A DNA stretch of 64,000 bases from positions 42,222,001-42,286,000 of the forward strand of contig CM060734.1 of assembly GCA_030704615.1 (NCBI GenBank), in the 5' to 3' direction. Numbering within the stretch: position 1 is the stretch's first letter; every line of letters begins with the position of its first letter. Below the pieces are notes generated by a model. That model did not search any database, had not been told where the DNA came from, and saw only the letters and a list, made by a program, of their open reading frames with translations. Source of the stretch: Takakia lepidozioides (Eukaryota; Plantae; Bryophyta). This document shows, piece by piece, positions 1 through 64,000 of the stretch. Position numbers and translations under genes: made by a program.

Positions 1-202
1 CTTATGCATGGATTGCGACTCAATCCATCCGCATCTCGGTTGACTATTCCGGCTCGATGCACCACCTAGAAGTCGTACTCTTGAAGCATAAGTGCCCACC
101 GTGCAAGCTTCCATGTAAGCTTGTCTGACTCCATCAACCACTTCAATGGTTGGTGATCCATGACAATGGTGAAGAGATTGCCATAGAGGTAGCATCTAAA
201 AT
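1..202 (-). mobile_element. Ty3/gypsy pol fragment (RNase H C-terminal part), continuing the element at 5548-9247
   Basis: Minus strand reads FRCYLYGNLFTIVMDHQPLKWLMESDKLTWKLARWALMLQEYDF*VVHRAG...DADGLSR. It joins ...AVVWAVIH at ~5551 once 203-5547 and one TSD copy are removed. Confidence 0.9.
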
Positions 203-1070
203 CACTAGAAGAAAAACGCGGAATAACCACTGGCCCCCTTAACCACTCTTGTCTTTTACCACTCTATAACTCACTCTAAGTAATGGTAACCACTGGCCAG
301 TGGTTAATTCCAATGAAATGCCACGGTGGCATCATATGGAGTGGTTGGAAGTGGTTTCAACCACTAAGTAATCAACGTGTAATATTTAATTTTATATTTA
401 TTATTCGTCATTTGGTCAAATATTTATATTAATAATGATAATATCCGACATGGACGGGTACAGTGATAAATTATGAGTGGTTAATGACACCTCAGTGATG
501 GGAAGTGGTTGAAACCACTTTCTACTCCACGTGTAATAATTTTTTTTTTTTAGATTTTTATTATTTCAAAATATATTATTCCACGTGGACGAGGATAGTA
601 TACGTAGATCTGGAGTGGTTAAAGACCCCCCAGTGATTGGCACCACTTGCACAGTGGTGGAATGTGAGTGGTTAAGACCCTTTTGTAACTGGAACACTCT
701 TCAAGTGGGCATTTGTGAGTGGTTATATACACGTGAGTGATTGGTACCACTTCTGTGGTGGGTTGTGAATGGTTGAAGACACCTGAGTGATGGGAGGTGA
801 TTGAAACCACTTGCTACTCCACGTAAAATAATTCAATTTTTATTTAAGATTTATCATTTCGAAATATATTTTAATTATGAACTATATTATTCTACGTGGA
901 CTGGGACAATATACGTAGATCTGGAGTGGTTAAAGACCCCCATTGATTGGTACCACTTTGAGAGTGGTGTAGAGTGAGTGGTTACAGACCATTTAGTAAC
1001 TGGAACCTCGGCCAGTGGTTACGCATGAGTGATTACATACACACCAGTGATTGGTATTACTTCTGTGGTG
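203..1070. repeat. CACTA left subterminal repeat field (AACCAC/GTGGTT) with a ~300-bp tandem duplication
   Basis: Many GTGGTT/AACCAC copies in both orientations; ~470-760 is repeated at ~770-1050. Confidence 0.8.
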
Positions 1071-1719
1071 ATACATGAAAAACTTTAGTGGTTTGTGTGT
1101 TGATGGAAAATCCAAAATCCATCCATGTATCGCTACATTCATCCATCCAATCATGAGTAGAGGGGACTTAGCGTTTTTTTTGTCTTCCCTGCCACTGTTG
1201 CATCTGTTTGTTTTCTTTGTGTCGAGTTTGATCGTGAGAGACAAACATGACAGAGCTATGTTTGTTTTCTTATAGTGTCAAGTCTAATCATGAGAGACGA
1301 CGAGCGAGTTGTAGGGGCAGACAGGGACTCAAGACCTAAAATCGGGGCATGAAGGTGTGCACGATGGTGCCCGGGGGGTGCACCAAGGGTTAATGTACCT
1401 ATCACGTGCGTGAACAGAAGGGGGTTAATTAAATACCCCCACATACAGACTATGTATATTGAAAGGGTGTGAATAATTCATGATATATATATATGTTTAT
1501 TTATTTATTTATATTTATATTTATATTTTTATATTTGAGGGTCAGTTACATGTTTGGGTGTATAGTGTACTGGTAAGGTCTCTAATTACGTGCCGTGACA
1601 TCGCGTGATCAAGTACCTTTTGCGTTTTTCTTTTTTGCGTCGTTTCTCTTTTTCGCCTCGCTCGCTAAGCCCTATCTTCCGCTGCGCTGTGCACTCTCAC
1701 CTTTCGTTGTGCTTCTTCC

Positions 1720-3570
1720 TCATGTTTATCAGGTTCTTGGGAGGTCTTAGCAGGCCGTGTGTCAATCGGCGTCTGCTCAGCTGCACCGTGGTGGAGGCGT
1801 GGTGGTTCTCACAGAGCGATCCGACAGTACCTGACTACAGACACAAGCAGCACACACAAGAGGTCCTTTTGGATTGATGGTTGATCAAATCCTCCATGGG
1901 TCATGACACAAGGTCAAGGACAATGTGGTGAGGGCAGCTTCTTCTTTCATCTATTTCGACCTGTTTTTCCCTCTCATCAGACTCGGCCCTGAGATGCATA
2001 TTGAATTTTGTACTTTAGCTCATTGGGTGGATCTGTGGTGGTTAGGAGTGACTTTGACAAGCTACTGCTGATATAGCAATAGGAAAGTATCCAAAAACAG
2101 ATAACATAGGGTAGGAGAAGCACCTTCTTCAACACATTTCACCCTGTTTTCCCCTCTTATCAGAATCGGCCCTACATTTCCATGTTGAATTCTGCAAGTT
2201 AGTTGATTGAGTGAACCTTTGGTATTTTGAAGTGACTTTGACATGATATTGCCAATGTAAGACAGGAAAGTATCCAAAAACAGGTAAACAGAGACGAGGA
2301 GAAGCTGTGGGATGAATACTTTTCTGACCCCAGCCAATGGTGGGACAAACGAGGCAAAGGTGAATGCCTGCAGATTACCAGATGTCATTCTGAAGGCTGC
2401 ACACACAAGCTGCACACACAAGAGGTTCTTTAGGGTTGATGTTCGGTGAAATCCTCCATGGGTCATGACACAAGGTCAAGGACAATGTGGTGAGTGCATT
2501 TTCTTCTTCAACCTATTTCTGCCTGTTTTACCCTCTCATCAGACTCGGCCTTGAGATGCGTATTGAACTCTGTAAGTTAGTTCGTTGGGTGGATCCGTGG
2601 TGGTTAGGAGTGACTTTGACAAATTACTGCTGATGTGGCAGCAGGAAAGTATCCAAAAATAGATAACATAGACGAGGAGAAGACACCTTCTTCAATACAT
2701 TTCACCATGTTTTCCCCTCTTATCATAATCTGCCCTACATTTCCATGTTGAATTCTGCAAGTTAGCTGATTGAGTGAACCTTTGGTAGTTTAGAGTGATT
2801 TTGACATGATACTGCCAATGTGACACAGGAAAGTATCCAAAAACAGGTAAACAGAGATGAGGAGAAGTTGTGGGATGAATACTTTTCTGACCCCAGCCAA
2901 TGGTGGGACAACCAAGGCAAAAAGATGAATGCATGTTAGATTACCAGATGTCATTCTGAATGCTGCAGACTCGGCCTTGAGATGCATATTGAATTCTATA
3001 AGTTAGTTTGTTGGGTGGATCTGTGGTGGTTAGCAATGACTTTGACAAGTTACTGCCAATGTGGCAGCAGGAAAGTAACCAAAAACAGATAACATTTATG
3101 AGGAGAAGGCACCTTCTTTACACATTTCACCCTGTTTTTCCCTCTTATCAGAATTTGCCCTAAATTTCCATGTTGAATTCTGCATGTTAGCTGGTTGAGT
3201 GAACCTTTGGTAGTTTGGAGTGACTTTGACATGATACAACCTATGTGACAACACGAAAGTATCCAAATTAAACAGGTAACAGAGATGAGGAGAAGCTGTG
3301 GTATGAATACTTTTCTGACCCCGGTCAATGGTGGGACAACGTTGGCAAAAAGGTGAATGCCTGTCAGATTACCAGATGTCATTCTGAATGCTGCAGACAC
3401 AAGCTGCACACACAAGAGGTCTTTGTTTTACTCTCTCATCAGACTCAGCCTTGAGATGCATATTTGAATTGGGTGGATCTGTGGTGGTTAGGAGTGACTT
3501 TGACAAGTTACTGCCGATGTGACATCAGGAAAGTATCCAAAAATAGATAACATAGATGAGGAGAAGCTCG
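1720..3570 (+). pseudogene. Tandem array of captured OSB-type PDF-motif exon fragments
   Basis: PTVPDYRHKQHTQE..WIDG.SNPPWV near 1820-1900. EEKLWDEYFSDPSQWWD(K/N) at ~2296, ~2859 and ~3287. Unit spacing about 560 and 430 bp, with stops and frameshifts. Confidence 0.8.
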
Positions 3571-3718
3571 TTGGTCGATCTATGGTGTTTTGTAGTGATT
3601 TTTGATATATTACTGTAGGTAGGGTTGGGGTGTTTGCTGAAAGAACTTCACGCCATCAATATCAGCTGATTCAGCTGCTAGCAACAAGGCTGAGGATGTA
3701 TTCATGGTTTATACACAG

Positions 3719-3909
3719 GTGAAGAGAGCCCATACGCCCAAGTATCCTTGCCTCAGCCCCCTACTAGGAACAAGCTTCATGTGGATGACGACTTCCTGAC
3801 ATCCAAACTGTGGCCATATTTGGAAGGAGCTGCCAAGGCTGCAAGCATTCTAGAATATGTAAAATCTCAACACCTGTTTGGACAAGCACCAAAACAAACA
3901 TATGAAAAG
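3719..3909 (+). pseudogene. Captured exon-like fragment of an unidentified host gene
   Basis: Open frame ...KLHVDDDFLTSKLWPYLEGAAKAASILEYVKSQHLFGQAPKQTYEK ends in AAG|GTAAG donor. Confidence 0.45.
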
Positions 3910-4257
3910 GTAAGCGCCCCACCTTCTCACTGGCTAGATTGGGACGAGCCCTCATTTGCTTCTTGTAGATTTATTTCTGATTTTCAAAGTGCAAACCTTG
4001 ATGGCGAGTGTACGTGCTAATGTGTGTAGTCTGGAGCACATGGGTCATGAAAATATAGGAGAAGGGCCTAAGTGTAGGGCCTTCCGTCGTTGGTTTGTTC
4101 CATTGTTTCCACTGGCATAGTGGTTTTGTGGGCTGCTTGTGGAGGGGGCTGTCTGGTTTGTTTCCTTTCATGTTTTTAGCAGTCCCAGCTTGTCATCCCA
4201 TAAGCGCCATCATTACTGTTTTTGGGTTGCTTGTGGAGGGGCCCCAGCACCTCATAA

Positions 4258-4395
4258 GCATATGGGAGCCTAGCAGCCCTGGGAAGGGGCAAAGAGCTTC
4301 ATGGTGACATTATCAAAGCTGGAATTGTACCAGATGTCATTCTGAACATTCCCCTGGTGTACATCTACATCAAATGTGAGCCTAGCAGCCCTGGC
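4258..4395 (+). pseudogene. PLS-PPR fragment (L/S motif) inside the CACTA element
   Basis: Reads AYGSLAALGRGKELHGDIIKAGIVPDVILNIPLVYIYIKC, matching the PPR motifs at 22711-23217 and 47145-49475. Confidence 0.8.
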
Positions 4396-4619
4396 TAGAG
4401 AAGAACATGAAGAGGGCTTACAATTTCATTCGTCTGGGCGTAGACATTGCTGGCAATGAGAAGAAGGCAGGAAAGCAGTTCAGTGTTCCTAGCATGCATG
4501 CGGAGACGCCGTGTAGAAGTTAGGCTCAGACTTTTATCATGGCTGGATTTTGTTGATAGTGTTCCAGCACTTACTCTCTGGGATTCTATTTTATTTTGTG
4601 GAGCTTGAATCCCCAATGG

Positions 4620-5547
4620 TACTTCTTTCACTACAATAGTGGTATGTGTTCCACCTCTAGTCATGTTCCTATCACTTGCACGCCACTGTTAAGTGGTAGT
4701 AATTTGTATAGTGGTATAATTTAAAACTGTAAGAGTAGCCAAATACACACAATTGCCTCCATTACCACTCATGTAGTGGTATAAGTAATAACCTATATAT
4801 TATTGTATTAGTGGTATGAATTCCTCCAGTGGTATTCCTAATCACTTACACACCACTCTGTTAGTAATCATTCCAATCCATAGTTCCCACTCAGAGAGAC
4901 ACCATGGATGATTCAAATAGCTTACATACCACTATGTGGGTAATCATTCCAATGACCTACTGAGAGACGTCATCCACTCACATAACCACAGTTTGAGTGA
5001 TATTGTATATTTTGAGTTTTCATAGAATGATTCTGTGAGTCATTTCGCGATCACTCAACAAGTGGTTTCGGAAGTCATTGGTTTTTCACTCCATCCATTT
5101 CGTAGCACCGACACAGGACACGTGTCCATGCTGAGAGTGTCGCCACGTGTCAACATAATCTCCAATATCATCCACGGACCACTGATTTCCACGTGTCCAC
5201 TTGAAAACGGAAGTGGTTACTTTACCACTATGACACGTCAGTTTATCACTGTGACACGTCAGGAAGTGGTTGGTTTATCTCAGTGACACGTCATTGACAC
5301 GTCACATTGGTGAGTTTACACGTCACAGTGGTTAATTTACCACTGTGACATGTCAACGAACAGGTGGACCCGTACGTGAGTGGTTCGAACCACTGTCCTT
5401 AACCATGGATGCCACGTAATGTCTTTTACCACTCACTTGTCCTAATCCACTGGTTCTTCATCACTCTGGGGCCAGAGTGGTTTAGTGTCTTTTACCACTC
5501 AAAATGAGTGGTTAACAGAGTGGTTATTCCACGTTTTTCTTCTAGTG
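4620..5547. repeat. CACTA right subterminal repeat field
   Basis: Dense ACCACT/AGTGGT and GACACGTC repeats leading to the right TIR. Confidence 0.75.
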
Positions 5548-8500
5548 AATGTATCACTGCCCATACTACAGCTAGACGCTCCCCTTCATATGAACTATAC
5601 TTCGCCTCGGCATCATTGTTCGAGCGGCTAGCATATACCACTACAAACTCTCTTCCCTCATCATCCACCTGTGTGAGCACTGCCCCAATCCCCAACATAC
5701 TCCAATCCGTATGTAGCTGGATAGACCGCCCCCGAATAGGCGTAGAAGTCAATCGAGCCTTGAGTTCTTCAAAGGCTTCCTCCTGCTCCTCCTCCCACTG
5801 CCATTCCTGACCGACCTTGGTCAACTTGGTAAGAGCCTTTGCAATGCTGCTAAATCCCTTGACAAACCGTCGATAGTAGTTTGCCAACCCCATGAAAGGA
5901 CGAACTCTGCTAACATCGATGGGCTTGTAGGACACCGTTTCCTCCCGAAAGTCCAAAGTAAAGCCCATCGGGTATAACACAGCCCAACCAACAAGCACAT
6001 CATAAGACATCGCGTCCGTAACAATGGCTTTAGCTCTCATGACAGAGCCATCTGTAGGATGATCTGGCTGCAATTGAATGAAGAGCCCATGGCGTGTAAT
6101 CCCTTGTGCCTTCTCTGAACCGCCCAAAGATGTTTGAATTTAGAAAGGGCAAAGCTCCAAATCCGCCAATGTAAGGCCCAAGCCTACAATTGCTGCTCTC
6201 CCCAACATCAATGGTTGTGCTCCCGAGTCCAACAAGACCCATAGTGGCCTATACCTCATCTCGGTTGGGCCACCCAATTGAAACACTCCATCCTGATTGT
6301 CCACCAGGACTATCCTAGGAGTCACCATGCTGCGCTCAATGGCTGGTCTAGCTGGCAATTCCTGCAACCTTGCAGCTGCCGCCATGGCGCAGCTGTGGCT
6401 GACTTCACCCTCGATCTAAAGCATCCAAAGACTGCACCTTATCTGTTATCTTCGCAGATAGTGCCGATGCATCATCACTTTCACAGAGTCTAGCTGCTAG
6501 TCTGAACACAGCAGCTGACCAAATCCCCGACATTGCAATGGTCATTGTAGAAAATAATGGAGCTTGGCAAACCGTCGTAGCCGCCCCCAACAATGTATTG
6601 GATGCACCTTGCTTTGCAGCACCACCCACTGGTATTTCCCGAGCCACACCAACTCTCCCCAATGACACTCGTGGCTCTATCTCTGACACACTTGGGCGAG
6701 CGGGTGCCATTGATGGCGTAGGTGGCACTGTCTCAGCCAATGTAAAGGATTGTGGAAGCCTTGTCTGACGACTTGTTTCCCCCCTTTGTGGATCAAAATC
6801 CACATCCGCTCCTCTTGGCTCAGGAGTATGCGTTGCTGCTCGTGTGACAGCAGCAGCAGAGTCCAATATATGCAATGGCCCTGCAAGTGCGGCTCCACAC
6901 ATGAAGCCCATACCAATCTAATATTCCCTAGGCATAGGAGGTTGTGCAGGTGGGGCTTGAACCTCAAGCCTTGGAACTGGCGCAACATGAGTAGTGGCCA
7001 TGGCAGCAAAACGTTGCTCTAGCTGGGCAAGTCTATCCACCATGCCTTGGTCATGACCTTAACCTTGACCCTATGCTCCTTGGTTTTGGTTACGACCTCC
7101 ACCCCGACCTCTGTCTCCTCTATCTCTCTGGACTACATTGCCTCATCCTCGGCCACCATTGTTCCCTTGGAACTGGCCTGGCCGTAGCTCAAGATGCAAA
7201 CCATAACAATGGGCCTCCTCATGCCCATACTTTCCACAATGCCCACACTGTAGTTGTGTAGGTTGTGCCTGTGCCAGCCCTTTGCCTCTCTCCGGGCAAT
7301 CCTTCTTGACATGAGGTCCTCCCACAATCCCAACAAATCACACCCGACTGTTGTTGGACTAAGGAACGAAGGAAGAGACCTCTACATTTGAGATCCTCTC
7401 TGTCATTCCCTCGGCTTCACCTGGGCCCCCTTGTTGCCTTGAGCACGTTGGGATAGTGGTTGTTGTTGGCTAGGAGCCCACTTTGTTGTGTCTCCTTGCC
7501 AAACCCCACCATAACCATTCGCTCATCCACCAAATTGAGCTCTATCCGCTCTCCCAGCAAAAACACATTGTCGCACCGCATCCCGCACCTTTTTCCTCAG
7601 CTCCTTATCCAGGATCCCATACCAGAACTGGACTACCTGAGCTTCTGTAACCCCTTGGGTTACGTTTATCAAGCGCCTCATGCGAGAGTAAGCCTCCCTC
7701 AACTCTCAGTAGACCTTCGTTGGAACTCTTGCAAGCTCCGCAACTTCTCTGTCCTTATCCCTTGGTAGTTTCTCCTCAACTCCTCGAAGAACTCCACAAC
7801 TGGGTTAAAGGCAGGCACGGGTGCTGGTGCTGCAACAGGAGCTTGAGTGGATTTCCCAGCTCCTGTACCACTTGTCCCACTACTGATGCTTACAGTTGGA
7901 GATGTTTGTGTAGCTGCTGATGTCGCCACTACCCTTGTGCCTCTAGTGATGGAGACATAGTTATGTGACCAATACTCTCGCCACTCCTCAATCTCCACCG
8001 CATGTCCCCGCCTAACTTCATGGTAATCATCCATGGGCGGGCCTTCAAGGTGCTGGAATAGCCCCTTCCACGCCATAAAGGGCGTAAACAGTTGTGGATT
8101 GCGCATTTGCTGCAAATCACACCAACTGTCAAACTCTTGTATGAAGTCATCAAGCTCGATGGTGCCCACAGCTCCAGAGTACCTACGTGGCCCTTTGGTA
8201 GCTCCATACATCTCCTCCATCGTGTCCCACAACAATGGCACAGAAATGACTTGCACTCTTGGCGAGAATCCTCCTGACTCTGAATCTGAACCTTCCTCAG
8301 AAGACACTGAAGGTAAAGGTGGCCTAAACCGCACACCTCGTCTTGTATACCCACTAGTATCGCTGGTGCTCGTACTGACACTCCCCTCAGCAACTGGTGG
8401 AACCTCCGTGATGAAAACTCACAACCCAACCGGTTGTCAACTTGTCTCTAATCCCCACTTTCCACAAGGTAACCGGGTAGAGATTGTTGCGGCTACTGGT

Positions 8501-8741
8501 TCAAGCAGGAATAATAGGTTTCTAACGTAGACCTGTATCTGCACCTGCATCCACCGCAAGCACATGGTCTGCTGGTCATCAACCCAGCCTCACCATAGAA
8601 GAAACACTCGTGGTCTTGCTGGTCATCACTCCAGCCTCACCACCGACAGCATAAGATTGGCCGGTGATCAAATCCGGACCAACCTCCTATGAAAACAAGC
8701 GCCCACACAAAGCTAACATAGCGCACAGTCAAGCATGTAGG
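5548..8741 (-). mobile_element. Degenerate Ty3/gypsy internal region: gag, zinc knuckle, protease, RT 3' end/RNase H; RT core deleted
   Basis: Gag-like ORF 7699-8334; CGHCGKYGHEEAHC knuckle ~7200-7250; VLLDSGAQP protease ~6220; VRPFMGLANYYRRFVKGF and LHTDWS..GIGAVL RNase H in 5492-6127. The protease region jumps to the RT end near 5920. Confidence 0.9.
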
Positions 8742-9247
8742 TGTGGAGGGGATCCAAACACAAGAAAATCAAGACAACAACCCCCCCACACCAAAAACAC
8801 TCCACAGTGTCGCTCATGTAAGGACACTCCAGCCCAAACCCGGACTGACTCTTGCCTCCACCTACGGAAAGGTTTTGGCCTACAGCGATGGTGAAAGACT
8901 ATGGAGAAGAGAAACTAAGGCAATTCCTAACCCCAGAATGCTCTCATCCCACCACTCTCCCTTCTGTCTCTATCCACTCGCTTGTATGGTTGTGGCAAGT
9001 ATCCTTCAAATATTCCTCAATCAATTCTTCAAGAGCTCTTCAACATTGTCCACCAAAGCTCCTCGAAAGGTCCTCCAATACTCCATCCTCCCCTCTTTCT
9101 AGAAGCAATGTCCTCGTTGTTCGAATTTTCAAAAGCTTGAATTGCCAATTGAGCATTTGCAAGATTTTTCACCGATACTCACGTAGCTTCATGTAATGGA
9201 AATCTTTTCCATAAAACCAAGTATTCCAATATCTTATGTTGCCCTCA
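8742..9247 (-). repeat. Putative 5' LTR of the gypsy element
   Basis: Non-coding segment that starts TGAGGG and ends CCCTCCACA on minus, and cuts off the neighbouring chromodomain ORF. The second LTR is not in the window. Confidence 0.45.
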
Positions 9248-9625
9248 TTTGTATGTGTTTTTTTTCAGAACACGGTCGACCTCCCACTCTTCATTTCCGT
9301 CTATCAACTCTGGTAAAAGTTGTGGTTCTTGATTATCTTTTAATATTGATGGTTGAGGTTTGTAACGACGTAGTAGAGAACCGTGAAACACCGGGTGGAT
9401 CTTCATATGTAGTGGTAATTCCAGCTTGTATGCTACTGCTCCAATTCGTTTAATGATCGAAAAACGACCAATAAACCGTGCCCCTAGTTTTCGCAATCCA
9501 ATGATGTGTAAGTTGGTTGTAGACAACCACACTTGATCCCCAACTGCAAATTCCTTATCTCGTTGATATGCATTTGTATACTGCTTTTGGCGATTTTGGG
9601 CAACCATCAGCTTATCTTTAGCTTA
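9245..9625 (-). mobile_element. Chromovirus integrase C-terminus and truncated chromodomain
   Basis: AQNRQKQY..FAVGDQVWLST..KLGARFIGRFSIIKRIGAVAYKLELP..IHPVFH (GPY/F region), then EEWEVDRVL. Confidence 0.85.
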
Positions 9626-9754
9626 ACGTACTTGGGCCGTCGAATTTGTTGCACAAATGCGTTAGTTGCGGCTACCTTGGATAACTCTTCATTTGATAGC
9701 TTGAACTTTGTAAAAGTTATTGTATATTTGGGTGTTCGCCATACATTGAAAAGA

Positions 9755-10715
9755 AATGTGTCTCTTTCGTTGACGCGTTGACCGACGGAAACTACTTTAG
9801 CGTAGAGGATGAATGCAGGGTTGACTGGACCAAAATGGACGTTTTAGATGACTGCAATTGATGGTGTCCTCAATTGAATTTGAATTAACTAATTAAAACC
9901 AACAAATATATATGTCATTGGATTCCTAGCTTCAATACGCACCCATAGCAACTCTCAAATCATGAATTTGATAAGAAATGACTCAGTTATGGACTTTTGA
10001 ACACCGTCATTGTGGACAGTTACCGCAGTGAATGAAATTATAATGGACTCAAGTTCTCCTATGTACCATTGGTGGGTTCCATTAAAATTTGGAGATAAGG
10101 TGGCCATTTTGGTCCACATCATAGATATGGATTTGAAGTGGCAAAATCATTTGTCATTTAACTCATATTATATATGTCAAAATTAGGCTTTTGAAAAGTC
10201 CATAGCTTTTGTTTTTTGGATTTTTGGTGTCATTTTCTTTCTAGAAGTATTCAATGGCTAGGTGGCATATTGATTTTTTTTTTGTAAACTATAATTTTTA
10301 GTTTTTCATAATTTCTCTAAATAATAGATTAAAATATTTAATACTTCTAGAAAGAAAGTATTAAATATGTTCAGTATACCATTATCTATTGCTAAGAAAA
10401 TATTTTGGATAGTATCCTCAGCTTTTTGTTTTTTTTTGTCATGGACTTTCATGGATCTGTCGTTTTTGGTCCACTCAACCCTACAACTGCCCTAGAGTAG
10501 ATATAGGGTGCCATAGTTCCATGTCAGCGTTGCCATGTCATTGTCACCACGTCATTGTCGCCATGTTTCGTAGCCACGTCATCGTCGCCATGTTTCGTCG
10601 TCAAATGTTTTGTTACTTGTCTGGACTGCCCTCCCGAAAAACGCCAATAGAACTTGTCGCGCCAAGTTTTTTGGAGCTGCCTGGATTGCCCGGTTCTTGA
10701 TCTTCTTGAATTGCA
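9755..10715 (+). repeat. Left arm of an inverted-repeat pair (partner at 25080-25300), interrupted by a MITE
   Basis: TTTAGCGTAGAG...GTCGTCAAA...GCCAATAGAA..TGTCGC..TGCCCGG.TCTTGATCTTCTTGA matches the reverse complement of 25080-25300 and partly 19841-19990. Confidence 0.7.
9808..10492. mobile_element. MITE-like element, copy 1 (685 bp, 5-bp TSD TAGAG)
   Basis: Imperfect TIRs GATGAATGCAGGGTTGACTGGACCAAAA / TTTTGGTCCACTCAACCCTACAACTGCCC. TAGAG at 9803-9807 and 10493-10497. Full-length homology to 20835-21581. Confidence 0.9.
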
Positions 10716-10784
10716 GGAAGGATTTCACACGCCGATCACAGATGAGACATTCGCAGATTATGAGTACAGCGCAGGAGCTCTCAC

Positions 10785-11467
10785 AGATGGTGGGACAACC
10801 ACAACCGCAAGATATGGCTTTTCCTAATGCACGTGATGTGAAGATGTTTGTCTATCCTGCAAATGTGGGCTTTTGGCTCCTGTTAGTACCATGATTTGGT
10901 ATTTAGCCTGATGTTTATAAAGTTCTCGGGAGAGTCAGCTTGGTCTTAGCAAGCCGTGTTTCAATCTCTGTTTGCTCAACTGCACCGTGGTGGTTCTCAC
11001 AAACCAAACCAACATTACCTAACTACAGACACAAGCAACACACACAAGAGTTCATTTTTGGGTTGATGGTCGGTCAAATCCTCCATGGATCATGACACAA
11101 AGTCAAGGACAATGTGGTGAGGGCACCTTCTTCTTCGACCTATTTCAGCATGTTTTGCACTCTCATCAGACTCGGCCCTGAGATGCATATTGAATTCTGT
11201 AAGTTAGCTTGTTGGATGCTACTATAATAATTAGGGTTGGGGTGTTTGCTGGAAGAACTTCACGCTTTCAATGTCAGCTGCTAGCAGCAAGGCTGGGGAT
11301 GTATTCATGATTTGTACACAGGCAGGGATAGTTGAAGGACCAGGGATAGAGGTCCAGATTCATCCAAGAGGGCCGGATTTCAAACACAAGATTACTTTTG
11401 ATTCCCTGTGGATCAATAGCTACAAGAAATCTGCGTGGGTAGATGGTCAACTGGAAACAACTTTTGG
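10785..11467 (+). pseudogene. Intron-containing two-PDF-motif gene fragment (OSB-like)
   Basis: HRWWDNHNRK, then a degenerate intron, then PTLPNYRHKQHTQE..WVDGRSNPPW. Further on GTCCAG|IHPRGPDFKHKITFDSLWINSYKKSAWVDGQLETTF G|GTATG. Confidence 0.8.
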
Positions 11468-11475
11468 TATGTCGC

Positions 11476-11735
11476 TCTAATAGTGTGGATCCAACCACTT
11501 GGTAGGAGCAATATTAGTGGGAATGACATAATAATATACACGTGGCACATGGTACCTAGTAATATACACGTGGCACGTGGTACCTAGGCTATGTGGCAGA
11601 TCTGACACGTTATATATATACCACGTTGCAATAAACTTCCACGTGGCAAATAGACCATGTGAAAACCTCTTCCAAGTGGCAACTGGACCACGTACCACGT
11701 GGTAAGAGTTTTCTAGGTCCACCACGTTATTAGGT
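11476..11735. mobile_element. Short MITE-like element rich in CACGTGG palindromes
   Basis: Imperfect inverted ends (CTAATAGTGTGGA / TCCACCACGTTATTAG) and repeated CACGTGG. Confidence 0.35.
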
Positions 11736-12203
11736 CTAATATCGTCAAAGGAAATCTGTTTTTTGTTCTACTGGCTGCAAATTACCTTTCATATAATGAT
11801 TAATGTGTCATCAAAATATGACATAAATCGGGTCAAGAAAATAAGCCAAGTTTGGCAGTAATTAGGCTAATCATTGTCTCTATGTTGTTCCCTTTGATCA
11901 TTCAACTCTTTCACGGTAGAGAGAACTGCTGAAGGACTTAGTCAAGCGTGGTTTTAAGTGGCTCTCTGTCTACTACAACATGCTGGCCCTTGAGCTGGAA
12001 ATTCCCCAAGTTCAATTGAAGTCAAGTGCGTATGCAGCCCTATGACCAAAGCAGTAGTGAACCACAGGCTGTCTTGTAATCTCCCTGTCCGCCATGGATA
12101 TGATCTGCACAATGAGATTGTATTGTCAAAAACACAATAGGAAATTCTAGAAATTAGGCTGATAACAGAGGCTACGGAATAACAGGGGGGGGGAGAAAAT
12201 GAC

Positions 12204-12378
12204 CTGGATATGATCAGCACCAAGAAGCCGTTGATTGCATTTCAGAGCCTCATGGAGGTATCGTAGGGCGACTTGGATATTACCCAACCCCTCCTCCATA
12301 ATTGCCATATTGATATAGGTAGCTGCTGTGTTTGGGTGTAAAGGTCCACATGTCAAGTGCAGCAGTACAGAGCTCGGT
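12204..12378 (-). pseudogene. Isolated exon fragment of a CLU/TSS/REC-family TPR gene
   Basis: [53 protein letters not shown]|GT matches the conserved TPR exon of plant REC/TSS proteins. Confidence 0.8.
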
Positions 12379-12659
12379 TTTTGTAACTACACATACACCA
12401 CTATTCCCAAGGCCCCCCTAAATTTAGAGTACATTGCCTGCGATGATGAGCATGTACAGTGACATCATTTAGAAATATGGCATTAATATCTATCAATCAC
12501 AATGGAGTTTCACCCTCAAGTACAGAAGCATGTCATAGCACACAATGGGACATCTTCATCACAACTCAGGAATCAGACCTCTTGACACTGGCAGAGGCGA
12601 CAGGTTTGCATGAGAGCAAAAGTTGGAGGACAGACAACATAATTTAGAATTACTAATCT

Positions 12660-13090
12660 ATGCACTTGAGAGCCAACTCACCATGCACCTCTTTGCCCTT
12701 TTCCAGGGCTGCCAGGCTTGCACAAGCATTGTGAACGCATACAAACCTGATGTGGTTGCGCTTCACCTCTTCCCCCATCATTTGTTCATAGGCCTCCAAG
12801 GCCTCCGTCCCGTGCCCCTGCTGTGCATATCCTGCAAGCATGGCATTCCATGACACCAAATCTCATTCAGTTCAATATTGTTCACTCAACCAGCTAACTT
12901 GCAAAGTTCAACATGGAAATTTAGGGCTGATTCTAGGGCTGCCAGGCTTGCAACAAGCATTGCGAACGCACACAAACGTGATGTGGTTGCACTTCACCTC
13001 TTCCCCCATCATTTGCTCATAGGCCTCCAAGGCCTCCGTCTCGTGCCCCTACTGTGCATATCCTGTAAGCATGGCGTTCCATGACACCAA
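12660..13090 (-). pseudogene. Duplicated PLS-PPR fragments interleaved with PDF-linker pieces
   Basis: VSWNAMLAGYAQQG..EALEAYEQM occurs twice as a ~230-bp duplication. Confidence 0.8.
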
Positions 13091-13209
13091 ATCTCATTCA
13101 GTTCAATATTGTTCACTCAACCAGCTAACTTGCAAAATTCAACATGGAAATTTAGAGCTGATTCTGATAAGAGGTAGAAACAGGGTGAAATGTGTTGAAG
13201 AAGACATTA

Positions 13210-14760
13210 GCAGTGCCGGATTTTATCAATTGTGCCGCTGCTGCTGCTGCTTCAAGTTGTAGCTATCCTTCCACAGGGAGTCATAGGTAATCTGGAGCTT
13301 GAAATCCGGACCTCTTGGATGAATCTGGACCCACACTCTATCATTGCTCCTTCAGCTATCCATGCCCTGCACAAATTATGCATACATCTTTGCCTTGCTG
13401 CTAGCAGCTGACAATGACAACCTAGATTTGTTCTGGGAAACACCCAATCACACTAGTTCTTATGTTGAATTGCGTTTGCTACTCTCTGACACCCCGTTCC
13501 GGACCCCCCTGCACCCAGACCAGTCCGAAGCCTCCTGACCACTCTGATCAGAGAAGCAAATAAACAAGCGGCAGCCTCCATCAGCCATACCAAAGTATAC
13601 ATCCAAAAATGGACTCCATCCAATGTACTGCACCATAAACTCTCCAATCATTTCTGGCTAACCAAAGCCACCACCGACACACAAATCCGACAAACACTCA
13701 AATTCCGATATGCCCAATACATGGGCCACCAGCGCAAACACATTTTCTGGCCACATCTGTTCCCATCCCCATACTACCCGTTATGTGCAACCACCCACCA
13801 AGCTCGTGACACTTGGCCACATCTCCTCAGCCAATGTACGCACCTACCTATACATGGCTTGCATATCACGCGTCATAACTAGGCAGTCTGGCACCTCCAC
13901 AAGCTCTTTCTAAAACATGCTGAAACCCGTTGGTTCTCGCTCATGAATGCAGGCACCTACCAGGGACGGCCACCCGACCACACAGTACCACGTGGCTACT
14001 ACCATGCAGATGTACCCGATCACCATGCTCATGCCCCGCTCGACTTTGCCCGGACATACTCCTCGTCCAAGGTCTACCTTTCAACACTTTACCACCTCAT
14101 CATCCCCACAACTCACCATCTATTTCATTGAATTCATTTGCCATGATTGTTATCCAAACGATTCAATCTTAGAAAAACGTCAAAAATATGCCTCGCTTAT
14201 CCTTGCACTTCGAAGGCGTGGCTGGAAAACCGGCCCATTAACTGTCATCACAGCCGACACTCGAGGTGACATTCATAACGCCAGTATCACGGACATACAC
14301 GATAACTTCCAAATTCCCATTGTTCCCATCCACAAATGTTTCAAAGAAATCCATCTCACGGCACTCCATTTACTCACAGCTATTATCACCAACAAACGCC
14401 AACTGGAATCCGGCACTTCAAACACACCTTAGGTCCCCCAGGATACCCCTGGGTACCCAGGGGTACGCGCCCCCTCTATTCTTAGCGGTCATCTGGTGTC
14501 CCCCTGGACATTTTTTTGTTATAGGGACCACCCCCGAAAGGGGACAGTAGCCGCAAGGCGAAGTGGCTCTTATACGCCGGCCTCGGCCGGAATCTTCTCT
14601 CTCTGCTACTCTCTGTAATCTTACAGGCATTCAACGTTTTGCCTCGGTTGTCCCTCCATTGACTGGGGTCACAAAAGTATCCATTCCACAGCTTCTCCTC
14701 ATCTCTGTTTTTGGATACTTTCCTGTTGTCACATTGGCAGTATCATGTCAAAGTCACTCC
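13210..14760 (-). pseudogene. PDF-motif exon-intron-exon fragment; the intron carries the RLE retrotransposon
   Basis: DEEKLWNGYFCDPSQWRDNRGK at ~14700-14640, then intron, then GTCCAG|IHPRGPDFKLQITYDSLW..AAAAAQLIKSG at ~13324-13213. Confidence 0.8.
13489..14603 (+). mobile_element. 5'-truncated non-LTR retrotransposon with restriction-like endonuclease (RLE; Dualen/RandI-like)
   Basis: LKFRYAQYMG..PLC..DTWPHLLSQC..ITRHN knuckle; RLCPDILL; FIEF.CHD; EKRQKYASL. TSD TGCTACTCTCTG at 13477-13488 and 14604-14615. Empty homologous site near 24205. (CT)n tail. Confidence 0.8.
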
Positions 14761-15650
14761 AAATGCAATCCTTCAAAAAGTTGCACGACCTCCCTATGAC
14801 AACCATGTTGGGCATATCCTGCAATCATCGCGTTCCACGACACCACATTTTGTTCAGCCATATTGTCAAATACTCCATTTGCATCCTCAATGCATCCACA
14901 TTTCACATACATGTTTACCAGGGCAGTGTCCAGAATGACATTTGGTACAATTCCAGCTTTGATGATGTCACCATGCACCTCTTTGTCCTTTTCCAGGGCT
15001 GCCAGGCTTGCACAAGCATTGCAAACGCACACAAACGTGATGTGGTTGCACTTCATCCCTTCCCCCATCATTTGCTCATAGGTCTCCATCCCGCGCCCCT
15101 GCTGTGCATATCTAGCAAGCATGGCGTTCCATGACACCATATTGTTGAACACTCCCTCCGCATCCTCAGATTGCAGCCAATCCCTCTTTTGAAATGAAAA
15201 AAGGTTCCGCAGCATCCACCATGTAGGTTCAGTATCACATCCTCAGTATCTTCCATCATCTCTGAATGGGGATAAGGGCCAACTGCAGGATAAGTATTTG
15301 CCAGCATTTTAGAGAAGTACCATTGCATGTCACATCCATTCAAAGGTTTATCAACACCAAAGCCGTGCTGTAGTTACATACAAGGCGGTATTGATGTTGG
15401 TACACCAAGGGGTGTGAGGATGGGCCTTTGCATCCTGGATGCTCCCGCATTTGACATACATGTCCACCAGGGTGTTGTTCAGAATGACATCTGCCAATTC
15501 CCGCTTTGATGATGTTACCATGGACCTCTTTGCCTTTTTTCATGGCTGCAAATGCAAACAAACCTGGTCCGGTTAGTTTTCAACCCTTCCCGCATATTTG
15601 CTCATAGGTCCCAAAAGCCTCCATCCCACACCCATGTTGCGCATAGAGAG
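14760..15650 (-). pseudogene. PLS-PPR pseudogene fragments
   Basis: P-L-S-P2 motifs in ORF 14754-15215 and frameshifted motifs at 15340-15650. Confidence 0.85.
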
Positions 15651-15709
15651 GACTGCCCTTGAGAAAAACGTGTACAACGACCCCCCATAGTAGCCTTTCT
15701 GGTCATTGC

Positions 15710-16500
15710 CCTAAACCAAACCAAACAGTACCCCAACCCTACTTATTACAGTAGATCCTATTCTGAATTGCATCTGCTTCTCTTTGTAGTCCAACAAGCA
15801 TTCACATTTTTGTTTCCATTGTCCCACCATCGACTGGGGTCGGAAAAGTGTTCATTCCAAAACTTCTCATCATCTCTATTATCTGTTTTTGGATATTTTC
15901 CTGTTGCCATATCGGCTGTAACTTGTCAAAGTCACTCCAACCACCACAGATCCACCCAACGAACTAACTTACATAATTCAATATGCAAATTCAGGGCCGA
16001 GTCTGATGAGAGGGCAAAACAGGTTGAAATAGGTCGAAGAAGAAGGTGCTCTCCCAACATTGTCCTTACCTTGTGTCATGATGCAGGGAGGATTTGACCA
16101 ACCATCAACCCAAAAGGACCTCTTGTGTGTGCTAGTTGTATCTGTAGTCAGGTAATGTCGGATTGGTCTGTGAGAACCACCACGGTGCAGCTAAGCAGGC
16201 AAAGATTCACGGCTTGGTAAGATCAAGCTGACTCTCACAAGAACCTTGTAAATATCAAGAAGAATACCAAATCATGGTACTAATAGGAGCCAAGAGCCTA
16301 AATTTGCAGGATGGACAAATTTCTTCACATTATACAGTCTCCAATGCCTCCATCCCACATCCATGCTGGGCAAACCCTGAGATCATCACTTTCCAAGAGA
16401 CTAAATTTTGCTCAGCGATACTGTCGAACACTCCCTTTGCATCAACTAAAATCCGGCCCTCTTGGATGAATCTGAACGTATTCATTCCAGAGCTTCTCCT
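15710..16500 (-). pseudogene. PDF-gene fragment, inverted paralog of 10840-11250, plus short PPR piece
   Basis: Reverse complement matches 10840-11250 (intron, PDYR..WVDG exon, linker). DEEKFWNEHFSDPSRWWDN at ~15870-15820. Confidence 0.75.
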
Positions 16501-18959
16501 CGTCTCTGTTATCTGTGAAAAAGGTTGTGCAGCATCCACCATGTAGGATCTCCCTCTGACATTGGTGTGTGAAACCTCTCCGCGCTCAAGCATCCGCCAT
16601 GAGAACCCACTTGAGATATTGCATAAACAATCGAAGAATTGAGCCATTTCCAAAACAACATTAAATTAAAAATGGTGTAGTGTGCTTGGTGCTGGTTTGC
16701 TGTTGTGTGGGATCCAGCCTGATGTTGGGAGTGCCATAGGTGTGTGCGTCGGTATTTGTTGTTTCCTTCGAGGCTCAGTGTCGGGATGTTATGGAGGGCT
16801 TGGGTTTCTCGATTTTTCTGGATGTTTTTTTTCCTTTCCTTATTTCGGGAGGGCGATCAGTGCAGCTACATGGGGTGGTTATTTGATGTGATGTCTGATG
16901 CTTGGGGAGGGACGGAGCGGTGTCTGCATACCGGGCAGAAGAGGGGGTTCAACCCTCACTTCTTGGGCATAGATAGGGGTACCCCTATGTTATACTTTTG
17001 CATTGTTCCTCATGTTTTCTGCATAGTATATATATCAAAAGAATCACTGTATGCGTGGGGATGACCCGCCCCTTTTTGTGCCAATTGAACGTAGTTCTCA
17101 GAATTCGTCACTAGTAGTGCGGAGCAACGCGAAGCCTTAGATGTATATTACTGTTTAATATTACATTAATCTCAAGAATTGTGGACTAGCCTAGTGGTAT
17201 GGAGTTGGTTGTGGTGTGTAGGTGGTCTCAAGCTCAAATTTGTATTGCGATATATACTTATTTTCAAAGTTTTTGAAAAATTCAAGACACCATGAGATTT
17301 GAACCCACGATGAGAGTCGTGACAATGGTGACCCTTACCACTACGCTACCCTCCTAATCATGCTAATCTTCCTGCTGTAGACTTATATCTAAGGTGTTGC
17401 TTACCCCCTCTTTATATGTATAATGTTGTACATGGGGGTTTAAAAATATCCCCTCCTGTGCACGCACGTGGCTGGTACAGGTTGGCTGGGGTGCACCCCC
17501 CAGGGTTACAACCAATAGATGGGATTTCTTCAATGACCGGTTCATCTAAGTTTTCAACCCACCTTTCTTTCTCTATCATTATAACGTCTTCATATTCATG
17601 ATCTGGTATCAATTCCCAAGTCGTTCCTATCAAAGTTGATCTAACAGTCTTTCATAAAATGCGGATACATATGCAAATAAACCACATGCAATGTTGCATG
17701 ATCCATCCACTATCTTTCACACCATTACCCATGATGCAAAGAAAACCTTTTGCTTAATCCAGATTTGACGTGTTGCCGCAATGGACAAAATAAATAGAGC
17801 ACAAAGTGATGCTAGTCAACCACACTGTGCCCTTGAAATCAAAGCTATGACTGATACTGGAGCTCAAGACCAGTTTTTTATAAAAACAATAAAGTTTGAG
17901 ATTCTCATGACATACCTTGTCATCGTAGCTTATTTAACGCATGCTTCATCTCAAAGGAAGTCACAGCGTTAGTACTCAAAAGAAAATAAACAAGGCGTAC
18001 TACACTGGGGTATCCATCCTCACTAGTGTATGGCAACTAGAAATAAAAATGAAGCAACATCATATGGAAAACGTAAAGTAGTACATAAGCAAAAACATAA
18101 GAGAGAACAAAGATGAGGACGGATATCGATCCTTCATCCATTCAAACTTCGGGGATTCCTGACTATTTACTCACCTCCCAGACGCACCATTTATATGACG
18201 AGCCCTGGACGCACGCGGCTAGGGTGACGACATACTAGCTAGGAGGGGTCATGGTGAGTCGCGGTGTTGGTTGGGCTCGAAGAACCGCCCACCTGGCTGC
18301 GGTTAGTGTAGGGGATCTGTGGCATGCCAGTGGCGGTTTCTGTGCGATAACTAATCCTATCGGCAAAGAAGAGCTTAAATCTCCCCTTCGCAAGGCAAGT
18401 TTGCATTCCTAGATCCTACGGTCTTCTTAAGGTTTTTAAAATTGAATTGCCTTCCAAGTCTGAGCCCAAGCTTCCAAGGCGCTTATAGCCGGGATTGTTA
18501 TCTATTCACAAAATGTCTCCTAGGCCGGGGGAAGCGAGGTAAATACCTCCGCTCAATGCCCCTCCAATGCTGCAGATATCTGTCTTTAAACTATCCTAGG
18601 GGAAGGGGCCCAGATCCTCCCTCTAAACTTGCCTTCAATTTGAGGGAGTCTGGAACGATGCGACCGTCAACGGCTCGTTTTGGCCTATTAATCGGGCATA
18701 ACTAACATATTGTTAAACCAGAGCTCCCAATGCGCTTATAGCCGGGATAATTTTATCCCTTCACAAAACGTCTCCTGAGCTACCGGGGATCAAGGGTCAA
18801 TACCCCCGTCCGTCGCCCCTCATCAGCCAGGTATTTGCCTTCAAATAACCTCGGGAGGATGGGGCCAAAAGCCTCCCTTTAAACTTGTCAATGTTGTAAT
18901 GCACTCCATCCCCCTGATACCGGGACCTATACCACGACGACACCAAGAGAGGAGGGTTT

Positions 18960-19821
18960 AACCCTAATTTGGAACCGCAGCTTTCATTTATGAATACATC
19001 ATCTCCAGGGAGATTGTAGACCGAGGATCCCACTTTATTAATGATGTCAACGAAGACAACCAGCATGTAGCCCAGTGGTAAGGGCACATACCCTCTCACG
19101 AGTGGTTATGGGTTCAATCCACTTGTTGGAAGTCATTACGGTGTCCACCTTCCCACCGGAAGGCAGTAGCCCTATGGGATCAATTGACACCATAAGTTAC
19201 GCTTGCTTCGGCAACGCGTCCACCTTTGATGTCAACGAAGAAATTATGATGGCATCTTTTTCCATCAAGCATCGCAAGGCTATTCCTTATCATCCGCAAA
19301 CTAGTGGGCATGTGAGCGTGCCAATCAAACATCATGCGACATCTTATCAAAGACGATTCAAGAGCACAAACGGGATTGGAACACGAAATTGATTTCGGCC
19401 TTATGGGCATTTCGCACGACTCATAAGGTAACGACTCAACACACCCCTTTTCACTGGTATACGGGGTGGAATCCATTATGCGTGGAGAGGTTAGCAACAT
19501 CAGAGTCCTTGAAGGAATATGTTGGAAGGATTGGACGAGCATCGACAGTCAGCCGCTCAGCACATAGAAGCAGTGCAGCGAAGAATGAAGGCTCGGTTTG
19601 ACTTGAAGCGCAAAAAGAGGATTTTTGACCCTTGTGATTTGGTGTTGCTCTTGGACAGCCGAAATGAGGAATTCAAACCTGAGTTTGATTCATATTGGAT
19701 GGGGTCGTATGTAGTCAAGACTGTATTTGACAACGGCTCATTGCAGTTGGAGACATTGAGGGGAGTGGACTTCTCCAACTTGCAGGTAATTGGCATCCGG
19801 TGCAAACACTGTTACATGTAA
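18960..19821 (+). mobile_element. Ty3/gypsy integrase fragment (non-chromovirus type)
   Basis: GSHFINDV..IKHRKAIPYHPQTSG; LWAFRTTHKVTTQHTPF; MKARFD..FDPCDLVLL..WMGSYVV. Upstream ~255-bp tandem duplication at ~18470-18900. Confidence 0.85.
19055..19226 (+). mobile_element. tRNA-derived SINE, copy 1
   Basis: A box TAGCCCAGTGGTAA, B box GGTTCAATCC. TSD TGATGTCAACGAAGA (19042-19056, 19227-19241) interrupts the integrase frame. Confidence 0.85.
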
Positions 19822-20689
19822 GGTACGCACTTGTCTGCACTCATTCTAGCGACGACCAAAGGTCGGAAGCTAGCTTAGCGTAGAGCAGGAATAGGGTGCC
19901 ATAGTGCCTCGTCATCGTCGCCACGTTTCGTAGCCACGTCATCAACGTCAATTTTTTTGCACCTTGCCCGGATTGCCCGAAAATAACCGGGAGATGTGCG
20001 CGGGGAAGGGAGGATGATGCGCCCACGTGTTGCGTATCGGGAATGTGCAGGATTTAATCCGAATGCTATATCCGTGGCATAAGACGAATTCTGAGAACTA
20101 CGTTCAATTTTTCACAAAAAATGGTGGGTCATCCCCATGGTGTTACATGCAAAAGATCCCATGTTTTGTTTATTTCTAGAAGAAAAATGGAGGATCTGCA
20201 TTTCAATGTTCATTTTCACAAAAAAAAGGTATGTCATCCCCATGGTGTTACATACATACATCCTATATTTCATTGTTTTTTGCAAGAAAAATTATAAACA
20301 TTTCATTGTCAGCTCTCCCAGTGGTTCAGAGTCTTCCCTTGTTTGATGAGAGGTAGGGCCTACTCGAGGATGCTCTTGAAAAAAGAGTGAAAATTATTGT
20401 CATATGCAAAAGTTAGTGGGATCCATCTGAGCCTGGTAAGCAGTGAAGGGTTAACAGGTTAACTAGATACGTGCTTTTATATTTTACCAATATAATCCAT
20501 TTTTTTCACTTATTTTGTTTTATCTCTCCACAAAATATTTTATGCTAAATACATTCCGAGTTATATTAAAAACTCTTACCCAACAGTCAATAGCTCAGGC
20601 AGGGACTGTGAGCAGTAGAATCCCCAGTGTTCAGCCACCCTCCGTTAATGATTTTTGTTGAATCTGTCAAACCCTCATCTGATCCTCCA

Positions 20690-23600
20690 GCCCTCTCTGG
20701 CATGATGGTCAAGACTCTCAGGAAATGGCACATACCCTACCTCCTTCATCTGCCCAACCAATCTTCTCAGCTCAGCATGGATTTTCTTTAATTCTGGGAT
20801 GCAACTTGTCATCATGACAAACGTGTGCATCCTGGGTGAATGCAGGGTTGATTGGACCAAAATGGACGTTAGCAACACAGTTTTAGATGGCTGCAATTGA
20901 TGGTGTCATCAATTGAAATTGAATTAACTCATTAAAACCAGTAAATATATATGTCATTGGATTCCTAGCTTCAATACGCACCCATTGCAACTCTCCAATC
21001 ATGAATCCGATAAGAAATGACTCCGCTATGGACTTTTGAACACCGTCATTGTGGACTGTTACCGCAATGAATGGAATTACAATGGACTCAAGTTCTCCTA
21101 TGTGCCATTGGTGAATTCCATTGAAATTTGGACATAAGGTGGCCATTTTGGTCCACATCATAGGTATGTATTTGAAGTAGCAAAATCATTTGTCATTTGA
21201 CTCATATGGACTAATATATGTAAAACAAATAGGCGTTTTTTGAAAAGTCCATAGCTCATCTTGTTTTTTGGATTTTGGGTGTCATTTTTTTTTCTAGAAG
21301 TATAAAAACCTATAATCTTCAATGGCTAGGTGTCATATTGAAATGTTTTTGTAAACTCTAATTTTTAGTTTTGCATAATTTCTCTAAATAATAGACTAAA
21401 ATATTTAATGAATTATATCTTTAATATTTGGGGTAGGACTCTTTACTAAATATGTTCAGTATACCGTTATCTATCATTAAAAAAATATTTTGGGATAGTA
21501 TCATCAACTTTGTTTTTTTGGTCATGGACTTTTATGGAGCAGGATCTGCCGTTTTTGGTCCACTCAACCCTGCAACTGCCCCCCTGTTGTCAACCTCAAT
21601 GCAGCAGCGACCTGGCTCTTTTCTAACCCCTCTGATCTTCATCATTCTTATCACCTTTGCAGTATCATCCCACCTGCCAGCTGCAGCATAGATGTTTGAT
21701 AGCAACACATATTGCATCATGTTCATCCCACTTGAGGATAGATGTTGCCGCACGTTCAGCCATCTCCACATTGCCATGGATTCTGCAAGCACCAAGCAAG
21801 GCCTTCCACACCACAAACATCTGGATTGATTGACATCTTATTAATCAGATCCACTGCCTCATCCAGTTGTCCAAGAAGGTCCACCATACAGCCAAAGTGC
21901 TTTACTGTCGGAGTGACACCATGATCTTGATTTCCTTCAATTAGTAGGCGAGTGTGGCTGCATACAGAGAGAACACTTATAAAGGTGGGACTGTCTGGCT
22001 TCAAGCCATTCTTTTGCATTCCTTCAAATAGTTGCAAGACCTCCCTATGACAACCATGCTGGGCATATCCTGCGATCATCGTATTCCTCGACACCACATT
22101 TCGATCAGCGATATTGTCGACACTCCCTTCGCATTCTCAATGCACCCACATTTGGCATACATGTCCACCAAGGCAGTGTACAATTCCAGCTTTGACGATG
22201 TCAACATTGACCTCTTTGCCCTTTTCCAGGGCTGCCAGGCTTGCACAGACATTGCAAACAGAAACAAACGTGATGTGGTCGGGGTTCTCCCCTTCCCCCA
22301 TCATTTGCTATAGGTCTCCAAAGCCTCCATCCCGCGCCCTTGCTGTGCATACCCTGCAATCATCGCACTCCACGACACCAAATCTCATTCAGCCATACTG
22401 TCAAACACTCCCTCCACATCCTCGATGCACCCACATTTTGCATACATGTTCACGAGGGTATTGTTGAGAATCACATCTGGCACAATTCCTGCTTTTGCGA
22501 TGCAACCATGCACCTCTTTGCCCTTTTCCAGGGCTGCCAGGCTTGCAAACGCACAGACGTGATGTGGTCGGGCTTCACCCCTTCCACCATCATTTGCTCA
22601 TAGGTCTGCAAAGCCTCTATCCTGCACCCCTGCAAGCATACCCTGCAAGCATTGCGTTCCACAACACCACATTTCATTCAGCCATATTGTTGAACACTGC
22701 CTTCACATCCTCAATGCTCCCACATTTGGCATACATGTCCCACGAGGGCATTGTTCAGAATGACATCGGGTACAATTCCAGCTCTAACAATGTCGCCATG
22801 GGCCTCTTTGCCCTTTTCCAGAGCTGCCAGGCTTGCACATGCATTGGAAACACACACAAACGTGATGTGGTTGGGCTTCACCCCTTCCCCCATCATTTGC
22901 TCATAGGTCTCTAAAGCCTCCACCCCACGTCCCTGCTGTGCATACCCAGCAAGCATCGCGCTCCACGACATCACATCTCGTTCAGCCATATTGTTGAAAA
23001 CTGCCTTTGCATCCTTAATACACCCACATTTGGCATACATGTCCACCAAGGCAGTGTTCAGAATGACATCTAGTACAATTCCAGCTTTGCCGATGTCATC
23101 GTGGATCTCTTTCTCCTTTTCCAGGGCTCCCAGGCTTGCACACGCATTCCAAACACAAATGAATGTGATGTGGTTGGGCTTCACCCTTTCGTGCATCATT
23201 TGCTCATAGGTCTCCAAAGCATTTGTACCACACCCATGCTTGGTAGATCCTCATCTCTGTTATCTGTTTTTTGATACTTTCGTGCTGCCACATCGGCAGT
23301 TACTTGTCAAAGTCATTCCAAACCACCACAGATCCACCCAATGAGCTAACTTATATAATTCAGGGCTGAGTCTGATGAGAGGGCAAAACAGGCTGAAATA
23401 GGTCGACGAAGAAGGTGCCATCACCACATTGTCCTTGACAATTCAGTATGCGTCTTAGGGCCGAGTCTGATGAGAGGGCAAAACAGGCTGAAATAGGTCG
23501 AAGACGAAGGTGCCCTCGCCACATTGGCCTTGACCTTGTGGCACGACCCATGGAGGATTTGACCACCCATGCTTGGTAAATCCTGCCAACATTATATTCC

Positions 23601-25070
23601 ACGCGATCAAAGATGGTTGAGGCATTGTGTTGAACACTTGGTGAGCATCCATGATGCTCCCGCACTTAACATACATGTTGACAAGGGTGTTGAGTAGAAA
23701 AACATTTGGCTAAATCCACTTTTGTGTGAGTGTGCACCTGCTTTCTAGCTTCAAAACCTTACATCTTGATGCACTTATACAAGAGACAGACATACGTATC
23801 TGAATCTACTGAAATGCCTCCTTGGTTTAAAGTCTGTAGAGCCTCTTTCAGTCTTGGCAAAGCATCTTCACGTGCCCAGAAGTCACGCCAGAAGAGGCAT
23901 TGTGGACTCCCTCTCTTGATCCTCTTCCAGAAGCTGTGGTCATGGTTGAGGTGCCTGATTTTATCAACTGTGCCGCTGCAGCTGCTGCCTTTAGTTGACC
24001 ATCTACGCATGCAGGTTTCTTATAGCTATTGATCCACAGGGAATCATACGTATTCTTGTGCTTGAAATCTTGCCCTCTTGGATGAATTTGGACCCACACT
24101 CTATCCTGCATTCATCTTTGCCCTTGCTGCTAGCAGCTGACAATGATAGCCTAGATTTGTTCTAGGAAACACCTAATCATATTAGTTCCTATGCTGAATT
24201 GCGTCTGCTACTCTCTGATCTAACAGACATTTAACTTTTTGCCTCGGTTGTCCCACCATTGACTGGGGTCAGAATTCAACATGGAAATTTAGGGCCGATC
24301 ATGAATCCATCCTCAGCCTTGTTGCTAGCAGCTGACACTGACGGCGTGAAATTCTTCCAGCAAACACCCCAACCCTACTTATTACAGTAGCACCCGACGA
24401 GCTAACTTATAGTATTCGATATGCATCACAGGGCCGAGTCTGATGAGAGGGCAAAACAGGCTGAAATAGGTCGAAGAAGCAGGTGCCCTCACCACATTGT
24501 CCTTGACCTTGTGGCATGACCCATGGAGGATTTGGCCGACCATCAACCCAAAAGGACCTCTTATGTGTGCTGCTTGTGTCTGTAGTCAGATAATGTCGGA
24601 TTGATCTGTGAGAACCACCACGGTGCAGCTGAGCAGGCAAAGATTGAAACACGGTCTGCTAAGACCAAGCTATCTCGTCCTAGGGGTCATGCTGATCAGC
24701 CCAAAATCAATGGCCATCTTCTCACTGTGGTGGCAAAGAGAAATTTCCTTTCATCCTCCCCCACATCATGCAATACAATGCGCGTGTGAGGCACATACCC
24801 CGCCTCCTGCATCTGCGCAGACAATCTTCTCAGCTCAGCATGGATTTCCTTAATTCTGGGATGCAAATTGTCATCTAAAACGAAGGTGTGCACCCTGTTG
24901 CCAACCTCAATGCAGCAGTGACCTGGCTCCTTTCTAACCCCTCTGACCTTGATCATTCTTCTCACCTTTGCAATATCATTTGCTTGATCCTTCATCTGCC
25001 AAGACAATATCTTCAGCAAGTCTTCAGCTCAGCATGGATTCCTCAATTCATTGAGAATTTGCAGCTTGCA
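20690..25070 (-). pseudogene. Scrambled PDF-PLS-PPR-E-DYW pseudogene, the most complete copy
   Basis: On minus: DYW piece with PG box and CHHSEK (25020-24680), PDF pieces (24660-24240), PDF C-half running into the first PPR motifs (24090-23570), PLS triplets (23220-22100), P2-L2-S2-E1-E2 (22100-21580), E+ up to GYVP (20834-20725). Confidence 0.85.
20835..21581. mobile_element. MITE-like element, copy 2 (747 bp, 5-bp TSD TCCTG/CCCTG)
   Basis: Same TIRs as copy 1. It splits the PG-box sequence IEVDNR|MHTF; the uninterrupted paralog near 24890 has a single CCCTG. Confidence 0.9.
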
Positions 25071-25079
25071 AGGTGAACG

Positions 25080-25999
25080 ATGGCGGAAAACGCAGATCAA
25101 GAAGATCAAGATCCGGGCATTTCGGGCAGTTCTGAAAACGTTGGTGCGACAATTTCTATTGGCTTATTTCGGACGGGCAGTCCGGGCAGATTGACAAAAT
25201 TTGACGACGATGATGTGGCGATGAAAACGTGGCACTATTGCACCATATTCCTGCTCTACGCTAAACTAGCTTCTGACCTTCGGTCGTCGCTAGAATAAAG
25301 ACAATGTTTTGTTTTGTATCAGTGTTGAGATCTCCCCAACCGCGGGCCCCAGCCCTGGTGTTTGGTACCATTGGAAAGCCCTCGATGAGGAGGGGTGCAG
25401 TGGCTTGGTCTCATAATTTTGGAACTTGCGGTGTGGGAGATATGAAATTTCAAGTACTTTTGGTCGTTGGAAACTCGCGAAAAATAGCAAAATGGGCTTT
25501 CTTGCAACAATTACTGGCCCTTTATTTATCCTTTGTACACGAGGACATAAATATAAATAATTGGGTTTTTTTTTTCAAACATGGCATGAACACAATATTG
25601 TTTGTAGGGTCCTTGAGATCTCCCAAACCGCAGGGACTCTAGCCACGATTTTGGTACCATTGGAAAGCCCTCAATGAGTAGGGATGTACCGACTTGGTTT
25701 CATAAAATTTGGACCTACATATTAGTACAGGCCGAGGTCTGTTTTTAAATGAATAAACTTGATATAATAAAACATATTTGAGGGTATTTTTTAATGATTC
25801 AAAAAATATATATACATACTGCAGGGGTATTTTTTAAAAATTACAAATTTCTATATATTTACAGGAGGGGGTTTTATAATCTTCAAAATGTATGTATAGA
25901 GGGGGTATAAATGATCCAAGGACCCGTATACAAGGGGTTTTTTAATAAGGCGGCGAACGCACGTGATACGGACATTTTATAAAGAGTGCACCCCCCAGG
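25080..25999. repeat. Right inverted arm and DNA-transposon terminus
   Basis: 25080-25300 is the inverse of 9755-10715 minus the MITE. Two TTGGTACCATTGGAAAGCCCTC subrepeats follow; the arm ends GCACGTGATA...GTGCACCCCCCAGG. Confidence 0.6.
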
Positions 26000-26800
26000 A
26001 TTCTAACTCTGATTCTCGATTTCGACCTAAATGAATGGTCATGGAAACTCACTGGAACCTGTCCCCTTCTTTACTTACACCACCAAAAAAGGTTACTGGG
26101 CACTTTCGCATTCCCCACCACTCCTAGACAAATGGAATGGAAAATGGAGCCACTTCCACTGCCACAAGAATGCTGATAGTTTTGCAGGTTTGGTCTTAGT
26201 CCATATACCTCTCCATGTTGCTAATAGGGTTCTCATGGTGGGGGAATAGCTGGGGTTTAATGAAGCTCTGCTGTGTAAATGTTGCTTTGCAACAATTATT
26301 GAATCCCAAGAGCATTGCCTCTTACATTGTCATGCCCCTGCAGCAATATGGCCATATATTCGAGCTTTTCTATCGTTCTGGGAATGCTCAGACTATAGGC
26401 CCGCTTTCCATTTTGCTACACTATGATCGATCCACAAAACAAAAAGCAAGTAACTGCCCAATATTTGATACCTTTAGAAGTGCAACCCTCTGGCATCTTT
26501 GGAGAGCAAGATGTAACAGGACTTTCTCTGGAACCACTTGTTCTATCTCAACTTTTCTTTCAGCTATCTATTATTATCTGCAAACAGAATCAAGGATAGC
26601 ATAGATTAAGCTCTGTGCTGATATTCAGAGACCCCCCCGAAATGCAGGACAACTACACCTCGCCTTCACAGCTACTTGGGCATGTCAAGGTATCATTTGC
26701 TGTAGCATCTCATCTGAACACTGCGATTGGGACAAGCAACCACCGCCAAGTTGGTGCAACCTCAATTCTGTAGTCCAACGCATCGCTGGGGTTTGACAGG
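26000..26800 (+). mobile_element. Degenerate L1-type LINE 3' remnant (zf-RVT region)
   Basis: EHCLLHC..IW and FRSATLWHLWRARCNRTF motifs with frameshifts. Confidence 0.6.
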
Positions 26801-26957
26801 GATGTGAACTGGAAACATGTCAAGGACGCCACCAAGCCATCCAGGCTCTACTGTCATTGATGAGTGCTTAGCTTCAACAATCACTTTAGAGTTTCTCCAC
26901 GAAGAAAGGAATTGCAACAGTACAAAAGAGACCCCCAAGGCCAACAATCACTAAGCA

Positions 26958-27137
26958 AAAAAAAAAAGTATGACGCCCCCCGAAGGAAACGTAACTTATG
27001 GTGTCTCTTCACCACAAGGGCTACTGCCTTCCAACTGAAAGGTGGACACCTCCGTGACACACCAGACCGTGGTTTGAACCCACAACCACATCCAACGTGG
27101 TATGTGCCGATTACCACTGGGCTGCATGCTGGTTGTC
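26958..27137 (-). mobile_element. tRNA-derived SINE, copy 2, with T-tail
   Basis: Reverse complement is homologous to 19055-19226. TSD AATCACTAAGCA at 26946-26957 and 27138-27149. The A-run on plus reads as a 3' T-run on the sense strand. Confidence 0.85.
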
Positions 27138-28603
27138 AATCACTAAGCATTTAGTAGCAAGATCCGCATCACTCAATACTGAGTAGTCAGAATCGCTATT
27201 ACTCCGTAGGGAGTAGAAAGGTTCCTGATATCACTGTCATGTCATCGGTGTGTGTGCCTAATGGTGTACTCTAAGGCTTTTAATTTTTTTCCCTCCAATA
27301 ATTCCAAATAAAGTTCTTCCGACTGTCCCCTGTTCAATTATTTTTTTAAGAAAAAACTTGAGAAATGTAACCATTTGGGCTGCATTCACAAGTGGCAATT
27401 GCATGCCTACTGCACATTAAAAAACAACCATTTTGTTTTTCCTGGAAGAACCCTATTGTTTCAAACATGTCAAGAATAATCTTAAACAAGAAACAAAGAC
27501 ATCTGACTTATATCCAGGAGAGTTTTGATAGCTGTTCAAACAAGAACCTGGAAAAAGAAATATGGAAGTGGTTTTTCTTTTGTAGGATTTCCCTGCAAGA
27601 TCCCGGGAATGGTCAACTTTCTATATGAGCTGCCCCAAACAGGAATTTCATAGGAATGTAGAATTCCCTTTAACAAAGTAGTTTAATGAGGAAATAAGCC
27701 CACCTCTTTTGCCAAGGGGACGTCCTAAATGCAAAGATTAGATAGTCGCCAGCTGACTCTGATGCAATCTGGAGGCACCAGAAGCTGCGAGTCTCCAAGT
27801 CCAAAGCTCAGCTGGATTTTGGGATTTTGGGATCTCATGCTAAGATACTGGTGTATTGATGCTAGTGTTTAGCTCCACTTCCCCACTTTTTCCTTGTCTC
27901 CAGATCTTCTTCCTTAAGTGTGGTAGTTCGAGAAGCAGCTTCTCCTGAGCCATGCTTATCTTTGACAGTTATGGAGCTTTTATTTCCAGCTTTTCTCCCC
28001 CTTCCCTGTGCTACTGGGTGTTCCCCATGCGATACACTTACACGGTACCCCCTGGAGGTTATTTTTTCCTCCTGTCTGTTTTCCTACTTTTAAAGCTCCC
28101 AGGGCCTCCGCTCCCTGGTTGCCAAAAAAAAAAAAGATTAGATACTCCTCATATAGATACATTAGATACTCCTCCTAACTTACCCAGATTTTCAGCTCAC
28201 ATTCTTTGGTAACATCTCTCTTGACCAAGAAGGTTTATGCAGAAAGATGGAATGAGAGTCCATAACACTTTTTATTTTGGACAATCACCAACTTCAGTTG
28301 AATTACTTTTGAATTGACCACAAAATGTTATGTTTACAAATCGAGACTCCTTCATCCATACGAATGCCACCTCCACACAACTAAGCCACAACAAAAATTA
28401 TGTCATTTAGTTCTATTGATGTTAGCAGATTTCTTAAAAGGAATGCTTCCTCAACTTCAAAATCTCGGAACTGAATCTCTGGGGTGGAGCCGCTTTCCTG
28501 CCGTGGAAAATTTGTCATATATACCATCTGAAATCATGCCTGGGAATGTCCAATATAGTCCCATCCTGGAGTAGTTCCTCTTCAAAACAATCTCAAGGAT
28601 TGA

Positions 28604-31298
28604 TCATAGATCAAATGCCGAGTATGCTGATGCCAAAACCAGGGCACCTATTGTGTGTAGTCCTCCATACAGTGCTGCGTGCCTCCAACCTGCACCCCAT
28701 GAAATTCCTGGGTAAGGTCTACCATCAAAGAAAGTGTTCAGAAAAGAAGCACTTTGTTTTACTGAAGCTAAGGTTGTCTACAAGGAGATTCCGACATCCA
28801 GAAAACCTCTCCTAATTAACACCCTGAAAATTTTGAAGGGGTTTGATATGTTATTTTGATTTTCTCTCGTTCTTGCCTAAAGACACCACAGAAGATGCCA
28901 GATTCCATTTGATGAAAATGAGTATAAAACAGCCGCAGGGTTGCCCAATGATGCTCATGGAGTAAAGCATATCAGACCAGAATTAAGGGCAGCAGGAAGA
29001 ATCTTTAGATTGAATCGAAACCTGTCAGCTTGACAAGAAGGGAGTTTTATCAAACCACTCAGGCTGGTCCATCCTTACCTGCACTGGGACTGGAATTCTG
29101 GTTGGATGATGTTGGGGATGTTGATGCTGGTGACAGTGTAATTCCCAGCGCCGAACAACTAGCTCCCAGCGCACCTGCAGCACCATGCATCCCAAGGATG
29201 AAGACCAAGACTTACAAATGTGGTTCACAAAGTAGGCAGAGACATTTCTATGAGCAGTGGTGTCTCATACCAATTGACCTGGAAGAACATAGCCCCTCCT
29301 GATTGGATTACCGTGAAAGGAATCATAACAACTGATACCCATAGCCTTGCACCCATTGACCTGAAGTAAAGTGGCCCCTCCTGGCTAAGCCATGTTTAAC
29401 TATGAGAGGTCATTCACAACCAGCATGTTAGAGGTACTCTGAATCAGCTGGAACAGCCTTCCAGTCTCAAAAGAATAGGGGAACAAGTCACATCCCCCAC
29501 CCTGATATTTCATGTGTAAAGATACACCCACCAAAATGGGACAAACACATGTACTGGAGGTGGTTACATGTTGTATATGAAGTTTTATGCATGCTCCTAC
29601 AGGATGAAGAGGAAAAGTGAGTTATTGCAATGCCAGACATGCCAGTCACACAGCACAAGGAGCACATGTTTGCCCCAAAACGTCTGATCATGTCTATCTT
29701 TGTTAACAGTCTATGAGCGAACAAGAAGCATCCATAAATGTAGGGGACAAAGAAAATGACAGGAAGGAGCCAGGCGAAATGTTCAATCAATACAAACAGG
29801 GCTGCTCCCATTTTAAAATGGCTCAATGTGTTGAAAATAACCAGTTTGAAAGGGAGGGCAGGGCTTACAGGAGCTCAGGCAGTAGCCGGCAGTCAGATTG
29901 CCAACATTGGAGTAGCCTGAATCGCAGACACACTTAAACTGGGCAGGAAATGTAGAATTGTCTGTAATTTCACATGCTCCATTTCCACAAACTCCAGGCA
30001 ACAAACATGCTGCAAGATATTAACCACCAGTAAATAATGAGCAAGATAGTGGTCTCAAGAAATAACTAGAGAGAAACAAGAAATATTAGACTGAAGAACC
30101 TACCAGAGAGTATCATCTGTCCTGAGAAGCTGGGCCAAGCATACGATAGTTGGTATATCTAGGATACTTTCCTCTTTACTGGGTTAGCCATCGACTCAAA
30201 TTACAATCAGAGGACGCATGGTCTTGATTATGGTGGACAACTTACGGCTGGATACATTTTGAACGACAGCTGGAGCCGTAAGAGCAGGTGATGTGCCGCT
30301 GCAGTTAAGATTCAAAGTGCCTGTGTCACACAAGCCAACCCAACCCCATCCAGACTAAGTATTGGCCACTCCCTCTCACATACACATCACCCGTACATAG
30401 AGGACAGCATCAACAGTGCTGGAGCCACATTGTGACGTCGATTACAATACGAGACCTCAGATTAGCACTCAAATTAAATCGTTTAGGCACTGTATGTTCA
30501 TATGTGTGTTACTAATGACTCCAGGCTTAAGATTTGTTGGCTGGTGAAAAAACAGGGTCACCTTCTCAGAAATACAACAGATATGGTCAGAAGCGTTCCT
30601 CAAAGCCACCGATAGCAAAAGTGTTGCTGTATGCATGTCACACATAGAGCACAAGAGAAACGCGCCAAATGAATCAAGAGATCCAGACTCTCACGAAAAC
30701 CAAACATCAACAAGAGAGACATTGTGCACAGGACTGTTGATTACAAAAGATCGAATTTCGTAGCCTTGCAAAATTGCGCTATGGTTTTTGCACATGTAAG
30801 TACGTGTGTCTGTACTGTGTGAGAGAGAGAGACCCTCAAAGACCCAAGCAGCGTTGAGAAAACATACAGTTGGGGACGGTACACGGTAAAGTAAGCAAGG
30901 AAGGTAAACCGCCAATCAACGCCTCTACGTTGGTCCAGCCTTGATTGCACTGGCACTCATAAGGAGATAAAATGTTGTTCGGGAAAGACACATTCGTGAG
31001 GGGGATACATGTGCCCGCCTGACAGTCCACATTTTGGCATGCCCCAGTACCTGCAACATTCCAGCATAAATTGAGCAAACATGTCGGATATTCTCATGTC
31101 GTCGATGCTTCCAGGGACGGATCAAAGTGCATATGTGAGAAAGCAATTAATGAGCTGCAGAATCCTGAAAGTTGCTCAAGGTACAAACACACCTGAATCT
31201 AGCTCTGACAATGAAAACCGTGGAATCTCAGCCTTCGCAGAAACCAGTATCATTGACGTGGCAATGACCACCAAAAGCAGCTTCAACCAATTGTCCAT
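28604..31298 (-). CDS. Secreted cysteine-rich EGF-like protein, probably GPI-anchored (6 exons)
   Basis: Exons 31298-31193, 31050-30868, 30320-30246, 30009-29869, 29174-29079, 28707-28604, all GT-AG and in frame. Signal peptide MDNWLKLLLVVIAT, two EGF-like modules (YECQCNQGW, FKCVCDSGY), S/T/P stalk, hydrophobic tail. Confidence 0.85.
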
Positions 31299-33453
31299 CG
31301 TATCACGTGACAACACGGTCTCCAACCTAAGAGAACGCAAACACAGACATTAGTTGAAATACATTGCCAGCCAGTGTCACTGCAAATAGCTACTTTTCAA
31401 CTCTTTGAAGAGACGGAAAGGACTCTTCTACCACAGATGAAAAGAGAAGAACCACTCTGTGCGCTCTCGATGAGAAGCAAACACGAAAAGAGTGTACCCA
31501 AGTAGTGAAAACAATTAGAACCTACAACAGCGAAGACGTCTGCCAGTCAATGAGCACCTGCAGCTGGCAACCTTCCGACCCAGCTCTGCTCCTGGTGGGC
31601 AACCTTCCGATCCCCTCTCCCTCTCTCTCACTAGTCCCTCCTTCCCACCGTCTCCCTAGATCCAAACTCTAGGTGAACTGGAGTGGGAGGAGTCCCAACG
31701 TTCGCAGTGGTCAGATTGCCAGGTCCACAGTGTACACATGGCCCACCATGTGTGTGCTCCTGCAATAGCTACAGATACCCATGTTGATGCTTCTGTTTAC
31801 CCTTTCCACTCACACTTGCCTTCACTCCCTTCCCACCGAAATCAGTTTTCCCCCAAAACCTCTGTGTATGTGAAAGATAATCCCACACTCATTGGGTCCT
31901 GAATCTCAGAGAATATATAAACCTCTGCACAAGGATTTGAGCGCATGACCCCATCAGGTTCTGCTCGCTATTAATATCGACAAACTGGATTTGAATTGGC
32001 TGCTCTGACACACCACACTTCTGTGTAGCATCTTCGATCTAACCAGCAGATGACCGTTCAGGAATTGATTACGCGATCAAAATGAAGCTTCCCACAACAA
32101 GGATGCGATCGTCCAACGGGTGGTTGGGGTCGCTGAGGAAGTTCGACAACTCGATGGGGTAGAGAAGTACAGTAACGAGCATCCCATAACTTTAGCGCCG
32201 ACATGGGTGTTGCTTTCATCAGACAGGGGCCCATTGTTTTGTTTTTGCTCGTGTGTGTCCAACGTCTCGCATGCAGGTGGCCTTGGTTTTGGGACCCTCC
32301 TTTAATTCGGGCCTCCCTCACAATAATGATCATCATTCCTACGATCTGTGTACATACATAGCCCCCAAGTGGGCACTGGGCCCACTCCGGAGTGTAACTA
32401 CCATGTTTCCGTGGCAAGTATGCATGGCAAATTTCACGATCCTAAACTAACTTACTTAGAGCTGACAAGTTCCTTCAGTGGAGACTCGAGACGCTCAATG
32501 AGTTTAGGAGGAAACTGCAGCTTCAAAGGCGGACAGTAGTATGCAATCAACCAGAATGCAAAATGTTTGGCTTTGGTGGATGCTTGCATGGAAACGAGGA
32601 GCGGAATGACGGGTTGCCTTATTAGCAGTGTCAAGGTAGAATATTTCAGCCACAGGAAGGAGACCCGTCGGACACCTTTAAGGACAAAATGTGAGCTGGA
32701 AATAGTTGCAACGGCTCTCTGTTTGGGCGGCGGCGGAATCATCAAGAAACAGTTCCACCTGGAGTGGGGCAAATGACGGGTGCCTTGAGCTTCATGCTCT
32801 TGAGTCTTGATGCCTTGGTTTATGCGATCTTTAAGTTAACTGCCACCAACCACCAAGTGTCCTGTTTCGACTGTGGCAACCAGTGATTTGCGATCCTATT
32901 GCTATTTCCAGACGCAATATATTCATATCTGTGCATGCTTTCTCTACTTTCTTCTCGTAGAGAGGCTTTCTAGGTAGAACTCGCTCAGATGATTTGACGA
33001 GTACATCTCCGGGTCCTTCTCTGTATTACTTGAGACTGATGGTACTGTCCCCGGGTTTCTTTCTCCTCGAAGTCGATTGTCTTGAGGAGGACTCTTTGGC
33101 ATGTCTCAACCACCACTACCTACCTGAGAAAACCTTTTCGCGACTGTCCATCTCTTCACCTGCATGCGTCTTGAACATGTGGCCCAGATTCTTTCAGCTC
33201 TCCGGTCTACTCCCATGGGTTCTCGCCCATGTTTTCTGAGGGCTCCTGCTTCTGTAGTTGAAAATCAGTGTGGCAATGTGGACTCCAAGAACATAGGTGA
33301 GGAGAGAGTGGAGACAACGTACAGCTTTTCAAGTTAAGGCAACATCACACTTCGTAGGCTTTTGAGGACCCACTTCTATGTGTCGGACATACAGGCGCAA
33401 ATTAGAAGGAGAAAATTAAAGAGAAGAGGAAAGGGAGCTATCGCAGTGGCAAG

Positions 33454-34607
33454 ATGGGGGAAGAGAGGGTGGTGGACATGGGGCCAGCACCACTTCTAGC
33501 CGCCGCCGACGACAAGGTATTGGGCACAGTGGATCTCTCTCTCTCTCTCCCTCGTTAGCTGGCTTGGTGTACTTCCAAACCCTCAAGTTCAAAGGAGTTG
33601 CCAGTTTGGGTCCTAGCACAGTTCTTGTCTAATTACACTGCACAGCTTGTTGGATATATGTGAAGGAGTTCTTCGTTGAACTCCCTTCACGATTGCCTAA
33701 ATGGTTCCGGAAACATAACTTGAATTTTGCTTCTCGAATGTATCTTAAGTGGTTTTACGGTGAGCAGTTAGAAGTACCCCTTATACATGTGGCCCTGATT
33801 ATGAGTATGACGCAAAGGACACTTCCGCAATCTCTATTGGAATAGTGCTTGTCAACAAGAGTACGAGTACCTTGCACACACTTGTCTCCACATCGCACAG
33901 TGAGTATATAAACAGTCGATGCACCAGATCCTAAATTCTTGGAGTTACACCCACTGTTAGATTGTGGTCTCTCATCTACTACGAGAACTCGTTGAATCTT
34001 TGTCTGTTTGGTACAGCAGGCAATACCACCAACTTACAGGCGTCGCAAATGTTGGAGTTGCTGTGCGATCTCGGTCGCCGTTCTTTTACTGGTGATCGTA
34101 ATTTTTGTTATACTGTTGTTCACTGTGTTCAAGGCCAAAGACCCAGATATAAAGGTCAGAGATGTGACACTGGAGAGCCTGGACTTCTCCTTGGAGTTAC
34201 CGACTTTTACTCCGACATTGAATATGCAGCTGAACCTGGATATCACCGTGCACAACCCAAACAAAGCCAGCTTCAGATATACTAACAGCACTACATTGCT
34301 TTATTACGACGGGAACTCGGTGGGAGAAGCCTTAATTCCCGCAGGACAAGTACGGTCTGATGGATCCGAGAACATTGTGTTGAGCGTGAGTGTCCAAGCT
34401 GCCCAGTTTCTACAGGGCTCAAACTTCACTTCGGATCTCAGAGCCGGCATAATCCCTATTTCGTCTGTCTCAAGAGTTTCTGGACGGGTCAATGTTCTCA
34501 ATATCTATAAACACTATGCGGTGTCCACAGCCTCGTGTGACATCACCGTCTTCGTGGCCAATGCTACCATGAAAGATTTTGTTTGCCATTACAAAGTAAA
34601 ATTATGA
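33454..34607 (+). CDS. LEA_2 / NDR1-HIN1-like membrane protein (2 exons)
   Basis: Exon 1 33454-33516 (MGEERVVDMGPAPLLAAADDK|GT); exon 2 34017-34607. RRRKCWSCC, TM helix, VFKAKDP, ITVHNPNKASFRY. Confidence 0.9.
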
Positions 34608-36504
34608 GAGAACTCGAGTACGAGGATTCTTGGGTAAGCTATCTGGTTGAGTAGCCTCCCCATACTCAGGTTGCGTCACCAGTCCACTTGCTGTTCTTTG
34701 GTGCCAGTTCGAAGTAAAATTGTGACAGAATTGGAGTGGCAGGATTCCATACTCCACAATTTCACCGACAGTTATTGAAGTGTGAGAAATTTGTAACTTA
34801 CATGGACTGGAATTGAGATCTTTCCTGCTACCTTCGCCCTCATCTGTCTTGATACTCGTCACTACCAGACGGAACATGGACTCGCCCACAGATTTGTCAC
34901 TGGCAATGATACCATCATTGATCATTGGAAGCGGATCCAAGCTCTTAGTGCTCAGGCATTTGTAAATAGTGGTGCCAGCAAGTTCTGTATCCATATATTT
35001 CTGTAGTGCAACAAGTATGCCAACTACACTGTACAGGATGAAGGTTTTTCTCCCAATGAAAGACTGGTCTTTGGTGATGCATACTGTGATATGTGGTTCT
35101 CTCTTTGCAATGTAAAGCTTGTACTAATATCTTTAACCCCTGCTGTCCTGGAGAGATTTTGCAGACTTATTACCCAAGGATGGTGTGTTGGCCATCAAAG
35201 CTTTCAACTGGTAGTCTATAACTTATTGCTTGGTGCTGCTGGTGGGCTGGCTTTGTGGCAAGAAGGACTAGGTTGGCGCAAAACATGAACATCAAAATAC
35301 CCCATTGCTGGTGGGGGTGGTCTGGCGGATCGGAGCCACCGGTGATGGAGAGGAAACGGCATTGTCTTGTTTGAAGTGTACTTTCGTTGTAGCTTGGCAG
35401 GATTTCTACACCAACAGTAGCCCAACAGGAACACAACTGGAAGGTTTCAACATAACAAATGAACGATTGTGCAGACGTCGAGACTGTGGAAACTTACAGC
35501 GATGCATGAAAAGTGGCCCTTCAGTTATCAATGGAAAAACGACATCCATTGTGCTGCAGAAAAACCTGACGGAATAATTGTCCACAGCCTCTTCCAAGAG
35601 GCAAAATTAATCAGACTCAAAGTTACAAAGCCAACATCTGTTCTTCATAACCTCTTAATGCAAGCTCTCGATTTCTATGTTCATCTTCGCGGTCAGATCT
35701 GACCCCTAAACCATAGCCACCAGGTTTATGGCGATCATCTCCAGTCCTAAACCAAATTGGTGAATGCCACATACAATGTGCTCCATGCTGGCACAACAAA
35801 ATCAACTCACCCTTTCAATTTATCCTCCACATATCTATTATTCCCCGTCCTCAAATCAGTTCCCAGCTTCTGCTACTTGACATCCAAACCTCCCTTTCCC
35901 CCTCTTAGAAGGAGAACCTGCCTGGAAGAGAATCCACAGTTGATGGTACCTTTTGAAGGAAGCACCCTCTTGGAAGCAGAACTGCAACCCCCATTTTAAG
36001 AGGCTCGAGATTATGCTTCTCACAGCTTGGGCCAGAATCAATGCTATTGCCAAATGTGGGCGAATGTTGGAGGAAACCTTCATAAGCTGCTCCTCTTCCA
36101 TTCTTCCGCTCCTCCTTTTTCCGCTCGGTCAAAATTCAGTCTACGGTGCTAATCAACCTCTCTCTGTCTCTCTCTGCCTCTCTCTCGCTCTCTTATGAAG
36201 TTAGGCATAAAACTTTGTGATATGGGTGAGACCTTAAGGGTGATCTGAAGGGCCAACCTCCCCACGGACTAAATATTTAAACTCACACAGCAGATTGATG
36301 CTTGTGTGAAGGTAGTGTCCCCCTCATTCTGTCCAAACTGGGCACGAGGTCTCATATCTCTGTGTCTGCCTCTCTCTCTCGTGCTCAGTTCGCCTGGTCA
36401 GCTACAAGCCTGTCTGCCTCCCTTTCTAGCTCTCCCCCACTCTCCATCGTCCCCTAGGGTTGTGAATCCCACAGCAAAGAGAATCAACGGTGAAGAAATG
36501 TGAA

Positions 36505-39500
36505 TCAATCTCCTAGTTTCTGTCGCTTAGCTTCTGGGGCTTCCTCTTGGGTGCCCCCCATGTCGTCAGTGAGGGTTTTGCTCTCTGCACAAAGGGCCCC
36601 ATTAACAAATGCTGCACCATGCGATGCTATATGCTTCTTACTGAGGTGGCGCCCTGCCCTTGGCTTGGGGCCCCAAAACTCTTCTGGATTAGGCAAAAAT
36701 CGTGCCACCCCTGCCGCCAGTGCCTTGCTCATAGCGGCTGGCACTTTCTTGAAGTTGGCCTACCAAAGAATCCAACCCAGCAACCAATGTTAAAGGCACA
36801 CCCAATACAAGCATTACGTATCTGACCAATGAAAGCATCACTGAATACTCCAGTCTAAAGATGATAAGCCACTTGCAATAACATACAGGTTCTATTATGA
36901 AATCTACATTGCTGAACCTGTAGCAAGACCAGATCCAAATCCTATCCCTTTCAGCTAGATCATCTAGATATTAGTTACAAATTATGGTAGTTGCATTCTG
37001 TTGCAAATGTACAGTTTCTAAAAAGCTCATATAGCTCTCTTGTGCCCTGCACCTCCATCCCTAGCAAGATTAAGAGGTAAGTCACTAAACAGAAATGATG
37101 TCTATACACACCTCAATCTCTGGTTGCTTGCTCAAAATTACTCTGCCTGGTGTGTCCTCACCATGATCTTTAACAGGGTAATCCTTCACCTGCACCAACA
37201 ACTGTCCTATGTGAAACAGGTACTTCTCCTAACAAAGAGTAAAATTCAACTAAACAACTAAACAACTGAATTTGCAGCACTGATTATGCCATAGACCATT
37301 CACAAGTACAGATGAAGAGGAGAATTCCTGAATTGTTTCCCTTTTGAGGCCAACATACCCAACAGCGCATGATATCCCATAGTACATCCATCGGTGCTTC
37401 GGTCTTTAGGCCCAGAGGGTTTGCATGTGATCCTGAAATACGATACCCAGCGTTCACCACTGCTGAACGAAACAGGACGGATGACGGTGCTGTGCATTTG
37501 AGGGTAGCACTCATGGAGTGTAGGCTCACATACAGAGGTACATCCAATATCTCCTGCATCTCAGGAGACATTTCATATAAGAATATTTGAGATAGAGCGT
37601 CAAACATCATGCTGAATGTACAGCCTAATCGTCTCTCTCCGGGCACGGGGGTCTATGGCCACAAGGCCACAGCAAACAATGTCTTATGAGTACATTCGTT
37701 CTCTCTACAAGAACCAGAGATGTCTGCCCGCACATCTTCATGACTCTCTCTATCTTTGGGAATCTACTGTTTGATTTGTATTTTTAGGGCTCATTCAGCC
37801 CCGCTTTCTTCTTGTATTTTGATTTTCTTTTTGTCACATAAGCCCTCTGAGCTTCCCGTGGATGTTACAAATTTTCATGAGTACATTCTGTCCTCTCATA
37901 TTAACAATGTGATACAAGGCTTTGTCAGTGCATGTGATTAGGCATAACAACTAAGGACCAAACCACAGTTAGTGACGAAAAACAAATGAGCTTTCAGAAC
38001 ATTCCACATGGACATTTGGAAACACCCGATCACTTATAGCACCAAGGCCGAGAAAAAGAAAGTGCCCACCTCTGAAACTGCAGTGAGAATACTGTGCACT
38101 TTTTCGAAGGCTGGATAACGGTTCCTTATGTCTCTCACACTTGCGAGCATGGATGAAATCCATTCTGCATTGTGGATGGGGGCTGACCACATCGGACCCC
38201 CCATATTATGGTGTTTTCCACAATGTCTGCAGTCTGGTGAGATGACAGGGCCGGTCCCTGGTAAGTACCGCATATTGCCTGCCTTCAGCCGTTGAGACGA
38301 AGCCCCCCCACGATCCATTGCATCCAAGCACAATATGTCGACCATCAGAACATCTGGTCTTAGCAGAGAGAGTGCGAGAGAGGGAGAAAGAATCATAGGT
38401 TGCCATTGGCATAGGTTTCTGGGAGCAGATAGAATAAAGAGAGGAAGGGAGAAAGGGAGGGATGCAAGCAAACCTTAGAGGCAATGCGGCCAACAGCTTG
38501 CAAATGAAAAGAATCACAGCCGACACACTGATACACATAAGACAGCTTGCTTGGGGTCTCCTTGATGGCACTTGCTGACCTGCATGCCCATCAAGCATGC
38601 ATCACTTACACTCAAACTGTAAATCAGATATTGACCTGCTCAAAGTAGACGTGACAAATATTTAGATGGAATGGAAGAGGGGATTCCTTGTGAGAACTTG
38701 CCACCCAATTAGGTCAATTCCAATCACCCTGGGGCTGTAACTGCCTATGTCAGGCTTACAGCTCTAATCAGGCCATGAGCTAGTTCAAAACCCAGGAGCA
38801 CGTAAGATTACGTCCTATACATTCACTATCTGTGCTTGCATCTCATATGTTGGTTTTAAGGGCACACTCCTAGCATTAGTCTTAGACAACAACTTTTCTG
38901 TGACTTTTCAAGAGGCCAGGAGGTGCGCTGTGGCTGCAAATTCTAAGCTGAAGCTTGTAACAACATCTGCACCTACCGACCTGAAATTTGAGCCCAAATA
39001 CGTACGTGTAAATGCGCACGAAGACTCGTACATAGAAATCAACAGAGAGTGATAGAACAGGCACAATGTGGCGCTTGTAGCGATTTGCATGACTCTGCAC
39101 CCACAACAACCATTCTGCCTAAGGACAATTCACAGCCAATGTACTCTCCAATCTCCAATGATTATGACAGTTGGAAAGAAAGTGTTCCCAAAGACAAGGT
39201 GGGGATAGGGTAGATCACACTAAGCAATTTCTAAGGAGTGTGCCGCACATCGGGCATCGACAATCTTCCTCTCTGCATCTGTTTATCGCTCGAAGGTAGA
39301 CTCCCCACCCTGAGCTTAAATTTCAGTCTAGTGCCAAGGGTAGGTAGGACTCTTAAGGTATAAAAATAGAAAGAAAGTGAAACAGGGGGGGATAAAAATA
39401 CCATTGGCACTCCGTCCATGACTGACTGCTTCAACCGGACATTATATCCGTACCATACCTCCAAAATAACAGACCCCAATCAGCAACTATAAAGGAAGCA

Positions 39501-42057
39501 CAAAAAGTTTACCTCAATGCTTGCAAGCAAAATGCGCAACGCCATTTCATGACAGTATTTGCCTCTCAATGGGTAAGCACCATATCTGCATTCATCAACA
39601 CAAGATTCACCATCGAACTTGCCGCTTGAATACAGCCCTCTTCAAAAAGCTTTCCAAAAACATTTGACTAACCCCACATGTCATTGGCTTGCGGGAATAA
39701 ATGCCTATGTCAGAACAAACGCAAACACACCATAGAAGTTAAGGGGGTGGCAGCATTGGGCAAAATACATTATATTTCACTATGAAAATTGCAAACGGAC
39801 TCATGCTGAATATATAGAATGAGAAGGCTATTAAAACACAACTCAACAGACTGTCAAGAAAGAGGAGAAAAAAGTATTGAGTAAAGGCCACAAACTTAGA
39901 GTAGCAGACTTCGCCATTGTTCCCACATAGCACTGCCATGTCCGTTGCTGTGCACATAAGGAGGCCCCCGTCTGAAACTGACTGCACTGCTGAGTCCAAA
40001 AAGATGGAGGGTGACCCATATGGATCGAGGTCCACCTGAAACATATATAATTCCTGAATTGGTGGGACAACAGGAAAATGCCACAAAATGCTACCACAAA
40101 TGCCTTGACCTAGCCACCACTATTACCAGAAGAACATCCCCCTCCTGACTGGGTAACAATCTTAGTCAGTTCCATAGCAGAAGGTTCCCTTTGCAACCTC
40201 AAGCTCTAGCTTGTCACCAACATGAACATGAATTGGGGGAGGAGTGGAGGTGTTCAACAAACCCAGACTGGATACAGAGAAAGAGAGACAAGAAAAGCCA
40301 GTACATTGTATGAAGAGGTTTTGGAGAGAGATACAGGGTCTGTGTGTCTGCACAAGGACAATACCACATCGAATTCCTTTTCATGGGAGAGCATGTACAG
40401 GCGTGCATCTGCATTGAGGGCTGTCACTTTAGCCAATGCAACCTTGCCATTCAACCGTATGTTGCGTTCACACGCCTCCACTGCCACTGTAACACATACA
40501 GGTCAACTCAGCGCATCAACCTCTCTCTGCAATGGCCAGGACAGTCAACACCTAACCTGACCAATTGCATTGCACTGACCCCTACCCGGCCCGCTTCACT
40601 CTGTTCTCTGTTCTGTCCCTCCCATTTTCAGTGAGTATAATAATGCTATTACCATTCCTCATGACCATGCATGAAGCTGTCACCATGCCAAATTGCTTAC
40701 TTTATTGCAATTGGGCTCCTATAAGACTCTCAAGAAAGCACCCACATCCTTCATTTGCCCAGCAACCCCGCTTCCATTTTCTTTTTAATGTTGTAAACCA
40801 CTCCACCAACTTCAGAACCTTAACCCAGTCAATTGGAGATACCTTTATCATTGTCGATGGCAACGACGGAGCCAACCTCCTCTACTTCTTTAGCATAACG
40901 TAGAGCACGCAGTCCCGAAGCTGCCAATGCCTATATGCATCACAACCACAAACAAGGCCTCGTGAGAAAATAAACAAAGTAGCCTTGAGTTTAAGGACCA
41001 TGGCATGACTGATTGCTAGCATTCAAAAATCTATCAGAAGGTTTTATTGTACCCAAAACCAACCTCCTGTACAAGTAACCAAACATACATGTCCCTGCCT
41101 GCTCAAAACAATCTACAAACCACCTAATCATGGGGTCATCCAGCACTCATTTAAATGTAATGGCCCAGGTAGTTACTAAACTACTGCAAGGCATGCCCAG
41201 ATCATTATTCCTAGCCTACTAAATCTTTCTCATTTCCAACCTGGGAAGGGCTAAGGGTTTAGGGTTTAGGCTCTTTCCCAATAAAACCCCTCTATAGAGA
41301 AAGCAGAGCCAATTGAGCCAATTTTATCAATTAGCTCGGATAAACTTTGAGGGAAACATAACATGGCTTCACTTGGTGAAATTACATCTGATTACTTTGC
41401 ATTTAGGGTGGGTCCATAATTAGTCACTAAAAAATTCGAACAGTACAAGTATCTCGAAGAAATCCGCTGGTCACAGCTGAACTGAATCTATCTTGTACTA
41501 GATGAATGAACCAACAAATTCTCCTTCTCCTACAGTCGTAAACCCCTTTGTAAAATTACTGTACCTCAAGAACGTGTAGGGGTTTCGCTTTTGAGATTTC
41601 AGACACAGTGGCGTTGCTTGCTGTAGTGCCATCAGCAACTCTCTCACCCATTACAACCGGGTCTGTCTCAACAGCTGCGTCCTCCACATTCTGTTCCTTT
41701 CCCCCTTCTTGAGCCTCACCTTTGACGGCCACCGATTTTATATCGAGGGGTTCAACTGTACTAGGAGAGCCAGCAGAAGCCTGGGAATCCTGAGGTTGTC
41801 CACTCTGCTCAATTTGTCGAGTTAAGTTGGTGCGAGGAGTTGCCCTCTTGAGCGCCCTGCTCTTTTGTTCCTCCTGGCGCTTGGCAGCAAAGGCCCGCAG
41901 CACAGCTATCGAAAGATCTCTGTTCACGATCTGCCAACGCAATTGCACCCAAATTTATGATAGATAAATGCACTTATTGACCTACACCTATGAGCACGGC
42001 TTATGAAATACCCTTACTGGTATAATCGGCACGTGGTAGGGACCCAGATTCGCGTAG

Positions 42058-42101
<44 letters not shown>

Positions 42102-42300
42102 ATTCGTGGTATTGTACCCCAATTACCTGAGCTTTGTTGTAGAAAACGTCATTGCCGTGCAACAAAATATCTGCTTCCCCCTCTCTCAAAATCGTAGGAT
42201 CTGCAGACTTCTGGGCCCCCTTCTCCACTGGGCCGCCTTTCTTTCCTTTTCCATTTCCTCTTCCAATGCCGTTGTGTTTAGTGTCAGCAACCCCAGCCAT
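36505..42300 (-). CDS. TRM1: tRNA (guanine-26-N2,N2)-dimethyltransferase (12 exons)
   Basis: Exons 42300-42127, 41930-41565, 40930-40843, 40486-40365, 40035-39896, 39585-39513, 39094-39006, 38579-38474, 38282-38070, 37553-37359, 37189-37112, 36759-36505. Motifs [55 protein letters not shown]. Confidence 0.95.
42058..42102. repeat. Compound (CT)n(CA)n microsatellite in TRM1 intron 1
   Basis: Directly visible. Confidence 0.95.
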
Positions 42301-43287
42301 GGATGACAGACCCTCACCTCTTCAGGGAGTGTCAACCGGCAAAGGGTTAGGGACGGAAGAATGAAGCCAGGTGTTGAAACTACTCGGATTCCCTTTCTTC
42401 CAAGAAAAACTTGATGAATCCAGAAGCAAAAAACAACTCGAGACTTTCGAAACACAACACCGGCGGTGACTAGGGCATGGGGCAGGCCTCGGCACTATGT
42501 TCCAAGCCTGTTTTGGATAGTGCCGCCTTCCATACACTAGTCAGTACAATGTATGGGGGGATCAGCAGGTGGCCATACACTGTACTGTTTAGTGTACGGC
42601 GACACACTGGGTCGCCATACACTGATCACTGTATTGTATGGCGACTGGAACATGCCCTATTCCAATGTTGAATAAAAACACAGAAATAAATCATTTAGCT
42701 TAACAAATCTAATAATAATTGTAAGAATAATCTATATGGAAAATTTGAAACCCATTTAGTAATATAGAGACGACATGTTGAATAAAGACACAGAAATAAA
42801 TCATTTATTTTAATAAATCTAATAATAATAATAATATCTATATGAAAAAATTGAAACTGATTTAGTAATATTAAAACACTATCTTATGTTCCTCGTGAAC
42901 TATGTTTGATATATCTAGAGTATGTATTTGTTAGGTTTAGTTTTTATATTGTGTTTATGTTGGCTTTAAAAATACAAAATCAACTATGATGACTAAAATA
43001 TATAAACATATAATAAAAAAAAACATGGAAATATTTTTAAAATTAACATATGATATTTCAATCTTTTTCTTCAAATTGGCATCCATACATTTGATTTGGA
43101 TGAAGTTCATACTTGTTTAACCTAATCTCCATATGAACTCCCTTGTTGTTTTGTGTTGTTTTGTTTCTCTCTTCTAAGTGTTTGTCATCTCAATGTTAGT
43201 TGTTGTCCTAATCCCGGCTCAGAAATTTTGTGTGGCTTGTCAGAATGAGGCTGGTCAGACCATGGGGTCCGCCGTCTCATTAATACA

Positions 43288-46200
43288 GGAGCAAACTACC
43301 TTTTTTTGGGCATATGATTTACAACTACCTCCATGCAGGTAATTTTAGGATTTTCTACATGAAGGTAGTTGTAAAACCAAGCTGAAACTACCTTCATGAG
43401 AGTAGTTACATACCCACCTCCATGGAGGTAGTTGTAGTCGGCGCCTACCACGGGAACCACGTTCAGGGAATGGAACCTGAGACCTACATCGCCACATCGC
43501 TATTGACCTACCACCAGATCGCAACCTCCACCATGCCAACAGATTGTAGTTTTTTTCATATATAAGAGAAACGGGGCAATAAGGATCGTTTTAATGTAGT
43601 GGGGCCCGCTGTCAGGTCTTGTCCCTTCCCTTGTGCACCCTGTTGCCTCATTACGACGAGGCCACACAAAATTCTGAGGCCCTAATCCCAAAGCTAAAAC
43701 CCTACTTTTATTTTGTATGTTTTTTTGTCTCTTTGTCTAGTCTTCTGAATAACTCTCATTTCCTTCAAAATCTGGGTATTCTTATTTGCATGTTATATGT
43801 CAATCTAGTCTCATAGCTTAGTCTCATAGTTACAAGCCTTATTTTGCTTTGTCTATTCATCTTTGTCTTTGATATACATAGATATACCATTTCATCTCAT
43901 GCTTTTACCATTTATCATACAATACCCTTGAACAAATATGTAAGAGAATGTAGGGTTTAGGGAGTAGGGTTTAGATAATCAATATGGAAGATGACAACGA
44001 TCATACAAATGATGCATTTGTTTATCTCTCGGACTTTCAGGATGAGCTGGAATATGTCGCAAGTTTGGAGGAGATTTTTGAAAGTACACACATACATAGT
44101 GAGCGTCTTTCACCTCCCTTTTTTTATGAAGCATATTTTCAGCTTTCGGATATTGATGGTGGATTGGAGACAACACACGAATCTGAATTTGACGAGCACG
44201 AAGAGATCTATGGAACTTTCCATATTAACAATGATGTGGAACCATGTGCAATGGGTGACCACCCTTCTCTATGTACTTTCGGGAATATACAGATAGAACG
44301 TTCTCCAAAATTTATTCAATTTACATCTGGAAGTAGGAGCCTCATGATTGAATGTTTAGAGGCAAATGTTCTGCCAGCATTTGTACGAATTCGTGAAGTT
44401 GATCCCAATTTTCGACCATCTACTCATAATCATGGACGTCCTATAGATGCAAATGATCCAAAAGCCATCCTTGAAAAATAGAAAAATCTTCAATACAACT
44501 ATAAGGTGCATTATTTTGAAGGAGATAAGAGTTTAATTCCGAGAACTGATGCGAAAAATAGGCTTGAAAAATTGGGTGTCCATCATTGCCGAAGCTCACA
44601 TTCAAAATGGTGACAATCACTTACCATTGTATCAAACGTTTGCTACGGTAAAGAATACTTGGAGCACTGATGGAAGACAAGGTGGTATTCCACCATCATT
44701 TGTCAAACAATGTATTACATCATATAGGGTATGTTACAAGTCGTTTTGGGACGAGGTTTACAATGTTTCCCAAGAGTTTTGGAGATGACCCTTGATGAAA
44801 TTTGCACGAAACATGGTAGGTTGAGACGTGTGAAGTATGCAAAAACACGTGAGACGAAACACATTACGATATTTCAACGTCATCGAAGTGGAAAAAAATG
44901 CAATCGAAAATGGACCAAGAATGCCCCACAAGATACGTCACATGATAGATGGGCAAGAATATCAAAAAAATGCAATTTTGAGTTTTTCCTCAAAGTTGTG
45001 GTTCGTTTACAAGAAGAAAGGGACAGTGAGAAGACCAATCTTGAAGAACCAGTCACTATATATAATGTTCATAATAAGCATAGTGGACATCGTCCCGGGT
45101 CTGAGGGTGACAAGTTTTTTCTACCGGTGCATCCTAATGTGATTGCTTTTGCAATGGAGAATTTGACTCGAATGGTATCAACTTCAACGGTTGCGCTTGC
45201 AAGTACGAGGGAAGACCAAAACATTCAAGCTATGGTTTCCGAGTTGGAGCATGATACATACCGGTTTTTCCTCATTCCTAAAGAAGTGGAGCAATTGGCT
45301 TATTCAATGCGGTTGAATGAAAGTTTCTCGCTCGAGTGTACCAATCTGAACTAAGTTCAGCTCGAGAAAAAGTACTGTCAGTCACTGTATCTCAGGCTCA
45401 TCCTCTTCACTTTGAGAGTTCCAACCTGGGGAGTTCAGTCTTCAAATGTACACATTGGAAATCAAATCAGACCCAAATTTGGAGACCATCTCGATCAAAT
45501 TTAGCAGCTTAATGTTTAAGCAGGTGGATGCCTGGAAGTACTAACGCGGTCGTCAAATCAGTCAGTCGAGCCAAGGGTCGTCACCAGCACTGCACCAATG
45601 ATAAATTACATAAGAACACTTAGTGTCAATTTCAAGACTAGTGTTTGGAATAAAACGAGAAAAAAATAATGATCAATAAAGGAAGGCAAGTCATGGACTT
45701 ACGTGTAGTTGGAAGCCATCCTACAAACAACCTTGTATAATAATTGATATTCCTTTTGAGTCTCGCATGTTTATAATAAGTTGATGGATTGTGGTAGATG
45801 CATTGTGTGCCGACGATAATTGAGATGCCGCTCAAGTAGAAGTATCTAGACTTCAACAACAAATGAAGGTTATTTTTTATCAACCTTATTGTCCCACTCA
45901 TCGCGACCCAAGGAAAAGGCCATTTGTTGCGGTTATACAAGACGATTTCATGGCGACTAATGCTAGAAGCTTTTCTAGTAGACAATCATGGGCATTTGAT
46001 TCTACCTTCCAAACAAATCAATATGACCTTCCATTGTATGTGGCCGTTGTCCCAAATCAAACGGGTCGCGGCATGTCAGTGTTTTATATGCTATGTTCCA
46101 AAGACAAAGATAACGGACAAGAATGGATGACGATAAAGCTTGCCTTAAAGAGTGTGTTTTCCAATATTGGGAATGTGAGACCTTCAGTCATTGTCATACA

Positions 46201-46288
46201 CAAATGCAAGACAAATGTCAATTCCATTAACACGGTCGTGGGGGGTGATCCAGTGAGACCAAGGATGAATTATGGACGATTTTTCTGA
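43288..46288 (+). mobile_element. Degenerate Mutator-like (MULE) element: left TIR-like end and broken transposase
   Basis: GGAGCAAACTACC start with AACTACCTCCATG/GGTAGTT subrepeats. ORF pieces 43984-45354 include a C..HNKHSGH zinc-finger-like motif; 45863-46288 has WAFDSTFQTNQYDLPLY (MULE DDE first Asp). Confidence 0.75.
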
Positions 46289-46694
46289 TTTGTTAACAAA
46301 AATGGATGAATGATGATAAATGCAAATCATATTCTGTGGATGAATCACATGCTTTGTTTTTTGTTACAAAACAAAACATTCATAGAAGCTCTGGTCGAGG
46401 TTCACATTTCTGGGAGGAAGATGCAGCATGTTGGTTTTACTGTTTTCACAGAGATGTTTCTGTTTAGTCCTGCGAAAAACTTGAAACTTTCCATAGAGAG
46501 AAACTTTCTTCATGCCAGCTATTCCTTGGTGGAACCCTGTGACAACGTGTTCCGAAGCTTTACTGCTGGTGTTTGTTGCATTGTTATAATCATGCGCCCA
46601 TAAATGGCAGGCCACTGTGTCTCGGGCATTTCTATCTCAACTCCACACTTTTCCAGAGTTTGAAGGGAAGGGCCTCAGTTTCTTTTATGCATGT

Positions 46695-47144
46695 TTACTC
46701 TTTTCACCACAAGAACAAACCTTTGCTTGAGAGCAGTGAAAGGTTGGCATCTTGTACAACAATTGTTTGCCCAACAATCTTTGAAATGAGCTTGGTGGCT
46801 GTGTGGTGGTCACTACAGACACACGGGTTTTTGATGACAAGGGAGAGGCGTCCCGGGGTGGGGGGCTGGGGGGGCGTGGGTGTGCTGATCAGTGCAAACC
46901 AGCTTCTCAGTGTGATGCCGAAGATATTTCTTTCTGCTCCACCTCCACATCATGCGACACAAAGTGTGCGTCAGGCACGTAACAAGCCTCTTTAATCGGC
47001 CTGGACAATCTGTCCAACTCAGCACGGATGCGATTAGTTGAATGTATGCCTCTCAATGTAGCTGTGCCCTGACTGCTTAATCCCGCTTTCCTCCAAATTT
47101 TCTCATCTTTGCTTTATCGTGTCACCGAGGCGCAGACTAGATAT
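46695..47144 (-). pseudogene. Decayed E2/E+/DYW coding sequence downstream of the PPR stop
   Basis: Across frameshifts: SGHSYIE, IRAELDRL..IKEACYVPD..HDVE, HHTEKL, PGTPL..IKNPCVCSDHHTATKLISKI, QDAN, CSCGE. Confidence 0.85.
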
Positions 47145-49475
47145 TCAATAAGCTGCAGCATCCTGTGGATCCAATTTGAGAAGGCATTTTGCCGCATGTT
47201 CTGCTAGCTCTATATCATCATAATATCTGCAGGCACCAAGCAAGGTCCTCCACACCAAATCGTCTGGTTCAATTGGCATGTTGCAAATGAAGTCCTCTGC
47301 CTTACCCAATTGGCCTGCGCGGCCAAGAAGGTCTACCATGCAGCCAAAATGCTCCACTGTAGGACTGAGACCATGATCTACACTAATGGAGTTGAAGTAG
47401 TGACAGCCCTCATCCACTAGGCCCACACAGCTACATGCAGAGATAACAGATGTAAAGGTGATGACGTTTGGTTTCAAGCCTTCCTGTTGCATCTGTTCAA
47501 ATAGTTCCAGGGCTTCCCTCGCACACCCATGCTGACAATATCCTGCAATCATCACATTCCAAGAGACCACATTTCGTTCAGCCATATTCTCAAACACTTG
47601 GTGTGCATCATTCATGCTTCCACATTTTGCATACATATCAGTAAGGGCAGTCTCCAGAATGATATCAGGCGCAATTCCAGCTTTGATGATGTTGGCATGG
47701 ACCACTTTGCCTTTTCCCAGGGCCGCCAGGCTTGCACACGCGTTAAGAACACAAATGAATGTGACCCGGTCAGGTGTCATAGCTGCCTGCATCATTTCCT
47801 CATAGGTCTCAAAAGCCTCCCTGCCACGCCCATGCTGAGAATATCCTGCGATCATCGCATTCCATGAAATCACATTTCGTTCAGCCATTTTATGAAATAC
47901 TTGCTGTGCATCCTCCATGCTCCCACATTTAGCATACATGCTGACAAGAGTATTCTCCAAATTTATGTATGACTGAATTCCAGCTTTGGTGATGTCAGCA
48001 TGGACCTCTTTGCCCTTTTCCAGGGCTGCCAAACTGGCACAAGCATTAAGAACACAAATGAAAGTGACCTTGTCAGGTGTCCCCCCTTCCTGTCTCATTT
48101 CCTGATAAGTCCTCAAAGCAGCTATATCACACCCATGCTGAGAATATCCCCTGATCAACACATTCCATGAGACCACATTCCTCTTTGCCATGTTGTCAAA
48201 CACTTGACGTGCATCCTCTGTGCTCCCACATTTGGCATACATGTCAACAAGGGTATTCTCCAACTTCATAGAAGAAGCGATTCCAGATCTAATGATGTCA
48301 GCGTGCACCCATTTGCCCTTTTCCAGGGTTCGCAGGCTTGCACACGCATGCAGCATACAAATGAACGTGACCTTGTCAGGCATCACCCCTTCCTGTCTCA
48401 TTTCCTCATACATCTCTAAAGCCTCCCTTCCACACTCATTTTTTGAATATCCTGCAATCATCACATTCCATGAGACAGCATTTCGTGCCGACATAGTGGT
48501 GAACACTTGATGTGCATCTTTCATGCTCCCACATTTGGCATACATGTCAGCAACGGTATTCTCCAAATTCACATCTGGTGCAATTCCAGCTTCGATGATG
48601 TCAGCATGGACCTTTTTGCCCTGTTCCAGAGCTGCCAGGCTGGCACATGCATTGAGGACACAAATGAAAGTGACCTTGCTGGGCATCACCCCTTGTCGTA
48701 TCATTTGCTGATACAAGTTTAAAGCCTCCATACCAGACCCATGCTGAGCATATCCTGCGATCATTGCAGTCCATGAGACCACATCTTTTTGAGGCATATT
48801 GTCAAACACTTGACGTGCATCTTTCATGTTCCCACATTTGGCATACATGGTAGCTAGGGCAGTCTGGAGGATGACATCTGCTCTAATGCCAGCTTTGATG
48901 ATCTCATCATGGACCTCTTTGCCTTTCTGTAGGGCTCCCAGGATGCAACACACCTTGAGAATGCAAATGAATGTGACAGTGTTGGGTGTCACCCCTTCCA
49001 GTAACATTTGCTTATAGATCTCGAAGGCCTCCTTATGAGACCCATGCTTGGCATATCCTGTCAACAATATATTCCACGTGAACACATCTCGTTCAGGCAT
49101 TTTGAGAAACAGTAGGCGTGCATCCACCACACTACCACACTTGACATACATGTTGACAATGCTGTTGAGTAAGAAAACGTTTGGCTTGAATCTACTTCTA
49201 ATAATGTGGGCATGCACCTGCTTTCCCTCTGCCAGGCCTCTTGTCTTGATGCATTCCTGTAAGAGACAGAGATAAGTATGGGAGTCTAGAAAAATGCCTC
49301 CTTGATTCAAAATGTGCAGAGCCTCTTTCAATTGTCCTGCCTTGCATAGTGTCCGCACATCCCCATGAATGCAAGAACCGTTCTTATTGACTTTCTCTCT
49401 TGCTCCTCTTTCTAAACTGATGGTCATGGCAGACGTCCCTGATTCAAACAGCTGTGCCCCATGCAACCCTGCCAT
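47145..49475 (-). CDS. PLS-class PPR protein (about 21 motifs: 6 PLS + P2L2S2, then E1; truncated in E2)
   Basis: 776-aa uninterrupted ORF with 101-aa PLS periodicity. True start uncertain: a phase-1 acceptor GGCAG|GGTTG lies just inside the first ATG. Confidence 0.9.
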   Translation of the reverse strand: MAGLHGAQLFESGTSAMTISLERGAREKVNKNGSCIHGDVRTLCKAGQLKEALHILNQGGIFLDSHTYLCLLQECIKTRGLAEGKQVHAHIIRSRFKPNVFLLNSIVNMYVKCGSVVDARLLFLKMPERDVFTWNILLTGYAKHGSHKEAFEIYKQMLLEGVTPNTVTFICILKVCCILGALQKGKEVHDEIIKAGIRADVILQTALATMYAKCGNMKDARQVFDNMPQKDVVSWTAMIAGYAQHGSGMEALNLYQQMIRQGVMPSKVTFICVLNACASLAALEQGKKVHADIIEAGIAPDVNLENTVADMYAKCGSMKDAHQVFTTMSARNAVSWNVMIAGYSKNECGREALEMYEEMRQEGVMPDKVTFICMLHACASLRTLEKGKWVHADIIRSGIASSMKLENTLVDMYAKCGSTEDARQVFDNMAKRNVVSWNVLIRGYSQHGCDIAALRTYQEMRQEGGTPDKVTFICVLNACASLAALEKGKEVHADITKAGIQSYINLENTLVSMYAKCGSMEDAQQVFHKMAERNVISWNAMIAGYSQHGRGREAFETYEEMMQAAMTPDRVTFICVLNACASLAALGKGKVVHANIIKAGIAPDIILETALTDMYAKCGSMNDAHQVFENMAERNVVSWNVMIAGYCQHGCAREALELFEQMQQEGLKPNVITFTSVISACSCVGLVDEGCHYFNSISVDHGLSPTVEHFGCMVDLLGRAGQLGKAEDFICNMPIEPDDLVWRTLLGACRYYDDIELAEHAAKCLLKLDPQDAAAY

Positions 49476-50484
49476 CCAGCCTCAGAATGATTGGAAACTG
49501 TTGTTAGCCAAATGCCTTGGTTGTAATTGTCTGCGCATGGTAGAATAGCATTGAAATGGTAAAAATACCAACTGGAGAATAGGCACATGCACAGATTTAC
49601 AACTACATGAAACAGCCAATGAGTGTACATGAACTACAGGCGTTCACAATTAATGTAGACTCGCATTATTGATGGCACCTGCATTCAACATGTGCAACAT
49701 GATTACCTAAGGGTGGCCTTGCCATTGGTAGCGAAGAACAGGAGTCGTGATTCAAAATATTCCATCAGGACATCTCAGCCTCTGTCCTTGTGCTCCAGCA
49801 TTGCATCTCTAATGCTGCCCTGCGGTCTCAGCAGGCTGCCCATCACATCACTAATGTCAGCCTGCAACTTTCCAGTAAGCTCTCTCGAACAATTACATCT
49901 CTCCTCGCCACATCTCTCTATTCAATTCAAGTGTCAAAATCTCTCCCAGCAAGGAAAATCCTTGTGGTGGAAACAACACAAGTCCTTTCACTGCCTACTT
50001 CACATAGCACATGGCAGAGCTTTGGGTAACGCAGAAAGCCAGTTGGCCATGCAAACCAAAAGCTCAAAGGTCCACTTCTCCGAATTCTGTAAGTTAACAC
50101 GCAATTGGGTGGTGAATTATCTTTCCAAAACAAGAAAAATAATGGAAGCCAATACGGAGTGCGAGCTCTGGATCAAACGCAGCTGCATGCCATATGAGAT
50201 TCAGAACAAGAACAGAGGAACATCCAGCGCAGGGCACAAAACCCACTTCCAAAACACTCGGGGATCTCACGAGAGAGACAGTCTCGTTGCTGCTCCTGCT
50301 TTCTCAAACCTTCATCTTTTCTGTACTAAGAATACTTTAAAATTTGAACATAAAGTGTATTAAAATAATTGTCATGATATAGGTCGTCTTCTCCATCGCG
50401 CCCTAACATTCACACCTCCCCAAGTTTATGGACCCACAGAATCGAAGCGTTGAAAGCACTGGAGATCTCTAATACTTAGTCAGG

Positions 50485-53400
50485 ATGCCAGGAGGGGCAA
50501 GAGAGGTGGCGGAGAGCTGTGTGGACAGCATCAACATGGAGCTGGTGAACACCTACTGCCAGCGCCTGCATCCCACCAAGCCTGAACTTGCGGCCCGCCG
50601 TATCGAAGCCATTGGATATCAGGTTGGCCTACAGTTAGCTGAACGGTAATGCCTCTCTCTGTCTCTATTTCTATCTCTTTTCGTACTACAGAAATTTATG
50701 TGATATGTGGGTTAGCTGGAGACGCTGCAGTAGCAATGCTCTCAAGATCATGCTCTCCCAGTATGTTCTCAACGCTATCCCTCAAATGTCTAACCAACAG
50801 GCTTCGGATTTCCTCTTAGCAACATTCGAAACGACACTTGCCAACCCTGGATAGCTGGCGTACATCGTATTTTACTCACAGACTACTGGTTTTGAAGAAA
50901 ATTTTAGGGTTTCCGCCTTCAGCCTTCGCAGATTTGCATGATCGTTGCTGGAGATAATGAAAAGGAAACACATTTGAAGTCTTGGGTTTAATCCTTCTAC
51001 AGGAAGCGCCATACAAATTTTCTGAATTTACGAGTGGCCTCTTTTTCTCCAGCAAATCATATGCTTTGCAATTTTCCCTGGTGGAACATGAGGTTGTACC
51101 AACTGCTACAGTCACAGATAATTCTGGGGTTTTGAAAGTCCTGGATTACAGAAATCACACCTAACAGGTGTGAGTAGAGTATGGATTCCTTGAGATAAAA
51201 ATGTATGATACAGTCAGCTTATGTAGCACTAATTCAGACATTTCTGTGTTACTTTCTCAAGAGACAACATCTTAGTGATCTTAGTGATTCTTGCTCTCAG
51301 CTCAGTATGTCTTGTGCTCCATCATTGTCTTCCTTTCCTTGAGATTGAAAATGGACCCATTAGAAAAGGAATGTCTTTTTGATGGGGGTCAGGTCCAGAG
51401 GATGAAACAGGATTTTGCATCGTATGTATTAGCTACCACCTTCTTTGACATGTTGGACAAATGCTCTCAACTTGAATATACCGAGTCAAAGAGAATGCCT
51501 TGTATTGATTCCAACACCTGGCCGAATATGGTACAATTGCAAGCCAATTCTTCAGGTTTTCGACTTTGCAGGTCTGGGGAGTTGTTTGTCTCTGAATTGT
51601 TCATGTTAATAGAGTTGCTTGAAGAGATTATTTGAATCTCCTTTGGAAAAAGTTAAGAACTGTCTTCTGTTACATAAGTTTGTATGTAGCCTCTCAGGCT
51701 TTGGTCTATTCAAAATGATCAAGAACAAACCTTTTAAGTCGTCAGCAGGAAGCGTTTCTCCCTCTTATGTTAGTTCTCTCTCTCTTTGCCTCTCTCTCTG
51801 TTTCTTTCCATTTGTGTTCCGCTCAAACTGAGCACGGGGTCAATGGCCACAATGCTACGGTAAACAACGTCTTATGAGTACATTCTCTGTCTGTCTCTCA
51901 GCAAATCACACAGCAGATTGATGCTTGTGTGAAGGGATTTCTAGAGGATATCTGGAAAACTCCGATCAATTGTCTGTTCCAAGGCAAGTTATACTACCGG
52001 CTAATCAAGGTAAGTCACTCTACCGGAGTGAGCCCCTCGCAAAGGTGGTATCTGTTCAGTTTTGTTCCGCCCAAACTGGGTGTGGGGTCTACTGCCACAA
52101 GGCTACGGCAAACAACGTCTTATGAGTACATTCTCTCTGTCTCTCTTTACTGGGCTTGCACACACTTGTAAAGTACATTCAATTAAGTCCTGTACAACAG
52201 TCACCAGCTCTTATACCTCCCCACTGTCGTCATCAGTTCCCAACAGAGGGTGCAGCATACTGAGTTTGTGTCAGCACAGGACGACTCAGCCAAAACATAG
52301 TCTTTAAGTGTTCAACTCATAGAAACACCAGACAGAAAACCATAGAGAGAGAGAGAAAAAAAATCTACTCCTACGTCGTTTGCTATAGCCTTGTGGCCAT
52401 AGACCCCACACCCAGTTTGGGCAGAACAGACACTACCTTTGTAAGGTGCTCACTCCAGGACTTACCTTGATATAAAAAATAAGTTCAAGCTTTCCAGATT
52501 TCCTATAGAAAGCCTTCCACATAAGCATCAATCGATAATATTCTTTCTGAGTTCATGCCTCTTTTTGTTGTTTCATTTCCTTGAGGTTTTGTCCTGGTGC
52601 CTTTGTTTTCATCTGATATGCTCTTCTTTACCTTGGATGTGGGTATCTTTTAATCTCTGGTCACCTATCAGATGCGAGTGCAGAGTTTAGCAGGTTCTCA
52701 CATTAATATATTATGAGCAACTACCTTCAAGGCAGTCCATTCCTTTTTCTCTCACAAGCTGGTTTTTTATGGGAGGATGGGGTTTTGCTTGATCATGGTC
52801 TTGAAGGTATACAAAGGAGCGCCCACGCTTCGCAGATCATTTAGAAGCTATCAAGTTTATATGCAAGGATTTTTGGGCAGAGGTCTTCAAGAAGCAGATT
52901 GACAATCTCAAAACCAACCATCGGGTAAGCTCACTACGGATGCATAGTGCTCTTGCTCTCTTCCTCTGCATCTCTTGGAAACAGTGCTGAGCACTACAAT
53001 TTCAGTTTTGTGGGTATCCCAACTATTGAAAACCAAAGCTCCCTCTTGCTCCCAATATCATCTTCTCCAAATGGCTCAATTTAGAATCACTCTTGAGCAG
53101 ACTTACAAGTACATCATCTGACCAAGATGATCTTGATTCATGGGTCAAAAAAGATTGCAACAACAACTATGATATGATTCAAACTCCATCAGTTGTATCA
53201 TGCAATTATGTGCCGAGGGACAATCAGTGCCAATACCCATCATTTCCTTGGTCAAGTTAAATTGCAGTAGGTCAGCAAGGATCGCACACAAATCCAAATG
53301 AAGTAAGAAGTGTTGGGCCGCTATTGAGTATGACATCCTGGTAATCTTCTCTCTTTTTTCGACCTTCAGGAATAGCCCCTGCCAGAATTACAGATTCCTG

Positions 53401-54368
53401 GACTGATATGTAGCGGGGGCCTTTAGGGGGTGTTTGTATTGCAGGATAACCGCTTCAGATGGCTCACTCGAATCTCTGTAGATGCTGTCCCCCCTAATGG
53501 TGCCCAGACTGAGGCTTCTATCGCTGCAAATGCAGTTAGGGCTTCTCAAGCTGCTGGCCAGTACCTCTTATTTCCGTGTGGACTCATCCGGGGTGCCTTG
53601 ACAAATCTCGGGGTAGCATGTGCTGTCTCTGCTGAGGTTTCCACGCTTCCAGCCTGTAAGTTCCATAAACTCAGCTTTGACTGTCATGCGGAGGTTTGTC
53701 TCACTCATTAGTTGGGCTGTCTTAGCAGCCCTCATCTCAAGGTATTCAGTCTGAGCCCTCCTTTCTCTCTGAACCTTGGTACCATTTTCCTGGAAAATTG
53801 AAGACTTAGAGCTGCAGCCAACATGTAGAAGCTGATGTAGAAATTCCAGCTTGAGACAAACCTGTAGTGGAGTTTTGTAGATGAAGGTATTGGAGGATTT
53901 CGAGAGAAACTTGATGCTGCCCCAGTTGAATCGGCTATCACCATTCAGTGTAAGATATATATTTGGGAGCATTGATGGGGGTCTGCCTATCTGCATTGGT
54001 TCCTCAAGAAAATTGATGTCACACCTCAACAGCTTTCTTCAGTATGTCAGTAGCGTGCAACCATGGAGCCCAAACAAGAGTGAATTGAGTCCAACATCAA
54101 TGTGTTTGACTAATAATTGGTGGCTGGAACCAAGTACTTGTGGGATTGAGTCAAGCAAGTGCAGGGCAAGCAGAATGAGAGGTTGAGACTTGAGACATTA
54201 GAAGTTCTGGTGAGGCAATGCTAGTAGATGTCTTGGTTGGAATCAACTGGAACAAGGCACAAAAGTATACTGCTTGTCAAGGGGCAGAACCACAGCGTTG
54301 CTTGAGAGAAATTTGGATGCTTTGGTGTGGTGTCTGCAGGCTCATTTGTGGTTCGAATAAAGGTTTGA
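50485..54368 (+). CDS. TRS33: TRAPP complex subunit 6 (TRS33/TRAPPC6), 4 exons
   Basis: Exons 50485-50645, 52807-52924, 53427-53655, 54340-54368. [46 protein letters not shown]. Confidence 0.95.
51900..52147 (+). repeat. Dispersed retroposon-like repeat ending ATGAGTACATT(CT)n (representative copy)
   Basis: Full or partial copies also at ~36283, 37640, 51823, 52370-52535 (minus), 62668, 62888-63150 and 63812. Confidence 0.75.
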
Positions 54369-55643
54369 GAGCTCCAGCACCCCAGGCTGTAGGGAGTCCT
54401 GCTCACACTCAGCTCAATAACAGTGGACATTTTTGACATTTCCTGGCTGAGTACCTCTACACCAGCAGAGAGTTGGCAGTACCCTGAAAGGGAAGTTGTT
54501 CTTCTACTTTTGATGTACCGCAAATGAATTGTTTGAGCATAGTGAGTAAGACACAGCATCTCCTACCTTCCTGCTGTTGTGAATATACTTGCACAATCTG
54601 AGTGCCTCACTCTCTCCCCTTCTCGTTTTCTTCCGGCCCTTCGTCACTCTCACCCTTCCTATTCCCCTACAAAGGTCTGTAGTCTCGTAACTCCCGATCA
54701 CTAGGACTGTGAGTGATTGCTTTCTGCTCAATTGGAGAGTAAAGCATGAAAAAAACATGGGCCTGCTCATTTCAACTTAAAATAGTAACACTTGGTCTAT
54801 TGACCTAGCCTTGCTACTACAGTTGTAGAGCTCACTTAGATCTGTTGTCTTGGATAGGTTGAGCTGCCAATGTGAGGTTGAGTTGCAGTTATCCTTGTAT
54901 TTACCATACAACACCCTTGTTACTTGGGTTTGTTGGAATTGTACATTATCATTCATATGTAAGACCGTGACTGAAGTGTATTTTTCTCTCGCAGTGCACT
55001 GTTCATCTGTCGCACTAGTGGTCAGATCACCCTTCCATGGAAGGCCCAACGTAGTTGGCAACTGTGTGTGAAGGATGCTTATATTGGCATGGTCAATTCC
55101 AATTCTTGGGCGTGAATTCATGTGATCTGCCCCTTGTGTTGACTTGTGTCTGAACAAGCTTGCAAACATCATCTGACTAATCTGGAAGAGATCAAATACT
55201 TTTGTCTGGTGCAGCTGGAGAAACTTAGATAATTGAAGCACAGTTTTGAACAAATGTCAGAAAGGGATGTGTTGTAGCTATAAAGGAAAAATCCAGGTTC
55301 AAATCTTGTTGAACTTAAGAACGTTTTGGACCTTAGTTGATCACAGCCTTCCAAAAGACAATCATGAACAGCTTTTAAGTTCTGTCATATATATATCTAG
55401 TCACCACATTCTCCTCCGATATGTGTGAGTCTGGGGGCTGGCCGCCTTCGGAAAAAAATTATAACTGAATGGTTACACTATTTATACTGGATTGGGGAAG
55501 AGTCATACTTCTCAACTTCCTCCTGACTACACATTGCTGTTTTCTTAGAAAGAAAAATTATTAAAAAATATTTGCAACATGTGACAGTGATTGGCCGAGC
55601 TGAGGCCAATAGAATGAAGAATCCATTGAATCTATAGATTTAA

Positions 55644-56340
55644 CCCCTAAAGGACGTCGGGTCGTCACTTGCCACGCTCCAACTCCCATGGATGATAGTG
55701 GATGGAAGTGAACCTTGAAGATGAATGGTAGATGTCAGAGAGGAGCACATGTGGGAATTTACAGCGCCAAAAAATCATAAAAGCTCTGCTCCCTAGAATT
55801 TTGCAAAGTGCCAGGGTTTCATGAAATCCAGTGTTAGAGCACCATTGACCTGCCTACGTGGCAGTCAAATGGGCAATGTTCAAGATAACATCTAGGGCGG
55901 AAAATTTATCATAATGCCAAAATTTTTGGACAAAGCACCATGAAATGTTAGTGTGCACTTACTTACCAGAGGAATTGGAAAACAAATGTCACCTCGTGGG
56001 TGTACTTGGGAAAGAAGCCAAAACAAGATGTTTTACCCCCCAGATTTCACATACAAAGCAGCCCCCCATATTTTTGGCACCAAACTTGCATGGTCAAAGC
56101 AAATTTTCCTCTCTTTTTTTGTTCATGGTTTCAACTTGGCCAATTTTCTTTTGTTATAATCTACTAAATGGAACGGTCAAAAGTGCTACAATTTTCTGAG
56201 GACCTTCATGTAGTAGGTAGGGATGAAATGGAACGGTGCATCCAGCTGGATGTAAGGGGGTTAGGAAGTTACAGCTCAGCAATGGAGGGTATGGCCCACT
56301 TTTGGGGAAAACTCCCAAAAGTTAGCTCGTCCTTTAGGGG
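55644..56340. mobile_element. piggyBac-like MITE (697 bp)
   Basis: Perfect 13-bp TIR CCCCTAAAGGACG / CGTCCTTTAGGGG, flanked by TTAA at 55640-55643 and 56341-56344. Confidence 0.85.
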
Positions 56341-56979
56341 TTAAATTGGTGAGTGGGTATATGAGGAAATTTGCTAGTGTGTGATGAAATTGATGATTGT
56401 TGGTTCAACCACAACCAACAGAGGGGATTAGACTGCACCCTCAACTTTGGGCACTTACATTACCCTTTGTTTTTCCTTTTTTTTCACAACATACTAGTTC
56501 TAAGAGCCTCTTTATAGAACTACTATAAACGTTTGTCCTGCTCCATACTTGCTTCACAAAAAATGCATAGGTACTCACACAAAGTGGTGCAACATGCTTC
56601 CAAACTATCAATACTTGTTTCATGAACACTTGCTTCCAAACTATCAATGGATGTCCTTTTCCCTCCAAGGACTTGTCCAGACATGGAAATGATAACCTTA
56701 TCCTTTGTTGCCATGTCTGACTGGAGCCTTAAAAGAGGTGTATCAGTTGATGAGTTGAATTTGTATCCGCAGGTAAAAAATAATGGATGTAGAATTTTCC
56801 TACAGTAAGGATCAACATGTCAGGGACTGTTGCTTGATAGCTATATATTTGCTTTTGGTTAGTTGAGTGGATGGTGCATTCCATTCAGTGCCTATGTTTT
56901 TCCCGACAAATCACGAGGTTCATGCTCATGCACGGAGACCGGGGCAATCCCTGCCATAGGTATATTAAGTAGAGCATAC

Positions 56980-58000
56980 GTTAACTGACTTGACAGCTTT
57001 CAGTAGACTGAGAATCTCCCAAATTTCCAGAGCCTTCCTTGGTCACTTGTGGTTGCTGTAAGTTTGTCCTCTTCTTCAAATCCATTGTCCATATTCCTAC
57101 AGATTACAACAAGCCTCTTTGTCAGTAAGAGACCACCCTCCCTCTAGGTCCGATTTTGGAGCCTTGAACTTTGAGGGCAGGGTCCACGGATATAATTTTG
57201 CAGTGCCAATCAAAACCAAGCACAATTAAGTATGGACTGTAGGGTCTTGCGTCTCATGGATAATTTCCCATTGTCCCTTCCACTGTATTTGGCTGAGATC
57301 AGGGCCCATTGGTTGTGCTTCAACAAGAATGGTTGCTGTGCTCCTATGTATGAGCAAGGTTCACAAACATGAAAGAAAAACAACACAAAAGACAGAATCA
57401 GGTTTTATACCTGTACTTCCAGACTGCTGTATGGCCTGATAGACTAGCATGTCTTCTGAACTCAGGCCTTTGAATCTGAATGAGCCATCATCCAGGTTGG
57501 AGTCGAATGACAAACAACCATCTAGCTGCATGAGGGTAAATTACATCTAAATAAAGAGAGTCCAAGACATGATAGGTCCAGACTTCCTTCTGAGAACACC
57601 AAGGATCCCACAATCCAATCAATATGTTAAAACAATCCCTCAGACAATCACCCTAGAACAAAAAACTCACTTAGCAGCCATCTCAATGATTTGCTCTTAA
57701 CGAGTCCCCTGCAACAGTTGCAACTTTGCCTGCAATCACATCAGGAAGCCTCTCAATAAGGAAACATATTTGACTCTTAGACCTGAAACCCGAGACTGCC
57801 AGACATATCAAATTTCTACTCTTGATATCACTTGCCCATTCCTCTGTAAAATACTTTCATAGGAACAGCTGTGAGCCTCCCACATGCCCACCTTTTGAAG
57901 CAGAAAGTTGGTGGCTTGCTTCATCATCTTCACTTCCACCGTCAGCTCTTCATCCAGCACCTTTTGCTTTCAATCCCTGGATGCATATCCACAACCGCCG
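56980..58000 (-). pseudogene. RPC34: RNA polymerase III subunit C34 (RPC6/POLR3F-like) pseudogene with introns
   Basis: Exons ~58000-57892, 57729-57671, 57475-57411, 57096-56980 splice to NFLLQK|AKLQLL..AAK|FKGLSSEDMLVYQAIQQSGSTG|IWTMDLKKRTNLQQPQVTK..LLKAVKSVN. Frameshifts present; later exons not found. Confidence 0.8.
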
Positions 58001-59424
58001 ATCATCATTTCCTTACCTACCTCTCAAACACATGTGCCTCCTCCATACAGGGTAGAGTCAACCCTCTCATGAAGCCTTCTCACATTTGAAAGAAATTTAT
58101 AACATTCCCGAAATAAGCTGTTACCTAAGGGTGCGCACGACAGAGGTCAAGTATGCGATTGATTTGAGTCCCCAGCCCTGAAGCCATTGGGCCTGCTGGT
58201 CGAATTGCTCCAACCCTCTCTCAATCAGAAATTCCTGAGGTGTACCATAGCCACCATCATCACATCACAGTTGTAGAGCAATCCTCAACTGCTGCAAACT
58301 AAGAGGGACATCCTGCTAACAGTTTCTGCACTGGCTGAAAGCATAATGTGGAATCATCTTACCACTTTCATTCCATACTCAGTGAATTACTCAGTAAATT
58401 GCTAAGTCATGCAGGTGCTCCCAATGACACCCCTCTCTGTGTTTTGCCACACGCGCATTTCCCTGAAATCTAAAGACAGTGGGTGGGTAGGTGATTGCTT
58501 TGAGGTCAACCGATTGAGAGCTACATAGCTCAATCCTGCTACAACGGAGCACGGGGTAAGAGGGGCAGGGTTTTGGAGATAAGGTTTCACTTGTGTTCAT
58601 CAACATTCCTAAATGCCCAAGCCTAAGTCATTTTCGGCCAAACTGAAAAAAAAAAAAAAAAAAACTGAACCTTTAGTCGCGGACAAGCCAATATTGGCAA
58701 CATAATGAAAAGGTTTACTCTCATAGTAAAATTGAGATCTCGTGAAGCTTGAAGAGAGAAGAGCACAGAGTTGTGCACAGAATCCTTCAGGTCCTTCAAT
58801 TGTTTTGTGAGCCGAAATACTTGACTAGAGAAAGCCAGACACGAACTGGAGTTGCAAGAAGTGTAGCTTGGCTCTAGGTTGTCAAACACCCTTGAGGGCA
58901 TGATCACGGCGAGATACTAAACATCTTGGAGCTGATCAAGTATATGAAGATAACATGGCATGAAACCAAAAGTTGTCAAAGCGTGGTGTGCACAGGTCCA
59001 CAATCCTATTACAGGTAATTGGGGTCTGATTTAAGGTGTTGCATAGACAAGACACACTGTGCGGGGCAGGGTAAGAAGAAAACGTACTCGGAAACACCAT
59101 GCTTGTCTTATCCTTGTGTGGGTGTGTAAGAGAGAGAGAGATTATCCCTACTGCATGATCCGACAGAGTGCTCTTCCTTTCAATAGTTATTGCCCTGCCA
59201 TTCATGGTAACAACACCAAGAAGCTGCATGCATTTGTTGTTCATTGGAAAGAGCCTTCGTTCAATGGAACCTGTGGAAGACAAGCCAAAGCACAAGACAA
59301 TTAAGTAAAAAGGTTGGCTGATGACCAATAATATCTTGCACCTAACTTTTCCTGGCATTAGCCACGAAGAACAGAGAAAAATACTGCAGAGAAGGAAGAA
59401 CGCACAGGTCAACATTTTGTGAAG

Positions 59425-60807
59425 TCATGTTTGTGGGCCAACATCTTCCGAGTCCTCCATGGCCTGTGCCAGAATCTGCTCGGCTCGTTTTCTTTTCTCA
59501 TCCTTCTCCTCCTCCTTCCCTGATGAGACACCACCCTTCCCCTTCTTGACAGGTGACCTACTTCGGGCCAAGCTCAGCTGTGCAACAATGGCCTTAGCTC
59601 GAGTCTTTCTTCCCCAATCGAAAGTCAGAGAGACAGGCACCCGATCCTTTGACTCAGGAATTATGCTCCCAGCCTGTTCCTTGGGAGTAACAGCTTCCGA
59701 TTCATCGTGTTCTATACTCTTGGTTGCGACCTTGAGTGCTGGAGCAAAAGCCTCCAGAACAGACGGCACCGCTACCTGCCCATCACCATCAGGTTTGAGT
59801 CCGTCAGCACCAAAGTCTCTCCTAGCAAAAGAAATGGGCGAAAGCTCTCTCTCACCGGCTGGAAGAGGGGCTGCTAGGAATGGGTTTTGCACCATAATTG
59901 CTGGCTTCTTTCCTTTGGCTTTCCCGAGTGAACCCTCCAACTCCATCTTTGCAAGTAGCGCCTCTTGCTCCCTGGAAGACCACTCCTGATGAGACTGAAG
60001 AGATTGGGGGTGTGTGGAGTTCGCAACAAGCTGGGGACCAGGGATCCCTACCCCCTGGGGTGGCCCGGTTGCACCCCAAACTGACCGAGCCCTTGTCTGT
60101 ACCAAAGCTGACCCTGAAGAGGATGCGTCCCCCGCACCCACACCCAATCCCCTGGCAGACAGGCGGAGATGGAGAGCAACAAGCGAGCGTTCTGCCTTGC
60201 GACGCTGTCTGGCCTGCTCAAGTTTATCCATGCAAGGGTCGCTCTTTCGCTCATTCCAAACAGGAGTGGCGCGATAAGTGTGGGGATCCGGAAATGCAGG
60301 CAGCCAGGCAGGTATATGCGGTTGCGGGGGTGTCTCGCCCAGCTGCGCAAAGCTGGGCGGGGCCGCCCGCTTCTTGGATACAGGGAAGTGTGGGACAGGC
60401 CTTGCAAAAGGAATTTCCTCAGAGTATTCCACATACCTCATCACATCCCGCAGGGACGCAGAGCTTGATAGTGAACGGGCCGTATCTGTAGCCGCATTTG
60501 GCCCAGTGCCCACATCCTCCATGGCCAAGATTACATCGAGTGCGTTGCATTGTGTACGCCCTGCCAAATTCGCATAGAAGTGGGCAGCTTTCGCGAGATC
60601 GCTGAGATAACGCAGCGCAATGTCAGCCAAAGCCTCTGCGGCAGAGCGCTGGAATGCGTGAAAACCCAGAGATTCACATACCTGGGCCACCCCCATTTTG
60701 GCTACGGCCCGTCCGAACTCGTCACCGCCGCCTACGCCACTGCTAGCTCCTGAGCCACACATCGCATCCTTCTTCCCCCCTCTATCTTTACTTGATTTTG
60801 CAGCCAT
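59425..60807 (-). CDS. TAF8: TFIID subunit 8 (histone-fold + TAF8 C domain), intronless CDS
   Basis: FGRAVAKMGVAQVCESLGF..ANLAGRTQCN; HIPAWLPAFPDPHTY; QRRKAERSL; 460 aa. Confidence 0.95.
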   Translation of the reverse strand: MAAKSSKDRGGKKDAMCGSGASSGVGGGDEFGRAVAKMGVAQVCESLGFHAFQRSAAEALADIALRYLSDLAKAAHFYANLAGRTQCNALDVILAMEDVGTGPNAATDTARSLSSSASLRDVMRYVEYSEEIPFARPVPHFPVSKKRAAPPSFAQLGETPPQPHIPAWLPAFPDPHTYRATPVWNERKSDPCMDKLEQARQRRKAERSLVALHLRLSARGLGVGAGDASSSGSALVQTRARSVWGATGPPQGVGIPGPQLVANSTHPQSLQSHQEWSSREQEALLAKMELEGSLGKAKGKKPAIMVQNPFLAAPLPAGERELSPISFARRDFGADGLKPDGDGQVAVPSVLEAFAPALKVATKSIEHDESEAVTPKEQAGSIIPESKDRVPVSLTFDWGRKTRAKAIVAQLSLARSRSPVKKGKGGVSSGKEEEKDEKRKRAEQILAQAMEDSEDVGPQT

Positions 60808-61591
60808 GACAAGACTGCTTCAACTCAAGTCATTTTCTCACAGCTCTCTTCTGTTGTCAACTGGGTGCGATAAGAACCGGTGCGCTTCCAACATCGCACT
60901 CAAAGGGACCAAGAAGACCCAAGAAAGAGCCCTATTACGTTGTCACCTCTGTGCACAACGGATTAGTGCAGTTCCAGACTAACCGCCACAAAGAATTTCC
61001 AGGAAAAAAACACCACAGCTCCTTCTCTCTGAACAATCTATCTGATAGCAGGATTCCAGCAACAAACTCCAACAAAGTACAAGGAAAATGGCGACGAGGA
61101 AATCGAAGCTCTCTTCCCCAATCGTCTCCCATGCCTCACGGCTAACGCAGTTGGATCATTAAAGTAAAAGACAAAAAAACTCTCCAAGGCCACCACTGGG
61201 TGTCAATGAACGCGTCCATGCAGCCCTCGTGCGAGAGAACGGAATATCGACTTGAGAGAGACAACCTCCCAACAATAGAAAACTCTAGGAATATTTCAGT
61301 CAATACGCAACTACTACTAACCAGCCGCATTTGTCGCCATTTCAGTTATGAGAACGGTGGCGGCACTGTAAAGTCTTCTCTTGGAATCATCAGAACCGTA
61401 GCTTTGTTGGACTTGAGGAGCTGCATGCAGTAATTGTGTTGGCAAAATTGTGTCGAAAAATCAGCGTCTGCGAAGTCAATGAACACACAAAACTGAGGTT
61501 TGAGGCACTTCAGTAACTTGGAACACAAACGTTCTCCTCCCCTGCTTGACTTGTGAGGGCCGGAAGCTTGTGGGTTTGAGACGACTAAGCT

Positions 61592-63775
61592 ATGTCAGCG
61601 ATCAGAGGTTGTGGTTTACAGAGGTTGTGTAAGAAGGGGGTTTCAAACTAGGCGTAAATGTAGCAGCAATCTCAGTGGAGGAGTACACGCTACGCGCAGA
61701 GGACGTGCTTACCAGGGGGAAGACAGAAGAGCAGGTCACAAGAGAGGCTTCGGAATAGTCGCCGCTACAGGAAGGGGCCTCGAAAGTGAGCATAAGGGTA
61801 GACAAGGAGATGAAATTTTGGCAGATTTGAAGCTCGAATTTAATTCCAATGATGGAGGGGTATGGGCCAACAGCGAGTTGAAGAGAGAGAGCTCTGCGGG
61901 CCAAGAGATTTTGTCAAACGGGACAATTGGAAGAGTTGGAGACCTACTGCACATGCAAGACTTGGGGAACGAACTTGAGGGGTTGGGCATTGAGGGAGAG
62001 GTTGAAGAGAGGAAAGACTCAGACGATTTGGATAAGTGATGATGATTGGAGCACCAGTGGTGTGGGTCCGGGGACGGTCATCTCTCCCACTGCCGGATCT
62101 GAGTGGGTTGAAGAAGACACTAGCAAGCGGATTTGGTTCCAAAATGGTCGAGAGGTAAGTCCGCTCCCATAGAGGAGAGAAAAATTAGTACGTCCCAAAA
62201 GGTCAGAGGTTTAGGGGAAGGAAGAATCATTGCATCCTGAAGGACCCATGAGACACAGTATAACAAGACATTAGAACCACATAAACAGAGAAGTCAGAAG
62301 AATAAAACTCCCGGGAGGAAAAGGAACAACAACAGGAACTTTATAACGTCAAAGGGCGACCCCAGGGCCTGTGGGACAAAGTAGACGTACAAAAGAACGA
62401 ATTTTTATATCGCTAGGTCCAGAGCATGAGGGGGGGCCTATGTGACACGAAAGAGAAGAGAGGGAGAGTGAAAGACACAATTTTCTTGTTAAGGCTAAAA
62501 CTCCAAGATGTTCTTGCTTGTTTCTGTATACTGGGAAAAGCAGGATCCATGGATCACTCGGTTCTATGTGATAAAAGCTCGTTTAAAGTTGACTAGTTAA
62601 TTCCCACATTGCGCGGAATCCTCGAGTATCTCAGGACCACTCTCTTGCACTCTCTTTCTCAACAGTCTTGAGGCTGAGCCAAAAGCCCAGGCCCTCCTGA
62701 GGCCTAGTTTTTGGGCAAATCACACACAGCAGATTGATGCTTGAGTGCAATTGCCCGTTGTGTGGGCAACCTGACGACAATATTCATTTTTTGATTCACT
62801 GTCCGGGGTTCTCTCACCAGAGAGACGGTCTCCTCAAATCTATCAATGAAATTGTGCCTGTACCTCTGTACCAACTTTGAAAGTCTCGAGGCTGAGCCAA
62901 AAGCCCAGGCCCTTCTGGGGCCTAGTTATTGGGCACACCACACACAGCAGATTGATGCTTGTGTGAAGGGATTTCTAGAGGATATCTGGAAAACCTGGAT
63001 CAATGTTTTGTTTCAAGGTAAGTCTTACTACCGACGTCAGCCCCTGACAGAGGTAGGTTCTGTCCCTTTGTGTGCCGCTCAAACTGGGCGCGGGGTCAAT
63101 GGCCACAAGGCTATGGCAAACAAGGTCTTATGAGTACATTCTCTTTCTCAACAGTACTCCAACAAAGTTAGGCATAAAAAGTTGGAGTTATGCAGAATTA
63201 ATCATGCAAAATAATTCCGACTTGAGTGGCTCTCTTGCTGAACTTGTTTGCAGTTTGTGACATTGGTGATGACCTTAAGGATGATCTGAAGGGCCTTCCT
63301 ACCTATTGTCTGCACCAGACTAAAGTTGGAACTCAGGACGGGGAGTCTACCTTTGAACGATGTAACAGATGCAGAAAGGAAAGGGAGATTGTCAATACCT
63401 GATGTGCAAGCGGCCTGGAGAAAACATCATTTACAGATAAAATGTTGGGGGGTATTCTCATCAACAGTGACCCTCTTCAGCACCATCAAGAACATAGTCC
63501 CTGCACCTCTGTTCACAAACTTTCAAAATCTCGAGGGGCTTCTTGCAGCAATTTTCACATGGAATCAACTTTTTGTACTTCAGATGGATGTCAGATTGAC
63601 CGCAGTGAGAACATTGTACGGGAGATGCAGGTCTTTGAAGAGAGGGCATATTTGGTAGGCAGTGAGCGCAAAAGGGCAGGAGAGCGAGCTTTTTTTGGGA
63701 TCACTGAGTCACTAGAGGAACTCTCACAATTGCTGATACTGTAGGACTCTCTGTCGTTGGTTCTACTTACCAAAA
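61592..63775 (+). pseudogene. hflX: Organellar HflX-family GTPase, frameshifted 5' part (2 exons seen; may continue beyond the window)
   Basis: Exon 1 ends RIWFQNGRE|GTAAG (62154). Exon 2 (63631-63775) reads VFEERAYLVG..FGITESLEELSQL(fs)DTVGLSVVGSTYQK|GT. Frameshifts near 61610, 62030 and 63732. Confidence 0.8.
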
Positions 63776-64000
63776 GTACATCTCTCTCTCTTTCTCTTTT
63801 TCTCTCTTGTTCTGCCCAAACTGGGTGTGGGGTCTATGGCCACAAGGCTACAGCAAACAATGTTCCATGAGTACATTCTCTCTTGGTCTAAGTCCTACAA
63901 GGCCGCAGTAAAAACACCCTCTAATGTGTACATCTTTGGGCTTTTTGTGGACATTTTAAAGCTCCAGTACAGCCTGGAGTTGCAATGGACTGTGAGAGGG

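Follow-up and report, generated by a model that had tools for sequence, protein, structure and literature searches.

OSB proteins carry a PDF module of about 50 residues, singly or in tandem arrays, together with a central SSB-like OB fold; their PDFs are placed towards the C-terminus, at a median relative position of 0.58. To our knowledge, the module is known only from OSB proteins. Among the organellar proteins of plants, PPR-DYW editing factors are some of the most studied, and work is under way to engineer them as RNA editors. Those of the PLS-PPR-E-DYW type, such as Physcomitrium PPR56 and PPR65 and Arabidopsis OTP86, contain a PLS tract, E1/E2 motifs and a DYW domain with a PG box, HxE..CxxCH and a DYW-type C-terminus. 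The polarity of the PPR tract on RNA is established, its N-terminal end facing the 5' side. According to two reviews that cite Zaegel 2006, an OSB PDF alone suffices for ssDNA binding, and OSB1/2 favour ssDNA over dsDNA or RNA, a preference known for AtOSB1/2 only (PMC6963530, PMC4166229). The extra domains of Physcomitrium PPR proteins named in a further paper are RRM, LAGLIDADG, SMR, NYN, CBS and SAP; PDF is not listed there (PMC9459714).

The window analysed here is a stretch of 64,000 nucleotides of Takakia lepidozioides (assembly GCA_030704615.1, contig CM060734.1, positions 42,222,001 to 42,286,000), and its features are collected in Table 1. A PDF HMM derived solely from non-Takakia proteins detected 6 N-halves, 3 C-halves and 3–4 tails, all in the same orientation as the neighbouring PPR, E and DYW pieces. 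The preliminary description had reported PDF halves recurring with such pieces in three co-oriented clusters (1.7–4.4 kb +, 12.6–16.5 kb − and 20.7–25.1 kb −); the positions and orientations were correct, and the HMM and Pfam agreed with the motifs. Besides these clusters, a fourth, partial copy at 10.8–11.5 kb (+) and a fifth PPR gene at 46.7–49.5 kb (−) were found. The N-halves matched HMM positions 3–27 with domain E-values of 1.6e-9 to 2e-5, and the C-halves positions 27/31–56 with E-values of 8e-9 to 6e-3. The break between the halves, at HMM position 27/28, is the intron position of the intact genes.

The tail of a third, unsplit PDF, 'FWVDGRxNPPWV', was detected at 11044–11097 (+; 8e-3), 24565–24515 (−; 1e-2) and, weakly, 16127–16077 (−; 0.2). 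Its 'PDYRHK' and 'WVDGR' parts were in separate frames in all three copies; the two parts are one PDF with a common frameshift. The possibility that 'PDYRHK..' is what remains of a DYW-domain C-terminus (..RFHHF..DYW) was rejected: 'LWIDGxxNPPWV' is the normal PDF tail in intact proteins, and the HMM matches the tails. The nucleotide identity among the copies was 75–89%, the non-coding parts counted too. Tandem PLS-type PPR motifs were recognised by Pfam (PPR/PPR_2) on ORFs 22711–23217, 14754–15215 and 47145–49475 and by tblastn with Diphasiastrum PLS proteins. Pfam likewise agreed on the E pieces after the PPR tract, with E_motif at 21532–21816 (3e-12) and a weak E+ at 24696–25019.

Table 1. 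Positions of PDF, PPR, E, DYW and transposon features in the window.
Feature	Position	Strand	Evidence
Non-autonomous CACTA transposon (Pack-CACTA) around cluster 1	203–5547		TIRs 203–231 and 5519–5547; 3-bp target duplication AAT on both flanks
Remnant of unsplit PDF 'WWFSQSDPTVPDYRHKQHTQEVL', cluster 1	1794–1877	+	Weak HMM match 1809–1859; 80–85% nucleotide identity to copies at 10.9, 16.2 and 24.6 kb
PDF N-half exon, tandem copy 1/3	2293–2355	+	HMM positions 3–23, iE 3e-8
PDF N-half exon, tandem copy 2/3	2856–2930	+	HMM positions 3–27, iE 1.6e-9
PDF N-half exon, tandem copy 3/3	3284–3358	+	HMM positions 3–27, iE 3.9e-8
Lone PPR-motif fragment	4258–4377	+	tblastn with Diphasiastrum PPR proteins: 40 aa, 50–55% identity
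Unsplit PDF remnant, frameshifted: 'PNYRHK' in one frame, 'FWVDGRSNPPWI' in another	10997–11097	+	HMM positions 38–55, iE 8e-3
PDF C-half exon 'IHPRGPDFKHKITFDSLWIN' and linker start, then stops	11364–11450	+	HMM positions 28–56, iE 8e-9; translation
PPR fragment, cluster 2	12674–13102	−	tblastn 167 aa, ~41% identity
PDF C-half, then 'AAAAAAQLIKSGT' linker, frameshifted	13230–13330	−	HMM positions 27–47 at 13321–13259, iE 6e-3
PDF N-half exon	14638–14703	−	HMM positions 3–24, iE 2.5e-6
PPR ORF fragment, 153 aa	14754–15215	−	Pfam PPR 5e-17, PPR_2 4.5e-16
PDF N-half exon	15806–15871	−	HMM positions 4–25, iE 2e-5
Unsplit PDF remnant, cluster 2	16077–16264	−	81–87% nucleotide identity to 1713–2120 and 24391–24671; weak HMM tail match
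~130-nt inverted repeat bracketing cluster 3, left arm	19843–19979		Partner 25174–25296; third copy 9786–9821 and 10493–10709
Remnant of DYW domain start, no HxE or CxxCH after	20726–20833	−	tblastn 36 aa; motif scan
Inserted element, 734 bp, with 22-nt terminal inverted repeats, at E2/DYW junction	20841–21574		Inverted repeat 95% complementary
E1/E2 motifs	21583–21817	−	Pfam E_motif 3e-12; tblastn
PLS-type PPR tract, three frames	21816–23850	−	Collinear tblastn chain, frames −2, −3, −2, −1, −3; Pfam PPR on 168-aa ORF 22711–23217
PDF 2 C-half, linker and start of PPR motif 1, single open frame	23848–24087	−	ORF 24111–23848; HMM positions 31–56 at 24072–23995, iE 2e-6
Phase-0 intron splitting PDF; ends TT..AA, not GT..AG	24088–24234	−	Sequence; joint 24087/24235 in probable RNA contigs
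N-half exon of PDF 2 'SDPSQWWDNRGKK', 5' part gone	24229–24279	−	HMM positions 11–27, iE 1e-6
PDF 1 of cluster 3 (unsplit), internal stop and frameshift	24500–24620	−	HMM positions 38–54, iE 1e-2
E2/DYW N-terminal fragment: degenerate PG box 'KEPGHCCIEV', then 'HSEKMAIDFGLIS' in other frame; ends ~24690	24690–25019	−	Weak E+; tblastn to P0033 residues 1102–1199
E2/DYW pieces after 776-aa ORF, other frames	46737–47052	−	tblastn frames −1 and −3
Intact PLS-PPR ORF, 776 aa, stops within E1; linker in common with PDF copies	47145–49475	−	Translation; Pfam

In comparison with the PLS-PPR-E-DYW factors, the window copies retain PPR and E pieces and partial DYW pieces and are pseudogenes. A complete DYW deaminase was not found in the window: CxxCH and the terminal DYW were absent in every frame, and only the partial pieces 'KEPGHCCIEV' and 'HSEKMAI' were seen. 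An uninterrupted coding sequence for such a factor was not found in the window either: clusters 1 and 2 consist of fragments only, and the 776-aa ORF ends in E1. Cluster 3 has at least 6 frame changes, dead splice sites and the 734-bp insert, and at about 24690 it diverges from the probable RNA contigs described below, which continue there with canonical DYW sequence. Across the PDF-bearing copies, the damage comprises frameshifts in the PPR tract, loss of both splice sites of the PDF intron, the 734-bp insert and truncation of the DYW domain. One open frame had been thought to run from the PDF C-half into the first PPR motif; ORF 24111–23848 (87 aa) indeed reaches '..HVKMLCQD' but stops there, and motif 1 goes on in a different frame, in ORF 24010–23759. 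Similarly, the recurrence of the PDF-to-linker adjacency at about 13250 is real but carries a frameshift, with a stop after 'LIKSGT'. All PDF-bearing copies in the window are dead, as had been proposed, and since none is intact, nothing there can be called a working gene. The order of the fragments is also scrambled, with three N-halves in tandem and a piece of DYW domain attached on the upstream side of a PDF. The region of 1.7–25 kb is quite probably made up of the decayed remains of several copies from a single multi-copy family of nuclear genes.

Cluster 1 was captured as the cargo of a CACTA transposon of 5.3 kb, the cargo being the PDF exons and the PPR piece. The inverted CACTA/G ends and the 3-bp target duplication characteristic of CACTA (En/Spm) elements were both found; the 29-nt TIRs agree in 28 of 29 positions and occur nowhere else in the window, the number expected by chance being 0. 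As in described Pack-CACTA and Pack-MULE elements, CACTAG.. termini, subterminal repeats and host-gene cargo are present, and no transposase-like ORF was seen in the element by inspection of the ORF list alone. The tandem N-half unit is about 562 bp long, and 1835–2404 is 89% identical to 2397–2970. Such Pack-type hallmarks were not found at clusters 2 and 3. The 734-bp element has a second copy at 9807–10492 (83% identical), and no target duplication was found at 20841–21574. No target duplication of 3, 8, 9 or 10 bp was found for the inverted arms around cluster 3.

The N-terminal part of the 776-aa ORF can be aligned with the linker of cluster 3. Within 1.3 kb upstream of this ORF no PDF motif or exon was recognisable by motif scan or HMM. 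A candidate PDF remnant there, given by a tblastn alignment reaching 49580, was rejected: the nucleotide alignment covered the linker only, with a score of 27 versus a shuffle maximum of 25, and contained no motif.

Intact proteins with both modules were found in other plants. In Diphasiastrum complanatum, over 100 proteins have N-terminal PDFs ahead of a PLS-PPR tract, and the same order was found in proteins of Ceratodon, Sphagnum, Calypogeia and the fern Adiantum. WWDNR and/or PDFKHK occurred near the N-terminus in 30 of the best 120 PPR matches. With the PDF region alone as the query, 177 long proteins were retrieved, about 100 of them Diphasiastrum PPR proteins and the others including Sphagnum and Ceratodon proteins. 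HxE..CxxCH and a DYW-type C-terminus were kept in 50 of the 128 PDF-bearing proteins retrieved. A source gene with at least two PDFs, PLS, E and DYW had been predicted, and exactly this plan is seen in P0124 (3 PDFs, PPR, E and a complete DYW_deaminase, Pfam 5e-45) and P0136 (2 PDFs, PPR, E, E+ and a complete DYW_deaminase, Pfam 8e-45). P0070, an uninterrupted ORF of 945 aa on a metagenome contig, holds a whole PDF and PPRs. The number of PDFs per protein was one to four, and its correlation with the length of the PPR tract was not convincing. Among paralogues, the PDF is conserved to the same degree as the PPR tract, with a pairwise identity of 0.62 versus 0.59.

All matches with the fusion were from seed-free plants, none being seen in seed plants in this limited sample. 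A homologue search based on few shared words gave no characterised Physcomitrium orthologue and three Ceratodon proteins only. The PDF-PPR proteins have already been present in public proteomes, unremarked. A literature search in which subscription journals were thinly covered found no paper linking PDF/OSB with PPR/DYW, and an earlier mention is possible. The PDF-PLS-E-DYW proteins form a real gene family of seed-free land plants that seems not to have been described before, and the identity of the fragments together with the reality of the family is assigned high confidence.

In the intact relatives, the gene begins with a presumed transit-peptide exon. PDF modules of the OSB type follow, one to four in number, and the phase-0 intron that interrupts each of them falls shortly past 'WWDNR' and ahead of 'xxxxxPDFKHK'; the last C-half exon leads directly into the PLS-class PPR tract, E1/E2 and the DYW cytidine deaminase. 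The intron position inside the PDF agrees within one residue among liverwort, moss, fern and the Takakia genome: K/GNPRAPDF in Ceratodon, K/GSLRYPDF in Calypogeia, A/NPNAPDF and K/KNPRAPDF in Adiantum and K/IHPRG in the window (slash, intron). In contrast, the PDFs of the one OSB-type gene examined, from Orobanche, contain no intron. In Calypogeia, Adiantum and the window, a single exon covers the C-half and the start of the PPR tract, and in Calypogeia this exon runs intron-free into at least 400 residues of the PPR tract. The joint 24087/24235 was detected in 3 and 4 contigs of two probable RNA runs versus none of 22,484 DNA contigs; the runs with the splice are presumed to be RNA, and their contigs represent paralogues (80% likeness), not the window locus. 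The exon-to-intron depth was about 70x in the probable RNA run X7 versus 4.6x in DNA, and the probable RNA contigs overlap through the C-half, the linker and the first PPR. The presumed RNA contigs of paralogues indicate that the PDF intron is probably spliced in this organism.

The PPR-linked PDFs are homologous to those of the OSB type (hhalign 99.9%, E 1.6e-31), and the OSB motif of about 50 aa with conserved P-D-F was found both by hhalign and in the HMM matches of the window halves. The PDF profile also matches one protein with an SSB domain and another that bears the name OSB3. Tandem arrays are shared with the OSB proteins, and the organellar location is probably alike. In contrast to OSB proteins, the PDFs of PDF-PPR proteins are N-terminal (relative position 0.10), and no SSB-like OB fold precedes them: the N-terminal parts of P0045, P0080, P0095 and P0091 gave no SSB or other Pfam domain, and P0124 and P0136 gave PPR, E and DYW domains only. 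Pfam SSB is present in P0233, a true OSB-type match. No Pfam family was found for the PDF regions. The signature of the PPR-linked PDFs is 'EFFSDPSQWWD' and 'NPPWV' versus 'DLVxNPxKWWD' and 'SPDWVL' in the OSB type. The AlphaFold model of the PDF (pLDDT 93.6) consists of a helix, two short strands and a helix. It had no match among solved structures (Foldseek against PDB, nothing below E 4; wide VIA-align, best Z 2.4) and therefore gives no clue to the binding mode. In the PDF tree (251 rows, 59 columns) the labels were clustered, with 9 label changes (8 with fragments set aside) versus 36.8 in shuffles; a single origin of the PPR-linked PDFs was not resolved by these 59 columns.

The family members are putative organellar C-to-U RNA editing factors, because the PG box, the HxE..CxxCH centre and the DYW-type C-terminus are canonical. 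They differ from the described PLS-PPR-E-DYW factors in having one to four PDFs after the transit peptide and ahead of the first PPR. At the N-terminal end of the PPR tract, on the 5' side of the RNA footprint, the PDF would be a small module that grips single-stranded nucleic acid whatever its sequence; this prediction of an accessory single-strand binding module is favoured a little above even chance. Since every residue that does not vary among OSB PDFs is retained, namely the Trp/Phe aromatics, D, R and K together with the core PDFKHK, the OSB-like preference for ssDNA is most likely kept. A PDF gripping ssDNA would keep the factor on nucleoids or transcription bubbles for the editing of nascent RNA. 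That PDF-PPR-DYW proteins couple editing to ssDNA, whether the non-template strand, R-loops or replication intermediates of organellar nucleoids, is unlikely as a specific claim. If it were true, editing in seed-free plants would be co-transcriptional and helper-independent, and in the extreme form the DYW deaminase would act on ssDNA itself, with C-to-T changes in organellar genomes.

A close second to the ssDNA preference is that the PDF holds RNA just upstream of the PPR footprint. By binding the target RNA in place of ssDNA, the PDF could increase affinity or prevent the site from folding, and so be an intrinsic helper for plants in which MORF-type helpers are missing; this is regarded as a tentative possibility. 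Being N-terminal, the module would meet the RNA where its path along the PPR tract starts, at the 5' end, and the fusion was seen only in the seed-free plants of the limited sample. Moss editing factors are thought to work with few partners (PMC9459714). The reported preference of OSB1/2 for ssDNA over RNA (PMC4166229) speaks against RNA as the ligand. As part of a protein that binds RNA, however, a PDF may have changed its ligand to RNA or to a protein partner.

It is rather doubtful that the PDF of a real family lost nucleic-acid binding and serves protein contact (dimerisation or docking to an editosome or nucleoid protein) or import and sorting. The distinct signature of the PPR-linked PDFs and the position of the module, always right after the presumed transit peptide, are consistent with such a role, as are the tetramers reported for AtOSB2 (PMC6963530). 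However, none of the OSB-invariant residues has been lost, and tandem arrays of 2–4 modules resemble avidity for a polymer.

Far less probable is that the PDF-PPR adjacency is a chimera of this genome made by transposons or rearrangement, with PDFs from an ordinary OSB locus and no functional gene ever having both modules. The CACTA element with perfect hallmarks around cluster 1, the inverted arms of about 130 nt around cluster 3 and the scrambled fragments agree with it, but Pack-type capture accounts only for the movement of one broken copy, not for the origin of the fusion. The same module order in intact proteins of four plant lineages, the single ORF of P0070, the common intron position and the missing SSB-like domain, the OSB hallmark, all contradict it. 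The preliminary description had taken an ordinary OSB source of the PDF pieces, together with the lack of any intact spliced transcript with both modules, as a sign against a real fusion class; spliced and single-ORF forms exist, and the class is represented by the Diphasiastrum proteins and those of moss, liverwort and fern. It is hardly credible that the database fusions are gene-model artefacts merging a small PDF gene with an adjacent PPR gene: many Diphasiastrum models are automatic, and the models are inconsistent, as some (P0001) begin just after the PDF, but the metagenome ORF, the Calypogeia exon, the in-frame run from C-half to PPR in the window and the overlapping probable RNA contigs argue against it.

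The window's own addition consists of pseudogenes and one case of gene-fragment capture by a CACTA element. The family as a whole is invisible to Pfam, appears to range from liverworts to ferns with a common exon plan and has over 100 members in one lycophyte. It offers a second setting for learning the role of the PDF fold. As a small, confidently folding (pLDDT 94) module with predicted single-strand binding, the PDF could serve as an add-on for synthetic PPR editors. The PDF-PPR proteins may also provide an account of how editing proceeds in mosses, lycophytes and ferns without the helper proteins of seed plants.

The preliminary description had attributed the fragments of the window to a source gene with at least two PDFs (the ~50-residue single-strand-binding modules of OSB proteins), a PLS-PPR tract, E motifs and a DYW deaminase domain. 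This PDF-PPR-DYW architecture is supported by intact proteins of other plants. The protein search with the intact 776-aa ORF of the window resulted in Diphasiastrum complanatum PPR proteins as the best matches (~53% identity), and 30 of the best 120 matches carried WWDNR and/or PDFKHK near the N-terminus. A second search, for which the query was cut down to the PDF region of a PDF-bearing match, gave 177 long proteins, including about 100 Diphasiastrum PPR proteins, several proteins of five Sphagnum species, one of Ceratodon purpureus and also true OSB-type proteins, one of which is named OSB3. Two PDF-PPR proteins were found in the liverwort Calypogeia fissa and one, with two PDFs, in the fern Adiantum capillus-veneris. 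HxE..CxxCH and a DYW-type C-terminus were kept in 50 of the 128 PDF-bearing proteins fetched. According to Pfam, the database protein P0124 (three PDFs) has PPR, E and a full DYW_deaminase domain, and P0136 (two PDFs) has PPR, E, E+ and a full DYW_deaminase domain, which is the plan of the proposed source gene.

Both modules were also found in one reading frame: P0070, encoded on a 7-kb metagenome contig, is an uninterrupted 945-aa ORF in which PPRs come after a complete PDF. In Calypogeia, Adiantum and the window, the last C-half exon passes directly into the PPR tract. Merged gene models as the source of the fusion are ruled out by this single ORF and by the exon shared between the C-half and the PPRs.

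The intron dividing the PDF into N-half and C-half exons has the same position in four lineages, to within one residue: ..WWDNRNRK/GNPRAPDFKHK in Ceratodon, ..WWDHRLEK/GSLRYPDFKHK in Calypogeia, ..WWDNRGKK/IHPRGQDFKHK in the window, and in both PDFs of Adiantum. In contrast to the PPR-linked PDFs examined, all intron-split, the OSB3-like gene of Orobanche hederae (L002) holds its five PDFs in a single exon with no intron. Contigs of four sequencing runs of the same organism were aligned to 23300-25100 at 80% likeness. Two runs, classed as RNA by guess, showed the joint 24087/24235 in 3 and 4 of their contigs; the DNA run, with 22,484 contigs, did not contain it. The exon/intron depth was ~70-fold in run X7 versus 4.6-fold in DNA. 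The joint and the depth, with the runs labelled RNA by guess, indicate that paralogues of cluster 3 are expressed and spliced as predicted, and the anticipated spliced form with joined PDF halves is seen in their contigs. The window copy in cluster 3 cannot be spliced due to its intron ends. The number of DNA-run contigs on 1.8 kb at this likeness implies very many genome copies of the PDF-PPR family and its debris.

The profile of PPR-linked PDFs matched that of the PDFs of short non-PPR proteins, a set including an SSB-domain protein and a protein named OSB3, at a probability of 99.9% over 54 columns (E 1.6e-31), and all the residues invariant across the OSB set are retained in the PPR-linked PDFs. 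The exhaustive PDF profile search resulted in 1,355 cluster representatives. The median relative position of the PDF was 0.10 in the PPR class (N-terminus) versus 0.58 in the non-PPR class (C-terminal half). The PPR-linked modules cluster in the PDF tree, which does not demonstrate a single origin. For a 57-residue PDF, AlphaFold predicted a helix, two short strands and a helix (pLDDT 93.6), and comparison with solved structures gave no match to this model. The PDF motif lacks a Pfam model, which probably explains the invisibility of the architecture in domain databases. P0221 of Kingdonia uniflora (1160 aa, 14 copies) and P0121 (705 aa, 8 copies) consist of nearly nothing but PDF modules and have no Pfam domain. 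In P0198 (Coptis) and P0244 (Striga), PDFs are joined to a kinesin motor or the protein is named ICR-like; these joins are possibly merged gene models.

The window is plant nuclear DNA with many transposons. Its six frames were scanned with a 57-position PDF profile based on an alignment (A1) that contained other species' proteins only. Six N-halves (profile positions 3-27, domain E from 1.6e-9 to 2e-5) and three C-halves (positions 27/31-56, E from 8e-9 to 6e-3) were detected, with the break at profile position 27/28, as well as the tails of a third, unsplit PDF. The PPR and E pieces were confirmed with Pfam. The motifs quoted earlier were found where they had been placed, and the division into three clusters was correct. 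The fragment copies share 75-89% DNA identity, the non-coding parts included, which indicates duplicated genomic segments and not convergent motifs. The 10.8-kb fragment (10836-11425) and parts of cluster 2 (16330-15953 and 13445-13257) are inverted duplicates with 80-97% complementary arms in a 5.5-kb palindrome-like layout.

Features of the window (cluster 3 in minus-strand order)
Feature	Position	Strand	Remarks
CACTA element around cluster 1	203-5547		5,345 bp; 29-nt CACTAG.. TIRs; AAT target duplication
Ty3/gypsy remains	5.5-9.6 kb		RNase H-like domain 5492-6127; integrase SH3 domain (Tf2-type) 9245-9607
Partial copy	10.8-11.5 kb	+	additional to the three clusters
Cluster 3, 1st: E2/DYW fragment		-	cut at ~24690
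Cluster 3, 2nd: unsplit PDF		-	stop and frameshift
Cluster 3, 3rd: N-half exon of second PDF		-	
Cluster 3, 4th: intron		-	147 nt; ends TT..AA, not GT..AG
Cluster 3, 5th: C-half exon, linker, first residues of PPR motif 1	ORF 24111-23848	-	in frame
Cluster 3, 6th: PPR tract		-	at least 6 frame changes needed
Cluster 3, 7th: E motifs		-	
Cluster 3, 8th: insert			734 bp; inverted ends of 22 nt
Cluster 3, 9th (last): DYW domain stub		-	36 residues
MULE transposase fragment	45863-46288		
Fifth PPR gene	46.7-49.5 kb	-	additional to the three clusters
PLS tract, intact 776-aa ORF	49475-47145	-	ends within E1

The fullest copy is cluster 3 (minus strand, 25.0-20.7 kb), and its open frame, described earlier as running from the PDF C-half through the linker, does extend to the initial residues of PPR motif 1. 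Cluster 2 consists of scattered PPR and PDF pieces. In cluster 1, a single PDF remnant is accompanied by three N-half exons in tandem and one PPR piece. The statement that only broken copies are present holds, with cluster 3 frameshifted and unspliceable, cluster 2 in pieces and cluster 1 inside a CACTA element: the PDF-bearing copies of the window are pseudogenes and transposon cargo only. CxxCH or a terminal DYW was not found in any frame across the window.

The element around cluster 1 is a non-autonomous CACTA transposon with gene fragments aboard. Its TIRs are identical at 28 of 29 positions and have no further copy in the window, and subterminal GTGGTT..ACCAC repeats are present. It lies beside or within the gypsy RNase H region; a gag-like ORF was noticed among the Ty3/gypsy remains (5492-9607). 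An element of ~700 bp with 22-nt terminal inverted repeats occurs in two copies, 83% identical, at 20841-21574, splitting the E2/DYW junction of cluster 3, and at 9807-10492, splitting one copy of a ~130-nt arm repeat, and a target duplication was detected for neither. Inverted arms of this ~130-nt repeat flank cluster 3 (19843-19979 and 25174-25296), and a third copy (9786-9821 and 10493-10709) precedes the 10.8-kb fragment. The repeat may represent the ends of another fragment-carrying transposon; a target duplication was looked for around the arm-bracketed cluster 3 and not found.

The 776-aa ORF contains the family linker, and the E2/DYW pieces behind it are in other frames. Motif, alignment and profile scans revealed no recognisable PDF exon upstream. 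The gene (46737-49475) has either become a pseudogene recently or encodes a PPR protein now losing its deaminase.

PDF-PPR-DYW proteins have the same plan as PLS-E-DYW editing factors and differ from them by the added OSB module. The SSB-like domain of OSB proteins is absent, and therefore they are not OSB proteins. Full-text searches, with most subscription journals outside their coverage, found no literature linking PDF/OSB with PPR/DYW. PPR is not mentioned in a 2026 survey of OSB evolution, and the 2022 Physcomitrium PPR catalogue lists RRM, LAGLIDADG, SMR, NYN, CBS and SAP as extra domains, the PDF not being among them (PMC9459714). It is likely that the fusion is truly undescribed.

Judged by their sequences, the intact members appear to have all the defining features of C-to-U editing factors. 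A presumed transit peptide lies before the PDFs. According to passages in two reviews citing Zaegel 2006 (PMC6963530, PMC4166229), the OSB PDF alone is enough to bind ssDNA, which OSB1/2 favour over RNA. In the PPR-linked PDFs the invariant aromatic and basic residues are preserved. These PDFs number one to four per array, and their conservation among paralogues matches that of the PPR tract (pairwise identity 0.62 versus 0.59). On these grounds, together with the ssDNA binding of OSB proteins, the PDF is read as an accessory module, which, at the 5' end of the PPR footprint, would grip single-stranded nucleic acid irrespective of its sequence. We slightly favour that the grip would tether the factor to nucleoid ssDNA and so place it at the nascent RNA. 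Next, by a small margin but less likely than not, is a hold of the PDF on the RNA upstream of the editing site, and a protein-contact role is improbable. The interest of the window lies in the gene family revealed by its pseudogenes.
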